A stretch of DNA of 64,000 nucleotides. It comes from a virus. The stretch's first letter is position 1. The number at the start of each line of letters is the position of its first letter. The stretch spans positions 92,009 through 156,008 of IMG/VR virus record IMGVR_UViG_3300037478_000708; one strand, 5' to 3'. Of this stretch, positions 1 to 64,000 are shown in pieces. A model generated the notes under the pieces. That model was given only the letters and a program-made list of their open reading frames with translations, had not been told where the DNA came from and made no database searches. Both the position numbers and the translations under genes were made by a program.

Positions 1-7
1 AACGCTC

Positions 8-631
8 GTGCGCGACCTCCTGACGGACGGGTCGCGGCCGATGACGGGCGACCTCGATCTCGACGGCAACGATCTCGACCTCGGAGGCGGCGGGATCCTC
101 GAGGACGGCGCGGCTGCGGGCGACGTGATGGTCCACGACGGGACCCGGTACGTCGGGGAGACACCAACGGGCACGAGCTTCCCGGGGACGCCGCGCGAGG
201 GTCAGAAGTTCTACCGCACCGACCTCGAGGAGGAGTTCTACTTCGACAGTTCCCGATCGAAGTGGCTCTCGGTGCGGACGCACTGCATCAAGGGATTCGC
301 TTCGGCCAACAACACGGCACCGGTGTACCTGTTCGTGAACCCCGCGGTGCCGTACGCGGCTGCGATCGGCTGGGTCTGCCCCTGGGACTGCATCGTGGTC
401 GAGTTCAGTGCGCTCGTCATGGTCTCATCGACCTGCACGTTCAGCGTGCGCGATGACGGGACGGACGTGACAGGTGGTTCGCTCGCGCTCAGTAGCCAGC
501 AGAAGCTCGCGTCCGATTCGATCAACAGCAACACGATCGCGTCGGGTAGCACCGTGTCGCTCGCGCTCACGGCGGGCAGCTTCACCGGCGGCTGCCTCGT
601 GTACGCTACGTTCCGAAGGGTGGAGACCTGA
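8..631 (+). CDS. Virion structural / tail-fibre-like protein (probably 5'-truncated by the window edge)
   Basis: TDGSRPMTGDLDL and FPGTPREGQKFYRTD motifs are typical of phage fibre/decoration proteins; stop overlaps next start (TGATG). Confidence 0.55.
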   Translation: MRDLLTDGSRPMTGDLDLDGNDLDLGGGGILEDGAAAGDVMVHDGTRYVGETPTGTSFPGTPREGQKFYRTDLEEEFYFDSSRSKWLSVRTHCIKGFASANNTAPVYLFVNPAVPYAAAIGWVCPWDCIVVEFSALVMVSSTCTFSVRDDGTDVTGGSLALSSQQKLASDSINSNTIASGSTVSLALTAGSFTGGCLVYATFRRVET

Positions 632-1065
632 TGGCCGAGATCGTCGCACACGTCACTTCGTCCGGCGTACCGCTGACGACGCCAACGACGCTGCCGCGCA
701 TCACGATCCGGCGGCTCGACACGGGTGCGGCGGTCGTGACGGCGCAGTCGATGACGGAGGTTGGGGACGGCGCGTACCGCTACACGTTCGCGCCCGACGC
801 CGCGCTCGAGTACAGCGTGATGGTCGACGCGGACCCGCTCGCGGCTGGACAGGTCGGACCGGAGGAGCGTTACCACTTCGGTTCGTTCAGCGGCATCACG
901 ATCGCTCGCATCGAAGACGACATTCCCCGGATCAAGAAGGTGACGGCTAACCGCGTGGTGGTGAACGGCACCGACACGCAGATGGACGTGTACGAGGACG
1001 ACGACACGTCCATTGCGTTCAGCTTCTCCATCTCTGCCGATCGTCGAGACCGCACGCCGATCTAA
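631..1065 (+). CDS. Virion-associated Ig-like/beta-sandwich protein
   Basis: MTEVGDGAYRYTF motif, beta-rich, translationally coupled on both sides. Confidence 0.5.
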   Translation: MAEIVAHVTSSGVPLTTPTTLPRITIRRLDTGAAVVTAQSMTEVGDGAYRYTFAPDAALEYSVMVDADPLAAGQVGPEERYHFGSFSGITIARIEDDIPRIKKVTANRVVVNGTDTQMDVYEDDDTSIAFSFSISADRRDRTPI

Positions 1066-3326
1066 TGCCGAACCCGGTCAGCGTCTTCGCCCTTGCGACG
1101 CGTGACCTGGCCTACCCGCCCGGGGTGGAGAGCCCGGTCAGCGTCTTTCCGGTTGCGGTTCGCAATCAGGCGTTCCCGCCGACGCATATCGTCACCGTCG
1201 CGGCCTCCGCGGATCCCGCCGACACGACGATCGCCGGGCAGCTCGTTCTCCAGACGGACGTCAGCGCTTCGGCCGGCGCCGTCACGCTCGTCCTCGACGT
1301 CGACAAGATCGTCCAGACCGACGTCGCCGCCTCCGCCGGAGCCGCGACCTCCGTCTCCTCCGCGCAGCTCGCCCTCCAGACCGACGCCGCCGTTCAGGCG
1401 GGTGCTGCGACTTCCGCGGTCGCCGGACAACGGGTCGTTCAGACCGCTGTCTCCGCGCAGGCCGGATCCGCCGACGTGCTCACGGACGTCGACACGATCG
1501 TCCAGACCGACCTCGCGCTCCAGGCCGGCGCGGTCACGCTCACCCTCGACGTCGACAAGCTGAGTCAGACGGCTGTCTCCGCTCAGGCGAGCGTCGCGAC
1601 GAGTGCGATCGCCGTCGACGTCGGTGCGACCATATCGGGCGATGCGCTCGTTCAGGCGAGTGCGGCGACCTCCGCGATCGCCGGGCAGCGGGTCGTTCAA
1701 ACCTCCGTCGCGGCTCAAGCCGGCGCGGCTGTCGTTGCAGCGGCGTCGCAGCTCGTCCCGCAGACCGACGTCGCCGCTCAAGCGGGGTCGGCGACCTCCG
1801 CGGTTGCGGGGCAGCGCGTCGATCAGGTCGGCGTCTCCGTGCAGGCAGGCGCGGCCGACGTGCTCACCGACGTCGACGTGCTCCGGCAGACCGACCTGGC
1901 CGTCTTGGCCGCAACGGCCTCCGTCAGCCTCGACGTCGACAAGCTCAGCCAGACCGACGTCACCGTGCAGGCGGGTGCCGCGACGGTTGCCGTGGTCACG
2001 CAGCTCCCGCTCGCGGCCACGGTTGCCGCCTCCGCCGGTGCGGCCACGGTGGCCATTGCGGCGCAGCGAATCGAGCAGGTCGATCTCGCCGTCCAGGCGG
2101 ACCCCGCCGCGAGCAGCGTCGCCGCTCAGCGCGTCTCGCAGGCGTCCCTCGCGCCCGCGGCCTCCGCGGCCTCCGTCAGCCTCGACGCCGACAAGCTCAG
2201 CCAGACGGCCCCCCAGGTCGCCGCAGGGGCCGCAACGGCGCTGGTCGCCGCGGAGAAGGTCGGGGAGAAGGCTGCGGCCGTGGCAGCGGAGGCCGGCGCG
2301 GCGACCGCTGCCATATCGGCAGACCACATCGCTCAAGCCGACCTCGCCCTCCAGGCCACGGCTGCCGAGGTTGCCCTCGACGCGGATAAGGTCTCCCAGA
2401 CCTCCCTGGCGCTCTCCGCAGGCGCCGCGACCGTCTCGGCGGCCGGCGACGTCTTCCAGAGCACGGGCACGGTCACCGCGGCTCAGGGGGCCTCCCAGGC
2501 CGTCGTGGCGGCCCAGCGGGTCGTCCAGACCTCCCTGGCGCTCCAGGCGGCATCTGCGACGGTCTCCGTGGACGCCGATCACGTCGGCCTCACGAGTCTG
2601 GCGGTGGCCTCGGGCGCAGCCACGGCGCTCCTACAGGCCCAGCGGGTCGTACAGACGGACCTGGCGCTGGCGGCGGCTCCCGCGACCGCGGACGTCGACG
2701 GCACGGTCATCCAGAGCGAGGTCACCGTCGCCGCGCAGGCCGGGGCGGCCACGGTCGCGCTCGACGCCGACAAGCTGAGCCAGACCGTCCTCGTGCTGAC
2801 CGCCGACGCGGCCACGGTCACGTTCGTCATTGAGCAGGGGATCGGCATCTCGACGGTGCTCGCGCTCCAAGCCGGCGCGGCTACGACGGCCGTCCTCGCT
2901 CAGCGGGTCGTGCAAGCCGACGTCGCCGCGGTGGCCGGTCAAGCAACGGTTGCGATCGTCGCGGCTCTCAACGTGGAGGCGTCGGTCGCGCTCCAAGCCG
3001 GCGATGCTCTCGCGGAGATCTCCGCGCAGCGCATCGTGCAGACGGTCGTGACGCTCGCCGCTCGTCCTGCGAAGGCTCGCGCGCTCGACTTCGTGCTGCC
3101 GTTCCAACAGGCGGCGCCGTCGGTTGTCTTCCCGGCGGTCACCGGGCACACTGCCACGGCCGCGCCGAGAACCTCGATCCTCTTGGAGCCCGTCACCACA
3201 CACGAAGCCGTGCTGTTCCACGTCCATGACCTGCTCGTCGGTGACGAGATGCCGACGGTGTTTCTCGTCGGCGTGACGCTCTCGGCTGCGCCCGCGGTCG
3301 CGTCGATTCAGGGAGTCGTCGTATGA
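1065..3326 (+). CDS. Ala/Val/Gln-rich 21-aa repeat protein, putative fibre/shaft virion protein
   Basis: About 29 tandem units like QTDVAASAGAATSVSSAQLAL; lies in the structural operon. Confidence 0.6.
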   Translation: MPNPVSVFALATRDLAYPPGVESPVSVFPVAVRNQAFPPTHIVTVAASADPADTTIAGQLVLQTDVSASAGAVTLVLDVDKIVQTDVAASAGAATSVSSAQLALQTDAAVQAGAATSAVAGQRVVQTAVSAQAGSADVLTDVDTIVQTDLALQAGAVTLTLDVDKLSQTAVSAQASVATSAIAVDVGATISGDALVQASAATSAIAGQRVVQTSVAAQAGAAVVAAASQLVPQTDVAAQAGSATSAVAGQRVDQVGVSVQAGAADVLTDVDVLRQTDLAVLAATASVSLDVDKLSQTDVTVQAGAATVAVVTQLPLAATVAASAGAATVAIAAQRIEQVDLAVQADPAASSVAAQRVSQASLAPAASAASVSLDADKLSQTAPQVAAGAATALVAAEKVGEKAAAVAAEAGAATAAISADHIAQADLALQATAAEVALDADKVSQTSLALSAGAATVSAAGDVFQSTGTVTAAQGASQAVVAAQRVVQTSLALQAASATVSVDADHVGLTSLAVASGAATALLQAQRVVQTDLALAAAPATADVDGTVIQSEVTVAAQAGAATVALDADKLSQTVLVLTADAATVTFVIEQGIGISTVLALQAGAATTAVLAQRVVQADVAAVAGQATVAIVAALNVEASVALQAGDALAEISAQRIVQTVVTLAARPAKARALDFVLPFQQAAPSVVFPAVTGHTATAAPRTSILLEPVTTHEAVLFHVHDLLVGDEMPTVFLVGVTLSAAPAVASIQGVVV

Positions 3327-3670
3327 GCCAAGGGATCAAGATCCCGGTGTTCGTCGGGAACACGGTCAGGCACACGATCAACCTGCGTCGGTTCGGTCAG
3401 AATGCGCCGGCCGACGTCTCCGGCGCGACGCAGATCCTCTTGGAGTGGGAGCTGCCGGACGGGACCAATCAGGCGCCGATCCCCGTGAGCGAGCTGGAGC
3501 CCGGCGCGGATTGGGCGAACGGTGCCGTGGTGGTCGTGATCGCTCCGCCCATCACGAACGCGCAGGCGGACTACCCCTTCGGGCTCACCGTCTTCATCGC
3601 GGGTGAAGAGATCACCTACGACTGCGGCGAGATCAACGTGCGCAACCGGCCGGGCTACCCGTACCCCTGA
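3323..3670 (+). CDS. BppU N-terminal-like baseplate/virion protein
   Basis: GNTVRHTINL...DVSGATQILLEWELPDGT pattern; ATGA coupling. Confidence 0.5.
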   Translation: MSQGIKIPVFVGNTVRHTINLRRFGQNAPADVSGATQILLEWELPDGTNQAPIPVSELEPGADWANGAVVVVIAPPITNAQADYPFGLTVFIAGEEITYDCGEINVRNRPGYPYP

Positions 3671-3671
3671 T

Positions 3672-4223
3672 CTAGCTCGCCGCGACGACCTCGCCGAGGA
3701 ACCGCAGCGGAACGCGGTACAGGCGATCGTTGTACTTGCCGAGGATGCGCCGTCCGCTCACGGACACGATCTCGACCTCCGGGATCGTCGCGCTGTCCAG
3801 CCGCACGACCTGGCCGGGCTTGAGGGAGCGGCGGAGCTTCTTCTTCTCGGCCTTGTCTTGCCAGTACGCGCGCACGCCCTCGCGCCACTCCGCGCACGCC
3901 ACGGGGGCGGCGTCGAGGAAGCGCAGCGGGCAGGAGAACGTGTACGAGCCCATCGACTCCTCCATGTCCTTGTAGCCCCAGCCGTAGCCGCGCTTCGAGG
4001 CCAGGAGGAAGAGCGCGATCCACTTCTGTCGCTCCAGTCGCTCCTCGCCGCTCTCGATGTCGGTCGTGATGGTCTCGAACAGGACCCAGAGCGCGTTGCC
4101 CTGGACGGACTTGTCGAGGGCCTTGTGCTCGACGCGGTGACCCCCGTACTCGAAGGGCCTCTGCTCGATCTGCTCGCGGATCACGTCCGCCTTCGTCGCA
4201 CCTGAAGTGAATGTCCAACCCAT
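3672..4223 (-). CDS. DUF6927-like protein
   Basis: MGW start, GWGYKDMEESMGSY.FSCP...EWR signature; start reassigned to ATG 4223 downstream of a promoter. Confidence 0.7.
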   Translation of the reverse strand: MGWTFTSGATKADVIREQIEQRPFEYGGHRVEHKALDKSVQGNALWVLFETITTDIESGEERLERQKWIALFLLASKRGYGWGYKDMEESMGSYTFSCPLRFLDAAPVACAEWREGVRAYWQDKAEKKKLRRSLKPGQVVRLDSATIPEVEIVSVSGRRILGKYNDRLYRVPLRFLGEVVAAS

Positions 4224-4248
4224 AGCGATACCAGCCTTTCTGCCTCTC

Positions 4249-4278
4249 TCTTCGTCCTCCCGGAACCCGCGACTTGAG
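4249..4278 (-). promoter_or_regulatory. sigma28-like promoter CTCAAG-N16-GACGAAGA
   Basis: Member of a repeated promoter family upstream of early genes. Confidence 0.65.
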
Positions 4279-4287
4279 CCCAAAGGC

Positions 4288-4307
4288 CCAGTGACACGCT
4301 GTCACTG
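4288..4307. repeat. Dispersed palindrome copy 1 (CCAGTGACA-CGC-TGTCACTG)
   Basis: Read directly; invariant 15-bp core shared by six copies. Confidence 0.95.
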
Positions 4308-4505
4308 AGCAGGGGGCACCTTGGGAAAGGTGCCGTACCTCCGGCAGACGACGCAGCACGCCGTCTCCGCGGCGACGCGTAGGGTCTCCTGCCGGCGAAC
4401 CGGCCGGACCGCTCTACGCGCGCAGTCCTCGCTGCACACGTACTCCTGCGCGTCGGTGGCCAGGATCGTTACCCAGCGCGTCCGTTGTTGATCGTAGGTC
4501 GGCAC
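4302..4505 (-). CDS. Small Cys-containing hypothetical protein
   Basis: 67 aa with CxxxC and CxxC, fills the gap in a minus-strand operon. Confidence 0.45.
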   Translation of the reverse strand: MPTYDQQRTRWVTILATDAQEYVCSEDCARRAVRPVRRQETLRVAAETACCVVCRRYGTFPKVPPAQ

Positions 4506-4510
4506 GGGGG

Positions 4511-5059
4511 TTACCTCTTCAGCCGGGCGGAGAGCCCGTCGAGCCAGGCGATATCCGCGGCCGTCTGCGGATTACCGACCACGAGCCCGACGCGGCGCCA
4601 GCGGTTGTTGCCGAGGTACCTCATCTCGATCACCCACGTCTCGCGTATGGTGGCACCGAACGCGTTCTGCGCATCGACCCAGCCGTTCACGACCCAGGTG
4701 CCGTCTCCGAGGTTGAGGGCGCTCTCGCTCGGCTTCTGGTACTCGCCACCGCCGAACCAGCCGGCCGATCCGAAGTCGGCCGTCGACGGCGAGCGCAGCG
4801 CGCTCGTCACGAAGTCCTGCGCCATGACCCACGCGTCGACTGCATCGACCGTGCTGGGCTTCGCCTTGGGCTTCGGTTTCGGTTTGGGCGCCTCGGTCTC
4901 CTTCGCGCTTGCGGCGAAGCTCTTGCTCTCGGTCGTCGTCTCGCTCGCGGCGAGACCCTTGCCGGTCGATACGCGCGGCGTGTCTTCGTCGAAGCCGAGT
5001 GCGATCCCGAGGAGCAGTCCGGCGAGCACGACGATGCACATAAGCGTTCGTAACTTCAT
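4511..5059 (-). CDS. Membrane-anchored hypothetical protein
   Basis: N-terminal hydrophobic helix (MKLRTLMCIVVLAGLLLGIALG), PK linker, LRSPSTADF...VDAQNAFGA domain. Confidence 0.7.
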   Translation of the reverse strand: MKLRTLMCIVVLAGLLLGIALGFDEDTPRVSTGKGLAASETTTESKSFAASAKETEAPKPKPKPKAKPSTVDAVDAWVMAQDFVTSALRSPSTADFGSAGWFGGGEYQKPSESALNLGDGTWVVNGWVDAQNAFGATIRETWVIEMRYLGNNRWRRVGLVVGNPQTAADIAWLDGLSARLKR

Positions 5060-5397
5060 GGTCTTTGAGTAGGGGGTCGCGTTTCGTCGAAATTGACCGG
5101 ACCGCGATCCGCGTTCCGGACGTGGTAGTTGGGGTCGTCGGGGGGCGCCGGGATCCGAACGTTGGGCGCCTGCGCCCCGCCGATCCGAACGGACGTGAGC
5201 TTGTCGTTCGGGGAGGCTGCCCGGACGGCGCGGTGATACGCCGAAACCGTCGACCGACGAACGTTGCCCCCGCAGACCGGGCACCTGACGGGAGACGCGC
5301 CGCGCGTGCCCAGACAGGCGGATCCGTGGTGCGGAACCCGAACGCGATAGAACGCTCGGCAATCCTCGCACCGGCCGACGGAGTTGATCTTGCTCAT
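5056..5397 (-). CDS. Zn-ribbon hypothetical protein
   Basis: CEDC...CPVC; coupled to neighbours. Confidence 0.55.
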   Translation of the reverse strand: MSKINSVGRCEDCRAFYRVRVPHHGSACLGTRGASPVRCPVCGGNVRRSTVSAYHRAVRAASPNDKLTSVRIGGAQAPNVRIPAPPDDPNYHVRNADRGPVNFDETRPPTQRP

Positions 5398-7448
5398 GCT
5401 TCACCGACCTGCCGGCGGTACTTGCGAGCCATCTTGACGGCCGCCGCCCACTGCTTGTCCGACAGCAGTCCGCGCGACTCGATCTGCGCGGCCAGGGAGT
5501 GACCGAACTCGCCGTCGAGCTTGTTGAAGCCCATGCCGTTGATCTCCTGCGCCCTGTCGGGATCCATCGAGGCGAGTTGGACCAGCGCCCGAGCGGCGTG
5601 CTCCTCGACGGCGTTCGCGGCCGAGCGGAACTTGCCGCTGACCTGCAGCTCGCGGCCGTCGTAGGCGGAGCCCAACGAGCGCTTGACGCTCGCGACCGCC
5701 TGCTCGGCCTGCTCCGCGGCTTGCCGCGCGACCTCTGCGTTGCGGGCCTCGACCTCGGTCAGGACGGCGGCCGACTGCTCCGCGGCGCGCGCGAGCGCTT
5801 CCGCGGGCGACGCGCCAACGTAGTCGGCCTCGACCGCGCTGGCTTCGACGCTGGCCTCGATGATGCGCTGCTTCTCGGTGAGCAGCTCGACGACGCGGGC
5901 GTCGACGGCGTGACGCGCGACGAGCCGCTTGACGACGACGCCGCGGTCTTGGCCGATCCGGCACACGCGGTCTTCCGCTTGTTGGTTCAGCGCAGGAGTC
6001 CAGTTCAGATCGACCATGAGCAGGTGGCTCGCCTTGGTCAGCGTCACGCCCACGCCCATCGCGCCGATCGTTCCGGCGACGCCCTTCAGCTCGCCGGCCT
6101 GGAAGCGCTCGACGATCCGGCCGCGCTCGTCGAGGGCGGTCTCGCCCGTGATGACCGCCCACCCTTCGCGCTGGCGCAGCGCTTCGACGGGAGCGGTGTG
6201 AGCGGAGAAGACGACCAGCGGCTCGTCCGCCTCTTCGTACTCCTCGACCAGCTCGAGCATGGCCGGGATCTTGGCCGTGGCCAGCGCCGCGCGGGCGCGC
6301 GAGAGCTGCTCGAAGGCGGCCCCGGTGATCTTGGTCGCCGCGACGTCCGCGTCCGCGTCGTTCAGGTCGATGCCGCTCTCGGCCAGGGTCTCGAGCACGG
6401 CGTCGCACAGCTTGCGGGTCTTCGCGTCGAGATCATTGACCTCGATGTCCTGACGGACCTTGGTCGGCAGCTCGGGCAGCACCTCGAGCCGACGGCGGTG
6501 CAGCATGACCTTGCGCAGGACGTCGGGGACCTCCTCGCTCGGCTGACCCCAGTCGTAGCCGTACTGCCCCTTGCGGCCGTCGAACAGCCGCACGAAGTTG
6601 TACCAGTTGCCGAAGGCGGCTTCCGCGAGCCCGGCGGCCTTGAGGACGTGCCACAGCTCCGGCGGGCGGTTCAGGAGCGGCGTGCCGGTGATGAGCCACA
6701 CGCGACCCTGGCTCGCGCTCACCTGCTCGCGAAGCCCCTGCCAGCGCGCGGTGCGCTTGGCCCGGGGGTTCTTCAAGAGGTGCGCTTCGTCGGCCATCAT
6801 GACCATGCCGACCGGCGGCATGCCCGGGATCTCTTCGGGGTCCGGCATCACGCCGTAGGTCGCGATGACGACCTCACCCGCGACCGGCCAACGGAACTGC
6901 CGGCGCGACGCCACGACGGCCGGGGACAGGTCGGGGCGCCACCGGCGGACCTCACCCTCCCACGCGAAGCGCACCGCGCCCGGCACGATGACCAGAGCAG
7001 CGGCGTTGTCGGGCAGTGCGAGGAGCGCCTGAACGGTCTTGCCGAGACCCATCTCGTCGGTGAGGAGCGCGCTCATGCGCGGGGCGATCCACTCGACGCC
7101 CGTGCGCTGGTAGGGGTAGAGCGCTTCGCCGCGCTCGGCCAGGGCCACGTCGACCTTGGCGAGACGTTCGCGGCCGGCGGAGAGGAGCGCGGTCGCCTCC
7201 GCGGCCTGCTCGCGCAGACGCTCGGCGACGGCACGGTCGACCTCGACCGGGAGCCCCGCGTCCGTGAGGCCCGCGAGGATCTGCGGCACGGCGTCGACCG
7301 GCGCGCGGTTGGCCTTCTCCGCCGGCACGAAGCGCGCGCCGTTGGAGAAGCAGACGTCCCGGTAGGCGCCGAAGCGGTCGCCGCCGAGGTAGGCGGTGAG
7401 CTTGAGGGTGACCGTTTCGCCGGTCGGATCGAGAGTGAGCTGAATCAT
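5394..7448 (-). CDS. SNF2-family (SMARCAL1/HARP-like) helicase
   Basis: DEMGLGKT, DEAH, TGTP..N, WTPA...QAEDRVCRIGQ. Confidence 0.9.
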   Translation of the reverse strand: MIQLTLDPTGETVTLKLTAYLGGDRFGAYRDVCFSNGARFVPAEKANRAPVDAVPQILAGLTDAGLPVEVDRAVAERLREQAAEATALLSAGRERLAKVDVALAERGEALYPYQRTGVEWIAPRMSALLTDEMGLGKTVQALLALPDNAAALVIVPGAVRFAWEGEVRRWRPDLSPAVVASRRQFRWPVAGEVVIATYGVMPDPEEIPGMPPVGMVMMADEAHLLKNPRAKRTARWQGLREQVSASQGRVWLITGTPLLNRPPELWHVLKAAGLAEAAFGNWYNFVRLFDGRKGQYGYDWGQPSEEVPDVLRKVMLHRRRLEVLPELPTKVRQDIEVNDLDAKTRKLCDAVLETLAESGIDLNDADADVAATKITGAAFEQLSRARAALATAKIPAMLELVEEYEEADEPLVVFSAHTAPVEALRQREGWAVITGETALDERGRIVERFQAGELKGVAGTIGAMGVGVTLTKASHLLMVDLNWTPALNQQAEDRVCRIGQDRGVVVKRLVARHAVDARVVELLTEKQRIIEASVEASAVEADYVGASPAEALARAAEQSAAVLTEVEARNAEVARQAAEQAEQAVASVKRSLGSAYDGRELQVSGKFRSAANAVEEHAARALVQLASMDPDRAQEINGMGFNKLDGEFGHSLAAQIESRGLLSDKQWAAAVKMARKYRRQVGEA

Positions 7449-7472
7449 GGAAGGTGTCTCCTGACTCTCTCC

Positions 7473-7501
7473 CTATCGACGTTCGGGCAGTCCCGCGTGA
7501 A
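7473..7501 (-). promoter_or_regulatory. sigma28-like promoter variant TTCACG-N15-GTCGATAG
   Basis: Upstream of the SNF2 gene RBS (AGGAG). Confidence 0.5.
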
Positions 7502-7678
7502 GTCGATCGGCGGAAATCGCGAGATTCCTCGCCGTCAGCGGGAAGAGCTTTCCCTGCGCGAAAGAGGCAGAGCCGCAGTCAAGTCCACCGGGGCGGAGAT
7601 GGAGGGAGGGAGAGATGACCCCCCGGTCTGACCGGGTTTTCACCGGTTCGGAGCATGCTGCGACTCTGCCAGAAAGGT

Positions 7679-7752
7679 TGGTGGATCGGACGGGGATCGA
7701 ACCCGTTCGAGGGGTGTCCAAGCTCCCCGCGGACTCGCCAGAGACCCGGCCC
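7679..7752 (-). tRNA. Atypical tRNA-like RNA (G3:U70/A73 Ala-type acceptor, UGG in the anticodon position)
   Basis: 74 nt; acceptor GGGCCGG/CCGATCC plus ACCA; perfect T-arm ACGGG-TTCGATC-CCCGT; D-arm and anticodon stem degenerate. Confidence 0.65.
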
Positions 7753-7762
7753 ACCGAGAGCG

Positions 7763-8626
7763 CTAGTTGCGGCTCTCGTTGAACGCGAGAGCGGCGGTGC
7801 CCTCGCGCTCGTCTTCGACGAGCTTGCCCACCTCGAAGCCGTAGGCGTCGGTGATGACGCGCGGGAAGCCCTTCACGCCGCGCTCCATGAGACGCGGGCT
7901 GCTCCACGTCTTCGCGACCTCGGTGACCGCGTTGACGAGCGACCAGAGGTTGCGCGGCCCGAACGCCTCGTGGTACGGGTTCTCCTCGTCGAGGTACCCG
8001 CGGTACACCGCGTCGATCTTGCCGAGCTGACCCCACGCGAACGCGTTGCGACGCGCACCCTCCATGAGGAGACGATCGACGCGTTCGTCGGTGACCTCTT
8101 CGCCGAAGAGGAACTCGAGCAGGCGCTTGGCGTCCGTGGCCTGCTGCGACCAGACCTCCATGCCCTCGGAGATCCCCTGCTCCATGCGCTCGACGTTGCC
8201 GGAGGTCGTCTTGAAGCCGAAGAGGAAGTCGCCGACGATCATGCCGTTCGCGCAGACCGCGACGCGCTCCCCGTGCACGCCGTACAGACGCATGCGCTGC
8301 ATGTTGGAGTGGCGGAAGCCGACCTCCGGCGTGATCCCACCGGAGCCCGGCAGGTCGGGCATCGACGGCGCGCTCGCCGGGTCGAAGCGCAGGAAGCCGT
8401 AGATGTCGTGGCCGTCGTCGCTCGTGCAGAAGCTCTCGCTCTCCACCCGCAGACCGATTCTCTTCGCGGCCGACTCGATCTCCTCGATCAGCTCGAGGTG
8501 TGGGATGGGCTTCCACCGGCTGCCGGCGCGATCGTCCTTGCGCTGCACGCGCAACTCCTCGACGGTCGGGACGGCGTAGTCGCGCAGGGCGGCGCGCGTG
8601 ACCATGTTCTTGCTCGGATACAGCAT
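7763..8626 (-). CDS. DUF932-like protein
   Basis: WKPIPH, GFRHSN...G.RVAVCANG, NLWSLVNAVTE motifs. Confidence 0.7.
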   Translation of the reverse strand: MLYPSKNMVTRAALRDYAVPTVEELRVQRKDDRAGSRWKPIPHLELIEEIESAAKRIGLRVESESFCTSDDGHDIYGFLRFDPASAPSMPDLPGSGGITPEVGFRHSNMQRMRLYGVHGERVAVCANGMIVGDFLFGFKTTSGNVERMEQGISEGMEVWSQQATDAKRLLEFLFGEEVTDERVDRLLMEGARRNAFAWGQLGKIDAVYRGYLDEENPYHEAFGPRNLWSLVNAVTEVAKTWSSPRLMERGVKGFPRVITDAYGFEVGKLVEDEREGTAALAFNESRN

Positions 8627-8850
8627 CGGTCTCTCCGTTGGTGTCGGGTTCGTGAGGGCCGGATTAGCTCCGGCCGCGCCTTGCTTTCACTCAACCCTAC
8701 CGAGCCGCTGGAGCGCGTGCGGGGCAAATCTTGAGAAAACCCGCTCCCAGTCGGCAGAAATCCCGCTCGTCCGCCGACCGCGGGTCGGTGCGCGGGGTAA
8801 GCTCCGGGTGTCCGCAAGGAACCCCGATCTTGCATCCAAGGAGTCCTGTA

Positions 8851-9276
8851 ATGGCGCTCGACTACAGCAACCCCCAGGTCAGAGAGACCGCCGACCTGTA
8901 CTCTCAGGCCCTTCGGGCGGAGCGGGAGTTCCGCTGGGAGGATGCGATCGGGCTGTACCAGCAGTGCGCCGACGCCTATGAAGCTCTCCCTCGGGAAGCG
9001 AAGAAGCCGACCAGGGTGGAGTTCGCCGTGTTCCTGATGGGCGGCGGCGTGAGCGGTCTCGGATCCCGCGCGTGCGAGCGAGCGCTGCGTCTCATTGGGA
9101 TCGAAGCCGATCCGGACGTGCTCCGTGACCTGCATGAGGACTGGAAGCAACGAGCCAGGGATCCGTACCTGCCGTCAATGTCGGATGAGCTGCGTAGGCG
9201 CGTGCAGGGGAAGTGGCGGGAGGCCGTCGTCGCGCTCGAGGCTCGTCACCCGTTCCTGAAGAAGAGGGCGCGCTGA
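8851..9276 (+). CDS. Hypothetical helical (TPR-like) protein
   Basis: AAGGAG RBS before ATG 8851; first gene of the rightward early arm. Confidence 0.55.
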   Translation: MALDYSNPQVRETADLYSQALRAEREFRWEDAIGLYQQCADAYEALPREAKKPTRVEFAVFLMGGGVSGLGSRACERALRLIGIEADPDVLRDLHEDWKQRARDPYLPSMSDELRRRVQGKWREAVVALEARHPFLKKRAR

Positions 9277-9307
9277 TGGAGGTCGAGGCAGGACGATCCG
9301 AGATCGG

Positions 9308-9337
9308 CTAAAGTTCGGATGGCGTCTCCGCCGACAA
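9308..9337 (+). promoter_or_regulatory. sigma28-like promoter CTAAAG-N16-GCCGACAA
   Basis: Closest match to the TAAA...GCCGATAA consensus; upstream of 9380. Confidence 0.7.
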
Positions 9338-9379
9338 GGGAGAGGACAGGGCTTCGGCCCACAACGGAGGACTACAGGC

Positions 9380-10906
9380 ATGGCGAAGGACAACTGGTTC
9401 GCGGTCGACCGCAAGGGCATGGCGCAGGTGCTCGCCCGACGGTCCAAGGCCGCCGCGATCTTCGAGCTGATCTCGAACGCGTGGGACGCGCCGGGTGTGA
9501 CGGAGGTCAACGTGTACCTGCGCGCGGTCGAGGGCCGAGCGCTCGTCGACCTCTCGGTCGTGGACAACTCGCCTGAAGGCTTCCTCGATCTGGAGGAGGC
9601 CCGCACGCTCTTCGCGCCGAGCCGCAAGAAGAGCGACCCGACGCAGCGCGGGCGCTTCAACCTCGGCGAGAAGCTCTTCCTCGCACTCTGCACCGAAGCG
9701 CGCATCACGAGCATGCGCGGCTCGTTGATCTTCTCGGAGGACGGCAGCGTCAGCCGCTCGCGTCAGTTCCGCGAGATCGGCACCGAAGTCTCCGCGCGCT
9801 TGCGCATGACGCGGGCGGAGCTGGCGGAAGCCGACGGTGAGCTGAGCAACCTCGTCAGCCCCGCAGGCATCGTCACGCGCATCGCCATGAGGTTCGGCGA
9901 CGGGGTGCAGGACGTCGACGTGACGCAGCTCGCGCCCGTCCGGCCGGAGGTCGTCTTCACGGCCGCCCTGCCGACCGAGCTGGCCGGCGCAGACGGAGAG
10001 CTTCGGCCGACCGTCCGCCAGACCGAGGTACAGGTCTGGCGTGCCGACGTCGGTCGGCTCTACGAGATGGGCATCCCGGTCGTGGAGATCGAGGGCTCGC
10101 TCTCGTTCAACGTGATGCAGAAGATCCCGCTCACGATCGACCGCGAGAACGTCAAGCCCGCCTTCCTGCGACGCGTGCGCGTCGAGGCGCTCAACGCCCG
10201 GCCGGCGCTCGTGCGCGAGAAGAACGAGGCGGAAGAGGTGTGGGTCACCGAAGCCCTGGGCTCGAGCAACCCGCGGCCGACCTCCGACCTGATCGAGTAC
10301 GTCATGGACCTTCGCTTCGGCAAGAAGCGGGTCTCGTACGACCCGAGCGACGTCGAGGGTTCGCAGCTCGCCATGAGCAAGGGCTACACGGTCGTCTCGG
10401 GCGGAGCGCTCCCGCGCGAGGTCTGGACCAACGTTCGGGAGTCGGAAGCGATCAAGCCGGCCGGACAGGTCACGCCGTCGAACCGTGTGCAGTTCAGCGC
10501 GACGGGCAAGGACGTCACGGTCGACCCCGCGAAGGTGCCGGGAGCGCCGGAGGTCATCGAAGCCTTCCGGCGTATCGGCGAGATGCTGCTCGGCTTCCCG
10601 GGGGACCTGCGCGTCGACCTCCTGAACGATCCGCGCAACTACGGTGCGTGCTACGGCAAGCGCATGCTGCACCTGAACCTACGCCGCCTCGGCCGCGCCT
10701 GGTTCCGGACCGCGCTCGACGACGGGCGTCTCGGCAAGGACCACCTCAAGCTGCTCGTTCACGAGCTGGGCCACGACTACGCCGAGAGCCACCTCGACGA
10801 GGGCTTCCACAAGTCGCAGACCGAGCTGGGCGTGGTGCTCGCGCTGCTCGTGGCCGAGCACGGGCCGGACCTGCTCCAGCTCGAGCTGTCCGAGGTGTGG
10901 CCGTGA
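9380..10906 (+). CDS. GHKL (HATPase_c) ATPase with C-terminal HExxH zincin-like motif
   Basis: ELISNAWDA, VVDNSPEG, GRFNLGEK; C-terminal LVHELGHD...H. Confidence 0.75.
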   Translation: MAKDNWFAVDRKGMAQVLARRSKAAAIFELISNAWDAPGVTEVNVYLRAVEGRALVDLSVVDNSPEGFLDLEEARTLFAPSRKKSDPTQRGRFNLGEKLFLALCTEARITSMRGSLIFSEDGSVSRSRQFREIGTEVSARLRMTRAELAEADGELSNLVSPAGIVTRIAMRFGDGVQDVDVTQLAPVRPEVVFTAALPTELAGADGELRPTVRQTEVQVWRADVGRLYEMGIPVVEIEGSLSFNVMQKIPLTIDRENVKPAFLRRVRVEALNARPALVREKNEAEEVWVTEALGSSNPRPTSDLIEYVMDLRFGKKRVSYDPSDVEGSQLAMSKGYTVVSGGALPREVWTNVRESEAIKPAGQVTPSNRVQFSATGKDVTVDPAKVPGAPEVIEAFRRIGEMLLGFPGDLRVDLLNDPRNYGACYGKRMLHLNLRRLGRAWFRTALDDGRLGKDHLKLLVHELGHDYAESHLDEGFHKSQTELGVVLALLVAEHGPDLLQLELSEVWP

Positions 10907-11040
10907 CGGTGCGCCCCGTCTTCGCGTGGTACGACCTGTGGGTCGGTGCCTTCTACGACCGCGCCAAGCGTCGGCTGTACGTCTTGCCCCTGCCGTGCCT
11001 CGGGCTCGTCATCGACTTTAGAGGAGGACGATCAACATGA
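10903..11040 (+). CDS. Small hypothetical phage protein
   Basis: FAWYDLWVGAFYD; GTGA/ATGA coupling. Confidence 0.6.
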   Translation: MTVRPVFAWYDLWVGAFYDRAKRRLYVLPLPCLGLVIDFRGGRST

Positions 11041-11258
11041 ACATGCGTGAAGAAGAACTCGCGGCGCTCGAAGCCCACCGTGCCCAGGTCGAAGAGGCGT
11101 GCGAACAGATCGATCGCGCTGTCGCAGAGATCGAGGCGTCCGCCGGTCGCATCGAGACCGCCGGCAACCCCGAGTTAGCTCAGCGCCTCCGGTTACGTGC
11201 GGACGTGCTACGCGGGAAGCAGAGGGAGCTGCGCGATGGGATCCGCTCGCCGGGCTAA
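11037..11258 (+). CDS. Small coiled-coil protein
   Basis: GGAGG RBS, coupled start. Confidence 0.55.
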   Translation: MNMREEELAALEAHRAQVEEACEQIDRAVAEIEASAGRIETAGNPELAQRLRLRADVLRGKQRELRDGIRSPG

Positions 11259-11784
11259 GGAACAGCGTCGCAAGGCGCGCAAAGAGAAGCAGGCCGTGAA
11301 GCGCGAGCGCGTCTGCGGAGAGTGCCGCGCGTGCTGCACGGTGCTCAGCATCCCCGAGGTCGACACGCCCGCGGGCACGCCCTGCCAGCACGAGTGCGAC
11401 AAGGGCTGCGCCATCTACCGGGTGCGTCCGAAGCGCTGTCAGGAGTTCTCCTGCGGTTGGCTCCACGGTGTCGGCCGCTCTGCGGATCGCCCCGACAAGG
11501 CGGGCTGGTTCGTGTCGGTGGAGCGACAGACGTCGCGGCTCTTCGACGTCGTTGGCGGCGCGAACGCCTCGAACACGCTCCTCGTGGTCCGGGCGTTCCG
11601 TTCGGGCAGCGTGGACACGCCGGAGTTCCGTGCGCTCCTGCGGGGATGGGTCGAGCGAGGCAGCGCGGTGCTCGTACTTGAGCGGAACGTGGTCGACGGG
11701 GCTTCGTGGCTATACGGCCCGCGCTTCCCCAAAGGCGTTCAGATCCCGACGCGAGACATCTCCGGCGTGCAACCGAGGACGTGA
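11236..11784 (+). CDS. YkgJ-like CxxCxxCC cysteine-cluster protein
   Basis: CGECRACC...C.H....CAIY..RP..C..F.C. Confidence 0.75.
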   Translation: MGSARRAKEQRRKARKEKQAVKRERVCGECRACCTVLSIPEVDTPAGTPCQHECDKGCAIYRVRPKRCQEFSCGWLHGVGRSADRPDKAGWFVSVERQTSRLFDVVGGANASNTLLVVRAFRSGSVDTPEFRALLRGWVERGSAVLVLERNVVDGASWLYGPRFPKGVQIPTRDISGVQPRT

Positions 11785-12017
11785 TGGCAGAGTTCGTGTA
11801 CCTGCAAGGCGCGGAGGACGTGCGTTCCGCCGGCAGCGCGATGAGGTCTGCGGCCGAGCAGATGGCCCTCGCCGCGTCCGCCCTGAACGAAACGTTGCAG
11901 CACGATCGAATGCTCCGCGAGGAGGCGGACCGGATTCGGCACGATCAGATGGAGAGCTTGGTGACGCGCTTCGAGCGCGCGGTCGAACGTCTGTGCGACC
12001 TGCGGGACAAGCAATGA
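11784..12017 (+). CDS. Hypothetical protein
   Basis: Coupled (TGATG); GAEDVRSAG motif, helical. Confidence 0.55.
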   Translation: MAEFVYLQGAEDVRSAGSAMRSAAEQMALAASALNETLQHDRMLREEADRIRHDQMESLVTRFERAVERLCDLRDKQ

Positions 12018-12253
12018 ACGAGAGCAACGACAAGGCCGCGGTGTGCCCGTGCGGCAAAGCCGGTCCGTTCACGCCGTTCCAATACTGCGACTCCTGCGGT
12101 CGCCAGTATCAGGGGCGGGGTCACTGGGGCGACATCGCGTCGGACCGGCGCGTCGACGAGTACCGTGAGCGCTACGTCAGCGACGAGCCGACGCACAAGC
12201 TCGGGGACTATGGCGATCCGGATGATCCCGAGTTCCGTGGGGGTTGGAACTGA
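12014..12253 (+). CDS. Small Zn-finger hypothetical protein
   Basis: CPC...CDSC; ATGA coupling. Confidence 0.5.
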   Translation: MNESNDKAAVCPCGKAGPFTPFQYCDSCGRQYQGRGHWGDIASDRRVDEYRERYVSDEPTHKLGDYGDPDDPEFRGGWN

Positions 12254-12459
12254 TGCCCAAGCGGAAGCTGAGGGTCACGGTCGTCTCGTGCAACGACTTC
12301 CCCGAGCGCGTTATGCGCAGCGAGGAGAAGGCGGAGGCGTGGGTCCGGGAGCAGAACGAGTCCGAGAGGCAGCGGATGGCGGATGAGGACAACGGCGTTC
12401 GGCGCTCCGGGATGCCGCGGCGCTACTACCACTGCCACACGTTCGAGCTTGAGGACTGA
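12253..12459 (+). CDS. Hypothetical protein
   Basis: TGATG coupling. Confidence 0.5.
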   Translation: MPKRKLRVTVVSCNDFPERVMRSEEKAEAWVREQNESERQRMADEDNGVRRSGMPRRYYHCHTFELED

Positions 12460-12485
12460 GGCCCGCGGGATTCGGTCCGGTTTCG

Positions 12486-12515
12486 CTCAAGTGATGCGCA
12501 GGCGGCGGCCGATGA
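12486..12515 (+). promoter_or_regulatory. sigma28-like promoter CTCAAG-N16-GCCGATGA
   Basis: Promoter family member upstream of 12537. Confidence 0.7.
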
Positions 12516-12536
12516 GGAGGGCGTAGGAAAACACCA

Positions 12537-13265
12537 ATGAGCGAGAACCTCGCCGAATACCGGGACGTCTTGAGCCGCCGCCTTGCCAGCGTGCGCGAGA
12601 AAGGCGCGCTGCACGACAAGCTCCGCGACAGCCTGCGGGATGCGCTCGCGGGCGAGTTGAAGCTGTCCACGTCGCCCCCGTCCGTCGTCGACGTGCTGGC
12701 GGCCGAGTACGAAGGTCGGTACTGGCGCACGGCGCTTTCGCTGATGCAGGCGGAGGAGAACCTGCGTCGGGAGCGTCCGCGGGTGTACGCGGGCTACGCG
12801 TCCGCCGAGGCGTACCGGGATCAGTGCCGCGAGGAACGCGACGCTGCGCTTGGGGTTCTCGCTCCGCTCCGCGCGGAGTACGCGCGGCGTCCGTGGCTGC
12901 GGTACTTCCTCGTTCCGGGCGGCCACGTGCACCGCGGCATGAGCTGCTCGACCTGCTACCCGACGACCCACTACGGGTGGCTTCCTGAGCTGTCCGGGTG
13001 CGACGAAGCCGCGATGGTCGAGGTGTACGGAACGGCTGCCTGCACGATCTGCTTCCCCGACGCGCCGACGCTGCCCGGGTGGCTAGCCGCAGAGAAGCGC
13101 AACGCGGCGGAGGCCGCTGCGAAGGCGGCAAAGACCTGCCCTGGCTCAGGACGGCCCGCCGTCGGCGGTCGCCGTTACCAATCGTGCCCCGAGTGCCAGA
13201 CGGCGCAGTTCGTGACGGCCAATGGCTACGGGAAGTTCCGCAAGCACAACCGCCCCGAGGAATGA
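12537..13265 (+). CDS. Zn-binding hypothetical phage protein
   Basis: HVH..M.CSTC...WLP.LSG...CTICFPDAP and a second CxxC/H finger. Confidence 0.7.
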   Translation: MSENLAEYRDVLSRRLASVREKGALHDKLRDSLRDALAGELKLSTSPPSVVDVLAAEYEGRYWRTALSLMQAEENLRRERPRVYAGYASAEAYRDQCREERDAALGVLAPLRAEYARRPWLRYFLVPGGHVHRGMSCSTCYPTTHYGWLPELSGCDEAAMVEVYGTAACTICFPDAPTLPGWLAAEKRNAAEAAAKAAKTCPGSGRPAVGGRRYQSCPECQTAQFVTANGYGKFRKHNRPEE

Positions 13266-13424
13266 CGATGCTGCAACCCGCTCGTCTCTCCGGTCCGCGC
13301 GTCTGCTCCGCGCCCGTGCCGCCGCCCGGCGCAAGCTCGACCTCCCCCAGGAGACGCGTTAGCGTGATCTGCAAGCGGGATCGGCCTCCTGGGTCTAGGT
13401 GGTCTCGGCTCGCTGGATAGATCC

Positions 13425-13703
13425 ATGAGTGACCAAGTTCTAATCGCCTTCGCCGCCAGTCTCGCACCGACGCTGCTCGCGACCGCTACTCTCGTCGTCG
13501 CCATGCGCGGCGTTCGCAAGGTCGAACAGGTGGCGAGGGTCACCGAAGAGGTGCACAAGGCGACCAATTCTCTCACCGATCGACTCGTCGAGACCACGCG
13601 CACCGATGCACACGCGCGAGGTGTCTTGGACGAGAAGGAGCGGGCCGAATCGCAGCAGCCCGACCAAAAGCAAGAGCCGGCAGGGGGCTCGGAGACCCTG
13701 TAA
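13425..13703 (+). CDS. Small membrane protein (holin-like topology)
   Basis: One N-terminal TM helix followed by a coiled coil (EVHKATNSL). Confidence 0.55.
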   Translation: MSDQVLIAFAASLAPTLLATATLVVAMRGVRKVEQVARVTEEVHKATNSLTDRLVETTRTDAHARGVLDEKERAESQQPDQKQEPAGGSETL

Positions 13704-13753
13704 CCCGGAGCGCCGCCCTGTGCGTCGGTGACTCCCTCTTCAAGGACCGACGC

Positions 13754-14731
13754 ATGAAGCACTTCTTCGACCCCGACCTGCCTGAGCCGCTGATCGTCAA
13801 CTTCGGCGGCGGTGTGGACTCGACGGCGATTCTCGTCGGACTCACGCGCCTCGTACGCGACGGTGACGAGTCCGCCCGTCCGGACCTCGTGCTGTTCGCC
13901 GACACCGGAGGCGAGCTGCCGGCGACGTACGAGAACGTGGAGCGCATGTCGAAGTGGCTTCGCTTCCGCGGGTTCCCGTCCGTGACGACCGTCAGCCGTC
14001 CGTCCGAGATCAAAGGCCGCGTCGGCTACACGACGCTCGAGGAGAACTGCCTCGAGAACGAGACGCTACCCAGCGAAGCGTTCGGTCGTGGCGCGTGCAG
14101 CTCGAAGTGGAAGCACGAGCCGATGGACGCGTTCCTCTTCGGCCGCAAGCGTCCGTACAAGCAAGGCTGGCTTGAGGCCAACGGCTTCGCCGGTCTCAAG
14201 CCGACCAAGCTGATCGGCTACGACGCGACCGAGACGAAGTGCGGCAAGCGCGGGAAGTGGGCCAAGGTCAGCGAGGACGCCGTGGCGAAGTACCGGTTCC
14301 CGCTCGTCGAGTGGGGCTGGACGCGCGAGCGCTGCATCCAAGAGATCGCGCGCGAGGGCCTGCCGGTCCCGGTGAAGAGCGCGTGCTTCTTCTGCCCCAA
14401 TCAGCAGGTCGAGGAACTGCGCGCGATCGCGGAGCACTCCCCGGAGCTGTTCCTGCGCGCGCTCGTGATCGAGCAGGTCGCCCACATGGGCCGGCACGGC
14501 CTGCACTCGATTGAGGGCCTGTGGAGGCGCACGAGGAAGACCGACCGCCGGCCGGGGTCCTGGGTGACCTGGGCTCAGCGCGAGGGCCTCCTAGAGGCCG
14601 CAGAGCGCGCCGTGGGCAAGACCCTGGAGGAAGCGGTCGCCGATGCCAAGCCGGACCTGGCGTCGAGCCCGCGGGCCGCAGAGCGGCTCCGCGGACTTCG
14701 GGTGGACGAGCCGTCTTGCGCGGGAATCTGA
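13754..14731 (+). CDS. PAPS reductase / adenine-nucleotide alpha-hydrolase family protein
   Basis: NFGGGVDST PP-loop, FADTG.E.P.TY, CSSKWK, SACFFCP. Confidence 0.8.
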   Translation: MKHFFDPDLPEPLIVNFGGGVDSTAILVGLTRLVRDGDESARPDLVLFADTGGELPATYENVERMSKWLRFRGFPSVTTVSRPSEIKGRVGYTTLEENCLENETLPSEAFGRGACSSKWKHEPMDAFLFGRKRPYKQGWLEANGFAGLKPTKLIGYDATETKCGKRGKWAKVSEDAVAKYRFPLVEWGWTRERCIQEIAREGLPVPVKSACFFCPNQQVEELRAIAEHSPELFLRALVIEQVAHMGRHGLHSIEGLWRRTRKTDRRPGSWVTWAQREGLLEAAERAVGKTLEEAVADAKPDLASSPRAAERLRGLRVDEPSCAGI

Positions 14732-14759
14732 CGACCCGCTCCAGATTCTCCGGGTACGT

Positions 14760-14788
14760 TTCAGGTGGGAGCGGTCAACGGTCGAAAG
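14760..14788 (+). promoter_or_regulatory. sigma28-like promoter variant TTCAGG-N15-GTCGAAAG
   Basis: Upstream of the AGGAGG RBS of 14811. Confidence 0.5.
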
Positions 14789-14810
14789 AGAGGGAGCAGG
14801 AGGCATCACC

Positions 14811-15179
14811 ATGAACCAACAACTGACTCCCGAGGAGCGCGTCGGCCGCCACCTCGCCTACCGCCGTCGAATCGGCGAACAGGCGTTTCAGGTCGAGCAC
14901 TACCTCGCGCTCTGGAAGAGCGCCCCGACGGCTGCCAACTGGCGGCGCGTCGTCGAAGCGGCCGAGGCGTACTACCCGCTCCTCGATGACGAGGGTCCGG
15001 AGGCGCTCGCTCGCCGGCTGCGCGCGGGGCAACGCATCTACTGGACGTTCGCTCGTTGTGGCGGCGTGTCCGGTTCGGTGCGCACGGGGCTCGGTCGCTT
15101 CACGCGAGCGGGCGCGCGCGGAAGGCTCTACGAGCAGCGCTTCCGCAAGGGGTCGAGGAGCTGGACGAAGGAGAGCTGA
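14811..15179 (+). CDS. Hypothetical protein
   Basis: AGGAGG RBS and ATG 14811. Confidence 0.6.
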   Translation: MNQQLTPEERVGRHLAYRRRIGEQAFQVEHYLALWKSAPTAANWRRVVEAAEAYYPLLDDEGPEALARRLRAGQRIYWTFARCGGVSGSVRTGLGRFTRAGARGRLYEQRFRKGSRSWTKES

Positions 15180-15182
15180 GAG

Positions 15183-15596
15183 ATGAACGCCATGCAACGA
15201 ACCCACGATCTCACCCGCGACGCGGATCTGCTCCACGCCGCGCTCTACCACTCCTCGCCCGCGCGCTTCGCGCTCGACGGCCGTCAACGTCTGCAAGCCT
15301 TCGTGCTCTGCGACGGCTACGGGTCGCGCTCGGCCGACGAGCTGATCGAGGCCGGGCTCACCGCAGACTGGTCGCACGTGCGCGACTCCAGCGACGAGGC
15401 CCGCGTGCGCGCGGCGGCCTACGTTCGCGAACAGCTTGGGTCCGTCGGGCTCGCCAAGGTGGCGCAGCTCCTCGGACAGGCGCCGCTCTGCGCGGTCTGT
15501 GAGGCGGTGGAGGGCACCGTCGACGCGCAGTGGGATCATCGCGAGGTCAAGGTCTGCGCAGACTGCTTCGAGAACGAGACGGGAGACAAGCCGTGA
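15183..15596 (+). CDS. Hypothetical protein with C-terminal Zn finger
   Basis: DWSHVRDSS motif, CAVC...CADC. Confidence 0.6.
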   Translation: MNAMQRTHDLTRDADLLHAALYHSSPARFALDGRQRLQAFVLCDGYGSRSADELIEAGLTADWSHVRDSSDEARVRAAAYVREQLGSVGLAKVAQLLGQAPLCAVCEAVEGTVDAQWDHREVKVCADCFENETGDKP

Positions 15597-15826
15597 CGGA
15601 ACAACTGCATCTGCGCGAAGACGGGACCGCGAGCCACTGGACCATGACGCGCCGCGAGTTCTTCGCGACGCACACCGACTTCCGCAACAAGCCCGGACGG
15701 ACGGACATGCCGATGCGGCTGGCGCTCTGCCCCAAGGGGGGTACGGTGAGCGTGACGGTGCAGTTCGTCTGCGCGCACGGGGTCGCCGAGAAGGCGCGCT
15801 GCGAGGCGTGCGGAGAGGCGCGGTGA
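15593..15826 (+). CDS. Small hypothetical protein
   Basis: GTGA coupling; EFFATHTDFR. Confidence 0.5.
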   Translation: MTEQLHLREDGTASHWTMTRREFFATHTDFRNKPGRTDMPMRLALCPKGGTVSVTVQFVCAHGVAEKARCEACGEAR

Positions 15827-16203
15827 TGGCGAGCTACCGCTACGGAGTGAAGTGGATCGCCGAGAACGACGAACCGCTCGACACCGATCCCGAGTCGGTG
15901 TCGGGGTTCATCTCGGTTCTTCTGCTCGCCGACCTGTTCGCGCGGGACCCGGAGGACGTCGCCCGTGACGTGCTGCTCCTGCGTCTCGACGCCTACGCGA
16001 CTCCTCCCGGCGAGTACATGCACATCCGCGGGGGTGGAGAGGTCTATCACTACGGCCGCGTCGAAGCGTACGCGGACCCGCTCTGCGGCAAGGCGCTTCG
16101 CGGGGTGGGTCCCTGCAATCCGCCGAATCGGGAGGTCTCACCGAACGCGACGCTCTGCCCGCGGTGCAAGAAGGCCGCGCTGGAACGGATCGGAACGGCG
16201 TGA
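15826..16203 (+). CDS. Hypothetical protein with C-terminal Zn finger
   Basis: WIAENDEP...LLADLF; H...LCG...CPRC. Confidence 0.6.
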   Translation: MASYRYGVKWIAENDEPLDTDPESVSGFISVLLLADLFARDPEDVARDVLLLRLDAYATPPGEYMHIRGGGEVYHYGRVEAYADPLCGKALRGVGPCNPPNREVSPNATLCPRCKKAALERIGTA

Positions 16204-16421
16204 CGCGTCCGCTCACGAGGCACCTCGCCGCCGAGCTGCGCCGCGCGGTGAACGCGACGGGGACGTACGACCCGCGCATCGCGCTGGTCGTGATCGAGGA
16301 GTGGCTGACAGCGGAAGAGTTGGAGGACGCGGAGGCGTTCCTCAAGTGGATCTATCAGCGAGGGCTTACCTTCGGGCACAACATCTTTGAGGTCTGGGAA
16401 ACGTGGCAGAGGTTGACATGA
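16200..16421 (+). CDS. Small hypothetical protein
   Basis: GTGA coupling; FL.W....LTFGH.N motif. Confidence 0.55.
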   Translation: MTRPLTRHLAAELRRAVNATGTYDPRIALVVIEEWLTAEELEDAEAFLKWIYQRGLTFGHNIFEVWETWQRLT

Positions 16422-17155
16422 GGTACGCGCGAACCGCGGCGGAGGTCGCGAAGATCATCGGCATTCCCGTCGAGCGCTGGCCGGGGCAGTGCTACGGCAT
16501 CGCGAGCGCGATGCTCAAGCACGAACTCATCGACGACGAGACGGCTGAGCTGCGCTACGGGCACTGGCTCGGGCCGGTCAGCGAGAAGTGCCCGGTGGCG
16601 CGCTTCCGCGAGAGCCACGCGGCCGGCACGCCGTTCCAGCGGCACGGGTGGATTGAGATCCCCGTGGACCCCTACACGCGCGCCTGCGCGACCTGCGCGC
16701 ACATGGAGGACGAGCACGAGAGTTCGTTCCTGGCTCCGTGCGCGCACTGCACCTGCCCGAGCTTCGAGCCTGAAGAGGCGCGCATCGTCGATCCGACGCG
16801 TTGGGTCTTCGAGGGGGTCGAGCCCTACGTGTACGAGGGTCCGAACGACTACTACGACATGGGCGGCAATCGCTACCGTGAAGCGAACGAGCGGCCGTGC
16901 CCCCCGTACCGCTCGAGCGCGGACCGCGTGTGCCTGGACATCTGGAAGCACGATCGCGATGCGCACCGATTCGTGCTGGACGAGCTTCTCGGCTCTGCGC
17001 CGGGCATCACGCAGGAGATGGCCTTCTGGTTGGCCAACCTCTCCCTCTCGCGCCTGGGTTCGCACGCGCACGCGATCTACTCAGGACTGCGAGATGTGGG
17101 GCTCAAGGCGCGCGTGCCGATCGACAACTGGCGGGCCGTGATGGGTCAGGATTAG
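16418..17155 (+). CDS. Transglutaminase/papain-like Cys-His-Asp protein with inserted Cys/His cluster
   Basis: GQCYGIA...RHGW...IVDPT. Confidence 0.5.
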   Translation: MRYARTAAEVAKIIGIPVERWPGQCYGIASAMLKHELIDDETAELRYGHWLGPVSEKCPVARFRESHAAGTPFQRHGWIEIPVDPYTRACATCAHMEDEHESSFLAPCAHCTCPSFEPEEARIVDPTRWVFEGVEPYVYEGPNDYYDMGGNRYREANERPCPPYRSSADRVCLDIWKHDRDAHRFVLDELLGSAPGITQEMAFWLANLSLSRLGSHAHAIYSGLRDVGLKARVPIDNWRAVMGQD

Positions 17156-17185
17156 CTCAAGTCGGAGACCCCGCGCGGTCGAAGA
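17156..17185 (+). promoter_or_regulatory. sigma28-like promoter CTCAAG-N16-GTCGAAGA
   Basis: Promoter family member upstream of 17226. Confidence 0.7.
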
Positions 17186-17225
17186 GGGGCGTACAACGGG
17201 ACACCGAAATCAGGAGAACCGAACC

Positions 17226-17531
17226 ATGCAACATCGATTCGCCAAGCCCGAGCCGCACGTCTTTCAGGGTCCGCCCTTGTGGTGGGCCACCCTTGATCCG
17301 CTTTCGGGTGACGGCCGTCCGGGCTGCGGACTGCTTCCCGGCTGGCGTCTGGAGGTCTTCTGCGGCCCCGTGCTGCGCTATCGCGAGACGTACGTCGATC
17401 GTCCTCGCGTGATCGAGGACGCGCGAGCGGACGCGGACGCGTACATGAACGGGCGCGTGCCCGAGTGGCGCGCGGCCGTCGTGGGCGGGCTGACCCTCGA
17501 GGATCTGGATCTGTCGAGGGAACCCGCGTGA
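17226..17531 (+). CDS. Hypothetical protein
   Basis: AGGAG RBS; coupled to the next gene. Confidence 0.55.
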   Translation: MQHRFAKPEPHVFQGPPLWWATLDPLSGDGRPGCGLLPGWRLEVFCGPVLRYRETYVDRPRVIEDARADADAYMNGRVPEWRAAVVGGLTLEDLDLSREPA

Positions 17532-19009
17532 ACACGACCTACGAAGAGGCGGGGGTCATTCCCTCCATCAGCATCGATGCGCTCCTGGCCGCCCGAGACG
17601 GCGCGCACGCGGCGTTCCTCGAGGCCAAGCGGTTGCTCGACGCCGCTGCCGAGCGTCTCCAGGCGTTCGGTGTTCGGCTTCCCGACGTCGAGGTCGAGTT
17701 CCCGGGGAACACGTACCGCTCGCTGCGTGACGAGCGCTACGCGGAGCCGATCGCGAACGAGATCGACCGATTCGTCTGGCTGCAGCTCTTCAAGCTGACG
17801 AACATCGATACGATCATGGACCACAAGACGCGCAACGAGCTGTTCGAGCGGCTCCACCGTTCGCGCGCGTACCTGTCCGATCAAGACGACGCGCTGCCGC
17901 CGCTCACGAAAGAGAACATCGAAGCGACCTTCGCGGCCGTGCACGCGCAGCAAGGCGAGTTCTTCGAGAAGTGCGTCGAATCCGTCTACAACTCGCTGAG
18001 CTGGGATCACAAGACCAACGAGCCCGCGAAGATCGGCGACAAGCTCATCGTCAACGGGGCCTTCTACCAGTGGTCGCGCGCTCTGCAAGGGAACACGGTC
18101 TCGCTGAACAATCACGAGAGCCTGCACGACCTCGAGCGCGTCCTGTGCATCCTCGACGGGCAAGCTCCGCCGACGCACGGTACGGGCCTGCGCGCGCTTC
18201 AGCGGATCCCCTACGGACAGTGGGTCGAGGTGCCGAGTCCCAGCGGCGGCGCTCCGCTGCTTCAGGTCAAGTGCTTCCGCAAGGGCACGACGCACGTTCG
18301 GATCCTGAACACGCGGCATGTCGACGCCATGAACAGGATCATGGCGCACCGGCACCCTGGCGCGATCCCGGAGCCGGCCGAGTCGAAGGCTTCACGCCGT
18401 CGCGGCGAGGCTCAGCGGCCCGTGGCTTCGACGGCCGTCGCGAAGAGCGAGAAGGCCGCGCGTCAGGCGTTCTACACGCCCGAAGACCTCGCGGCCGAGC
18501 TGGTCGAAGCGGCCGGCGTGGGTCGCGGAGATCGCGTGCTCGAGCCCTCGGCCGGTGAGGGCGCGATCGTCCGCGCGGCATTGCGCCGTGGTGCCGCGCA
18601 CGTGACGGCCGTCGAGAACGACCCTCGCGCCGTTGAGCTGCTCGGCTACCTCGCGGAACGCGTGGCCAAACGCGGCCATAACGCGGTGCGCGTCATCGGG
18701 TGCGACTTCTTCGACTTCAAGATCCGGACGCTGGAGGACCGCTTCGACGCCGTGGTCATGAACCCTCCGTTCGCCAACGCGCAGGAGGTCGAGCACGTTC
18801 TCCGTGCCTGGACCTACGTGAAGCCCGGAGGCCGGCTCGTGTCGGTCATGTCGGCTGCCGCGGCGAGTCGTCAGACCGGCCGCTATGGGGCTCTCGCCGC
18901 GTTCCTCGAGAAGCATGGCGCAGAGATCCGACCGCTCGCTCCGGGCGCGTTCAAGGACGCCGGAACGGACGTCAACACCGTCATGGTCATCGTCGAGAAG
19001 CCGGCATGA
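17528..19009 (+). CDS. DUF4942 domain fused to class I SAM-dependent (amino) DNA methyltransferase
   Basis: IPSISIDAL, SLSWDHKTN, L.DLERVL..LDG, F.KGT.H; then FYTP, LEPSAGEG, NPPF. Confidence 0.8.
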   Translation: MNTTYEEAGVIPSISIDALLAARDGAHAAFLEAKRLLDAAAERLQAFGVRLPDVEVEFPGNTYRSLRDERYAEPIANEIDRFVWLQLFKLTNIDTIMDHKTRNELFERLHRSRAYLSDQDDALPPLTKENIEATFAAVHAQQGEFFEKCVESVYNSLSWDHKTNEPAKIGDKLIVNGAFYQWSRALQGNTVSLNNHESLHDLERVLCILDGQAPPTHGTGLRALQRIPYGQWVEVPSPSGGAPLLQVKCFRKGTTHVRILNTRHVDAMNRIMAHRHPGAIPEPAESKASRRRGEAQRPVASTAVAKSEKAARQAFYTPEDLAAELVEAAGVGRGDRVLEPSAGEGAIVRAALRRGAAHVTAVENDPRAVELLGYLAERVAKRGHNAVRVIGCDFFDFKIRTLEDRFDAVVMNPPFANAQEVEHVLRAWTYVKPGGRLVSVMSAAAASRQTGRYGALAAFLEKHGAEIRPLAPGAFKDAGTDVNTVMVIVEKPA

Positions 19010-19245
19010 GTCGCTACACGGGTGCGGGCAGCTACGGTCACCGCGTCAGGTCCACGGCATACCCTGATGAGTTCGTGATTCGCTGGACGTATGACCGCTA
19101 CTACAGCGGGAGCCGCTTGCGCTTCCCGCAATGTCGCGAGAGGTGGACGGACCGCAAGGGAGCGCTGCGCTTCGCGAAGAAGTGGGGTCTTCGCGGAAAG
19201 GACTCCGGCGGCCTGATCCCCGAGAAAGCCGGGCGCCTGACATGA
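19006..19245 (+). CDS. Small hypothetical protein
   Basis: ATGA coupling; SRLRFP...TD..GA.RFAKKW. Confidence 0.55.
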   Translation: MSRYTGAGSYGHRVRSTAYPDEFVIRWTYDRYYSGSRLRFPQCRERWTDRKGALRFAKKWGLRGKDSGGLIPEKAGRLT

Positions 19246-19625
19246 ACGTCTCCGAAGCGATCGCGATCGTCAGCCGGCTCACCTACAAGCCGGGCTGGTC
19301 GCTCCAGGCGTACCCCGAGCCGCACACCGGCGGTCTGATCCTTCGCTTCGGGAAAGACGAGCCTGACAGCGAGAAGGGCGGCGACGCCGTGCGTCCGCTC
19401 ATGTACACGACGCAGATCCCGAAGCAGCGCCTTGATGACTTCTCGCGAGATCTCTTCTTGCGGACCGTCTTCGCTACCGTGACCGCGCGGGAGCTGCACG
19501 AGGTCGAGGAGTGGCTCCGCCTGGATGGGGAGCCGCTCTTCGAGCCGCATCCGGAGACGGGGCACCGTGGCGTCTTGGGGGACGGCACGAGCCTCGTGCC
19601 CGTTCTTCGACATTTCCTCAAGTGA
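19242..19625 (+). CDS. Hypothetical phage protein
   Basis: LTYKPGW...ELHEVEEWLRLDG....EPH. Confidence 0.6.
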   Translation: MNVSEAIAIVSRLTYKPGWSLQAYPEPHTGGLILRFGKDEPDSEKGGDAVRPLMYTTQIPKQRLDDFSRDLFLRTVFATVTARELHEVEEWLRLDGEPLFEPHPETGHRGVLGDGTSLVPVLRHFLK

Positions 19626-19646
19626 CGCGCGGTCGCATGCCGATGA
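19617..19646 (+). promoter_or_regulatory. sigma28-like promoter CTCAAG-N16-GCCGATGA
   Basis: Promoter family member upstream of 19668. Confidence 0.7.
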
Positions 19647-19667
19647 CGTCTGTGGAGGCAACATCCC

Positions 19668-20114
19668 ATGCAGATCGAGATCCCGACCAACAGCAACGTC
19701 TTCCGTCACCTTCGCGACGGGGTGGCCGAAACTCCGGCCCTCACGCTCCCGAAGGCGACCATCTACCTGCCGAACGAGTTCTTCGGCAACTGGGTTCGCG
19801 TCGAGGTGCGCAACCTCGTCGTCTACCAGGCGCAGTACGCGCAGTACCCCTCGGCGTTGCACGTGACGTACGTGCCCAAGGGCAAGCGCAAGGCGCGCTC
19901 GCGGACCTTCGGTGCCTACCCGCGTCTCGTCGTCTACGAAGGCTGGGGAGCCGGTCCGGAGCCCGAGAGCATGCTCGGCGAGCTGCGGCAGGAGGGCTCC
20001 GTCACCGTGCGGTCCTCCCGGCGCGCTTCCTGCGATGCCGGCTGGGACGTGGAGATGCGGCGGCGCGTCGAGGCCGCGGAAGGTCGGCCGGTCTTCTCGG
20101 TGTTCGTGAGCTGA
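19668..20114 (+). CDS. Hypothetical protein
   Basis: GGAGG RBS; YAQY...YVPKGKRKAR. Confidence 0.6.
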   Translation: MQIEIPTNSNVFRHLRDGVAETPALTLPKATIYLPNEFFGNWVRVEVRNLVVYQAQYAQYPSALHVTYVPKGKRKARSRTFGAYPRLVVYEGWGAGPEPESMLGELRQEGSVTVRSSRRASCDAGWDVEMRRRVEAAEGRPVFSVFVS

Positions 20115-20147
20115 GCCCCGATGACGGGACGCTCGGAAGAAAAGGCC

Positions 20148-20177
20148 CTAAAGGTCCGACCGCCGTTCGGTCGATGA
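20148..20177 (+). promoter_or_regulatory. sigma28-like promoter CTAAAG-N16-GTCGATGA
   Basis: Promoter family member upstream of 20200. Confidence 0.7.
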
Positions 20178-20199
20178 GGGAGTATTAGGAGGCAACGTC

Positions 20200-20790
20200 A
20201 TGAGAGTCATCGAAGTCATCCCCGCGCGCCGTTGGCGCAACGTCGTGAACGGCCGCGCCGTGAGCATCTACGGCTGCGTGCCGTGGACGAGCGACGCCGA
20301 GAAGGCCGACTGGACCCTGGAGACGTCCGGTTGGACCTGGCGCAACGACAACGGAACCGTCGGTCTCAGCCGGCCGCCCGCGAAGACGCGCGAAGAGGCC
20401 GAGCAGATCATGCGGACGTTCAACAACCTCGGAGTCGAGTCGGGAGACGGCGTGAAGAAGAGCATGAAGAAGCGACTGACGCCGCAGGAGTCCGCGAAGC
20501 GCCTTCGCAGTCGCCTCAAGAAGAGCTTCCCCGGCGTGAAGTTCTCGGTCCGTCTCTCGCGAGGCACGGCCTACGGCAACGTGAGCGTGCGCTGGTCGGA
20601 AGGCCCGCCCTTCTACGAAGACGTCGCGAAGGTCGCGCTGCCCTACGAGGGCAAGAGCTTCGACGCGATGACGGACTCGACGTCGCACCACGAGCGACCG
20701 ATCGGAACGGAGGACGGAACGGTCCTGCTCTCCGGGCTCGGCTACGTGCTCCTCCACGGCCCCTGGCGAGCGGCGGGAGTGCAGCCGTGA
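20200..20790 (+). CDS. Two-domain protein with C-terminal LPD29-like domain
   Basis: AKRLRSRLKKSFPGVKFSVR...V.WSEGP...FDAMTD. Confidence 0.7.
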   Translation: MRVIEVIPARRWRNVVNGRAVSIYGCVPWTSDAEKADWTLETSGWTWRNDNGTVGLSRPPAKTREEAEQIMRTFNNLGVESGDGVKKSMKKRLTPQESAKRLRSRLKKSFPGVKFSVRLSRGTAYGNVSVRWSEGPPFYEDVAKVALPYEGKSFDAMTDSTSHHERPIGTEDGTVLLSGLGYVLLHGPWRAAGVQP

Positions 20791-21179
20791 GCAAGCCTCT
20801 GATCCACGACGAGCAGGGGCTCCGTGGCGCGACCGTGAACGGCTACAAGGTCCGCGTCTGGGACGACGGCTCAGGTCCCCTGTGGGTCCTGCTGGAGACG
20901 CTAGGCGTCACCGGCATCGTGCGTGCGGAGACCTTGGAGAAAGCCTTCGTCTGCGCCGTGGATGAGATCATGGACGACGCAGATGAGTCCGACCCCGACA
21001 ACCGCCCCGATGAGCACGGCAACCTTCCCGAGGGCCTGCACTACCGCGGGAGCGGCGTCCCCAGCCAAGAAGGGCTGGAGAGCCCTGTGGCGCAGGAGGA
21101 CGTGAACGGCAGCCGCCTGGAGCGTCTGACGCCTGAGCTGGCCGAGGAGCTGCGCGTAGAGGTCGTGCTCTCCACGTGA
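20787..21179 (+). CDS. Acidic hypothetical protein
   Basis: GTGA coupling. Confidence 0.55.
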   Translation: MSKPLIHDEQGLRGATVNGYKVRVWDDGSGPLWVLLETLGVTGIVRAETLEKAFVCAVDEIMDDADESDPDNRPDEHGNLPEGLHYRGSGVPSQEGLESPVAQEDVNGSRLERLTPELAEELRVEVVLST

Positions 21180-21204
21180 TACGCTGACCTCGTTGGGTGG
21201 AAGC

Positions 21205-21225
21205 CCGGTGACAGCGTGTCACTGG
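21205..21225. repeat. Dispersed palindrome copy 2 (CCGGTGACA-GCG-TGTCACTGG)
   Basis: Read directly. Confidence 0.95.
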
Positions 21226-21290
21226 ACATTGCGTGTGCATCGGGGCAACGCGGTCTCGTCAGCCGCGCTTGCCGATTCTCCTGAGTGACG

Positions 21291-21328
21291 AGCGACCCCT
21301 GGAGTCCTGTTCTCCAGGGGTCGTTTTC
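21291..21328 (+). terminator. Intrinsic terminator ending the early operon
   Basis: Stem AGCGACCCCTGGAG/CTCCAGGGGTCGTT followed by a short T run. Confidence 0.65.
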
Positions 21329-21330
21329 GC

Positions 21331-21359
21331 TTCAGTCCCGTTGCCGCCCTGGTCGATGA
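21331..21359 (+). promoter_or_regulatory. sigma28-like promoter variant TTCAGT-N15-GTCGATGA (likely leaderless GGDEF mRNA)
   Basis: -10 element ends 7 nt before GTG 21367. Confidence 0.5.
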
Positions 21360-21366
21360 AGGGTCC

Positions 21367-21861
21367 GTGGAAGACCTGACCAGAACCCAACTGCGGCGCC
21401 GCGTGGCGTTCCTCGAAGAGCGCAATCGCCAGCTCGAATTGCTCGTGAACACGGACGGCCTCACGGGGCTCCTGAACCGGCGTGCGTGCGATCAGTCGCT
21501 CGCGGAGCGTCCCGGGGCGTACGTGATCGCGATCGACCTGAACGGCTTCAAGGCCGCTCAAGACGCGCCTGATCGAGGGCACCCGTGGGGGGATGCCCTA
21601 CTGCGGCGCTTCGCCGACTGGCTGCGCGCGACGACGCGCGAGCACGACTACCTGGCTGCACGGCCGGGCGGGGACGAATTCGTGGTCGTGGCGAGCGCGG
21701 ACGCCGCGGGGGCGCAAGCGGTCGCGGAGCGGGTTCAACAATGGGAAGACTCCGGCGTCACCGCTTCGGCCGGGGTGGGCGCGTCCTGGGACGCGGCCGA
21801 CGCAGCGCTCTACCGCGTGAAGGCCGCGCGGAGGTCGAAGAAGGAACGGGTCGCCGCCTAA
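21367..21861 (+). CDS. Minimal diguanylate cyclase (coiled coil + GGDEF)
   Basis: TDGLTGLLNRR, IDLNGFK, GHPWGD, RPGGDEF, TASAG, ADAALY..K. Confidence 0.9.
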   Translation: MEDLTRTQLRRRVAFLEERNRQLELLVNTDGLTGLLNRRACDQSLAERPGAYVIAIDLNGFKAAQDAPDRGHPWGDALLRRFADWLRATTREHDYLAARPGGDEFVVVASADAAGAQAVAERVQQWEDSGVTASAGVGASWDAADAALYRVKAARRSKKERVAA

Positions 21862-21900
21862 CGATCCGCTCCTCTCGCTCCGGAAAGGAAACCGCAAAGC

Positions 21901-21927
21901 CCCCTTTCGTCTCCCGGACGGAGGGGG
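21901..21927. terminator. GC-rich hairpin downstream of the GGDEF gene
   Basis: CCCCTTTCGTC/GACGGAGGGGG stem. Confidence 0.45.
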
Positions 21928-22160
21928 TAGCGTTGATGCCATGACGGAACCTCGTGTTGCGGAGCGCCCCTGTCAGGGACGCTACGAAGATGGTCGCTGC
22001 ACGGTTTGCGGACACGCCGATGAGGATGCCGCGTTCGGTGCTGCGTGCCGTCGAAACGAATCCGGGTCACCCCGCGAGTTTCGTCATGTTCTGGGGGTGG
22101 CGGGCGACACCGGCTCGCTGCCCCAATGACAACAACCCTGATTCCCTGAGAGGATCCCCC

Positions 22161-22652
22161 ATGCTTCGCGCACTTTCCCACCTCTGTCTGATGGCGGCCA
22201 TGCTCTGCTCGCCGCTGATGCTCCACGCGCAGCTCACGCCCGGCGGCAACGACATCGGCAGCATCCCGGCGGCGGCCCAGAAGGGCACCAAGAAGACCAT
22301 TCACCCGGGCGACTGCCACACCAACGGTGACGGCGTGAAGGTCTGCAACGGAGAGGCCAGCTCCGGCAACGCGACCATCGACCCCAAGGATGGCGACGAA
22401 GCGAGCGCTACGACCGTCGATACGAAGAGCGGTTTCCAGGGCAAGATCGAGGGAACCGACAGCAACGACACCGTGAACCTCGGCAGCGGCAACAAGGCGA
22501 CCGTCTCCGGCAGCGGTTCGACGATCAACGTCTCCGGCGGCTCGACGATCACGGTTCAAAACGCAGCGGGCGGTGGCGACATGACCGTCAACCTCCCGAG
22601 CGGCGATCACGTCTCCGTGCCGGCGGGCTCGTCCGTCGTGGTTCACACCTAG
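22161..22652 (+). CDS. Secreted Gly/Ser/Thr/Asn-rich beta-solenoid-like protein
   Basis: Signal peptide ending LHA|Q; repeated TVNLGSG/TINVSGG strands; GAGGA RBS. Confidence 0.65.
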   Translation: MLRALSHLCLMAAMLCSPLMLHAQLTPGGNDIGSIPAAAQKGTKKTIHPGDCHTNGDGVKVCNGEASSGNATIDPKDGDEASATTVDTKSGFQGKIEGTDSNDTVNLGSGNKATVSGSGSTINVSGGSTITVQNAAGGGDMTVNLPSGDHVSVPAGSSVVVHT

Positions 22653-22661
22653 GTCCGAGCC

Positions 22662-23315
22662 ATGAAGACCCTCGCAGTATTGGCCGTCGTGGTGTCCGTG
22701 CTCATCTTCGCGCACTTCGCGCGTCACTCTGCGAGAGAAGCGCAGGAGCACCGGGCGGTGCTCGCGCGCAGTGAGATTCGCGATGCCGAAAGGGCTCTCA
22801 TTGAGCCGGCTTCGCAAGAGCCCGTGCGCGAGCCTGCCAGCCTTTCTCCCTCGGCTGCTCTTCCCGAAGAGCATGGCAGTCTCGCGCCTTCTTCCACCCA
22901 AGCGGTGCTTCCGGACGTGTCCGCAGAGTGTCTGGAGCTGCACCGCGAGAACGCGACGCTCAAGAAGCGCGTCGAGTGGCTGGAGGTCGAGTTGTCGCTG
23001 TGCGGATCCGAGGTCACCAAGGGTGCGATCGGCGAGTGGCTCTCGGTGCTGCGCATCGACGAGCGGCCCGACGCCGAGACGTTGCGCACGATGGCCTATC
23101 TGCTCGCCGAGTATCCGGGCGTGCGCCTGGCGGTCGAGGAGGGGCTGTGGATCGCTGAACGCGTCAAGGCGAAGGATTGGAAGAGCTGGGCGCCCACGAT
23201 CGACGAGGCGCTCATCATGATGCTCGGCGCAGATCGCATCGCGCGGGAAGTGCCTCCGACGAAGCTGGAGGAGCTGCGCGAAGACTGGCAGGACGAAGGC
23301 TACTTCGACCGCTGA
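22662..23315 (+). CDS. Membrane-anchored coiled-coil protein
   Basis: N-terminal TM helix, ELHRENATLKKRVEWLEVEL. Confidence 0.6.
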   Translation: MKTLAVLAVVVSVLIFAHFARHSAREAQEHRAVLARSEIRDAERALIEPASQEPVREPASLSPSAALPEEHGSLAPSSTQAVLPDVSAECLELHRENATLKKRVEWLEVELSLCGSEVTKGAIGEWLSVLRIDERPDAETLRTMAYLLAEYPGVRLAVEEGLWIAERVKAKDWKSWAPTIDEALIMMLGADRIAREVPPTKLEELREDWQDEGYFDR

Positions 23316-23408
23316 CGCGACGAACGACAACCGGCCGTTACGAGGGCTGTCGGGAACACGCTTCTCGGCAGCCCTTTTCTTCAACCATCCACTGCTACGG
23401 GTTCAGCT

Positions 23409-24116
23409 ATGCAACGGAGAAGGGGCAGGTACGCCGCGTGGGAAGATGCGCGCATCACCGAAGAGTTCGCGCGCACGCGCTTGGAGCAGCTCGCCGACAA
23501 GATCGGACGCGAGCCGGAGAAGGTCGAAGCGCGCGCAGCACTCCTCTTCCAGGGTCCGGAGCGCGCCGGCCCGTGGACGCAAGAGGAGGACGCGCTGCTT
23601 CGGGAGTGCGTCGGAGTCGGTGCGCTGCCCCACGTTGCTGTGCGGTTGCGCCGGTCGACGTGGGACGTGCAGGAGCGCCTGCGGGGGTTGCTCTCAGAGG
23701 CGCAGCGGAGTGAGCCGCTCACGCACGCAGAGCGGCAAGTGCTCAAGCGGGTCTACGGGAGCCGCAAGCTCGACGAGCTGCGCGTGATCTTCGGTCGACG
23801 CGGGGAAGTGATCGAGTCGACCGCCGCGCAGATGTACCTCGCGAAGGACAAGGCTTTCGTGCGGAGCATCGGCGGGTCCTCCCGCATGCCGCGCTGGTCC
23901 GACGAGGAAGAGACCTTGCTGCGCAAGTGCTACGCGCAGAGTTCCAATGTTGAACTGGCGTCTCTGCTCGGTCGGTCGGTAAAGTCCATCATCGCGAAGG
24001 CCAGTTCGATGGGCTTGAAGAAGGGGCCGGAACGGCTGCGCGCGATGGGACAAGAGAACATTAGACTTCGATACAGGAAAAAGACACCGGATGTTCACGA
24101 TCGACGCGGCGCTTGA
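23409..24116 (+). CDS. Tandem Myb/SANT-like HTH repeat DNA-binding protein
   Basis: GPWTQEEDALLR, RWSDEEETLLR...ELASLLGRSVKSI; about 4 repeats. Confidence 0.7.
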   Translation: MQRRRGRYAAWEDARITEEFARTRLEQLADKIGREPEKVEARAALLFQGPERAGPWTQEEDALLRECVGVGALPHVAVRLRRSTWDVQERLRGLLSEAQRSEPLTHAERQVLKRVYGSRKLDELRVIFGRRGEVIESTAAQMYLAKDKAFVRSIGGSSRMPRWSDEEETLLRKCYAQSSNVELASLLGRSVKSIIAKASSMGLKKGPERLRAMGQENIRLRYRKKTPDVHDRRGA

Positions 24117-25851
24117 GGTTCTTCGCGAGCGCTGGGGCTACTCCAGTTTCCGGCCGAGTCAGCGCGAAGCCATGCGCTGCATCGGTGAGGGGGATGACGT
24201 GCTGGCCGTGCTACCCACCGGCACCGGCAAGTCGCTGCTCTTCCAACTCCCCGCGCTCATGGAAGAGGGTGGCACGATCGTCGTGTCGCCCCTGATCGCG
24301 CTGATGAAGGATCAGGTCGACGCCGCGCAGGCGCGCGGCATCCCGGCCGCGTGCATCAACTCCAACATGGACGAGGACGATCAGTGGGACGCCTTGGAGG
24401 GGTTCGTCTCCGGCGCCTACAAGCTGCTCTACATCTCGCCCGAGCGCATCGGCGTGCGTTCGTTCCTGACGGCCGTGCAGCGCGCGGACGTGTCGATCGT
24501 GGCCGTTGACGAGGCGCACTGTTGCTCGCAGTGGGGGCATCAGTTCCGGCCGGAGTACATGCACATCCACCGCCTGATCCGTTCGCTCTCCGATGGGGAG
24601 ACCCGGCCGCAGGTGCTCGCCATGACGGCCACGGCCACGCGTATCGTGGTGGAGGACATCGTGCAGTCCCTCGGCCTCAAGGCCGACGAGGTGAGCACCC
24701 TTGTCGCCGATCCGATTCGGCCGAACCTGAGCTACCTCGTGGAGGACGGGGGCATCGACGGCTACGGGAACGCGTGGAACATCTTCCGCCGGATCGTGCG
24801 CACCTTCGACGTGCGCGACGGCCGGCACATCGTCTACGTGAACTCACGCGCAGGCGCGGAGAAGCTCGCGGAGGTCTGCGAAGAAGAGCTGTGGTCGGGG
24901 ATCGCTGCCCCGTACCACGCGGGGCTCACCGGCGAGAAGCGGACCGCGATTCAGGAGGACTTCACCGATCCGAGCGGTGCGGTCAAGATCGCGTGCGCGA
25001 CGACAGCCTTCGGGATGGGCGTCGACGTTCCGAACATCCGGACCGTGGTCCTGTTCGGGTATCCGGGCTCGCTCGAGGACTACGTGCAGCAGACCGGCCG
25101 CGCCGGCCGCGACGGGCTCCTGTCGAAGACGATCCTCATCGCCGACGAGATGTCCGCCAGCTTCCAGATGCGGATGATCGAGAACGAGAACCCGCCGCTC
25201 CAGTCCTACGTGCTCTTGTGGGACTGGCTCCATGCGCAGCTCCAGCCGGGCGAGACGTTGCGCGCATCGCGCATGTCGATCTCGCAGGCGGTTTCGCGAC
25301 AGGGGGTCGCCGCCATGAACCCCGATCAGGTGGGCGTGGTCCTGAACCGCCTGCATTCGGTGGGTCTGATCGAGCGTCGGCCGATTGAGGAGGGTGTGCC
25401 CGTCAAGGTCAAGCTGGACGGCCTCACGGAGGCCCTCGCCAACCCGGGCAAGGCCCGGCCGCAGATCACGCACGTCTGGAGAGCCTTCGCCGAGAACTGC
25501 GTGAAGCCCGCCCAGGCCAAGGCGCCGGCTGAGGATCCGCTGACCGTCTGGATCAACAAGACGGCGCTGAAAGAGGCTTCGGGGCTCAGCCCGTACTACG
25601 TGACGAAGGCGCTGGAGGCGCTCCTCAAGCGGGGGGCCGTCTTGGACATCGGCAAGGCGCAGTCGGGTTACCTCATCAAGATCCTCAAGTGGCGCGTTCC
25701 GCTCGAGGTGGAGCTACCGGTAGGGCGCATCGAGGAGAAGCGCGCACGGGACTTCGCTCGGTTCGACCGCATGCGGACCTTCTCGAGGCTCCTCGGGGAG
25801 GACGAGCGCAAGGACATGCTGCGCCACTACTTCCTTCACGCGACCGAATGA
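24091..25851 (+). CDS. recQ: RecQ-family helicase
   Basis: WGYSSFRPSQ, PTGTGKS, SPLIALMKDQV, DEAHCCSQWGHQFRPEY, QQTGRAGRDG. Confidence 0.9.
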   Translation: MFTIDAALEVLRERWGYSSFRPSQREAMRCIGEGDDVLAVLPTGTGKSLLFQLPALMEEGGTIVVSPLIALMKDQVDAAQARGIPAACINSNMDEDDQWDALEGFVSGAYKLLYISPERIGVRSFLTAVQRADVSIVAVDEAHCCSQWGHQFRPEYMHIHRLIRSLSDGETRPQVLAMTATATRIVVEDIVQSLGLKADEVSTLVADPIRPNLSYLVEDGGIDGYGNAWNIFRRIVRTFDVRDGRHIVYVNSRAGAEKLAEVCEEELWSGIAAPYHAGLTGEKRTAIQEDFTDPSGAVKIACATTAFGMGVDVPNIRTVVLFGYPGSLEDYVQQTGRAGRDGLLSKTILIADEMSASFQMRMIENENPPLQSYVLLWDWLHAQLQPGETLRASRMSISQAVSRQGVAAMNPDQVGVVLNRLHSVGLIERRPIEEGVPVKVKLDGLTEALANPGKARPQITHVWRAFAENCVKPAQAKAPAEDPLTVWINKTALKEASGLSPYYVTKALEALLKRGAVLDIGKAQSGYLIKILKWRVPLEVELPVGRIEEKRARDFARFDRMRTFSRLLGEDERKDMLRHYFLHATE

Positions 25852-26426
25852 TGTTCGACTTCCGCCCCAAGAACGTCTGGCTGACGGCCGATCATCACTT
25901 CTTCCACAACGGCATCCTGCATCCGCAGCACGGCTCCTCGCGGGCGAGCCGATGGAGCACGCCGGAGGAGATGCACGCGGCGCTGCTCGACCAGTGGCGC
26001 CACACGGTCGGCCCGCACGATGTCGTCTACTCCGTCGGAGACCTGTTCTTCCGCATCGGTCGGGCTCGAACGCTCGAGCTGCTGCGCGCGCTGAGCGGGT
26101 TTCGGATCGTGCTCCTCTGCGGCAACCACGACGGGGAGCGGCTCGAGAAGCTCGCGCGACAGCAGGCGCTTCCGGACAACGTGCAGGTCGTGCCGCGGTC
26201 GGAGAGTTTCGTGGCGCTCGGCGAGTACCGGCGCGCGGTGATGAGCCACTGGCACACGGAGCGCTGGCCCGGCCGTGAACGCGGTACGGTGCTTGTACAC
26301 GGTCACTCCCACGGGAAGCGCAAGGTGGAACCCGACCGGCTCGACGTCGGATGGGACGTCTACGGCAGGCTTCTTCACCTCGAAGAGGTGCGCGCCTACT
26401 TCGAGCGCGGGGAACGTCCGAAGTAG
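25848..26426 (+). CDS. Calcineurin-like metallophosphoesterase
   Basis: ADHHFFH, VGD, GNHD, HGHSH, DVGWD. Confidence 0.85.
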   Translation: MMFDFRPKNVWLTADHHFFHNGILHPQHGSSRASRWSTPEEMHAALLDQWRHTVGPHDVVYSVGDLFFRIGRARTLELLRALSGFRIVLLCGNHDGERLEKLARQQALPDNVQVVPRSESFVALGEYRRAVMSHWHTERWPGRERGTVLVHGHSHGKRKVEPDRLDVGWDVYGRLLHLEEVRAYFERGERPK

Positions 26427-26469
26427 GCACTTGTGCGGCCGTGGGAAGTAGACCCCCAACATCTTGCGG

Positions 26470-26498
26470 TTGACGAGCCGCCGCCAGACCTGTATCCG
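26470..26498 (+). promoter_or_regulatory. sigma70-like promoter TTGACG-N17-TATCCG
   Basis: Points into the repeat/A-rich block. Confidence 0.4.
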
Positions 26499-26513
26499 CG
26501 CACGCGCACTATG

Positions 26514-26640
26514 CCTGTAAGGGGCCTTGAAGGGAGCTTGTAGGTCCCTGGAAGACGCCTGTAAGGGAGCCTGGAAGGCGCCTTCCAAAACAGTAGAGAC
26601 CAAAGAGACTACAGAGACAGAAGCTACAAAATACACAAGA
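26514..26640. other. Candidate replication origin: six ~11-bp CCT-N3-AGG iterons plus A-rich tract
   Basis: CCTGTAAGGGG/CCTTGAAGGGA/GCTTGTAGGTC/CCTGGAAGACG/CCTGTAAGGGAG/CCTGGAAGGCG, then ~54 nt with about 30 A. Confidence 0.5.
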
Positions 26641-26714
26641 GGGGGCGGTCCTGGCGGACCGCCCCGACCGGAAGGCTTCGCTTGGGTTCGGGAAGCCACC
26701 GCCCGGACACCTGT

Positions 26715-26735
26715 CCAGTGACAGCGTGTCACCGG
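26715..26735. repeat. Dispersed palindrome copy 3 (CCAGTGACA-GCG-TGTCACCGG)
   Basis: Read directly. Confidence 0.95.
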
Positions 26736-26845
26736 AAAAAATCTGCGCGCGAGCTTCGCCCAGGTACCCCCGGTCGGTAGAATCCTGTTCCCACGTGGGG
26801 ATCTCACGCTCGGACGCGCAGGTCACCACACCCATGCGGGAACAG

Positions 26846-26880
26846 CCCCCCGGGCCTTTCGGGGTCCGGGGGGTCTTTTC
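26846..26880 (+). terminator. Intrinsic terminator with UUCG loop
   Basis: CCCCCCGGGCCT-TTCG-GGGTCCGGGGGG-TCTTTTC. Confidence 0.7.
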
Positions 26881-26927
26881 CATCCGAGACCACGGCTCAT
26901 CGAGCCGACCGGACGGGGATACCTGCC

Positions 26928-28514
26928 ATGAAACATCGCGCGGCCATCTACGTGCGCGGCGCCTGGGCCGAGCTGAGGAACGCTCCCGCCGGGACGCTGG
27001 AGGGGTGCCTCTCGTTCAAGCACCCGAACCCCTGGTACTCCAAGGCGTTCCGGGAGAAGCGCTGGGACGGCCGCGTGCGCCTGTTCAAGGGCGATCAGTT
27101 CCCGGCCGGGCACACGCCGATCGTCGCGGCGTACCTGAGCGAACTCGGGCGGGACGTCTTCATCTCGGGCTTCGAGGATCGGAAAGACGTCGACCTGTCC
27201 GAGCTGACAAGAGACTACCTTCCCGGAATCGAACTGTGGGATCATCAATGGAACGCAATCACTTCTCTTCTTAGTCACAAGAGGGGTGTTGTCAAGAGCC
27301 CCACCGGGTCCGGGAAGACCGAAGACATCTTCACCGTGGCCGCGTACCTGTGGGAGCAACGGAACTGGCGCTCGTTGGTGATCGAGCCCACCAAGGGCTT
27401 GATGCGGCAGACGTACGAGCGCGCCTGCGCGTACTTCCACGACTGGATCTCCGTCGGCATGGCCGGCGACGGCGAGCGTGTCGAAGGCAACGTCGTCATC
27501 GCGACGGGTCAGACGATGCAACACTGGCGCACCACGCGCCGCAAGGGGCGCATCCGTCCAGCGGACGCGTGGCTCCGCGATCTGGTCAAGCACTACGAGG
27601 TCATGTTCCTCGACGAGTGCCACAAGGCCAGCTCGGACATGTGGTACGACATCGCGATGAACTCCGGTGCGCACCGGCGCTACGGGTTCAGCGGCACGCC
27701 GATCAAGGACAACGTGATCGACGACATGCGCCTGATCGGAGCGACGGGTCCGATCGTCTTCGACGTCGCCGCCACCGGGCTGATCGAGCGGGGGCTGGCC
27801 GCGCGTCCGAAGATCCTCATGGTCATGAGCGACGCGGTGAGCGGGCCCTCGATCGACGAAGACATCGAGCTGGCGTGCGAGGAGCAGGAGGCCGCGCTTC
27901 GGAAGAAGCGCAGGGCTCGTGGCGGGAAGACGCCCAAGCCGAGCAAGTACCGCATCGCCTACCGGCTCGGGATCTTGGAGAACGAGAGTCACAACCGCGC
28001 CGTCGTGCGCGTCGCGCAGTGGATGGTCGACCACGGCCGCAAGACGCTGCTCCTGTGCCGCTACAAGGAGCACTACGACATCCTCGCGGAGCTGCTCGAG
28101 GAACAGGGCACGAAGTTCATCGGCGTCTGGGGCGCGACGGACAACTCCGATCGTGCCCACGCGAAGAAGGCGCTCGGCGACGGGCGCGTTAGCTTGGTCC
28201 TCGCGACAGGGATCTGGGACGAGGGTGAAGACATCCCCGGCGTGAACGGACTCGTGTTCGCGGAGGGTGTGGCCGCGACCACGAACTCGCGTCAGCGCGT
28301 CGGCCGCGGGATGCGCGGAGACACCGAGGATGTTTGGGTTGTTGACTTTGTTCCCACCTGCAACAAGACCCTTATCGAACACGCCGCGAAGCGCGCGGAT
28401 GCGTGGGAAGGCGAGGGGTACGAAGTGCTCGTGTGGGAGGACTGGCCCGAAGAAGGCAAGGAGCTAGATCTTCCGTTCGCGAGGTGGGATGATTCGTGCG
28501 AACGTTCGGCGTGA
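26928..28514 (+). CDS. SF2 helicase, T4 UvsW-like
   Basis: WDGRVRLF, PTGSGKT, DECH, SGTP, EGEDIP, QRVGRGMR. Confidence 0.85.
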   Translation: MKHRAAIYVRGAWAELRNAPAGTLEGCLSFKHPNPWYSKAFREKRWDGRVRLFKGDQFPAGHTPIVAAYLSELGRDVFISGFEDRKDVDLSELTRDYLPGIELWDHQWNAITSLLSHKRGVVKSPTGSGKTEDIFTVAAYLWEQRNWRSLVIEPTKGLMRQTYERACAYFHDWISVGMAGDGERVEGNVVIATGQTMQHWRTTRRKGRIRPADAWLRDLVKHYEVMFLDECHKASSDMWYDIAMNSGAHRRYGFSGTPIKDNVIDDMRLIGATGPIVFDVAATGLIERGLAARPKILMVMSDAVSGPSIDEDIELACEEQEAALRKKRRARGGKTPKPSKYRIAYRLGILENESHNRAVVRVAQWMVDHGRKTLLLCRYKEHYDILAELLEEQGTKFIGVWGATDNSDRAHAKKALGDGRVSLVLATGIWDEGEDIPGVNGLVFAEGVAATTNSRQRVGRGMRGDTEDVWVVDFVPTCNKTLIEHAAKRADAWEGEGYEVLVWEDWPEEGKELDLPFARWDDSCERSA

Positions 28515-28605
28515 AATTTTCTTGAGACACGCTTGACGTCGCCCGTCGGAAGGGATAAACCAGCCCCCGTGGTGATCCCGATGGCGTTTGATTCGACGAG
28601 AGAGC

Positions 28606-29538
28606 GTGAAGACGAAACTACCAGTCCCGTCTCCAGACGGCGTGCCGCCGTGCTTCGGTGTTCAGTACCGCGAGGCCGACAAGGGCTGCGCTTGCTGCCG
28701 AGTGCGCGCACACTGCGCACCGAGAGCGCAACGCTGGCGCGAGAAGCGCTCGCTCTCCGAGCTGCTCGCCGATGCCGACGCGCGGTTGCGTCACGCGCGT
28801 TCCGACGAAACGCTGCAAGAGATCTACGACCGGCTGCACCGCGAGATCTTCGGGACGATCTCACGCCGTTCCTCGAGTGAGGCGAACGAGGATCTCTTCG
28901 CGCGGTTGTTCGCCTTCCTGCGCCGTGAGGAGATCGACCTAGCGACCTACGTCGCCGGTAACATGTGGGCGATGAAGCCCTGGGTCGAGTCGAATCCGCG
29001 CATCGGGTTCCAACCCAACCACCTGTCCGGCGAGCGCGCCCTGCGGCGCTACTACGCGTACCTCGGCCGGCAGAGACGGCGCTTCCGGCAGCAACGGCAC
29101 ACGGGCGAGACGGGCGGCACGCTGACGGCCAACATCCGACAGCAGATCTTCCTGGGGGAGTACGCGGTGGGGCTGGAGTACGTGCGGACGTACGTGGCCG
29201 AGGGAGACGCGAGCTGGGCCGCCGCGATCGAAGAGGCGCAGCCGTCGGCGGATTGGCGCGCGGTCGAATGCGGCCCCTCGGGAGGCAAGCGCTACCACGA
29301 GCTGTGCACGATCTTCGGCACGCATCGGCTGTCGGCGGAGAAGCAGCGGGCCACGCTCAAGGCGGCCTGCGTCGTGGCCGAGAGCTACGAGCACGACCTC
29401 TCGCACCGCGTCGGCGTCCGCGGTGCGTTCACCTGGGCCGACTTCGCCGTGCTCATCGCGCGGCTCTACCCGCTCGACACGCCCAGTGACACGCTGTCAC
29501 TGGCCGAGGTGCAGGGGGTCGCCTGGCATGGTTGCTGA
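28606..29538 (+). CDS. Hypothetical replication-module protein with N-terminal CFG Zn finger
   Basis: CFG......C.CC....C; overlaps the helicase start. Confidence 0.6.
   Translation: MKTKLPVPSPDGVPPCFGVQYREADKGCACCRVRAHCAPRAQRWREKRSLSELLADADARLRHARSDETLQEIYDRLHREIFGTISRRSSSEANEDLFARLFAFLRREEIDLATYVAGNMWAMKPWVESNPRIGFQPNHLSGERALRRYYAYLGRQRRRFRQQRHTGETGGTLTANIRQQIFLGEYAVGLEYVRTYVAEGDASWAAAIEEAQPSADWRAVECGPSGGKRYHELCTIFGTHRLSAEKQRATLKAACVVAESYEHDLSHRVGVRGAFTWADFAVLIARLYPLDTPSDTLSLAEVQGVAWHGC
29483..29503. repeat. Dispersed palindrome copy 4 (CCAGTGACA-CGC-TGTCACTGG), inside a CDS
   Basis: Read directly; encodes PSDTLSL. Confidence 0.95.
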
Positions 29539-31069
29539 GGGGACCTACGAGTTCGGAGACACCTTTCAGCATCATGCTCTCGCTGTACTCGCCCGGATCC
29601 CCGGCGGCGTCGTGCGCTACCGCTCCGCGCTCGACCACACCTACTTCGGGTCGAAGCAGCTCCGCATCGTGTCGGAGGCGCTCTTCAAGCACGTCGATGT
29701 GCACCGCAAGCTCCCGCAGCAGCCGACGTTGCTGGAAGACGTTCGCGACGTCAGCGGAGACGACGACTTTCCCGGCGTGCGCCGCGTCGTCTCGCGGCTC
29801 TACAAGGAGGACATCTCCGACGCGCGTGCCGTCCTCGAGCGACTGATCGAATTCGGGAAGCAGCAGGCTTTCGTCAACGCGACGCTCAAGGCGGCCGACA
29901 AGCTCGACCGCGGCGACCGCAACCTGCGCCCGCTCTTCGACGAGGCCGCGCTCGTCGGCGAGGATCTGCTCGACGTAGGCATCGACTACGCGGGCAGTCC
30001 GGAGTCCCGGTTGGAGTGGTACCGCAACCCGCAGGTGCAGGCCGCCGATCAGATCCGCACCGGCGTTCCCCACCTCGACGCGATGTTGGGCGGAGGGATC
30101 GCGCGCGGTGGCATGGGCGTCGTGCTCGCGCCCCCCAAGCGCGGCAAGACGACCACGCTCATCAACATCGGCTTCGGTGCGCTGACGGCCGTGTCGCGCT
30201 ACAACGTCGTGCACTACTCGATGGAGATGGATCAGGATCGCGTGAGCCGTCGCTACGACGATCGTCTGATGGGCGAGAAGGTGCAGCTCAGGAAGAGCGA
30301 CCCGGATCGCTACGCCGAGCTGCTCGAGGCGCGTCTGAAGAAGACGGTGCGCGGCCGGCTCTTCGTCAAGAACTACCCGACGCGCACGGCCACGGTGTCG
30401 AAGCTGCGCTCGCACCTGTCGCTCCTGTCGGCACGAGCCTTCCACCCCGACGTCATCATCGTCGACTACGCCGACATCATGAAGCCCGAGCGGCGCCTAG
30501 GAGAGATGCGCCACGAGCAAGCCGGCATCTACGAAGACCTCCGCCAGCTCGCCGGGGAGTTCAACGCCGTGGTGTGGACGGGTTCGCAGGCGAGTCGCGG
30601 CGCGCTCGAGAAGGACGTCATCACGATCAACGACTTCGCCGAGACGTTCGAGAAGGCGGCGATCGTCGACGCGGCCATCGCGTTTTGCCAGACCGATGAC
30701 GAGCGCATCGAGCGGAAGTGCCGTCTGTTCGGTGCTGCGCTGCGCGATCAGGAAGACGGTCGCACCGTTGAGTGTGAGATCCACCGCAACCAGTGTCGGA
30801 TCCGTTCCATCTCGCTGCTCGACGTCGCGGGTACGCGCATCGTCGTGGACGGCGTGGACGATAAGCGGGAGGACTACACGGAGACGCGCACCGAGGTCGT
30901 TCGCAAGAAGGCCGTCGAGACGATCAAGGATCGAGCGGGGTTGCGTCGCAAGAAGGCCGTGAAGCGCGAAGCGCGGCCCGTGGCACGCAAGAAGTTCTCG
31001 ACCAAGAAGGGTGGGAAGAGGGTCGCCGAACGTCGTGACCGTCCGACGAGGAAGGTGGAGGCAGCATGA
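29528..31069 (+). CDS. dnaB: Replicative DnaB/gp41-like helicase
   Basis: TGVPHLD, APPKRGKT, YSMEM, IIVDYADIM, WTGSQ. Confidence 0.85.
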   Translation: MVAEGTYEFGDTFQHHALAVLARIPGGVVRYRSALDHTYFGSKQLRIVSEALFKHVDVHRKLPQQPTLLEDVRDVSGDDDFPGVRRVVSRLYKEDISDARAVLERLIEFGKQQAFVNATLKAADKLDRGDRNLRPLFDEAALVGEDLLDVGIDYAGSPESRLEWYRNPQVQAADQIRTGVPHLDAMLGGGIARGGMGVVLAPPKRGKTTTLINIGFGALTAVSRYNVVHYSMEMDQDRVSRRYDDRLMGEKVQLRKSDPDRYAELLEARLKKTVRGRLFVKNYPTRTATVSKLRSHLSLLSARAFHPDVIIVDYADIMKPERRLGEMRHEQAGIYEDLRQLAGEFNAVVWTGSQASRGALEKDVITINDFAETFEKAAIVDAAIAFCQTDDERIERKCRLFGAALRDQEDGRTVECEIHRNQCRIRSISLLDVAGTRIVVDGVDDKREDYTETRTEVVRKKAVETIKDRAGLRRKKAVKREARPVARKKFSTKKGGKRVAERRDRPTRKVEAA

Positions 31070-31428
31070 AACACGTCCTGACGATTACGGGTCCCCCCGG
31101 TAGCGGTAAGAGCACGGTGTTGCGTACGGTGGCGCGGGGGTTCGCGGTGGACGGAGGTCTCCGTGTGGCGTTCGTCGACGCGGATCACGTTCCGGGCTCT
31201 CTCGAGCCGTTCTTCCGCAACACTGAGGTCTCTGTGCTGCACACCCGCTCCGGTGACCACCTGTGGCCCTTCCTCGCGAAGCTCGCGGAGGGGTTCGACG
31301 TGATCGCCGTGGACATCCCGCACCTGACACAAGCGGACGCAGACGAGTTGGCGGCCGTGGCCAGGGAGCGGGACTGCTCGTTCATCCTCACGCGGCAGAC
31401 GAATCGTAAGCCGGAGGCGGGAGAATGA
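31066..31428 (+). CDS. Small P-loop NTPase
   Basis: ITGPPGSGKST, FDVIAVD. Confidence 0.65.
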   Translation: MKHVLTITGPPGSGKSTVLRTVARGFAVDGGLRVAFVDADHVPGSLEPFFRNTEVSVLHTRSGDHLWPFLAKLAEGFDVIAVDIPHLTQADADELAAVARERDCSFILTRQTNRKPEAGE

Positions 31429-32435
31429 AACGCCGCTCGCTCATCGACTACCTCGACTCGCGCCTGGGCAAGCACTCAGGGAACGGGCCGGAGTACACGT
31501 TCCACTGCCCGGCGTGCTCCGCTCGGTTGGGTAGCGACAGCGGCAAGAAGAAGTTCGCCGTCAACCTCGTCAAGCAGCGCGGTCAGTGCTTCCGCTGCGA
31601 GTTCAAGTTCCGCGCGCTCGAGCAGCTCTTCCGCTACCTGAACGGCGGGTTCGTGACGCCGGAGGAGCGCATCCTCCTTCGCGACGACCCTCCGCTGGTT
31701 GTCGTGTCCGTGCGTCGCACCGTGCAGGCGTTGCTGCGCGGAGAGGACGATGCGCGGCCGGAGAGGTTGCGTACGCATCGGCTGCCGCGTGAGGCGAAGG
31801 CGCTCACCGAGGTCGATCCCAAGAAGATGCCGTGGAAGCGCGCCGTCGGTTACCTGCGAAGGCGGGGGTTCGACCTAGAGGACGCGCGCCGCTTCGACCT
31901 GCACTACTGCGCCACGGGCGACTACAGCGGCTACATCATCTTTCCGGTCGTGCAGGGCGGCGAGACGGTCTACTGGACGAGTCGCTACTGCGGTGACAAG
32001 AACCCGATCAAGAGTCGGAACCCCCCGAAGGGTGACGATCGCTACGGCCGCGAGCACTGCCTCCTAAACTACGATGCCGTGGTCGGCGCTCCAGTGGTGG
32101 CGCTCGTGGAGGGGCCGCTCGACTGCGTGGCCTTCGTCGACCCTCCGGCGATCGCGCTCATGGGGCGCAAGCTGAGCGCGATGCAGGCCGCGCTGATCGG
32201 TGCGCTCGCGGAGCTGGGCCTCGAGGAGGTCGTGATCGCGCTCGACCCGGGTGCGGGGACGGACATGGACGAGATCCGCACGAGTCTCACGGGCCGCGTG
32301 CCCCGCGTCACCACGCTCTATTTCGACAGCGGCGACCCCGCGTCCCGGCGCGCTGAGCTGCGCAGCCTCGTGACCGGACGCACGTCCGAGCCGACCCTAG
32401 GCCAACGCGTCCGGTCACGGTTGGTCGCGAAGTGA
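31425..32435 (+). CDS. dnaG: Phage DNA primase (Zn finger + TOPRIM)
   Basis: CPAC...CFRC, IIFP, VEGPLD, IALD. Confidence 0.85.
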   Translation: MKRRSLIDYLDSRLGKHSGNGPEYTFHCPACSARLGSDSGKKKFAVNLVKQRGQCFRCEFKFRALEQLFRYLNGGFVTPEERILLRDDPPLVVVSVRRTVQALLRGEDDARPERLRTHRLPREAKALTEVDPKKMPWKRAVGYLRRRGFDLEDARRFDLHYCATGDYSGYIIFPVVQGGETVYWTSRYCGDKNPIKSRNPPKGDDRYGREHCLLNYDAVVGAPVVALVEGPLDCVAFVDPPAIALMGRKLSAMQAALIGALAELGLEEVVIALDPGAGTDMDEIRTSLTGRVPRVTTLYFDSGDPASRRAELRSLVTGRTSEPTLGQRVRSRLVAK

Positions 32436-32457
32436 CGGGTCTGGAAAAGACCCGTCA
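32433..32457. other. Perfect 10-bp hairpin after primase
   Basis: TGACGGGTCT-GGAAA-AGACCCGTCA. Confidence 0.6.
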
Positions 32458-32500
32458 GGATTGGTAAATTCCCCCCTCGTCCCCCCGCTTCTTCCCCCCG

Positions 32501-32866
32501 ATGCGCGACCAAGAGTGGAACCTGATCGAGCCCGGCGACCTGCTCGACTACATGCCTCCGGCGTCTTCCGCCGAGCCCCATCCAACGTCGCGGCGCTTTC
32601 AGGTCTTCAAGCTCGACAAGGGTGTCGTCTTCGCGGTGCGCATCCTGAACAACCGCGACGACGGTTCCGCGGACTTCACGGTCAGCGAGACCGTGCGCAT
32701 CGCGAAGAACTCGCCTCGGTGGAAGATGGTGTCGCTGAAGTCGAAGCTGGTTGCCACCGGCGGCTTCCTCGTCACGCGGGCGGACGGTTCGACGGAGTAC
32801 GACCGATGCCCGACACCGCTCGATCGAAGTCAAGCCGCCCCTCAGACGCTTCAGTCGCGCGGCTGA
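32501..32866 (+). CDS. Hypothetical beta-rich protein
   Basis: ORF in operon with plausible composition. Confidence 0.55.
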   Translation: MRDQEWNLIEPGDLLDYMPPASSAEPHPTSRRFQVFKLDKGVVFAVRILNNRDDGSADFTVSETVRIAKNSPRWKMVSLKSKLVATGGFLVTRADGSTEYDRCPTPLDRSQAAPQTLQSRG

Positions 32867-32871
32867 GGGTC

Positions 32872-33021
32872 ATGCTCAAGTCACCGGCGATCACCCCGCG
32901 TTGCTTCGGGCAACCGGAGCGCTGTGCAGAGTGCCGTGCCTGTGGGCTTCGTGTGCTGTGCTACGAACGTCACGCGCAGGAACCCGTGCACCTCTTGCCG
33001 CGCGTCCGGATTCCCGTGTGA
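32872..33021 (+). CDS. Small CFG-type Zn-finger protein
   Basis: CFGQPERCAECRAC....C; stop overlaps polymerase GTG. Confidence 0.5.
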   Translation: MLKSPAITPRCFGQPERCAECRACGLRVLCYERHAQEPVHLLPRVRIPV

Positions 33022-36000
33022 AGGTTGCTAGACGCAAGAAGGCAACGGCGAAGAAGCGGCCGGGGCTCAAGCAGCGCGCGCGAGAGGCGCGGCCGATCTC
33101 GTTGCGGCCGATCGTGCTGCGGGGAGATGAGCCGAAGTCCGGATGTCGGTGGTGTCCGCTCTTCCCCTGGAGTGCGGACTTTCCCTGCGAGGGTGACTAT
33201 CACCTCGACGCCGACAAGCAGCGCGCTAAGGAACCCGAGGGGCACCGCGTCCGCAACCGCTGCGTGCAGGAGCCGGAGTGGACTCAGGTCGACGTGCTCT
33301 GCGTGGGCGAGGCTCCGGGCGGCGATGAGGATCGAGTCGGGCTGCCCTTCGTAGGGCGCTCGGGGAAGCTCCTGCGCGAGACGATTCAGACCCTCGCGGA
33401 GACGACGCCCCTGAAGGTGGAGCAGTTCGGCTTCACGAACGTCGTGCGCTGCCGGCCGTCGTCGCGCAACCGCAAGCCGGGCAAGACGGAGATCAAGAGC
33501 TGCCTGCCCCAGCTCGTTCGGGAGATCGAGGCGCGCAAGCCGAAGGTGCTGATGGCCTTCGGGGGCATCGCCTTGGAGTACCTGACGGGGCAGACGGGCA
33601 TCACGTCGTTCAACGCCCGCGTGCTCGATTGCGTCCTGCCGGGCTGGGAAGACCTCAAGGTCGTGGCTTGTGTCCACCCCGCGTACATCCTGCGGATGGA
33701 CCACGAGCTGCCGAAGTTCATCGAAGCCTTCGAGGTGCTCGCGGATGTCGTGATGGGAACACACGAGCCGCTGCCGGGGCCGGGTGAGTACGCCGTCCTG
33801 ACGCGTCTCGCGGAAGTCCGCGGGTTGATCGCTTCCTACCGCAAGGTGGGAACGAAGGTGGCCGTCGACACCGAGACCGGGAGCCTCTATTGGTTTCAGG
33901 AGAAGTGGCCGCGGTTGTTGTGCTTCTCGCTGACCAACAAGGCCGGTGAGGCGTACGTGATTCCGCTGGACCACAAGGACAGTCCGTGGCGTGTCGGTGG
34001 GCCCCTGGAGCACGAACGCGCGGAGCTGTTCACGATCATCGGTGGGCTGCTCGAGGACCCCGGGATCGAGAAGGTGCTCCAAAACGGGAAGTTCGACGCG
34101 AAGCACGTCGAGCACGCGATCGGCTACGCGCTCGTGAACTACCGCGACACGATGCTGACGCACCTTGTCCTCGACGAGCGCAAGGGAACGCACGGCCTGA
34201 AGACCTTGGCCTACGGCTACACGGGCATGGGCGGCTACGAGAAGCCGCTAGACGACTACTGCGAGAAGCACCCGGAAGCGAACGTGAGGCGGGGAGGGAG
34301 CTACGCCAACGTTCCCGGGGAGATCCTCTTCGTGTATGCCGGGATGGACGCCGACGTGACGTTCCGCGTCGACGAAGGTCTGCTCGCGGAGGAGGCGTAC
34401 CGGACGAATCCTCGGTTGCAGGCGTTGGCCGAGACGTTCCTGCCGGCGCTGTCGGTCGTGCTCTCCGACATCGAGTACGAGGGCGCGCAGATCGACAAGC
34501 GCGTCGTCAAGAAGCTCGACAAGAAGTACACGCGCATCATGGCGGACAAGACGCGCGAGATCGCGCGCTTCCCCGCTGTCGTTGAGTACGCGCAGTCGCC
34601 CGACAAGACGGGCGATCCCGGCGTCTTCAATCCGGGTAGCCACCGGCAGCTACAGGACGTGCTGTTCGGCTACATGGGTGCCACGCCGGTCTCCCTGACC
34701 GACGGCGGACTGAAGCGGCTCTCGCTGCGCTACGACAAGGCCGTGCAGAAGTGGCGCAACCGGCGCAAGGGGCCCAAGCCGCGGTTTCAGTCCGTCGTGC
34801 AGAAGGCCATTCGGAGCGCGGAGTGGGAGTTCTTCTCGACGGACGCCGAGGTGCTGCATGAGCTGGAGCGCAAGGGCAACAAGCTCTGCCCGCTGATCCT
34901 CGAGTACCGCGCGGCGGAGACGCTCTACGGCACGTTCGTCAAGCCGCTCATGTACAACTTGGATCCGCACGGACGGATCCACGGCAACTTCAACATTCAC
35001 GGCACCGTCACGGGTCGGCTCAGTTCGGACGATCCGAACCTACAGAACATCCCCAACAAGGGCGGCGGTCTCATCAAGAGCGCCTACGTCTCGCGCTTCG
35101 GAGACGAGGGTCTGCTCGGCCAAGCGGACTACTCGCAGATCGAGCTGCGGGTCGCGGCGAGCGTCTTCAGCGAGCCCAACATGCTCCGCGCGTACCGCGA
35201 AGGGCAGGACGTGCACATGCTGACCGCGATCGACATCTCGGGTCTCTCGCCCGAGAAGTTCAAGCGGCTGTCGTCGTCCGATCAGAAAGCGTGGCGCACG
35301 CGGGCCAAGCGGATCAACTTCGGCATCCTCTACGGTGGTGGTCCGCCCACGCTCCAGAACACCCTGCGGAAGGACGGCGTGTTCGTCACGCTCGACGAAT
35401 GCCGTGAGCTGCTCGAGCGGTACTTCCGCGTGCGTCCGAAGCTCAAGGAAGGGATCGCGGCGCTCGAGCGCGGCGTGCGCAAGCTCGGCTATCTGGAGAG
35501 CTTCACCGGCCGCCGTCGGCGTCTGCCGGAGGTGTACAGCGAGGACGAGGAGATCGTCGCCCGTGCACTCCGCCAGTCGGGCAACTTCCCGATCCAAAAC
35601 GGTGCTTCCGAGATGACGCTCATGTCGCTGGTCCTCATCTGGCAGGAGATGCAGGACCGTGGCTACCGCTCGAAGATCATCCTGACCGTGCACGACTCGA
35701 TCATCTTCGATCTGCACGTCGACGAAGCCTTCGAGGTGATGTCGCTCGCTCGGCAGATCATGGAGTCGATCACGAAGCTCTCGGATCAAGTGCTGCCGGG
35801 GCTGGACTGGTCGTGGCTCAAGGTTCCGATCGTCGCCGACTGTGAGGTCGGCCGCGATTGGCAGGCGCTCGTGGGCATTGATCCCGACGACATCCTGCGC
35901 GGCGCCACGAGCAAGAAGGAACTGTGGGCGTGGGACGAGGAGAAGGAGGACTGGTTCCTGGCGCGGGATCCGGCCAACGAAGACGAACTCTGGGAGGTCA

Positions 36001-36029
36001 TCGAGTGGAAGCGAGAGAAGAAGGCGTAA
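33018..36029 (+). CDS. polA: Family A DNA polymerase with N-terminal family-4 uracil-DNA glycosylase domain (SPO1-type)
   Basis: UDG: GEAPG, PFVG, TNVVRCRP, HPA; exo: DTET, NGKFD, YAGMD; pol: DYSQIELR, AKRINFGILYG, VHDS. Confidence 0.92.
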   Translation: MKVARRKKATAKKRPGLKQRAREARPISLRPIVLRGDEPKSGCRWCPLFPWSADFPCEGDYHLDADKQRAKEPEGHRVRNRCVQEPEWTQVDVLCVGEAPGGDEDRVGLPFVGRSGKLLRETIQTLAETTPLKVEQFGFTNVVRCRPSSRNRKPGKTEIKSCLPQLVREIEARKPKVLMAFGGIALEYLTGQTGITSFNARVLDCVLPGWEDLKVVACVHPAYILRMDHELPKFIEAFEVLADVVMGTHEPLPGPGEYAVLTRLAEVRGLIASYRKVGTKVAVDTETGSLYWFQEKWPRLLCFSLTNKAGEAYVIPLDHKDSPWRVGGPLEHERAELFTIIGGLLEDPGIEKVLQNGKFDAKHVEHAIGYALVNYRDTMLTHLVLDERKGTHGLKTLAYGYTGMGGYEKPLDDYCEKHPEANVRRGGSYANVPGEILFVYAGMDADVTFRVDEGLLAEEAYRTNPRLQALAETFLPALSVVLSDIEYEGAQIDKRVVKKLDKKYTRIMADKTREIARFPAVVEYAQSPDKTGDPGVFNPGSHRQLQDVLFGYMGATPVSLTDGGLKRLSLRYDKAVQKWRNRRKGPKPRFQSVVQKAIRSAEWEFFSTDAEVLHELERKGNKLCPLILEYRAAETLYGTFVKPLMYNLDPHGRIHGNFNIHGTVTGRLSSDDPNLQNIPNKGGGLIKSAYVSRFGDEGLLGQADYSQIELRVAASVFSEPNMLRAYREGQDVHMLTAIDISGLSPEKFKRLSSSDQKAWRTRAKRINFGILYGGGPPTLQNTLRKDGVFVTLDECRELLERYFRVRPKLKEGIAALERGVRKLGYLESFTGRRRRLPEVYSEDEEIVARALRQSGNFPIQNGASEMTLMSLVLIWQEMQDRGYRSKIILTVHDSIIFDLHVDEAFEVMSLARQIMESITKLSDQVLPGLDWSWLKVPIVADCEVGRDWQALVGIDPDDILRGATSKKELWAWDEEKEDWFLARDPANEDELWEVIEWKREKKA

Positions 36030-36097
36030 CGCACGGAAGCCCGGAAGCGCTGACGGCCGCGGAGCGGGAGCAAGGGCATCGGGAGCTGCTGGCGCGC

Positions 36098-36526
36098 ATG
36101 GATCCGGCAAACCGCGCTGCTTGCGAGGCGTCCGGCTGCGTGCACGATGCGCGTCGCTTGGTGGCGTTCATCTACCTGCTCCTGCGGGACCACGTTCCCT
36201 GCGGGTTGCTGGGAGAGGTCGTGCGGATGCTCGACGCTCCGTCGGAACCGCTCCCCGTTGCGATTCAGTGCACGAGCCTCGCCAGGCGGTTGTCTGCGCA
36301 GGAGCCCTGCACTCGTCTTCTCGACTGGTTGGCGGCCGTCGAGGCGCAAGGGCTGGCGGAGCGCGCGACGCTGTGGAGCATCGCGAACAGCTTGCCCGAA
36401 CAGGACGACACCGAAACGCTCTACACGAACGGCTGGCTTGCGCGATACGCGCAGTACATCGCGGACAGGATCGAACATGGCACGCAACAGGAACAACGCG
36501 TCGCAGCGAGCGGCGACGCTACGTGA
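36098..36526 (+). CDS. Hypothetical protein (start uncertain)
   Basis: LVAFIYLLLRDH...YTNGWLARYA; fills the gap. Confidence 0.5.
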   Translation: MDPANRAACEASGCVHDARRLVAFIYLLLRDHVPCGLLGEVVRMLDAPSEPLPVAIQCTSLARRLSAQEPCTRLLDWLAAVEAQGLAERATLWSIANSLPEQDDTETLYTNGWLARYAQYIADRIEHGTQQEQRVAASGDAT

Positions 36527-36977
36527 GGCGGAGAGCGCGCTCGATGGCGTCGAGGCTCTCGAGATCGTGCTGGAGAACGGCGAGCGCGCCTCGTTCAACT
36601 TGAGCGAGGAGCTGGCGATCCCTCGGGATCCTCGCGAGCTGTTCGAGGCCGGCAGACAGTCTCCCGCCAAGCTGGCCTTCTGGAACTACCAGACTGAGCG
36701 CGCGCTCCATGCGCTGCGCAAGGCCGAGGCGAAGCTCGCGTCCGCGGAAGGTCGCGAGTACCTCATCTGGAGGACGTTCTACGAGCAGGAGCAGGGCAGC
36801 GTCCCGACGGAGGCGACGATCCGTTCGCACCTTTCGCGCGACACCAAACTTCACGGGTTTCAAGTTGCACTCCGCGCGCGCAAGAAGGAGTATGGCGCGC
36901 TCCGGGCCGTGAGGGACGCGATGGACCATCGCGACTCGATGGTTCGGACCTTGATCGGCAGATACGAGCCTACCTAA
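36477..36977 (+). CDS. UvsY-like recombination mediator
   Basis: All-helical, TEATI...D, AMDHR.SM pattern; sits before SSB and RecA. Confidence 0.55.
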   Translation: MARNRNNASQRAATLREAESALDGVEALEIVLENGERASFNLSEELAIPRDPRELFEAGRQSPAKLAFWNYQTERALHALRKAEAKLASAEGREYLIWRTFYEQEQGSVPTEATIRSHLSRDTKLHGFQVALRARKKEYGALRAVRDAMDHRDSMVRTLIGRYEPT

Positions 36978-37078
36978 GCCCAAGACCGCGCGGATGCGCA
37001 AGATGCGGGTGGACCTGGCTCAGACGAGACCGAACTGACAACAACCACCTAAAGCAAAAGAAGCGAGAGTCGAAAAGC

Positions 37079-38425
37079 ATGGGAAAGAAGCCCAGCAAGG
37101 AATTCCGCGAGCGCATGGCGAAGCGGAAGCAATCGATGGCGCGCAAGGGCGTCATCATCGAGAAGAAGGACTGGACCAAGGGACGCATCCGTCTGCTCCC
37201 GTCGCACGGCGACGACCCGGCGAAGGAGTTCCGGTCGTTCTACCTGCCGCACGAGAAGAAGAGCGTCACGGCGCCGTCGACGTTCGGCTATCCCGATCCG
37301 CTCTGGGACAAGCTGGACGATCTCTTCAAGACCGGCGACAAGGCGGAGAAGGATCACGCGGGCGACCTGATCCGTCGCAGCGTCGAATACTGGGCTCCCT
37401 GCATCGTGCGTGGTGACGAGGGTACGCCCGATCACCCGAACGTCCGCATCATGCGCCTGACGAACAGCAGCTATCAGTACATCATCGATCTCATCATCGA
37501 CGAGGACTACGGCGAGGACGTCACGGACGCGAAGGAGGGTCGCGACATCCTCATCAAGCGGGAGAAGACGGGCAGTCGGCAGACCGACGTCGACTGGAAG
37601 TGCGACAAGATGGACTCGGGTCCGATCTCCGACGATCGCGAGATGGCGAAGGCCCTGGTCGCGCTCTCGAAGAAGTTCGACCCCGCCAACCACTTCTTCT
37701 CCTTCAACTTGGAGGACTACACCGAGGCGTACATGGCGCTGACGGACGAGGAGATCCCGGACGAGTTCCTCGCGGAGCTGGAAGAACTGGCCGAGTCCGG
37801 AGGCTCGCGCGAGGTCGAGGAGGACGACGAAGAGGCTGAGGAAGAAGAAGAGGAGGAAGAGGAAGACGACGAGGAAGAGGAGGACGACGAGGAAGAAGAG
37901 GACGACGAGGAAGAGGAGGAGGAAGACGAGGACGACGAGGAAGAGGAGGAGGAAGACGCCATGCTCGAGGACCCGCCCGAGGGCATCGAGTTCGGCAAGA
38001 CCGTCGTGTCGTTCGCGACCGAGGGCGGGGACGCCGAAGGCGTCGTGCACTCCTGGGCCGAGGACCCCGACGACTCCTCGAACTTCCTCCTGGCGATCGT
38101 CGAGGAGGACGGCGACGCCGACGATCCGTGGCTGATCGACGTCGACGAGGTGACGATCCTCGAAGACGAGGAGGAAGAGGAGGAGGAAGAGGAGGAGCCG
38201 GAGGAGGCCGAGCCCACGGTTCGGCGCGCGAAGAAGCCGACCGGCCGCAAGTCCTCCGGAGCGGGTACGACCATCCGCAGCGGCGGTTCCAAGAAGACGA
38301 CGCGGAAGGTCGCCCCGAAGCCGGCGGCGAGGACGTCGAAGGCCACGTCCAAGAAGACGACGAAGAAGGCCACGTCCAAGAAGACGACGAAGAAGGCGTC
38401 CTCCAAGAAGAAGAGCCGACGGTAG
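37079..38425 (+). CDS. gp32-like single-stranded DNA-binding protein with acidic tracts and basic tail
   Basis: RIRLLP...DP, D.TD.KEGRDI.IKR; poly-E/D tracts; Lys-rich C terminus. Confidence 0.7.
   Translation: MGKKPSKEFRERMAKRKQSMARKGVIIEKKDWTKGRIRLLPSHGDDPAKEFRSFYLPHEKKSVTAPSTFGYPDPLWDKLDDLFKTGDKAEKDHAGDLIRRSVEYWAPCIVRGDEGTPDHPNVRIMRLTNSSYQYIIDLIIDEDYGEDVTDAKEGRDILIKREKTGSRQTDVDWKCDKMDSGPISDDREMAKALVALSKKFDPANHFFSFNLEDYTEAYMALTDEEIPDEFLAELEELAESGGSREVEEDDEEAEEEEEEEEEDDEEEEDDEEEEDDEEEEEEDEDDEEEEEEDAMLEDPPEGIEFGKTVVSFATEGGDAEGVVHSWAEDPDDSSNFLLAIVEEDGDADDPWLIDVDEVTILEDEEEEEEEEEEPEEAEPTVRRAKKPTGRKSSGAGTTIRSGGSKKTTRKVAPKPAARTSKATSKKTTKKATSKKTTKKASSKKKSRR
37811..37957 (+). repeat. GAR/GAC low-complexity tract (poly Glu/Asp)
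   Basis: Read directly. Confidence 0.9.
38339..38392 (+). repeat. 27-bp tandem duplication (KATSKKTTK x2)
   Basis: AAGGCCACGTCCAAGAAGACGACGAAG x2. Confidence 0.9.
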
Positions 38426-38487
38426 CCCGTCGATCCGCGGCGATCCCCTGGGGGCAGGCTCCGGGGGATCGCTGTCGGCTTACCTAG

Positions 38488-38889
38488 GTGAACAGCATGG
38501 CATTGCGCGAAGGCGACGACATCGTTGTCCGGCGGCAGGCGACCGTCTGGCTCTCCCAGTACGACTCGTTCAAGCCGGCCGTATCGTTGCGGCGGGTTCT
38601 CGGATCCGATCCGGATGCGGACAGGGACGAGATGGATCGGATCCTCTACGTCGAGCTGCGGCGCGCAGTTCTGATGGAGGTGCGGGATCGCGCCGAGTTG
38701 GACGCGGCGTTGGGTTACAGCACGACGAAGCTCATCAAGCACTGCGAAGAGGTCGTACGAAATGGGATTGAAGGACAGAGCGCGCGTGGCGGAACTCCCT
38801 TCCCCGCCCGCGAAGAAGAAGGCCGGCAAGAAAGGAAAAAAGCGAAGCGTAAAGCGGTCGCCCGCAAAGCCCGCCGTCGCTCGACGTAA
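38488..38889 (+). CDS. Hypothetical protein
   Basis: LSQYDSFK motif; tail overlaps recA. Confidence 0.55.
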   Translation: MNSMALREGDDIVVRRQATVWLSQYDSFKPAVSLRRVLGSDPDADRDEMDRILYVELRRAVLMEVRDRAELDAALGYSTTKLIKHCEEVVRNGIEGQSARGGTPFPAREEEGRQERKKAKRKAVARKARRRST

Positions 38890-39991
38890 GTCCGCCGGCA
38901 AGAGGGCCGACGCGGACGGCATCGTCAAGGCGATCAGGAAGCGCCTCGGCAAGAAGTCCGAGAGCGCGGTCGCGGTGCTCGGTCAGGAGGACGTCCTCTC
39001 GGAAGTGACCGAGTGGATTCCGTCAGGGTTCCCTGATCTCGATCGCGTGATCGGAGGCGGGTGGGCCGTCGGACGTGCCAGCGAAGTGTACGGAGACGAA
39101 GGGTGCGGAAAGACCGCCCTCGGCTACGAAGCCCTGCGGGAGTGTCAGGCGCTCGGTGGGCTCGCCGTCTTGCTCGACTTCGAGCGGGCTCTCGACGAGA
39201 AGAAGATGCGCGGTCGGGGTATCGACCCCGATCAGCTCGTGTACGTAGCCCCGGACTCGGCGGAGGAGGGTTGGGAGACCGTGTGGGCGATCGTTGAGCA
39301 GCTCAAATCCTCCCCGCCGGATGCGCCCACGTTCATCCTGTGGGACTCGATCGCGGCGGCGGTGCCGGCCGACGTGCGGGACGGGAAGATGGGCGACTCG
39401 CACATCGGGCTCCACGCGCGGATCATGACGCAGGGCTGCATGCGGATGTTCGTGGAGATCTCGAAGGTCCGCGCGCACATGATGTGGATCAACCAGAATC
39501 GGTCCAAGATCGGGGGCTTCTCCGGCTGGGGCGGTCCGCAGACGGACACGACCGGGGGCCGCGCGGTGAAGTTCGCAGCTTCCCAGCGGGTTGCGAACAA
39601 GGTCGTGAAGCGGGTTCGGCGCAAGCAGGGCACCGATCCGACCGGCTACATCATCAAGACCACGACCGACAAGTGCCGGTTAGCGCCCCCGCATCGGTCT
39701 ACGGAGTGGATCCTCGACTTCCGCCTGGGCCCTTCTCCGGAGCTGTCCGCTCGCCACCTGTTGACGGAGGCAGGGATGCTCAAGAAGGGCAAGGGTCCCG
39801 GCATGGTGAAGGGGCCGTGGTCGTCGAAGCCCTTCCGCCGTGCCGAGTGGCTTCAGCACATGTCGGACCCGGGCTTCCGGGCCGGGGTGCACGCGGCGAT
39901 CGGGGAGCTGATGGCGGCCGGCGGTGCGCGGCAGTACCGCGAGACGAAGGCCGGAACTTCAGATGATGACGACGAAGAGGGCGAGGAATAG
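38762..39991 (+). CDS. recA: RecA/UvsX recombinase
   Basis: GDEGCGKT, D.ERALD, WDSIAA, INQ.RSKIG, TTGGRAVKF.AS.R. Confidence 0.92.
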   Translation: MGLKDRARVAELPSPPAKKKAGKKGKKRSVKRSPAKPAVARRKSAGKRADADGIVKAIRKRLGKKSESAVAVLGQEDVLSEVTEWIPSGFPDLDRVIGGGWAVGRASEVYGDEGCGKTALGYEALRECQALGGLAVLLDFERALDEKKMRGRGIDPDQLVYVAPDSAEEGWETVWAIVEQLKSSPPDAPTFILWDSIAAAVPADVRDGKMGDSHIGLHARIMTQGCMRMFVEISKVRAHMMWINQNRSKIGGFSGWGGPQTDTTGGRAVKFAASQRVANKVVKRVRRKQGTDPTGYIIKTTTDKCRLAPPHRSTEWILDFRLGPSPELSARHLLTEAGMLKKGKGPGMVKGPWSSKPFRRAEWLQHMSDPGFRAGVHAAIGELMAAGGARQYRETKAGTSDDDDEEGEE

Positions 39992-40083
39992 TTGACACCG
40001 GCGGGAGAGGCGTAGAAGCTACGCCTGCTACCTGCCCCTAACCGGCCAAGCCCTCGGACAACGCTGAGGAGGACTACAGCGAC

Positions 40084-41391
40084 ATGGTGACCACGAGCAC
40101 GCGCAAGCGTTCGTCGAAGAAGACGTCCGCGAAGAAGAAGAAGACGTCCAAGAAGACGACCGCCAAGAAGAAGACGGCTCGGAAGGCTGCTCCCGAGCCC
40201 GCGGCCAAGAAGGCCGCCGTCGAGCCCGCGGCCAAGAGGGCCAAGAAGACGGCCAAGAAGACGGCCAAGAAGACGGCCAAGAAGGCGAGCGGGTCGCGCG
40301 CGTCGGTCGTGCCGCCGACCATGCCGAACGGAAGTCCGTTCGCGGCACACGAGATCAACGGCATTCAGGTCGTCACGGCCGACGGTCGCAAGCCGAGCCG
40401 CTACGCGGCGACGGGCTTCGTGGAAGGCGATCGCATCCGCAGGCTGAAGTTCATTCAGGCTCTTCGTAGCAGCGGCGTGGGCGACATCGCGGAGCTGACG
40501 AAGGGCATCCGTACGAGCGGCGTGATCGAGCCCCTGGTCGTGCGGCCGGCGGGCAACGGCAAGGACTTCGAGCTGATCGCCGGAGAGCGGCGCCTCGAGG
40601 CCGCGCAGAAGGTCGGTGGCAAGGCGTGGCAGCACGTGCCTGTCATCATCCGCACGGACCTCGACGACGACGACAAGGCGACGGCCGTCGCCATCGCCGA
40701 GAACTCCGAAGACGGTCGGTCGAATCTCAACATCATCGACATCGGGCGGCAGGCCGAGCGCTTTCAGGAGAAGGGCTGGACCGCTGACCGCATGGCGAAG
40801 GAGATGGGGCTGCACGTGCGCAAGGTGCGCCGCGCGATCCAGCTCGTGAGCGAGGTCTCGCCGTCGGTGCAGGAGAAGGTGCAGGCGGGTGAGCTGCCGA
40901 TGACGGCCGCGCTGGAGCTGACGCAGCTTCCGGAGGACGTTCGCGAGAAGATCGAGGACCGTCTCGGTCCGGACACGACCGCCTCGGAGATCCGGCGCAT
41001 CCGCAAGAAGATCGAGGCGGACGCGGCGAAGGAGAAGGCCGAGAAGGGCGAAGACATCGAGTCCCGCCGCAAGAGAGGCGGCGAGGCCAAGACCCGGCAG
41101 GCGACGGCCTGGAAGACGCCCTCCGAGAAGAAGATGCAGCTCGGTCAGATGGCCATGTCGCTGCACGGGGCCGACGGGGACGAGATCGGGACGTACGACT
41201 ACCACGAGCTGCGCGGCGGCCTGGCGGCGCTCCTGTGGGATCGGGGCGACCTCGAGTCGCCCTTCCTCCCGACCATCTACGAGGAGGAGATGGAGAACCC
41301 GGCGCAGGAGAAGAAGCTCAACGCGCTGTTCAACGAGATCGTGGCCAACGAGGCCGCGCGGCACGAGAAACGCCTGGCCGCGGGGGCGTAA
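40084..41391 (+). CDS. parB: ParB/Spo0J-like CTPase with histone H1-like N-terminal tail
   Basis: GVIEPLVVR, LIAGERRLEAA, AIAEN..R.NL, HTH (TADRMAKEMGLHVRKVRR). Confidence 0.85.
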   Translation: MVTTSTRKRSSKKTSAKKKKTSKKTTAKKKTARKAAPEPAAKKAAVEPAAKRAKKTAKKTAKKTAKKASGSRASVVPPTMPNGSPFAAHEINGIQVVTADGRKPSRYAATGFVEGDRIRRLKFIQALRSSGVGDIAELTKGIRTSGVIEPLVVRPAGNGKDFELIAGERRLEAAQKVGGKAWQHVPVIIRTDLDDDDKATAVAIAENSEDGRSNLNIIDIGRQAERFQEKGWTADRMAKEMGLHVRKVRRAIQLVSEVSPSVQEKVQAGELPMTAALELTQLPEDVREKIEDRLGPDTTASEIRRIRKKIEADAAKEKAEKGEDIESRRKRGGEAKTRQATAWKTPSEKKMQLGQMAMSLHGADGDEIGTYDYHELRGGLAALLWDRGDLESPFLPTIYEEEMENPAQEKKLNALFNEIVANEAARHEKRLAAGA

Positions 41392-41411
41392 GCCTGCGGA
41401 CTCTCCCTCCC

Positions 41412-41449
41412 GAGGGGGGCACGTGCAAGCGACGGTACGTGTCCCCCTC
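41412..41449 (+). terminator. Strong hairpin after parB
   Basis: GAGGGGGGCACGTGC/GTACGTGTCCCCCTC, weak U tract. Confidence 0.5.
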
Positions 41450-41455
41450 ACCTTC

Positions 41456-41476
41456 CCGGTGACAGCGTGTCACTGG
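41456..41476. repeat. Dispersed palindrome copy 5 (CCGGTGACA-GCG-TGTCACTGG)
   Basis: 65 bp after the parB stop, 2 bp before ATG 41479. Confidence 0.95.
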
Positions 41477-41478
41477 AC

Positions 41479-42471
41479 ATGGCCGATCCGATCCTAGTCG
41501 ACGGGAACTCGCTCGCGGTCCGCTGCATCATGGCCGCGGTGCACGACGAACTCCGGAACGACCTGGCCTTCACGGGCGGCGTCTACGGGTCGCTCAACGT
41601 GCTCCGTGCGGTGCTGGAGGATCACCACGTCCGCGCCGGGCGCATCGTTGTCTTTTTCGACCACTCGACGCCGCCGCGTCGCCTGCGCCTGATCCCGGAG
41701 TACAAGCAGGCGCGTAAGCGGGACCCTGATGACCTCTACCCCTTTGAGACGCAGGAGCAGAAGGACGCAGCCTTCGCGCAGATCCACGCGCTGTGGGACC
41801 TGCTGCCGACGCTCGGGGCGACGGTGCTCTGCTTCCGCGAGCGCGAGGCGGACGATGGGCTGGGGGCCGCGTCGCGGCTGCTCACGGCCCGCGGGGAGCG
41901 GCCCCTCGTGGTCAGCTCGGACCGCGATCTCTGGCAGACCGTGGGTTGGGGCTGTCGCGTCTGGGATCTCCACGCGCACGCGATCCTCGACGCCGGGAAC
42001 TTCCTCGATCGAACCGGCGTCTCCACGGACACCTATCTGCTCTACAAAGCCCTTGTGGGCGATACGTCCGACGGCATCGCGGGAGTGCGCGGGCTTGGTC
42101 CCAAGACGGCAGCCGAGTTGCTCAACGAGGCGCACTGGGACGTGCGGAGCCACCGCGAACCGCGGGACCAGCTCGCGGCGCTTTGTGCGCACCTGGGCCG
42201 GAAGACGACGCGCACGAAGCGAGAGGACGCACTCCTCCAGGCGCGCAGGCGCATCGAGAAGGTTCTTCAGGGGATCGACCTACGCCACTCGTTCGGTCCT
42301 ACGGAACGACTGGAAGCGCGACTGGACGAAACGCCGGAGGTTCACTGGCAGGACTTCTTGCGCGGCTGCAAGCGCGTCGGTCTATCGTCCGTACTCGGCA
42401 GTCATCAGCGTTTCGTCCGACCGTTTCGACGGGCTGCGCGTGCGGCTGTGCAAAAAAGCACGGATCGCTAG
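41479..42471 (+). CDS. 5'-3' exonuclease / flap endonuclease (T4 RNase H-like)
   Basis: LVDGNS, FFD, YK..R, EADD, SSDRD, L.GD.SD.I.GV.GLGPKTA. Confidence 0.88.
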   Translation: MADPILVDGNSLAVRCIMAAVHDELRNDLAFTGGVYGSLNVLRAVLEDHHVRAGRIVVFFDHSTPPRRLRLIPEYKQARKRDPDDLYPFETQEQKDAAFAQIHALWDLLPTLGATVLCFREREADDGLGAASRLLTARGERPLVVSSDRDLWQTVGWGCRVWDLHAHAILDAGNFLDRTGVSTDTYLLYKALVGDTSDGIAGVRGLGPKTAAELLNEAHWDVRSHREPRDQLAALCAHLGRKTTRTKREDALLQARRRIEKVLQGIDLRHSFGPTERLEARLDETPEVHWQDFLRGCKRVGLSSVLGSHQRFVRPFRRAARAAVQKSTDR

Positions 42472-42481
42472 ACCGGAAACG

Positions 42482-44197
42482 ATGTTCGGATCGGTAGGCT
42501 TAGCGCCCGCTGTGTTGAACATCGCACGCAACCTCACGCTGCCGGAAGAGGCTCAAACCCAGACGTTTGGCATCCTCGCCAAGCGGGGCATGGGAAAGAC
42601 CTACACCATGCTCGTGATGGCGGAGGAGATGTGGGACAGCGGGCTCCGTTTCGTCATCGCCGATCCGATCGGGGTGTGCTGGGGGTTGCGCACGTCCGCC
42701 GACGGTAAACGGCCCGGCATCCCGGTTCTCGTGCTCGGCGGCGACCACGGAGACATCCCGCTCGAGGAGACCTCGGGTCACCTCGTTGCAGATCTCGTGG
42801 TGCAGGAACACGTCTCCTGTGTGCTCGACCTGTCCCGCCTGCGCAAGGGGGCGCAGGTGCGCTTCATGACGGAGTTCGCCGAACGGCTGTACCACACGAA
42901 TCGGGAGCCGCTGCACCTGTTCCTCGACGAGGCCGACGCCTTCGCTCCGCAGCGTCCGCAGCGAGGACAGGAGCGCATGCTGGGCGCCATCGAGGACATC
43001 GTTCGACGCGGGCGTGCCAGGGGGCTCGGTGCGACGCTCGTGACGCAGCGCTCGGCCGTGCTGAACAAGAACGTGCTGACGCAGATCGAATGCCTCGTCG
43101 CGTTTCGCATGCTCTCGCCCCAGGATCGGAGCGCGCTGGACGAGTGGATCAAGGCGCAGGCGAGCGACGCGGAGCGCAAGCTCGTGATCGATTCTCTGGC
43201 TTCGCTTCCCGTGGGCACGGCTTGGTGGTGGTGCCCCGGCTGGCTCGACCTTCTCGTCAAGGCGAAGACCCGCAAGCGGCGCACTTACGACAGCTCGCGC
43301 ACGCCGACCGCGAAGGATCGGACGTCGGCGAAGAGCATGGCGGAGGTGGACCTTGAGGACGTGCGCGTTCGCATGGCGGCGACCGTGGAGCGCGCGCAGG
43401 CCAACGATCCGCGACACCTTCAGCGGCGCATTCGAGAGCTGGAGGAGGAGCTGGCGCGCGTCCGGTCGGAGCCCGTGGTCGACGAAAAGGCCGTCGCCGA
43501 AGCCGTCGAGTTGGAGCGCGTTCGTCTGGAACGTGACGTCGGCACGGCGGCGGCCCGTTTGCGCGAGCGCGCAACTCAGGTGATCGACGAAGTGGTCGAA
43601 GCGATCGAGGGGCACTTCCGACCGTCGCTTCGGATGGCCCCGTCGGCGCAAGTGCTGAAGAAGAGCGCGCCGCGGTCCGTTCCGGCGCCGATCAACCGGA
43701 TGGTCAACAACAACCTTCCGCCGGCCCGGCAGCGCATTCTGAATGCTCTCCTGTTCCTCGAGAGCCTCGATGTTCTCCCGGCGGATCGGACGCAACTCGC
43801 GCTCTTCGCCGACACGAGCCCCAAGTCCTCGGGCTACGCGAACAACCTCGGCGCGTTGCGCACGGCCGGCTACATCGACTACCCGCAAGGTGGATCGGTG
43901 AGCCTGACCGAAGCCGGCCGAGCGATCGCCGATGAGGATTGCACGATCGAGTCCGTGGAGGAGCTGCACGCGGCCCTGGCGTCGCGTCTGCCGCCCGCGA
44001 AGTGGCGGATCCTCAAAGCGTGCATCGACGCCTACCCGGCTTCGCTTGGGCGCGATGAGCTGGCCGAACGGATCGGGGCTTCGCCGCGATCGTCGGGCTA
44101 TGCGAACAACCTCGGGAGCCTGCGCTCGCTCGGGCTCATCGACTACCCCACGCTCGGCCACGTGGCCGCGTGTTCCGTTCTATTCTTGAAAGGCTGA
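42482..44197 (+). CDS. HerA/FtsK-like (DUF87-type) ATPase with coiled coil and two wHTH repeats (start uncertain)
   Basis: AKRGMGKT, DPIG.W, LDEAD.FAPQ, RRGR.RG, TQR; duplicated S.SSGYANNLG.LR..G.IDYP. Confidence 0.8.
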   Translation: MFGSVGLAPAVLNIARNLTLPEEAQTQTFGILAKRGMGKTYTMLVMAEEMWDSGLRFVIADPIGVCWGLRTSADGKRPGIPVLVLGGDHGDIPLEETSGHLVADLVVQEHVSCVLDLSRLRKGAQVRFMTEFAERLYHTNREPLHLFLDEADAFAPQRPQRGQERMLGAIEDIVRRGRARGLGATLVTQRSAVLNKNVLTQIECLVAFRMLSPQDRSALDEWIKAQASDAERKLVIDSLASLPVGTAWWWCPGWLDLLVKAKTRKRRTYDSSRTPTAKDRTSAKSMAEVDLEDVRVRMAATVERAQANDPRHLQRRIRELEEELARVRSEPVVDEKAVAEAVELERVRLERDVGTAAARLRERATQVIDEVVEAIEGHFRPSLRMAPSAQVLKKSAPRSVPAPINRMVNNNLPPARQRILNALLFLESLDVLPADRTQLALFADTSPKSSGYANNLGALRTAGYIDYPQGGSVSLTEAGRAIADEDCTIESVEELHAALASRLPPAKWRILKACIDAYPASLGRDELAERIGASPRSSGYANNLGSLRSLGLIDYPTLGHVAACSVLFLKG

Positions 44198-44212
44198 AGC
44201 AGGAGACACCTG

Positions 44213-44386
44213 ATGCCGCAAGCGTACGAGTTCACCAAGAGAGACCGCGCCTCGATCGTCAAGGGCTACAAGAAGAAGTCGATGGCCGAGCTGGCCGAGT
44301 CCTACGAGGTTTCCATCGCGGTCATCCGACGCGTCCTGATCGAGGAAGGGGTGGAGATTCGTCCGCGCGGCGGTCGCGTGAAGTAG
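44213..44386 (+). CDS. 57-aa helix-turn-helix protein (below the ORF-track cutoff)
   Basis: AGGAG RBS; MPQAYEF...SMAELAESYEVSIAVIRRVLIEEGVEIRPRG. Confidence 0.75.
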   Translation: MPQAYEFTKRDRASIVKGYKKKSMAELAESYEVSIAVIRRVLIEEGVEIRPRGGRVK

Positions 44387-44390
44387 TCGC

Positions 44391-45077
44391 GTGTTCAACC
44401 AGCTCTGCGCTCTGGTCGAAAGGCACTACCCCGCGAAGAGCCTCATGCGGTGTCTTCGCGGGGCGGTGCCGCTCGACTACCGAGAGGAGATCGACCGGGA
44501 GGACGTCTACGGTCGCGGCGGCGCGCATGCCGCGTCGATCGAGTTCAAGATGCCCCGACCGGTGATCGCGCTCGACGGAGAGCACACGTGCTTCGTCATC
44601 GCCGACTACGCGGACGAGCAGGTGGGCCTCTTCGGCGAGCGCATCGTTCTCCAGTGCCAGCACTTCGAGCACGATCCGGAGGCTCCCGGAACGCCGCCGA
44701 ATATCCCCGACGATGCAGGGCTCGTGTCGGTGTGCAAGATCTACGCGAAGGAGGTGCCGGACTTCGGGCGCGTGCAGTACGAGGGCGACGTGGGCTACAC
44801 CTTCGTCGCGTCGAAGAGGAAGGGCATGGTCATGGATCCACGCGAGATGCAGCGAGCGACGCTGGCGCGTGCTGAGACCATCGCGGATCCGCAAGAGCGC
44901 ATCATGTTCCTGACCTTCGGACCGGAGCTGACGCTTCGCGCGGCCGTGGGCGCTTTGGAGCGCGTGGTGCACGTCACGGGTCTCGGCGCGCTGACGGAGC
45001 ATCCGCCCGTTCAGGCTGTTCGGGGCAAGGTCGACCGCCTGCTGCGCTGGGAGGAGCGGCCGTGTCTGAGGATCTGA
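44391..45077 (+). CDS. Hypothetical protein
   Basis: ORF in operon. Confidence 0.55.
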   Translation: MFNQLCALVERHYPAKSLMRCLRGAVPLDYREEIDREDVYGRGGAHAASIEFKMPRPVIALDGEHTCFVIADYADEQVGLFGERIVLQCQHFEHDPEAPGTPPNIPDDAGLVSVCKIYAKEVPDFGRVQYEGDVGYTFVASKRKGMVMDPREMQRATLARAETIADPQERIMFLTFGPELTLRAAVGALERVVHVTGLGALTEHPPVQAVRGKVDRLLRWEERPCLRI

Positions 45078-45487
45078 GCCACGAGGACGTCTTCGCGGGC
45101 TTCGAGGCGGCGCGTCACACGCTCCTCAGTGCGCACGTGTGCGAGCTGCGGGCTCCGAAGAACGGCGAGCGGGTTGAGTTGGGGCAGGAGTTCCGCGCGC
45201 TCATCCTGCTCCACGGACGTTCGGGAGTGGTGCGCGGATGGGACCATCGCGGGATGGGCCTGCAAGAAGTTCGCGAGTTCGACTTCGCCGCGTGGCCCGC
45301 GACGATGCCCGAGCGGGACTGCAAGGCGCTGCGTCGGATCGTGCACTCCCCGGAGTGGGTCCTGATTTCGGCCGGCGGCTATAAGGCCGCGCAGCCGGTT
45401 ACCGGGCGGTGGCTCTTCCGCGGGGATGACGACTTCGAGCGTCTCTCCAAGCTGCCGCTCGTAGGCGAGGTTAGCCGAACCCAATGA
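45062..45487 (+). CDS. Hypothetical protein
   Basis: ORF in operon, ATGA coupled to sbcD. Confidence 0.5.
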   Translation: MSEDLSHEDVFAGFEAARHTLLSAHVCELRAPKNGERVELGQEFRALILLHGRSGVVRGWDHRGMGLQEVREFDFAAWPATMPERDCKALRRIVHSPEWVLISAGGYKAAQPVTGRWLFRGDDDFERLSKLPLVGEVSRTQ

Positions 45488-46479
45488 AGATCGCCGTCAC
45501 CGGAGACCTCCAATTCAGTGAGCAGACCAAGCTCTCCTACCAGACCGAGGAGGGCGTGACCTCGCGCCTGCGCGATCAGGTGCAGTGCTTCGCGTGGATG
45601 GTCGAGCAGGCCGTCATGCAGCACTGCGAAGGTCTGGTCGTGCTCGGGGACATCTTCGATCCCCGTCGATCGATCCCGGTGCCGGTCATCGATCGAGCTT
45701 GCCGAGCGTTCAGCGTGGCGTCCGAGCACCTGTGGATCGCGGCCGTCATGGGGAACCACGAGGCGTACAAGCGCACGCCGGAGATCAACTCGCTCCAGGC
45801 GCTCCTGGGGGTGGCGGAGATCTGGGACGCTCCGGGGGTCGACGGCGAGCTGGCGTTCGTTCCCTGGACGGAGGAGCCCGGGGCCTACCGCAAGGCGATC
45901 GGTGAGGTGGCCGGGCAGGGCGCGCGCTACCTCTTCAGTCACGTCACGCTGGACGGCGCCGTGCCGGCGGCCGGTGTGGGCATCCCGAAGAAGGATCTGC
46001 GTCCGCATCGCTGGCGCAGGATTCTCCTGGGGGACGTGCACGAGCCGCTCGCGTTTCCGCCGAACATCCAGTACGCCGGTGCGCCGATGCAGCACCACTT
46101 CGGCGACGTCGCCGGAGAGCGGGGATTCTGGGTGCTCGACACGGACTCCGCGGACCTCGACTTCGTTGTGAACGACGTCTCGCCGCGGTTTCACTACGTC
46201 GAGGAGGCCGCCGATCTTGAGGGCATCCGGGAGAACGACTTCGTGCGGGTGCGGGCAGAGGATCCGGATCTGGCGGAGGAACTCGCGTTGCGCGCCGGGA
46301 GGCTCGCGTCGTGGGTCGAGTCGGAGACGGTGCGCCTGGAGGAATTGCCGCCGCGTCTCGACGTCAAGGGGGTGGAGTCGGCGGAGGGGATCCTTCGTCG
46401 ATGGGTTGAGCACACGGAGAGCGAGATCCCCGGCCTTGTGGCTACGGGTCTGGATCTCCTGACGGAGGTCGAAGGATGA
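45484..46479 (+). CDS. sbcD: SbcD/Mre11/gp47-like nuclease
   Basis: GDLQ, LGDIFD, GNHE, FSH, LGDVH, YAGAPMQHHFGD. Confidence 0.85.
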   Translation: MKIAVTGDLQFSEQTKLSYQTEEGVTSRLRDQVQCFAWMVEQAVMQHCEGLVVLGDIFDPRRSIPVPVIDRACRAFSVASEHLWIAAVMGNHEAYKRTPEINSLQALLGVAEIWDAPGVDGELAFVPWTEEPGAYRKAIGEVAGQGARYLFSHVTLDGAVPAAGVGIPKKDLRPHRWRRILLGDVHEPLAFPPNIQYAGAPMQHHFGDVAGERGFWVLDTDSADLDFVVNDVSPRFHYVEEAADLEGIRENDFVRVRAEDPDLAEELALRAGRLASWVESETVRLEELPPRLDVKGVESAEGILRRWVEHTESEIPGLVATGLDLLTEVEG

Positions 46480-46790
46480 TGGAGATGATCTCCGGAGACG
46501 CGTTCGACGAACTCGCCGAGCGCGGGTCGGCTACGGTCGTTCGTATCCACCGGCCGTTCGGCGACCCTCCGGCCTTCGCTCTGTACGGTTCGGTGGGCGA
46601 ACTGCTCCTTTGCTATCCGTTCGACAGCGCGATCGGGAAAGGCTTGCTGGACATGCTCGGTCCGGGTTCGGGAGACACGTATCACAAGATGGTCTCGGTG
46701 GGCGACAAGCTCGCCCTGTCGTCTCCGCTCGGTCCGGACGATCCGGAGCGGAGCGCGTTCTTCACGAGTGCCGGGGAGGCCGAAGAGTGA
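46476..46790 (+). CDS. Hypothetical protein
   Basis: ATGA coupling. Confidence 0.5.
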   Translation: MMEMISGDAFDELAERGSATVVRIHRPFGDPPAFALYGSVGELLLCYPFDSAIGKGLLDMLGPGSGDTYHKMVSVGDKLALSSPLGPDDPERSAFFTSAGEAEE

Positions 46791-46999
46791 TCCGCAGTCG
46801 TCCCAGACTCATCCAGTCACGCGAAGTGCACGTCGCGAAGGTCCGTCGATGGCTCTGGCAGGTCTTCCGGCACCCGCTGACGCCGTACTACGCGATCGAC
46901 GCCTGGAATCGGGAGGGCACGGTAACGCTCGTTGCCGCCTCCCGAAACCGCGACCCGGACGATTCGGGGATGCTCGTGTTCTTCAGGAAGCGGAGCTAA
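46787..46999 (+). CDS. Small hypothetical protein
   Basis: GTGA coupling. Confidence 0.45.
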   Translation: MIRSRPRLIQSREVHVAKVRRWLWQVFRHPLTPYYAIDAWNREGTVTLVAASRNRDPDDSGMLVFFRKRS

Positions 47000-47002
47000 G
47001 GG

Positions 47003-48931
47003 ATGCGAATCGGCCCGGTTATCCTCCACAACTTCGGACCGTTCGAGCACGTCGAGTTCGACCTCTCGAAGCCGGGGCTCACCGGGATCGAGGGTGTCAT
47101 GCACGACCGTCCCGGTTGCACGAGCAACGGAAGCGGCAAGAGCATGCTCATAGAGGGCGTGTCGTGGGTCTGCTTCGATCGCGTGCTGCGGGAGCGCTAC
47201 GGCAAGGACGATCTGATCCGCCTCCAGTTCAAGGCGAATGGCGGCAACAAGCTCGCGCTGCGAACGGATGGGAACGGGTCTCCGATCCGTCCGTCCGATG
47301 GGTGCTACGGGATCGTGCACGTCGTTGGAGGTTCGGTGGACATTCGCATCGAGCGCTACCGAGGGCATGCCGTCGAAGGCAACAAGGTCAAGCTGTTCAT
47401 CGGGGGCAAGGACGTCACGCGAGGGCGTGATTCGATGACGAACCTCGCGATCGAGCAGACGCTCGGGATGGACTTCCGCGCGTTCATCAGCTCGATCGCC
47501 TTCGGTGCGCGGGAGGACGTGAAGGGCTTCTTCGCCGCGACGGACTCCGAACGTAAGGCCACGCTCGACAAGCTCCTGGGCATGGAGGTCTACGCGCAGG
47601 CGCAGAAACGGGCGCGCGTCCGGCTGGCCGCCGTGGCCGAGAAGCTCAGCGCGAGCGAGCGGAAGAGGGCCTCGTTGGAAGCGCGGTGTCAGGATCAGCA
47701 AAAGACCCTCGACGAGCTGCTCGGGCAGGACGATGGGGAGGTCGAGCTGCGTTGGAAGAAGGCACGCGCCAGCGTGGTGCTGGCAGAGCGGCAGCTCGAG
47801 CGCCTGCGGGAAGAGGTCGTGGAGGCTGAGGCGGACGTCGCGCAGGAGGAGCAAGCCGCGGAAGTCATCCGCGAAGCCCACGCGAAGGCCGTCCGTGCGC
47901 ACAAGGAACGCCGTCGGGAGATCGAGGCGGAGCGGCGCGCGAAGGAGGATCTCCGGGCGCAGCACCGTTCCGATGCGCGGGTTGGAGAGCAGGATCTCGC
48001 CACCTGGCAGAGTCTCGGGGGTAAGAACTGCCCCACCTGCTTGCAGGTCGTGCCGAAGACGCTCGCGTTACGTGCGCAACGAGCGGCCTTGGCCAAGAGG
48101 GACACTGCGCAGGATGCCGCGGAGGCCGCCGCGAAGGATGCGCAGGCGCTAGAGGAGGCGCTGAGTCGGCTTGGGGAGCCGCCGGAGCCGCCGCAGTTGT
48201 GGCTCTTGGAAGGCGCGAAGGAGGTTCTCCGCCAACGGCGCGAGGCTGTGGCCGCGCAGGAGCGCGACGTGGCCGTTGCGCAGTCCGAAGCTCGTGCGGC
48301 TGCCCGCGAGAAGGAGCGCGCCGCGCAGCAACGCGAGGCGATTCAGGCGCGCTTGAGCGAGATGCTCGCGGAGATCGAGAAGCTGACCGCGGACTCCGCG
48401 CAGGACGCGCTGGAGGCCGACCGCCTGGAATTCTGGGTCGATGGGTTCGGAGCAGGTGGTCTGCGGAGCTTCCTGATCGAGGCGGAGATTCCGGAGATCA
48501 ACCGTGCGGCGTCCCGTTACGCGCAGCGGCTCCTGGGTCCGGGGGCCACGGTTCAGATGTCGGCCACGCGTCAGCTCAAGGGTGGCGACACGCGGGAGGA
48601 GCTGGACGTGCGCGCCACGATTCCGGGTTGCACGGTCACCTATCCGGGCGCGAGCAAGGGGCAAAAGAGGCGCTTGGACCTCTCGTTGCTACTGGCCTTC
48701 CGAGAGATCGTCGGCCGGCGCTACGCGAAGAAGTTCGCGCAGCTCTTCGCCGACGAGCTGTTCGACGGCTTGGACGATGCGGGAGAGGACTCCGTTGTGG
48801 AGCTGCTGCGCGAGATCTCCGCGACCTGTCCGGTAGCCCTCGTGACGCACTCGGATGCGCTCAAGGCGTCGGCTGACCGGTTGCTCGTGGTGCACCACAA
48901 GAACGGCGTCGCGACCCTGGAGGACGCATGA
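47003..48931 (+). CDS. sbcC: SbcC/Rad50/gp46-like ATPase
   Basis: NF..F, SNGSGKS, coiled coils with CPTC Zn hook, SKGQKRR signature, DELFDGLD, VTH. Confidence 0.9.
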   Translation: MRIGPVILHNFGPFEHVEFDLSKPGLTGIEGVMHDRPGCTSNGSGKSMLIEGVSWVCFDRVLRERYGKDDLIRLQFKANGGNKLALRTDGNGSPIRPSDGCYGIVHVVGGSVDIRIERYRGHAVEGNKVKLFIGGKDVTRGRDSMTNLAIEQTLGMDFRAFISSIAFGAREDVKGFFAATDSERKATLDKLLGMEVYAQAQKRARVRLAAVAEKLSASERKRASLEARCQDQQKTLDELLGQDDGEVELRWKKARASVVLAERQLERLREEVVEAEADVAQEEQAAEVIREAHAKAVRAHKERRREIEAERRAKEDLRAQHRSDARVGEQDLATWQSLGGKNCPTCLQVVPKTLALRAQRAALAKRDTAQDAAEAAAKDAQALEEALSRLGEPPEPPQLWLLEGAKEVLRQRREAVAAQERDVAVAQSEARAAAREKERAAQQREAIQARLSEMLAEIEKLTADSAQDALEADRLEFWVDGFGAGGLRSFLIEAEIPEINRAASRYAQRLLGPGATVQMSATRQLKGGDTREELDVRATIPGCTVTYPGASKGQKRRLDLSLLLAFREIVGRRYAKKFAQLFADELFDGLDDAGEDSVVELLREISATCPVALVTHSDALKASADRLLVVHHKNGVATLEDA

Positions 48932-49599
48932 GCGCGTTTGAAACCTTCGAGATTCGAGAAGAGGACCGTCAGGCGATCCTGTTGGCCCTGGCGAAGCTCT
49001 CGCTCAGTCGCCCCGGTTGGGCGGAGTACACGCGGACCATTGCCGAGCGGCTGTTGGGCGAGGAGATCTTCGACCAGTTCGTGAGCCTCGGGGAAGACGC
49101 CGCGGACACTCTGCCGCTTGACGCGATCGAATCGTTCTCCGCGCACGCGAGCTACAACTCGGGCACGGACGAGTTGACGTACCGCGCCGAGCCTGGGCTT
49201 ACCGTCGCAGTGCCGGTCGATGCGGTCTGCACGGTGCTCATGGATGCAGACCGCTCGCGCGTCCTTGGAGTGCGGTTGGCGGGGACCGTGATTCGATCCT
49301 GCATGGGCGTCGGCGCGGCGGCGCGATTCCCCGGCGAGGTGCGCATGGCGGGGGCAATCGTTCCGGAGCCGCCCCCGCTCCGCGCGGAGGTTCGCGCGGA
49401 GGGGGGCAGGCTGGTCGGTTACTTGCCGGCCGATGAGGTGGCCGAGGATGACGAGGTGCTGACGAAGGGCGGCCACGCTCCGGGTCCGACGATGCTCGAC
49501 GTGTTCCTGGGGTGGGCGAGGAAGCGCGGCTTCACCGTCAGTCGAGAAGAGGCGAGCGGGCTCCTCAAGGTTCTCCGTATCGACCCCGAGTCGAGATGA
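48928..49599 (+). CDS. Hypothetical protein
   Basis: RQAILLALAKLSLSRPGW; ATGA coupling. Confidence 0.55.
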   Translation: MSAFETFEIREEDRQAILLALAKLSLSRPGWAEYTRTIAERLLGEEIFDQFVSLGEDAADTLPLDAIESFSAHASYNSGTDELTYRAEPGLTVAVPVDAVCTVLMDADRSRVLGVRLAGTVIRSCMGVGAAARFPGEVRMAGAIVPEPPPLRAEVRAEGGRLVGYLPADEVAEDDEVLTKGGHAPGPTMLDVFLGWARKRGFTVSREEASGLLKVLRIDPESR

Positions 49600-50156
49600 C
49601 CGACGGACGCCGCAAGGGGCAGACGTTCATGCTCGAGCAGTGCCGCGTGCTCGCGCATTGGTGGTTCGGTACGCCGCTGTCGCTGCACTACACGATGCTG
49701 CCCCTGCGCCCGAAGAGCACGGTGGTCGCGCCGATGGAAGGGTGGGCGCGGAAGGGCGACCTCGACGTGCATCCGCAGCACGCGACCGACTGGCCGTTCG
49801 CCGTCGAGTGCAAGAACGACGAGCGCTGGGAAGGGCTCGAGCGGCTCTGGGAGTCGCCGAAGTACCCGCTCTGGTCGTGGTGGAAGCAGTGCGTCGCGCA
49901 GGCGGGCACGTGGGAAAATGCTCACCCCCTCTTGCTTTTCTCCCGGAATCGCCGCAAAACCTACGTCTTGGCGCGCTACAAGACGCTGGAATGGCTCGAT
50001 TCAAAACCGCAACACGGACCGGTGGTCCGGCTCGAACGCCCCTCAGAGGAGCCGCTCGGGATGCTGCTGCTCGACGATCTGGTAGCTCGCGAGCCCCCGC
50101 ACCGAAGCTCTCGAAGGAAAGCGTCTCCCAGGCGCTCTACGAAGAGTTCGACCTGA
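49596..50156 (+). CDS. PD-(D/E)xK Holliday-junction resolvase-like nuclease
   Basis: KG..E, GDL, FAVECK, WW.Q, PLLLF. Confidence 0.75.
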   Translation: MTDGRRKGQTFMLEQCRVLAHWWFGTPLSLHYTMLPLRPKSTVVAPMEGWARKGDLDVHPQHATDWPFAVECKNDERWEGLERLWESPKYPLWSWWKQCVAQAGTWENAHPLLLFSRNRRKTYVLARYKTLEWLDSKPQHGPVVRLERPSEEPLGMLLLDDLVAREPPHRSSRRKASPRRSTKSST

Positions 50157-50389
50157 CCCGTGAGGTCTCGGCCGCGGTCTGGGACCACATTCTCGGCCTC
50201 TTCCGCGAGACGCTGGCCGACGGGGGATCCGTCGTGCTCAAGAACGTGGGGACCCTGGCCGTCTACGAACGCGCGCCCCGGTTGTACCGTAACCCGCGGA
50301 CGGGAAGCACCATCGATCCCCGGCCGGTGCGTGCCGTCCGCTTCCAGTCCTCCCGGAACCTCCGGGAACAGCTCAAGGAAACCGACTGA
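49991..50389 (+). CDS. HU/IHF-family DNA-binding protein
   Basis: L..GGSVVLKNVGTL....R..R..RNPRTG......VRFQSS..L. Confidence 0.8.
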   Translation: MARFKTATRTGGPARTPLRGAARDAAARRSGSSRAPAPKLSKESVSQALYEEFDLTREVSAAVWDHILGLFRETLADGGSVVLKNVGTLAVYERAPRLYRNPRTGSTIDPRPVRAVRFQSSRNLREQLKETD

Positions 50390-50859
50390 TGCCTAACGAA
50401 CCGACACCCCTCGGCCAATCGGCCGTGACCGCAGGACAAGCCCGCGTGCGCCCCAAGCCGGAGGACGAGGCGCCCCGTCACGTCGAGCGCAAGCCCCCCG
50501 TCGACGGCCCGACGCCCGTCGGTGAGACCGTGCAGACCGCGCCGCCCAAGCGCCCCGAGGCCGCCCCGCGCTCGGTGGAGCAGCTCCGCCAGTCGGCGCG
50601 GAACCTCGCGTTGCTGGCCCGGCAGGCCATCGGCAACGGCTGGGAAACGATGTCCGCGGTGCCGCATCAGATCGCGGACCTGTGCGTGCTCGTGGAAGGC
50701 GTGCGCGAAGCCTCAACGGACTGGGCGGAGGAACGCCAGCGCCTCTTGCAGCGGATCGCTGAGCTGGAGGCGGACCCTCGGCTGCATGCGCCGATGGGTT
50801 CGGTGGCGAGCCCGGCGCACGAGGGCGGCTCCTTCACCGGTCCCGGTCAACGAGGGTAA
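50389..50859 (+). CDS. Hypothetical protein
   Basis: TGATG coupling; Pro-rich N terminus, coiled coil. Confidence 0.5.
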   Translation: MPNEPTPLGQSAVTAGQARVRPKPEDEAPRHVERKPPVDGPTPVGETVQTAPPKRPEAAPRSVEQLRQSARNLALLARQAIGNGWETMSAVPHQIADLCVLVEGVREASTDWAEERQRLLQRIAELEADPRLHAPMGSVASPAHEGGSFTGPGQRG

Positions 50860-50868
50860 GCGATTCCC

Positions 50869-51579
50869 GTGCTGGAGGAGTTCGAGCGGCAGCTCGTCAA
50901 GGATGCCTTCTTCCAGGGGCCCGCCGCGTTGCTCGAGGCGGGGATGAGCCCGGAGGACATCCGTGCGTTCCTCGAGCGCGACGACGTGCAGACGGAGGCG
51001 CTCGCGCTCAAGCGCGAGTTGGATCATCACGACCAGCTCAAGGCTCGCGCGAAGTTCTACGTCCGTCGATCGCTGCACCGCCTCGTCGAGCCGGCGCTGT
51101 CCGTCCTGGCGCTGTCGTTGGCCGGGCCGGAGTACCTGCGGGATCCGAAGAAGGGGACCATCATGCGGGACAGCCGCGGGAACCCCATGCTCAAGAACGC
51201 GGAGCCGACCGCCGTGCAGATGAAGGCCGTGGATACGGTGCTGCACGGCGTCGGCCTGCACGACTTCCGCATCAACCCGGAGCCCGGTGCGGACAACCAA
51301 GTGCACCTGCTCTTCAAGGCCGCGGAGGAGCCCCGCACCGTCGACATTGAGGACGGCTCGCTGACGGAGAAGGAGCGTGTGCTGGCGCGGGAGCGCGTGC
51401 GCACGGCTATCGATCGACTGGCGCCGCGCCTGCCGGCCGCGCGCGACAAGTTCCGGCAGGAGTTCCTCGACGCGATGAAGGGTCCGGCACGTGGCCGTAC
51501 GGGCGGACGGAAGAAGAAGACGGCGGCGAAGGTCGCGAAGAAGAAGTCCTCCGCGAGCCGTGGCAAAGCGACAGGCTAA
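50869..51579 (+). CDS. Putative terminase small subunit
   Basis: Helical protein immediately upstream of and overlapping terL (positional inference). Confidence 0.45.
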   Translation: MLEEFERQLVKDAFFQGPAALLEAGMSPEDIRAFLERDDVQTEALALKRELDHHDQLKARAKFYVRRSLHRLVEPALSVLALSLAGPEYLRDPKKGTIMRDSRGNPMLKNAEPTAVQMKAVDTVLHGVGLHDFRINPEPGADNQVHLLFKAAEEPRTVDIEDGSLTEKERVLARERVRTAIDRLAPRLPAARDKFRQEFLDAMKGPARGRTGGRKKKTAAKVAKKKSSASRGKATG

Positions 51580-54500
51580 GCGGCGCCGTGTCGGAGCAGC
51601 TCGTCTAGGCCACGGATCCATCGCGACCGACTCCGCGCTGCGTCAGGAGCACGTGCAGCTCTTCGAGCGCATCGCGGAGGAGACGCTGTACGGAGATCGT
51701 GCGCTCTTCGACTCGTTGACCGCCGCGGAGCGCAAGCTCGTCGTTGAGTGGCTCGCTGAGGCGATCGTCGACGGCAAGGTGCAGACGACGATGCACGATC
51801 TCATCTGGGAGGTCGACTTCATCCGCAAGCCCCCGGACATCGAGACCTTCCTGCACGACGAGTATTACCTCGGCCGGGTTGCGTCGTTCCTGCACCCGAA
51901 GTGGAAGGACGATCTGCGCGAGGTGTTCCGCCCCGGCTCGCCCGTGTTCGAGTGGATCTTCACCGGGGCTATCGGAGTCGGGAAAGGTCTAGCTACCAGC
52001 GATGTCGTCCTTACCCCTGACGGCTGGCGCAAGGTCGAGAGCATCCGTCAGGGCGACCTCCTTATTGGCCAGGACGGCAAGCCGACGCGCGTTGAGGGTG
52101 TGTATCCGCGCGGCCGTTTGCCTCTGTACCGGGTCGAGTTCGACGACGGCAACTACGTCAACGTCGACGGCGACCACCTGTGGACCGTCCAGACCCCTAC
52201 GCAGCGCAATCGCGGTCAGGGTTGGCAGACGCGCTCGACGGCTGACCTTGCGGACGACCTGCACATCGGCAACGCAGTCGGGTCGAAGAAGTGGCATATC
52301 CCGCTGGTCGAGCCTGTGCGCTTCGCAGACGCGCCACCCCTTCCGATCGCGCCCTACGCTCTCGGCGCGCTGATCGGGGACGGAGGGTTGACTTCAAGCA
52401 CCATCCGTTTCTCCTCGAAGGACTTGGAGATCGTGGAGCGCGTCGCGCGTGAGCTGGACTTGGATCCCCGTCCGGTTGGAGACGGGTGTGACTACCGCAT
52501 GTCGCGCGACCGTGGCGATCGTGAAGAGCACCCTCTCTCGCGCCTTCGTGACCTGGGTGTGAGTGTTCGATCGGAGCACAAGCGCATCCCGCGACCGTAC
52601 CTGTTCGCCAGCGTCGAGGATCGTTGGGAGCTGCTACGCGGTCTGATGGATACGGACGGCTGGGTCCAGAACCGAGGACGCTCGACTCTGTTCTGCACGG
52701 CTTCGTTGGAACTGGCGGGAGACGTGCAACATCTGGTCGAATCGCTGGGTGGTGTGGCGTCGCGTCACCGCAAGAAGACGACGCATCTGGACGCTCACAT
52801 CCTCGACATTCGACTCTCAACCAACCCGTTTTGGGTTCCGCGCAAGGCCGACGAGTGGCGGCCCGCCACGAAGTACCGGCCTCGCAGGATGATCGCGTCG
52901 ATTACCCCGACGGGCGAAGATGCTGTCGTCTGCTTCAAGGTCGCGGCCCCTGACGGCCTGTTCGTCGTGCGACACTTTATCGTCACGCACAATACGACCG
53001 TAGGTGACATTGCGCTGGCGAAGAAGCTATGCGACTTGTCATGCTTGCGCGACCCCTCGCGGTACTACGGCTTGCTCCCCAACGAGAAGATCGTCTTCGG
53101 CATCTACTCGAAGACGCTGACGCAGGCCGCCGACGCGGGGTTCTACAAGCTGCGCGGCTACCTCGACGTGTCGCCCTACTTCCGGGAGCACTTCCCGCGC
53201 GACCCGAAGATCGACACGCGCATCGACTTCGAGCCGCTGACCGGCAAGAAGATTCAGGTGGCGCAGGGCTCCCGCTCTGGTCACGCGCTCGGTCTCGACC
53301 TGTTCGCCTTCCTCATGGACGAGGCGAACTTCATGGACGAGAAGGAGGACAAGCAGTCCGGCAAGACGATCGGACAGGCGTACGAACTCTACAACGCGAC
53401 CTACACCCGTCTCCAGTCGCGCTTCGGTCGCAAGGGCGGTTCGCTTCCCGGCATGGTGTTGCTCGTCTCCTCGCGGAACGCGCAGACGTCCTTCCTCGAG
53501 GAGCACACGAAGAGCGTGCTGTCCGGGGAGCACGCGCAGCATACGTTCGTGTCGGACTACGCGGTGTGGGAGATCCACGACACGAAGTACACCTTCCCCG
53601 GGTTCACGGTGGAGGTGGGCGATCGCCTGGCGAAGTCGCGGATCCTGAAGGAGGGGGAGAAGCCGCGCTCAGGCGCGCGCGTCGTGGAGCTTCCGCTGGA
53701 GCTTCGACGGCCGGCAGACCTCGACTTGGATCAGACCCTCCGCGACATGGCCGGCATCGCGACCTTCGGCACGTCGCCGCTGATTCGCGATCGCGCGTCC
53801 ATCTTCGAGGCCGTCCATCCGAAGATGGCGCACCCGTTCACGCGGCAGGAGATCATCTGCGACATCGCGGACAGCACGCTGATCGAGGAGCACTACCTCC
53901 TGCGGAACGTGACCCGCGTGGTCGAGTCGCGGAACGTTCCTCGGCTCAACCCGAAGTGCCCGCGCTTCATCCACGTCGACATCGGTCTGACCAACGACTC
54001 GCTGGGCTTCGCGATGGGGCACGTTGCGGGCACGGTCAAGACGGAGCGGGTGAATGCGGAGGGGACCGTTTCGACGGAGGTCAATCCGTACATCATCATC
54101 GACCTCATGCTCCGCGTGTCGTCTCCGGCGGGAGGTGAGGTCGACCTGTCTAAGGTGCGCGCGTTCATCCTGTACCTGCGCCGACTGTTCCCGATCGCCA
54201 AGGTCACGTTCGACCAGTTCCAATCGTCCGACTCGATTCAGATCCTCAAGAAGCAGCGGCTCGACGCGGGGCATCAGTCGGTCGACAAGCGGGACGATGC
54301 CTACCTGTCGCTGCGTTCGGCGTTCTTCGACCGGAGGATCGCCACCTACCGCTACGATCCGTTCATCGACGAGGTGCTGGACCTCGAGCGCGACGTGAAG
54401 AAGCGCAAGGTCGACCACCCGAAGAAGGCGTCCAAGGGCGGACGCGGGTCGAAGGACGTCAGCGACGCGGTGGCGGGAGTCATCTGGCTCTGCATGAACG

Positions 54501-54661
54501 ACGATCGGGCACTGCACGATTCGGTCGCCGATCTGGAAATCGCGTCGCGGGCGCGCACCGCGCAAGCGCATGCCGTCAACGATCCGGTTCCGCCGGATCA
54601 TCGGAAGGGTCGGCTGGGAGTCACCGAGAAGACCTGGGACGATCTGCGGGCCAACGTGTAG
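51560..54661 (+). CDS. terL: Terminase large subunit containing an intein
   Basis: Walker A GAIGVGK|T split by intein, MDEANF, HVDIGLTND, TFDQFQS, KVDHP...SKDVSDAVAG. Confidence 0.9.
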   Translation: MAKRQAKRRRVGAARLGHGSIATDSALRQEHVQLFERIAEETLYGDRALFDSLTAAERKLVVEWLAEAIVDGKVQTTMHDLIWEVDFIRKPPDIETFLHDEYYLGRVASFLHPKWKDDLREVFRPGSPVFEWIFTGAIGVGKGLATSDVVLTPDGWRKVESIRQGDLLIGQDGKPTRVEGVYPRGRLPLYRVEFDDGNYVNVDGDHLWTVQTPTQRNRGQGWQTRSTADLADDLHIGNAVGSKKWHIPLVEPVRFADAPPLPIAPYALGALIGDGGLTSSTIRFSSKDLEIVERVARELDLDPRPVGDGCDYRMSRDRGDREEHPLSRLRDLGVSVRSEHKRIPRPYLFASVEDRWELLRGLMDTDGWVQNRGRSTLFCTASLELAGDVQHLVESLGGVASRHRKKTTHLDAHILDIRLSTNPFWVPRKADEWRPATKYRPRRMIASITPTGEDAVVCFKVAAPDGLFVVRHFIVTHNTTVGDIALAKKLCDLSCLRDPSRYYGLLPNEKIVFGIYSKTLTQAADAGFYKLRGYLDVSPYFREHFPRDPKIDTRIDFEPLTGKKIQVAQGSRSGHALGLDLFAFLMDEANFMDEKEDKQSGKTIGQAYELYNATYTRLQSRFGRKGGSLPGMVLLVSSRNAQTSFLEEHTKSVLSGEHAQHTFVSDYAVWEIHDTKYTFPGFTVEVGDRLAKSRILKEGEKPRSGARVVELPLELRRPADLDLDQTLRDMAGIATFGTSPLIRDRASIFEAVHPKMAHPFTRQEIICDIADSTLIEEHYLLRNVTRVVESRNVPRLNPKCPRFIHVDIGLTNDSLGFAMGHVAGTVKTERVNAEGTVSTEVNPYIIIDLMLRVSSPAGGEVDLSKVRAFILYLRRLFPIAKVTFDQFQSSDSIQILKKQRLDAGHQSVDKRDDAYLSLRSAFFDRRIATYRYDPFIDEVLDLERDVKKRKVDHPKKASKGGRGSKDVSDAVAGVIWLCMNDDRALHDSVADLEIASRARTAQAHAVNDPVPPDHRKGRLGVTEKTWDDLRANV
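51986..52993 (+). mobile_element. Class 3 intein (Gly1, WCT motif) with LAGLIDADG homing endonuclease, 336 aa
   Basis: Starts GLATSDVVLTPDGW; block B DHLW; LGALIGDG and LRGLMDTDG; block F VVCFKV; ends IVTHN|T. Confidence 0.88.
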
Positions 54662-54718
54662 AGTGCCCGGTCCGCGCGGAGTATCCTGAGCGCGCCACAC
54701 CCCAAGCGGAGGACGCCC

Positions 54719-56773
54719 GTGCCGGAGAACGAAAACCGAACCGTAAGAGCCCGTCGAGGCGCTCCCGAGCGAAGTGCGCCCACGCAGCCGCATACGGTTC
54801 CGTCTTTCTGGAGGCTGTTCGGCCTCTACCGCCGGCAGACCCGGCCGACCAGCTTCGACTACGGGTACGCCGACGCCGGCAGCGGCTCACCCGCGAGCTG
54901 GGCCGAGCTGTCGAAGCACCTGAGCCTCTCCAGCGACCGCCGTCGCCGCTACGACATCTTCGACGAGATGGATGGCTTCGGCCTGGTCTCAGCGGTGCTG
55001 TCGGTCTACGCGGAAGAGGCGACGCAACCGGACTACGACAAGGGTGTGCGCGTCTGGATCGAGTCCAAGGCCAAGCACATGATCGAGGCGGGCAACGCCT
55101 GTCTCGCGAACTGTCAGATCGAGGATCGGGTCTTCGCCGTGACGCGGCGGACGTGCAAGTACGGCGACGCGTTCCAACGTCTGCTCTACGCGTCGGGCAA
55201 GGGAGTGCTCGGCTGGCGCTACGCGAGTCAGAGCAACATGACCCGCGTGGAGGACAAGTTCGGTCGCCTGGTCGGCTTCAAGGAGGAGGGCGGGGCCTTC
55301 CGTAAGGCGCTGCATCCCAAGGGCACTGATACGAGTTTCCCTTGGGATTACCTGCACTTCCGACTCCTCGGAAAGAACGAGGAGGACGGCTACGGGAGCG
55401 GGCTGTGCGAGCAGTTCTTCCGCGAGTGGCGGTACATGACGCTGACCGAGGATGCGATCCTCATGTACCGGCTGCGCCGGATGCCGGACCGCAACGTCGT
55501 GCTCGTCGACGTCGGCAGCCTCGAGGACCACGAGGCGATGCGCTACGTGAATCAGTGGCGCAAGCGGCTGCGCAAGCATGAGATCGTGGATCCGGCGAGC
55601 GCGACCTACCGCAAGCAGTGGAACCCGATCGGTCCGCTGGAGGATCTCTTCTATCCGATCCGGCAGGACTCGAACACACGCATCGAGACGCTGCAAGGCG
55701 GCGGGAACATCGGCGACATCTACGACCTCGAGCACTTCCGCGACGCCTTCTTTGGTTCGGCCGCCGTGCCCAAGGCGTACTTCGGCTTCGAGGGCGAGAT
55801 CGACGCGAAGGCGACGCTCCAGCAGCAGGACATTCGCTTCGCGCGCACGGCCAAGCGGATCCAGCGAGCGACGATCTATGGAATCCGTCAGTTGCTCGAC
55901 GTGCACTTCACGCTTCTCGGCACGCCGCAGAACAAAGGCAAGTACGATCCGCTGGAGCGCGACAACGAGTACCTCGTGATGATGTCGCCCATCTCCTACC
56001 TCGAGGAGCTGGAGAGGCTCGAACTCGTGCGCATGCGCTACGAGATCGTGCAGACCATGACGGGGTTGAAGAACGACCTGCAGCTCGACGCGCGCATGTG
56101 GGCGGTCTACATCCTCGTGAACTTCGCGCGACTCCCCGATGAGTTGGTGATGCGGCTCATCCAACAGACCGCGGAGAAGCCCGTCGAGGGGCGGGGAGAG
56201 GCGTTCAAGGCATTGCCTCTCGAACAGCAGAAGCAGATCCTCGACAACGATCGCACGGAGCTGTCGATGCTGCGCCCGCTGACGGAAGAGGACAAGCGGT
56301 GGATTCACCTCTGCGTGGCGCAGTCGCCGGGTCTCCAACATCGGATCCGTCGCTTCGAGGAGCTGGCGTCCGACGAGGTGGACTATCTCGCGCGGCAGCA
56401 GATCGACACCTCGCTGCTTCCCGTGGAAGTCGCCGGCAACGGGGACAACTACCTCTTGCAAGACGACTACGAAGAGGAGGCCGCGATCAAGCAGTTGAAC
56501 GAGGACGTTCGCGTTCTCCGCCGCGCCGCGGAGGCTGCGCAGACGATCGAGATTCAGCTCAACGAGGGCCAGGCGGAGGCGACACCGGAACAGATCGAGG
56601 AAGCCATCAGGGCCGCCTCGTCCAAGGCCGCGAAGATCCTCGAGGACCGCAAGAAGCAGAACGCCCCCGACGGCCCGGGTAGGGAACAGACGTCGGAGGG
56701 GGCGCGTCTCGCGGGACAAGCAGCCTCCGGCAAGGCGTACGTTGCGAAGACCACGGGCAAGCTCGGCGGATGA
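54719..56773 (+). CDS. Portal protein (T4 gp20-like)
   Basis: RY..FDEMD, CKYGD.F, HFRL, EDAILMYRL.R.P.R....VDVG, IETLQGG, VPKAY, QDIRFART. Confidence 0.9.
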   Translation: MPENENRTVRARRGAPERSAPTQPHTVPSFWRLFGLYRRQTRPTSFDYGYADAGSGSPASWAELSKHLSLSSDRRRRYDIFDEMDGFGLVSAVLSVYAEEATQPDYDKGVRVWIESKAKHMIEAGNACLANCQIEDRVFAVTRRTCKYGDAFQRLLYASGKGVLGWRYASQSNMTRVEDKFGRLVGFKEEGGAFRKALHPKGTDTSFPWDYLHFRLLGKNEEDGYGSGLCEQFFREWRYMTLTEDAILMYRLRRMPDRNVVLVDVGSLEDHEAMRYVNQWRKRLRKHEIVDPASATYRKQWNPIGPLEDLFYPIRQDSNTRIETLQGGGNIGDIYDLEHFRDAFFGSAAVPKAYFGFEGEIDAKATLQQQDIRFARTAKRIQRATIYGIRQLLDVHFTLLGTPQNKGKYDPLERDNEYLVMMSPISYLEELERLELVRMRYEIVQTMTGLKNDLQLDARMWAVYILVNFARLPDELVMRLIQQTAEKPVEGRGEAFKALPLEQQKQILDNDRTELSMLRPLTEEDKRWIHLCVAQSPGLQHRIRRFEELASDEVDYLARQQIDTSLLPVEVAGNGDNYLLQDDYEEEAAIKQLNEDVRVLRRAAEAAQTIEIQLNEGQAEATPEQIEEAIRAASSKAAKILEDRKKQNAPDGPGREQTSEGARLAGQAASGKAYVAKTTGKLGG

Positions 56774-57216
56774 AGATCAAGATTCCCTACACCGGCGGTC
56801 CGGACAGCGAAGCCCTCGCGGACTGCATCGACTACGCCGCGCAACGGGCCAAGATCACCGACGAGCGCGGACTGCGGTTCCTGACCTTCTTCTTCGAGCG
56901 CCTGGTCGACAACGTGTGCGCCGGCCGCGTGGTCGGGATTCCCGCGGTCGGCAAGTTCGGTCCGTGGCTCGAGGAACGTCAGCTCAGGCTGAAACGCTAC
57001 AACCACGGACTCCCGTTCAACGTTCCCAAGTTCGTGCCGGCGCCGTCCTTCCGTAGGCAGTGCAAGGACACGGCGCCCACGTCGCGGGTGGGGAAGCGGC
57101 TGCTCAACAACCATCGGCTGAGCTACGACAAGGTGAAGTGCGTGAATTCCGCGGCGCCGACGCACGTCACGATGGCCCGCATCCGCGCGTCCATCGACAA
57201 CCAGCTCGGCCAGTGA
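56770..57216 (+). CDS. Divergent HU/IHF-like protein
   Basis: V.AGRVVGIPAVGKF...PKFVPAPSFR pattern. Confidence 0.5.
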   Translation: MKIKIPYTGGPDSEALADCIDYAAQRAKITDERGLRFLTFFFERLVDNVCAGRVVGIPAVGKFGPWLEERQLRLKRYNHGLPFNVPKFVPAPSFRRQCKDTAPTSRVGKRLLNNHRLSYDKVKCVNSAAPTHVTMARIRASIDNQLGQ

Positions 57217-57230
57217 CAGCGTGTCACTGG
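57210..57230. repeat. Dispersed palindrome copy 6 (CCAGTGACA-GCG-TGTCACTGG)
   Basis: Contains the upstream stop codon, ends 5 bp before ATG 57236. Confidence 0.95.
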
Positions 57231-57235
57231 ACAGG

Positions 57236-58174
57236 ATGGACTCGCTGATCCAGTACGACGATCTCTTCCTCTACGCGCCTTCCTTCACGCTCTGGGAGGA
57301 GGCCGGCAGTCCGCAGCTCTTCGAGGGCAAGTACGTGGGGACTGCGCGTGAGCAGGACATCGTGTTCCTCGACAAGGATCGGACGATGGACGCGCTCCTG
57401 CGCCCGGAGGACTACGCGCGCGAGCGCAAGGTCGGGGTGACCTCGGGGAAGCGTCGGCTCAAGCAGGTGCAAGATCGCGTCTACGGCGAGTTGCTTGCGG
57501 CGGTCGATCGCAACGACAAGGGCTTCTCGTCGCAGCGGGAGTTCCAACGCGTGGCCGAGCAGATCATGAAGCGCGCGTGGAAGGAGGTCTTCGCGGCCGG
57601 CGTGCGGGCCACGGGCATCGCGGGCCGCGGGCAAGGCAAGAGCGGCGTCGAGTTCACGGCCGACGACGAGACCTGGCTCAAGGGAGCGATGGCGCACGAG
57701 ATGCGCTTCCTGAACGGCTTCGTGAACGCGGTCGCGGATCAGGACTACAAGATGCCGCTCTCCAGGCGCACGCGCATGTACGTGGACGCGCTCGAGAGCT
57801 TCTACGACTCCGCCCGTGTGATGGGCATGCCGGCCACGTCGGTCTTCCGCTGGACCGGCAAGAGGGACAAGCGCGTGTGCGAGTCGTGCACGTACCTCAA
57901 GGAACACAACCCCTACCACAAGAAGAATCTTCCCACGACGCCGCGGTCGGGGCTGACGATCTGCCTGACGAACTGCCGCGATCGTCTGCTCGTGCGGGTG
58001 GTCAGTTCCGATGAGGCCCTGAACGTCCTGCACGGCGGGAAGACTCGTGAGCAGCACATCAGGAAGCTCCGGGAGATCAAGCGGCAGGCTCGGGGGGGTC
58101 GCCGGAAGCTCCGGGAGGACGTCTTCTACTCGCGGGAGTCCCTGGACGGCGCCGGTTGCGCCTGCGGGGACTGA
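57236..58174 (+). CDS. MuF-like minor head / head morphogenesis protein
   Basis: R..MY, RW....D..VC.SC...P..P.SG.T.C.TNCR; follows portal. Confidence 0.7.
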   Translation: MDSLIQYDDLFLYAPSFTLWEEAGSPQLFEGKYVGTAREQDIVFLDKDRTMDALLRPEDYARERKVGVTSGKRRLKQVQDRVYGELLAAVDRNDKGFSSQREFQRVAEQIMKRAWKEVFAAGVRATGIAGRGQGKSGVEFTADDETWLKGAMAHEMRFLNGFVNAVADQDYKMPLSRRTRMYVDALESFYDSARVMGMPATSVFRWTGKRDKRVCESCTYLKEHNPYHKKNLPTTPRSGLTICLTNCRDRLLVRVVSSDEALNVLHGGKTREQHIRKLREIKRQARGGRRKLREDVFYSRESLDGAGCACGD

Positions 58175-58181
58175 TTCAAAC

Positions 58182-58210
58182 TTCACGGCGGCCGGTGGTT
58201 CGGGTACCCT
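58182..58210 (+). promoter_or_regulatory. sigma70-like promoter TTCACG-N17-TACCCT
   Basis: Precedes a structured leader. Confidence 0.4.
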
Positions 58211-58216
58211 TGTGGC

Positions 58217-58287
58217 AGCCCGGGGCGGCGGCTCAGTAAACCTGATGCCTGGGTGCTGGGGAGCAACGGAGTCGTCGCCTCGTGGTT
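58217..58287 (+). ncRNA. Candidate structured RNA / 5' leader
   Basis: 14-bp stem with three G:U pairs enclosing an inner hairpin. Confidence 0.4.
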
Positions 58288-58313
58288 TCAACCCCGAAGA
58301 GAAGGTGACAAGC

Positions 58314-58526
58314 ATGGCAGACCACAAGATTCACGGCGACGCGGAGGGTCACGGTGAGGTCGAGGGCGACCTCGGAGAGGCCAAGTCCCCGAAGCCGAAG
58401 CCCGGAGCGCTCGTGGAAGATGAGACGCTCGGCGGGCTGACGAGCGGCGGAGTCGCTCCGAAGGATCCCTCCGGGCACGTGACCGAAGGCGAGGCGACCG
58501 ATCCGCGCGAGCGGCCGGCGGACTGA
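58314..58526 (+). CDS. Small hydrophilic protein
   Basis: AAGGTG RBS, ATG 58314. Confidence 0.5.
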   Translation: MADHKIHGDAEGHGEVEGDLGEAKSPKPKPGALVEDETLGGLTSGGVAPKDPSGHVTEGEATDPRERPAD

Positions 58527-58582
58527 GACTGAATCACCGGAACCAAAGGCTTCCTAGAAGCCGGACAACGGAGAAATGAAGC

Positions 58583-59083
58583 ATGGCAGTGAAGAAGACG
58601 GCGAAGAAGGCGCGACGAACCGCTGTGGCGACGGCGGAGGTTCCCCGGGAACCCTCGAAAGGTGCTCTTGATCCGGACGTGGTGCGCCGAGCAACTCAGG
58701 TTCTCGTGCAAGCCGCGCAGACCTATCGTGAGGTGCTGCGCGACCTGCCCGACGAAGGCGAGATGACGCAGGACATGATCGCGATGGCACACGTCTTCAA
58801 CGGCGCGGAGAGTGCGCTGAGCGACGTGTCCAAGAGCTTCGCCGCGAACGCCCTCCGCTTGCGCGCGGCCGGCTCGTTCGCGCCCGGCAAGCTGCGGGTC
58901 GAATTCACGCTGCAAAAGGGCAAGCGCTCCGTGGCGTGGAAGGCGGAGGCGGTCAGACAGGCAACGTTCGTTGCCAAGCTGAAGGGCGAGGAGTTCAACC
59001 CGAAGCAGTACGAAGAGCTGATTCACGCCAACACGGCTCCGTCTCCGGATACCTACAAGGCGGTCATTCGCGAGACGGCGTGA
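58583..59083 (+). CDS. Hypothetical protein
   Basis: GGAG RBS; KRSVAWK motif. Confidence 0.65.
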   Translation: MAVKKTAKKARRTAVATAEVPREPSKGALDPDVVRRATQVLVQAAQTYREVLRDLPDEGEMTQDMIAMAHVFNGAESALSDVSKSFAANALRLRAAGSFAPGKLRVEFTLQKGKRSVAWKAEAVRQATFVAKLKGEEFNPKQYEELIHANTAPSPDTYKAVIRETA

Positions 59084-59370
59084 AACGTCGACCCAAGAGG
59101 ATCCAGAATCCCGGGCTCCTGCATGGACCGACGCGCATCGAGATCGAGGAGGTCACGGCGAGGCACAAGCTGCCCTGTGCGGGCTGCGAGCGCGTGCCGC
59201 GGACTCGTCGTCTCAAGATCGTCGAGGGTGCTGGCCGCGCGGCCAGCACCACGGTCTACTGTGAAACATGCGGGGCGTCGTGGCTCTTGGAGCACGCTGA
59301 GGACGTCACGCGGGCCATCGGACGGTTGTCCGGTGCCGATTTTTCGGTGAGGAGAACCCGAGATGAGTAG
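59080..59370 (+). CDS. Zn-finger hypothetical protein
   Basis: CAGC...CETC; GTGA coupling. Confidence 0.5.
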   Translation: MKRRPKRIQNPGLLHGPTRIEIEEVTARHKLPCAGCERVPRTRRLKIVEGAGRAASTTVYCETCGASWLLEHAEDVTRAIGRLSGADFSVRRTRDE

Positions 59371-59719
59371 CCCGAAGCGCAACCCCAAGGTGTTCAGCAC
59401 GACGGACGGGCAGGAACCGCACCCCGAGTTCTCGGGGTACGACTCCGGTGCTCCGCAGCCCGTGAACCCGGCGACGGGTCAGCACCGCGCGTACTGGGTG
59501 CTGTCGGAGGAAGAGCGTGCCAAGGGGTTCGCGCGGCCCGTGCGACGTTCCTACGTTCACGCGACCTGCGGTGCGGTAACGACGATGGGGCAGGCGATCG
59601 CGGAGACGTACGCGCGCGATCCGAAGTTCTACAGCACGACGTTTTGCTGTGCCTGCCGCGTGCATCTCCCAGTCGCGGAGTTCCGGTGGGACGGCACGGA
59701 AGAGCCCGTGGGCTCGTGA
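59363..59719 (+). CDS. Zn-binding hypothetical phage protein
   Basis: YWVLSEEERAKGF.RPVR..Y.H..CG..T.M...AETYAR.P.FY..TFC..C..H. Confidence 0.75.
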   Translation: MSSPKRNPKVFSTTDGQEPHPEFSGYDSGAPQPVNPATGQHRAYWVLSEEERAKGFARPVRRSYVHATCGAVTTMGQAIAETYARDPKFYSTTFCCACRVHLPVAEFRWDGTEEPVGS

Positions 59720-59731
59720 GCGAGGTGCTCA

Positions 59732-60106
59732 ATGGCTGACCCCAAGGTCGAGATGCTCTACGAGGATCCGGAAGAGCCCGAGGAAGGTTTCGTGCGGGCA
59801 GTGAAGACCATGCCCCTGTGGGGGCAGGTTTTCGCCTGGCTGTCCTGGCGCATGCCTCTCGGCGCGCTTTTCCTGGCGGCTCTTGGGGTGAACGCTGCCT
59901 ACTTCGGAGGCTGGGTCAGCGGCGTCAGCGCGATCGTTGCCGACGCGGCGCTGGTCGTGTTCTTCTTCTGGGCCGTGTACTGCCGGAACAACTACCCGAA
60001 TCCCTGGCGCTTCGCGGTGATCGTGACGCGGCGGCCGATTCCGAGAGAGCTACGCGAAGCCGCGCTGCGGGGTGAGCCCGTTCCGCCGGAGATAGAGGAG
60101 GGTTAG
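59732..60106 (+). CDS. Membrane protein (2 TM)
   Basis: Two hydrophobic segments; GAGG RBS. Confidence 0.6.
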   Translation: MADPKVEMLYEDPEEPEEGFVRAVKTMPLWGQVFAWLSWRMPLGALFLAALGVNAAYFGGWVSGVSAIVADAALVVFFFWAVYCRNNYPNPWRFAVIVTRRPIPRELREAALRGEPVPPEIEEG

Positions 60107-60316
60107 GTGTACGGGTACAGGAGGCTTGTCGTGTTGATGTTCGTTGGGCTCGTCGCCGGTGCCGGCCTGACGCTCACCCTGTTCGTCGTCAGGGACCGTA
60201 AGCACGCCCCCGAGATCGAGCGTCTCCGTGCGGCCGAAGCGCACTGTCTCGAGAACCACGGTGGCTTCTCCGAGCTGCCCGAACCGTGGCACGGGGCGAA
60301 GGGCGTCGTGCGATGA
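60107..60316 (+). CDS. Small membrane protein
   Basis: One TM; GAGGAGG RBS. Confidence 0.55.
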   Translation: MYGYRRLVVLMFVGLVAGAGLTLTLFVVRDRKHAPEIERLRAAEAHCLENHGGFSELPEPWHGAKGVVR

Positions 60317-61044
60317 ACGTGCACCAACTCCTGTCGGCGACGCCGCCGTTCTCGTCCGTGCAGGTGCAGCGGTTGGAGTCGGGCTTCGTCTGCGTGGTTC
60401 CGCCGGGTCCTCCGCTCGCGGCGAAGGAGAGCGGCGACGTTGCGCTCGCCATGCACATCTTCCTCGGGGCGAAGGACGCGCCGTCGGTGCGGTCGAGCGC
60501 TTCGTGGGAGAGCTTCGACGGCGCGGCGGAAATTCGCTACGAGTGGCCGCCGGCCACGGTGCCGCACGGAGCGGTGTTCCAGTGCTCGAAGATCACGAGC
60601 ATTCGGAATGGGGTGCTCAAGCCGCGGGGCGGCTACCTCGTGACGCATCACGTTGCGCAGCCCGGGTCGGTGGTTCAGACGTCCGTGTTCACGCGCGCGG
60701 CCGTCATGGATCGACTCCGTGCGTGGCTCCTGCCCGCGACGGAAGATGTCGAGGAGACGCGCCTCATCTCGCTGGCCGGGATGCGTCCGAATCCCGACAT
60801 GGACGTGGAAGGCGACGACGTGTTTCTCGCGCACGTTCGTCATAGCTCCCTCGTGGACGACTTCAACGGCCCCTGTCCCTACGTGGCGTGTTCGGAGACT
60901 CCGCGGCTCGCCGTGGGTGTCATGGACATGGACGTCGTGAACTACATCGTCGCGGAGCTGGATAACGACATGCAGGGTCACTTCGCGCTGCGGATCCACG
61001 ACCGCTTCCTCGAGTTCGGCCCGCGTGTCGAGCAGCCCGAATGA
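60313..61044 (+). CDS. Hypothetical protein
   Basis: ATGA coupling at both ends. Confidence 0.55.
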   Translation: MNVHQLLSATPPFSSVQVQRLESGFVCVVPPGPPLAAKESGDVALAMHIFLGAKDAPSVRSSASWESFDGAAEIRYEWPPATVPHGAVFQCSKITSIRNGVLKPRGGYLVTHHVAQPGSVVQTSVFTRAAVMDRLRAWLLPATEDVEETRLISLAGMRPNPDMDVEGDDVFLAHVRHSSLVDDFNGPCPYVACSETPRLAVGVMDMDVVNYIVAELDNDMQGHFALRIHDRFLEFGPRVEQPE

Positions 61045-61409
61045 CGAGCCTGCTCGAGATCTCCCTCTCCGCGGCCGTTCCGCTGCGCATGGCGGAGGTG
61101 CGCAGTCGTGGACGGGACGTGTGGTGGCGGACGCTTCAGGAGCGCAAGGAGGAGTGGGTACTGACGATCGCGGAGAAGGGCGACATCCTCCAGTACGGAG
61201 GTGGCAAGAAGGGGGAGGTTGCGGAGATCTTCAATCAGACCGCGGAGGCCATTGCGCATCTGGCTTTCGTGGAGGGCGGAGTTCGCTTCGTCGGGATGCA
61301 CTTCGAGGGGCGATTCGCTGGCGAGGCGACTCGAGGTGCTCGAAAGAAGCGCAAGGCGTTACGTCGAAAGACCAAACTCAAGAAGAAAGCAAGGCGCGAG
61401 AACCGATGA
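61041..61409 (+). CDS. Hypothetical phage protein with basic tail
   Basis: AVPL...IAEKGDILQYG...FN..A.AIA.LAF..GGV.F.G.HFE. Confidence 0.65.
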   Translation: MTSLLEISLSAAVPLRMAEVRSRGRDVWWRTLQERKEEWVLTIAEKGDILQYGGGKKGEVAEIFNQTAEAIAHLAFVEGGVRFVGMHFEGRFAGEATRGARKKRKALRRKTKLKKKARRENR

Positions 61410-62503
61410 CGACGTTCGACAAGAATCTCTACGCGGAGGTCGTCTTCGATGGCCTCGAGACGCGCGTACCCGCGTGCATGGGAACGCCGAAGGAGGGGCA
61501 GCTTTTGGGCACGCCCCTGGAGCGGTTGGTCGAGCTGGCCGGACGTGTTTGTTATGACTCGCTCGGGAAGGGCCGCAGCTCGGTCGAGTACCACGCTCAC
61601 ATCGCCGAGGTCAGGCACGGCTCCGTGTGGGAGCACGCGAACGTGACGCTCCGCGTTCCTCGGTTCGGAGAGAACATGCTGGCCGCTGCGATGCAGTTCA
61701 TCAACCGCCCCGGAGTATGGATGCGGTTTGGCGGCGACGGCGCGTTGCGCGTGACGATGAATCTTCGCTCGTTGCTGGAGTTCGACGATTTCTCGGTGCC
61801 CGTCGCGCCCTGGACCGAGGTAGGACCCGTATTGCGCTCGGCACTGTTTGGAGCCGTCGCGCCGCTCGCCCCGCAGATCGTGCGCTGTTCCGCTGCCGCG
61901 CAGGAGAGCACTACCGTCCGCGTTGTTGCTCCTGAGTTTCCCGAAGAGAAGTGGGTCTCGCTCCTGCTCGGCGGTTCGCGTGGGATGAGCCACGAGCAGG
62001 TTCGGCACAAGTGGCGTACGGCCGTGTCGCAGCGCAGCACCCGCTACGTGGACGAGTCGGAAAGCCCGTGGGTGGAGCATCCGCTCGTCACGAAGTACCG
62101 CGAGGAGACGGGCGCCGAAGACGAGGATCCGGTGCGGCCTGTTGCGGTCGAGCAGTACAGCGCGGCTGTCGAGGTGCTGGAGGAATGGCTCGCCGAGAAG
62201 GGTGTCGACAAGCACACGTCGCGTAAGCAAGCTCGCGGCGCTGCCCGCGGGTACCTGGGCAACGCGCTGCACACCGAGCTGATCTTCAGCGCGTCCGTTG
62301 CTCAGTGGCGTCGCATGCTCGTCACGGGTACCTCAGCGCGCTGTTCGCCGGGTGCCGACGCGGAGATCCGCGTGCTCTACGGTCACGTCCTGCGCGCGCT
62401 CAAGACGACGCATTGGGCTGAGGACTTCGCGGACATCGAACTGGTTCCCTCGCCGGACGGGATCGGTGAGGTTGCGCAACTCATGGCAGGGTCGCCGGCA
62501 TGA
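61406..62503 (+). CDS. thyX: FAD-dependent thymidylate synthase
   Basis: AGRVCYDS, HGSVWEH, SRGMSHEQVRH...SQRSTRY, ARG.L.NA..T, ADAEIR. Confidence 0.88.
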   Translation: MTTFDKNLYAEVVFDGLETRVPACMGTPKEGQLLGTPLERLVELAGRVCYDSLGKGRSSVEYHAHIAEVRHGSVWEHANVTLRVPRFGENMLAAAMQFINRPGVWMRFGGDGALRVTMNLRSLLEFDDFSVPVAPWTEVGPVLRSALFGAVAPLAPQIVRCSAAAQESTTVRVVAPEFPEEKWVSLLLGGSRGMSHEQVRHKWRTAVSQRSTRYVDESESPWVEHPLVTKYREETGAEDEDPVRPVAVEQYSAAVEVLEEWLAEKGVDKHTSRKQARGAARGYLGNALHTELIFSASVAQWRRMLVTGTSARCSPGADAEIRVLYGHVLRALKTTHWAEDFADIELVPSPDGIGEVAQLMAGSPA

Positions 62504-63483
62504 AGTTCAAGACGTGGTTGAAGACGTGGTATCACTCCTTCGTCTGCAACGACAACGTGCAGCGCAGCCGTTCCGACGTCGGCGAGCGTAAGCGCGGCTC
62601 CGCGTGGCGGCAGGGCCGCTGGTACCTTCGCTACGGTAGGGAACCGGTGCGAAAGAGCCCGGAGCACCCGCCGGAGTACGATCATCCCCACGTCTTCAAG
62701 CTGGAGTGGTCGTGGTTCCGTCGCAACATGGCCGCGCTCGGCATCGGGTTCGACGTGAGCGAGGGGTCCGAAGTGACGCTGCGTTTCGGCATCCCTTGGA
62801 TCTGTTCACTCTGGATCGGGCACACTGTTTCCGAGCGCTTCATGCGCTGGTTGCTGCCGTGGTACGTGTACGCGGAAGGGCGGAGCGGCGGCTGGCCGCT
62901 GTCGCGCGAGATCGACGTGTCTGTGCACCACGCGAAGGTGTGGTGTCATCTGTGGGTCGATCCGATGAACGGCGACTACGGTGACTACGGCGAGACGCAG
63001 CTTCCGCGCTGGCGCACGCTCAGCTTCTCGATCAACCCGCTCGATCTGCTCGGCCGCGTGCGCTGTCGGACGGAGCTTCTCGGTGAGCCGCGGGATGCCC
63101 TGATCCCGCTCCCCGAGGGGGAGTACCTCGGCACCCTTCAGCTCGAGCGACGGGTTTGGACTCGACGACTCTGGCCGTGGTGGCCGCTCAAGCACGTGAG
63201 GGTGTCGCGCGACGTCGAAGTTCCGGATGGCATTCCCTTTTCCGGCAAGGGCGAGAGCGAATGGGACTGCGGTGAGGACGGGCTCTTCGCGACCGGCTTC
63301 GATGTGGAGACGGCCTCCACCGACGAACAGGCGTGCGCGCTCTACGCGGCCTGTGTGCTGGAGACGCGTGTTCGTCGCGGGGATCCTCGCACGTGGCCGG
63401 AATCCCCTCGCGATCGCGCGTCTCGGATTGCTACCCTGCGCGCGAAGCGGCAGGACACCGCCTGCCAGGAGGATCCCTTATGA
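62500..63483 (+). CDS. Hypothetical Trp-rich phage protein
   Basis: GIPFSGKGESEWDCGEDG motif; coupled. Confidence 0.6.
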   Translation: MKFKTWLKTWYHSFVCNDNVQRSRSDVGERKRGSAWRQGRWYLRYGREPVRKSPEHPPEYDHPHVFKLEWSWFRRNMAALGIGFDVSEGSEVTLRFGIPWICSLWIGHTVSERFMRWLLPWYVYAEGRSGGWPLSREIDVSVHHAKVWCHLWVDPMNGDYGDYGETQLPRWRTLSFSINPLDLLGRVRCRTELLGEPRDALIPLPEGEYLGTLQLERRVWTRRLWPWWPLKHVRVSRDVEVPDGIPFSGKGESEWDCGEDGLFATGFDVETASTDEQACALYAACVLETRVRRGDPRTWPESPRDRASRIATLRAKRQDTACQEDPL

Positions 63484-64000
63484 GCGCTGGAGAAGAGCGG
63501 TCCGCTCAAGGCGGGAAGGTAATCGGCGCGAGCGTGGCCGCGAACGCGAGCCCGGCGGAGGCGACCGTAGGCAAGAAGACGGTCGAAGATCGCGGGGTGG
63601 GCACCTTGCAGAAGGTGCCGAAGGATCTGCCGCCCTTTCACGTCCGCGAGCACGTGCACTACCGGTTGACGTACTCCGAAGACGGTCGCGAAACGCAGCG
63701 GCGCATGTTGCACGAGTACGAGGTGTGCCTGGGCACGCCGCCGCCGGACTTCCACCGGTTTCAGGGGATCGGCTCTCTCCTGGCCAACCTCCCGGGTGGG
63801 CAGACTCATCGGGAGGACTACCGCTTCAACATCGTCGGCGCGAAGACGCTGGCGCAGGCGTGGGAGGCGTTCGACGACTTCGCGGCCCGCGGCGCGAAGA
63901 TCGCGGAGGACAACTTCCGCCGGAAGTACGCCAAGTGGGAGGAGCAGCAGCGCCGCCGCGTTCTCGCCGCGCAGGGGGGCGCGGCCGGCGCTGCCGCCTT
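63480..64000 (+). CDS. Hypothetical protein, runs off the window
   Basis: ATGA-coupled start at 63480, open to the window end. Confidence 0.55.
   Translation, partial: MSAGEERSAQGGKVIGASVAANASPAEATVGKKTVEDRGVGTLQKVPKDLPPFHVREHVHYRLTYSEDGRETQRRMLHEYEVCLGTPPPDFHRFQGIGSLLANLPGGQTHREDYRFNIVGAKTLAQAWEAFDDFAARGAKIAEDNFRRKYAKWEEQQRRRVLAAQGGAAGAAA

Follow-up and report, generated by a model that had tools for sequence, protein, structure and literature searches.

The 64,000-nt stretch of phage DNA analysed here (the window; positions 92,009 to 156,008 of IMG/VR record IMGVR_UViG_3300037478_000708) contains a short palindrome in six dispersed copies, one of them behind a gene for a ParB-like protein, which raises the question of what reads these sites. 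The original prediction, made from the letters alone, regarded them as a non-canonical parS-like array for this orphan ParB. All six cores were recovered as exact copies of GTGACAGCGTGTCAC with the claimed orientation split of four to two (Table 1). From shuffles of the window, 0.19 copies are expected, and none of 100 shuffles attained six. Allowing up to two mismatches revealed no further site in the window. The 21-bp form CCR...YGG, which had been proposed for every copy, holds for five of them and fails for the copy at 4288, where one flank reads TCA. The described placement of three copies stood as well: one core begins 68 nt past the parB stop (41391 to 41459), one lies within a CDS (29486), and the copies at 41459 and 57213 abut start codons, with 5 and 8 nt, respectively, between their ends and the next ATG.

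Table 1. Palindrome copies and the orphan parB gene in the window, with their neighbouring genes
Feature	Positions	Strand	Description	Context
Palindrome copy	4288..4308	-	core 4291-4305, centre CGC on + strand; one outer flank TCA	between minus-strand genes 3672-4184 and 4511-5041
Palindrome copy	21205..21225	+	core 21208-21222; 29 nt past stop of gene 20787-21179	upstream of GGDEF gene 21367-21861
Palindrome copy	26715..26735	+	core 26718-26732	in 500-nt gap before SNF2/DEAD helicase gene 26928-28514
Palindrome copy	29483..29503	-	inside CDS 28642-29538, encodes SDTLS, 38 nt before stop	upstream of DnaB-like gene
Orphan ParB	40084..41391	+	435 aa; Pfam ParB_N, E 1.1e-14	
Palindrome copy	41456..41476	+	core 41459-41473; 68 nt past parB stop	5 nt before ATG of 5'-3' exonuclease gene 41479-42471
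Palindrome copy	57210..57230	+	core 57213-57227; supplies the TGA stop codon of gene 56770-57216	ATG of gene 57236-58174 8 nt downstream

A scan of the whole 156-kb phage genome (G000) and of its relatives, as had been suggested, yielded 17 exact core copies in the phage and palindromes of their own in the relatives. Variants of the core with one mismatch are absent from the whole 156-kb genome, and no 6+N+6 palindrome other than that of the core is over-represented in it. Each site consists of two GTGACA half-sites separated by a 3-bp spacer, and this 15-bp core lies within a palindrome of 21-25 bp. The copies are predominantly intergenic (15/17, P=3e-12), many of them 0-30 nt 3' of stop codons or 5-8 nt 5' of start codons. 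Transcription is almost wholly one-directional, and 7 copies are in forward and 10 in reverse orientation. The spacing is unusually even, with intervals of 2.8-16.9 kb, typically around 9 kb, and a gap CV of 0.40 (P=1.3e-4 under uniform placement, P=1e-5 against placement among the 98 intergenic gaps). A recurrent motif, TGTAGAC, was observed within 60 bp of five sites. Promoter-like sites were not found by a sigma-70 scan of 20.9-30 kb of the window.

The ParB itself is composed of a low-complexity, Lys/Ala-rich N-terminal tail of 80 aa, a ParB_N fold with a GERR box, an HTH whose helix reads HVRKVRRA, and a C-terminal domain specific to the family. GERR, the GxxR nucleotide-binding box, is invariant in the 25 family members aligned. 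Compared with the PDB, the family profile matched Noc, Spo0J and ParB structures at E-values of 1e-19 to 1e-22, with Noc (7OL9) as the best match (E 1.5e-22) and an alignment that extends through the HTH region; the KorB structure 8QA8 was matched at E 6e-6. A palindromic site in or next to parB, as is expected of the ParB family, is provided by the copy behind the gene. For ParA, no match to PF13614 was obtained in G000, in its relative G055 or in the unrelated phages G001, G004 and G014, with matches in 14 of 14 control genomes. The ParA-binding motif LG[KR]GL was not seen in the N-terminal sequence of the ParB when read by eye.

Relatives with this ParB family carry different palindromes. 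G054 has four copies of TTGACA-cgg-TGTCAA, one of them in the slot of the window copy at 57210; G057/58 have CCAACA-AWT-TGTTGG, and G063 and G059 have 40 and 34 sites, respectively, of the type xT[GA]ACA-N3. In G055, whose ParB is 59% identical to that of G000 and which has 44 proteins in common with it, four copies of CTGGAC-N5-GTCCAG were found, all in slots orthologous to G000 sites (G000 coordinates 32, 7335, 121494 and 133467). The slot at 121494 is that of the in-CDS copy (window 29486), and the G055 palindrome occupies the matching place in the tail of the homologous protein; the slot at 133467 is that of the copy behind parB (window 41459). Since the 6-5-6 architecture of G055 differs, this comparison shows correlated turnover, not which protein is the reader. 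No array was found in G061, a 16% fragment, or in G053, which has a distant ParB_N protein. Relatives with the ParB and without a repeat were nevertheless judged not to occur, as the relatives carry palindromes at orthologous slots, and conversely a ParB-like protein is present in every phage lineage with the motif. Where the recognition helix has Arg at its third position (HVRK, HSRK, SIRK, SERQ, SSRT), position 3 of the half-site is G in 89 of 94 half-sites (G000, G054, G001, G014); with helices that lack this Arg, it is G/A or A. This residue is therefore a candidate for base read-out, and GTGACA, TTGACA, TTRACA, CCAACA and CTGGAC-N5 form a natural specificity series.

The identical core also occurs in phages that have almost no proteins in common with G000: G001 and G014 (about 50% GC) contain 10-11 core sites and G004 (59% GC) contains six, yet each encodes a ParB-like protein. 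The proteins of G001 (33710-34471) and G014 (12130-13065) match a ParB-like family from Cytophagales at E 1e-10 to 1e-13. In G004, the ParB-like protein is a ParB_N protein whose HTH could not be convincingly aligned with those of the other phages, which counts against ParB as the reader. A megablast search of the window against cultured phages and a search for the 21-bp form in IMG/VR gave no match, the 19-bp form had nine single, unrelated matches in metagenomes, and, for the 15-mer, most single-copy matches across the viral and bacterial collections are in line with chance.

In eight Cytophagales genomes (loci L169, L221 and six others), two to four tandem GTGACA-N3-TGTCAC units with a period of 59-78 bp immediately adjoin parA (AAA_31/CbiA, E 1e-48) and the gene for a ParB-like protein of 271-295 aa, although these loci were retrieved via the motif and are thus subject to ascertainment bias. 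The tandem units are the sole core copies in four of the five whole Cytophagales genomes searched, each of these four being 6-7 Mb in size. The ParB-like proteins are below Pfam ParB_N detection. Their family and that of the phage ParB could be aligned over the stretch that spans the GxxR box and the HTH (hhalign 91%, E 1e-6), and in both the recognition helix begins with Ser/His-x-Arg. The homologues that a reverse search from the protein side returned were all more distant, and none shares the palindrome: other N3-spaced ones (GTGCAA, GGGACA, TGGACA and others) lie beside or inside their genes. These loci thus resemble the phage in the identical 15-bp core and the homologous ParB-like protein, and differ from it in the presence of ParA and in sites clustered in tandem beside the genes. 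The units sit within longer, unique perfect palindromes, some of them terminator-like, which a dimer binding double-stranded DNA does not explain; Rfam returned only spurious miRNA hairpins for the array. We know of no published description of such loci combining parA, a ParB-like gene and tandem palindromes.

Taken together, the 15-bp core is probably the specific loading site, or parS equivalent, of the phage's own ParB. The original idea of a non-canonical parS-like array gained comparative support from the Cytophagales context, the co-occurrence across lineages and the co-varying palindromes, and binding of the sites by the ParB is predicted. Alternatively, the sites could be operators of another phage DNA-binding protein in a stoperator-like network, with the 57-aa HTH_58/Mor-like protein (44213-44386) and the Myb-like protein (23409-24116) as candidates. 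The position of the sites at gene boundaries, with several abutting start codons, would fit this, G055 encodes a homologue of the Myb-like protein, and the concerted turnover of the palindromes requires a genome-encoded reader without naming which. Nevertheless, the Pfam families listed for G001 (25 of 36) and G004 include neither HTH_58 nor Mor nor Myb, and among the families listed, the ParB-like one is the sole DNA-binding family common to the four contexts. As the Cytophagales core moreover adjoins parA and parB-like genes, operators of another protein are unlikely. Exploitation of a conserved host factor, such as a nucleoid-associated or regulatory protein, by several unrelated phages would account for one 15-bp core in three lineages with hardly any proteins in common. 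These lineages differ widely in GC content (50, 59 and 67%), however, and close relatives changed their palindrome in concert at orthologous slots. Together with the confinement of the motif to parAB-like genes, with no regulon, in four of the five whole Cytophagales genomes and the lack of a literature match to the exact palindrome sequence, this makes a host factor very unlikely.

The sites might also act mainly as RNA hairpins, which would stabilise 3' ends, terminate transcription without a U-tract, serve in processing or occlude translation starts. Stems of 9-11 bp with -10 to -14 kcal/mol, the many copies shortly past stops or before starts, and the long Cytophagales hairpins, some with T-runs, are consistent with such a function. 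Against it, the stem sequence is conserved and the loop free across phages of 50-67% GC, the outer pair in G014 includes G-A and C-C mismatches, U-tails are absent, and both orientations are used despite nearly one-way transcription. No Rfam match was found in the window at the gathering threshold, and the link to parAB genes and the even spacing are left unexplained, so a mainly RNA-based function is quite unlikely. The least probable of the explanations considered is a small mobile palindromic element that resembles REP or MITE sequences or forms the edge of a homing cassette. The identity of all 17 copies, their intergenic positions, one copy that abuts an HNH/NUMOD4 endonuclease gene (G000 7357-7857), and HNH-type Zn-ribbon genes near sites in G004 and G014 could be seen in this light. 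A second HNH gene has no nearby site, though, the Zn-ribbon family is missing from G000, slots are kept across relatives whose palindrome sequences differ, and the even spacing is not what random insertion would produce.

Several other candidates were rejected. The idea that a virion RNA polymerase uses the sites as hairpin promoters of the N4 type does not fit, as the giant proteins of G000, G001 and G004 have no PHROGs RNA-polymerase match and site orientation is independent of transcription. For sigma-70 promoters built on a -35-like TTGACA or GTGACA, a consistent downstream -10 is missing. Resolvase-type HTH readers (a tandem-HTH protein at G000 11627-11926 and a serine recombinase in G001) are absent from G014 and G004, and the Zn-ribbon/HNH homing-endonuclease family common to G001, G014 and G004 is absent from G000; HNH homing endonuclease genes do not systematically adjoin the sites. 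Two ParB_N-methyltransferase fusions (G000 43675-44859 and 47325-48569) lack an HTH, and the G001 match is confined to the methylase part. Finally, ParB as the activator of a thymine dioxygenase (PMC13229309) does not fit, as the Tet_JBP domain is absent from five of these phages and ParB proteins of that class lack a DNA-binding domain.

With the core as a putative ParB loading site, a ParB dimer would read both half-sites through its HTH, close into a CTP-dependent clamp and then slide off the site. Since the 17 sites are about 9 kb apart and the largest gap is 17 kb, the whole genome is within the usual ParB spreading range. Such coating could organise or condense the phage DNA while it is replicated and packaged. 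Alternatively, it could exert KorB-like long-range control of transcription units, which is conceivable because the sites lie at gene boundaries. As hairpins of -10 to -14 kcal/mol can form, an added role of the sites at the RNA level may exist. A more far-reaching proposal, possible rather than probable, concerns one clade of large phages that have no partition ATPase: they would coat their whole genome with an orphan ParB CTP clamp loaded from evenly spaced sites about every 9 kb. In the resulting phage-encoded chromatin or condensate, the DNA would be marked and organised for replication, packaging or protection, and clamp and sites would co-evolve in concert across lineages. To our knowledge, dispersed ParB docking sites in a phage without a partition ATPase have not been described before.

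The known settings of ParB CTP clamps are the partition of chromosomes and plasmids together with ParA, nucleoid occlusion (Noc) and plasmid gene silencing (KorB). A recent survey reported many orphan ParB-fold proteins in phages without known DNA targets or roles (PMC12704722). For an entire clade of phages, the analysis points to a putative target that is genome-wide, evenly spaced and conserved in position, and whose sequence turns over together with the ParB protein. In addition, the same 15-bp site ties the phage to a ParB-like family that is encoded in partition loci of Cytophagales and has diverged too far for Pfam to recognise it.

Compared with canonical chromosomal systems, the phage has a protein of ParB fold, complete with GERR box and HTH, and a palindrome adjoining parB, but its site is a different one. 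The canonical parS is TGTTNCACGTGAAACA, which has no match within three mismatches in the 156-kb genome. The proposed likeness to the E. coli MatP site matS (GTGACRNYGTCAC, 13 bp) is limited to the half-site GTGAC: matS has a 1-nt spacer between GTGACA arms compared with 3 nt in the phage, it is absent from the genome but for a single chance match with one mismatch, and MatP is an RHH protein and not a ParB. The linear plasmid-prophage N15, with SopB and IR1-4, likewise has several separate inverted-repeat sites for a ParB-family protein and not one centromere block (PMC7205306 and references therein). Unlike the phage, N15 has SopA and partitions as a plasmid, and it has four sites versus 17, for which even spacing is not reported. 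Noc of Bacillus subtilis is closer in that it is an orphan ParB paralogue without ParA whose own palindrome, NBS, is dispersed genome-wide, although the site sequences are unrelated. Noc tethers DNA to the membrane by an N-terminal amphipathic helix, whereas the phage ParB has its Lys/Ala-rich tail of 80 aa. KorB of the IncP plasmid RK2 is a ParB-family CTP clamp that loads at dispersed OB palindromes and acts at a distance (PMC11790492). It differs from the phage system in its site sequence, its partition with a ParA (IncC), of which none was found in the phage, and its replicon, as the phage is large and without an evident plasmid lifestyle. Operators of KorB-type regulators lie at or close to promoters under their control, and the KorB clamp is locked by the co-repressor KorA. 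Nevertheless, both systems use a short palindrome in many copies (12 OB sites in RK2) dispersed over a mobile replicon, and the phage ParB profile matches the KorB structure.

The window, bases 92009-156008 of an IMG/VR phage record, contains six exact copies of the palindromic core GTGACAGCGTGTCAC, located at 4291(-), 21208(+), 26718(+), 29486(-), 41459(+) and 57213(+), against an expectation of 0.19 from shuffled sequences, and no further site was found there at up to two mismatches. The six copies of the original prediction were thus confirmed, and a scan of the whole 156,008-bp genome of this phage (G000, 66.7 % GC) raised the number of exact copies to 17, of which 7 are forward and 10 reverse, with no one-mismatch variants. 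The consensus of the element is a 25-bp palindrome, gtCCA-GTGACA-GCG-TGTCAC-TGGac, from which one window copy (4288) deviates in one outer flank, and the core is the sole over-represented 6+N+6 palindrome in the genome. Based on the 168 genes predicted by third-position GC content, which lie nearly throughout on the + strand, 15 of the 17 cores are intergenic (P=3e-12). The TGA within the motif is the stop codon of the upstream gene at three sites, and four or five sites terminate 5-8 nt ahead of a start codon. The spacing is much more even than chance, with a coefficient of variation of the gaps of 0.40 (P=1.3e-4 when sites are placed uniformly, and 1e-5 when they are drawn at random from 98 intergenic gaps). 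A second motif, TGTAGAC(A), which may be a late-promoter element, has ten + strand copies confined to the first 90 kb and none in the window; five are located within 60 bp of a palindrome, mostly between it and the next gene start.

The family profile of the window's ParB matches the structures of Noc (7OL9, E 1.5e-22), Spo0J and ParB, and more weakly KorB. The protein has 24 close relatives, whose contigs reach 148 kb in length. The gene order recA-parB-exonuclease is also found in the related phages G055 and G054.

Coordinates and properties of features in the window, the whole genome of its phage (G000) and other phages
Feature	Position	Remarks
ParB	window 40084-41391	ParB_N fold with invariant GERR box; HTH (helix HVRKVRRA); conserved C-terminal domain; Lys/Ala-rich tail
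RecA, bacterial type	window 38762-39991	Pfam RecA E 3e-43; immediately upstream of parB
Family-A DNA polymerase	window 33018-36029	fused N-terminal uracil-DNA-glycosylase-superfamily domain; nearest cultured relatives SPO1-like Bacillus phages (about 31% identity)
GGDEF-domain protein	window 21367-21861	164 aa; Pfam E 8e-19; immediately downstream of palindrome 21208
ParB_N-DNA methyltransferase fusion	G000 43675-44859	outside window; 29% identity to the other fusion
ParB_N-DNA methyltransferase fusion	G000 47325-48569	outside window
Third methylase-like gene	G000 21097-22323	
NUMOD4+HNH_3 homing-endonuclease gene	G000 7357-7857	outside window; starts 7 nt past a palindrome; missing in G055 at the orthologous slot
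Second HNH_3 homing-endonuclease gene	G000 about 86050-86560	outside window
G055 slot 1		between last and first genes of G000 record
G055 slot 2		adjoins homologue of gene g7
G055 slot 3		between parB and 5'-3' exonuclease gene
G055 slot 4		within homologue of CDS 28642-29538
Two tandem paralogues of phage ParB	G057 9014-10906, G058 6820-8712	helices YAERIRRY and EPMRVRRA
Giant ORF (L081)	G001 17588-31129	4513 aa; essentially without annotation; two palindromes near 5' end, 42 bp between them
Giant ORF (L082)	G004 10363-17946	2527 aa; DarB-like and lytic-transglycosylase-like parts

Ten ParB relatives were recovered from IMG/VR, and their genomes were read whole or to the fragment end. These relatives carry palindromes of their own: TTGACA-cgg-TGTCAA in four copies (G054), xT[GA]ACA-N3-TGT[CT]Ax at 40, 34 and 6 sites (G063, G059 and G060), CCAACA-AWT-TGTTGG (G057 and G058), and TTCCCCGAsTCGGGGAA in four copies, including one at a distance of 230 bp from parB (G062). 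No array was found in G061, a 16% fragment, or in G053, which has a distant ParB_N protein only. The sites of the closer relatives G063 and G059 are far denser and often asymmetric. The most informative relative is the closest one, G055, which is syntenic with G000 and shares 44 proteins (mean identity 57%); its ParB is 59% identical. TGACA-type sites are entirely absent from G055, and in their place are four copies of CTGGAC-N5-GTCCAG, all in slots orthologous to G000 sites. In the slot within a coding sequence, SDTLS and LDPAS occupy the same point of a variable protein tail, each spelling its own lineage's palindrome. Two sites of G054 also lie in G000 slots. These lineage-specific palindromes in orthologous slots point to an old array that keeps its positions while the copies of each genome change their sequence together. 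GTCCAG/CTGGAC, the outer arms of the G000 element, reappear, everted, as the entire G055 palindrome.

Such concerted change is what co-evolution with a single genome-encoded reader should give. Neither a conserved host factor nor simple hairpins would lead to this pattern. As RNA, the sites can form hairpins of -10 to -14 kcal/mol; given these energies, there may be a secondary RNA-level effect, for example on genes with an ATG 5-8 nt downstream of a site. No Rfam family matches the sites. N4-type hairpin promoters and sigma-70 promoters were tested and dropped, as were resolvase-type HTH proteins and an HNH/Zn-ribbon family. The activator ParB of PMC13229309, which has no DNA-binding domain, was ruled out since no Tet_JBP dioxygenase is present.

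The decisive lead to a ParB reader came from bacteria. When the 15-mer core was searched for in a single genome of each prokaryotic species, the matches listed included at least eight Cytophagales loci with 2-4 tandem copies at a period of 59-78 bp. At 8/8 loci, the array directly adjoins parA (AAA_31/CbiA/ParA, E about 1e-48), which is followed by a gene of 271-295 aa that has no Pfam match but encodes a DGHNR box plus an HTH, i.e. the classical parA-parB-parS arrangement. In four whole genomes of 6-7 Mb, the array copies are the sole GTGACA-N3-TGTCAC sites; in a fifth genome, four dispersed copies lie on a 58-kb contig. Profile-profile comparison aligned this ParB-like family with that of the window's ParB over 156 columns that span the GxxR box and the HTH (91% probability, E 1e-6). 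A reverse search in 101 genomes of the order yielded 29 further homologues (30-48% identity). None of the 29 is accompanied by the GTGACA core, and several have a different N3-spaced palindrome within or next to the gene, e.g. GTGCAA, GGGACA, TGGACA and TGGTCA. Their recognition helices differ as well, in keeping with a family in which each protein has its cognate site. At the Cytophagales loci, the ParB-like gene and the first unit overlap at the stop of the gene. Each unit tips a longer, unique perfect palindrome with arms of up to 23 bp (L169 6120-6350 and L221 5940-6110), and some of these have A-runs and T-runs resembling bidirectional terminators.

In IMG/VR, the 15-mer gave mainly single matches, which chance could account for, besides multi-copy genomes. 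G001 (complete, 70 kb, 50% GC) has ten sites with flanks ATTYT/ARAAT; its relative G014 (about 70-78% nucleotide identity) has eleven TGACA-N3-TGTCA sites, some at positions syntenic with those of G001; G004 (43 kb, 59% GC) has six with flanks CGAA/TTCG. The spacer is free in G014 and G004, so conservation is confined to the half-sites and does not extend to the 3-bp centre. The three proteomes have next to nothing in common with that of the window's phage. A Pfam search found no ParB_N domain in G001, which initially argued against a ParB reader. However, G001 33710-34471 and G014 12130-13065 are homologues of the Cytophagales protein (E 1e-10 to 1e-13), so both phages do encode a ParB-like protein missed by Pfam. 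In G004, a ParB_N protein is a relative of the window's ParB (E 7e-8). ParB-like proteins are thus the only DNA-binding family common to the window's phage, G001/G014, G004 and the Cytophagales loci. No ParA was found in G000, G001, G004, G014 or G055.

An Arg at position 3 of the recognition helix coincides with a near-invariant G at half-site position 3 (GTGACA/TTGACA) for HVRK (G000), HSRK (G054), SIRK (G001), SERQ (G014) and SSRT (Cytophagales). Helices without this Arg, namely HPMK (G063), HVSK (G059/G060) and YAER/EPMR (G057/58), coincide with a G/A mixture or an A. Because few independent lineages are involved, this covariation is only suggestive of a read-out signal.

The palindromes are probably loading sites of the orphan ParB, which is predicted to bind them and to act as a CTP-dependent clamp. 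The parABS context, the turnover at orthologous slots and the covariation of helix and half-site, all added here, strengthen the original prediction of a parS-like array. G000 contains neither a canonical parS at up to three mismatches nor matS. ParB spreads over a few kb. Clamps loaded at the palindromes would slide this far outward from each and, with gaps of 9.2 kb on average and 16.9 kb at most, would cover the genome. With its many Lys residues, the tail would lend itself to binding DNA non-specifically. The array may serve either DNA organisation and condensation or a KorB-like control of transcription units (PMC11790492). In vitro, KorB itself does not condense DNA (PMC11790492).
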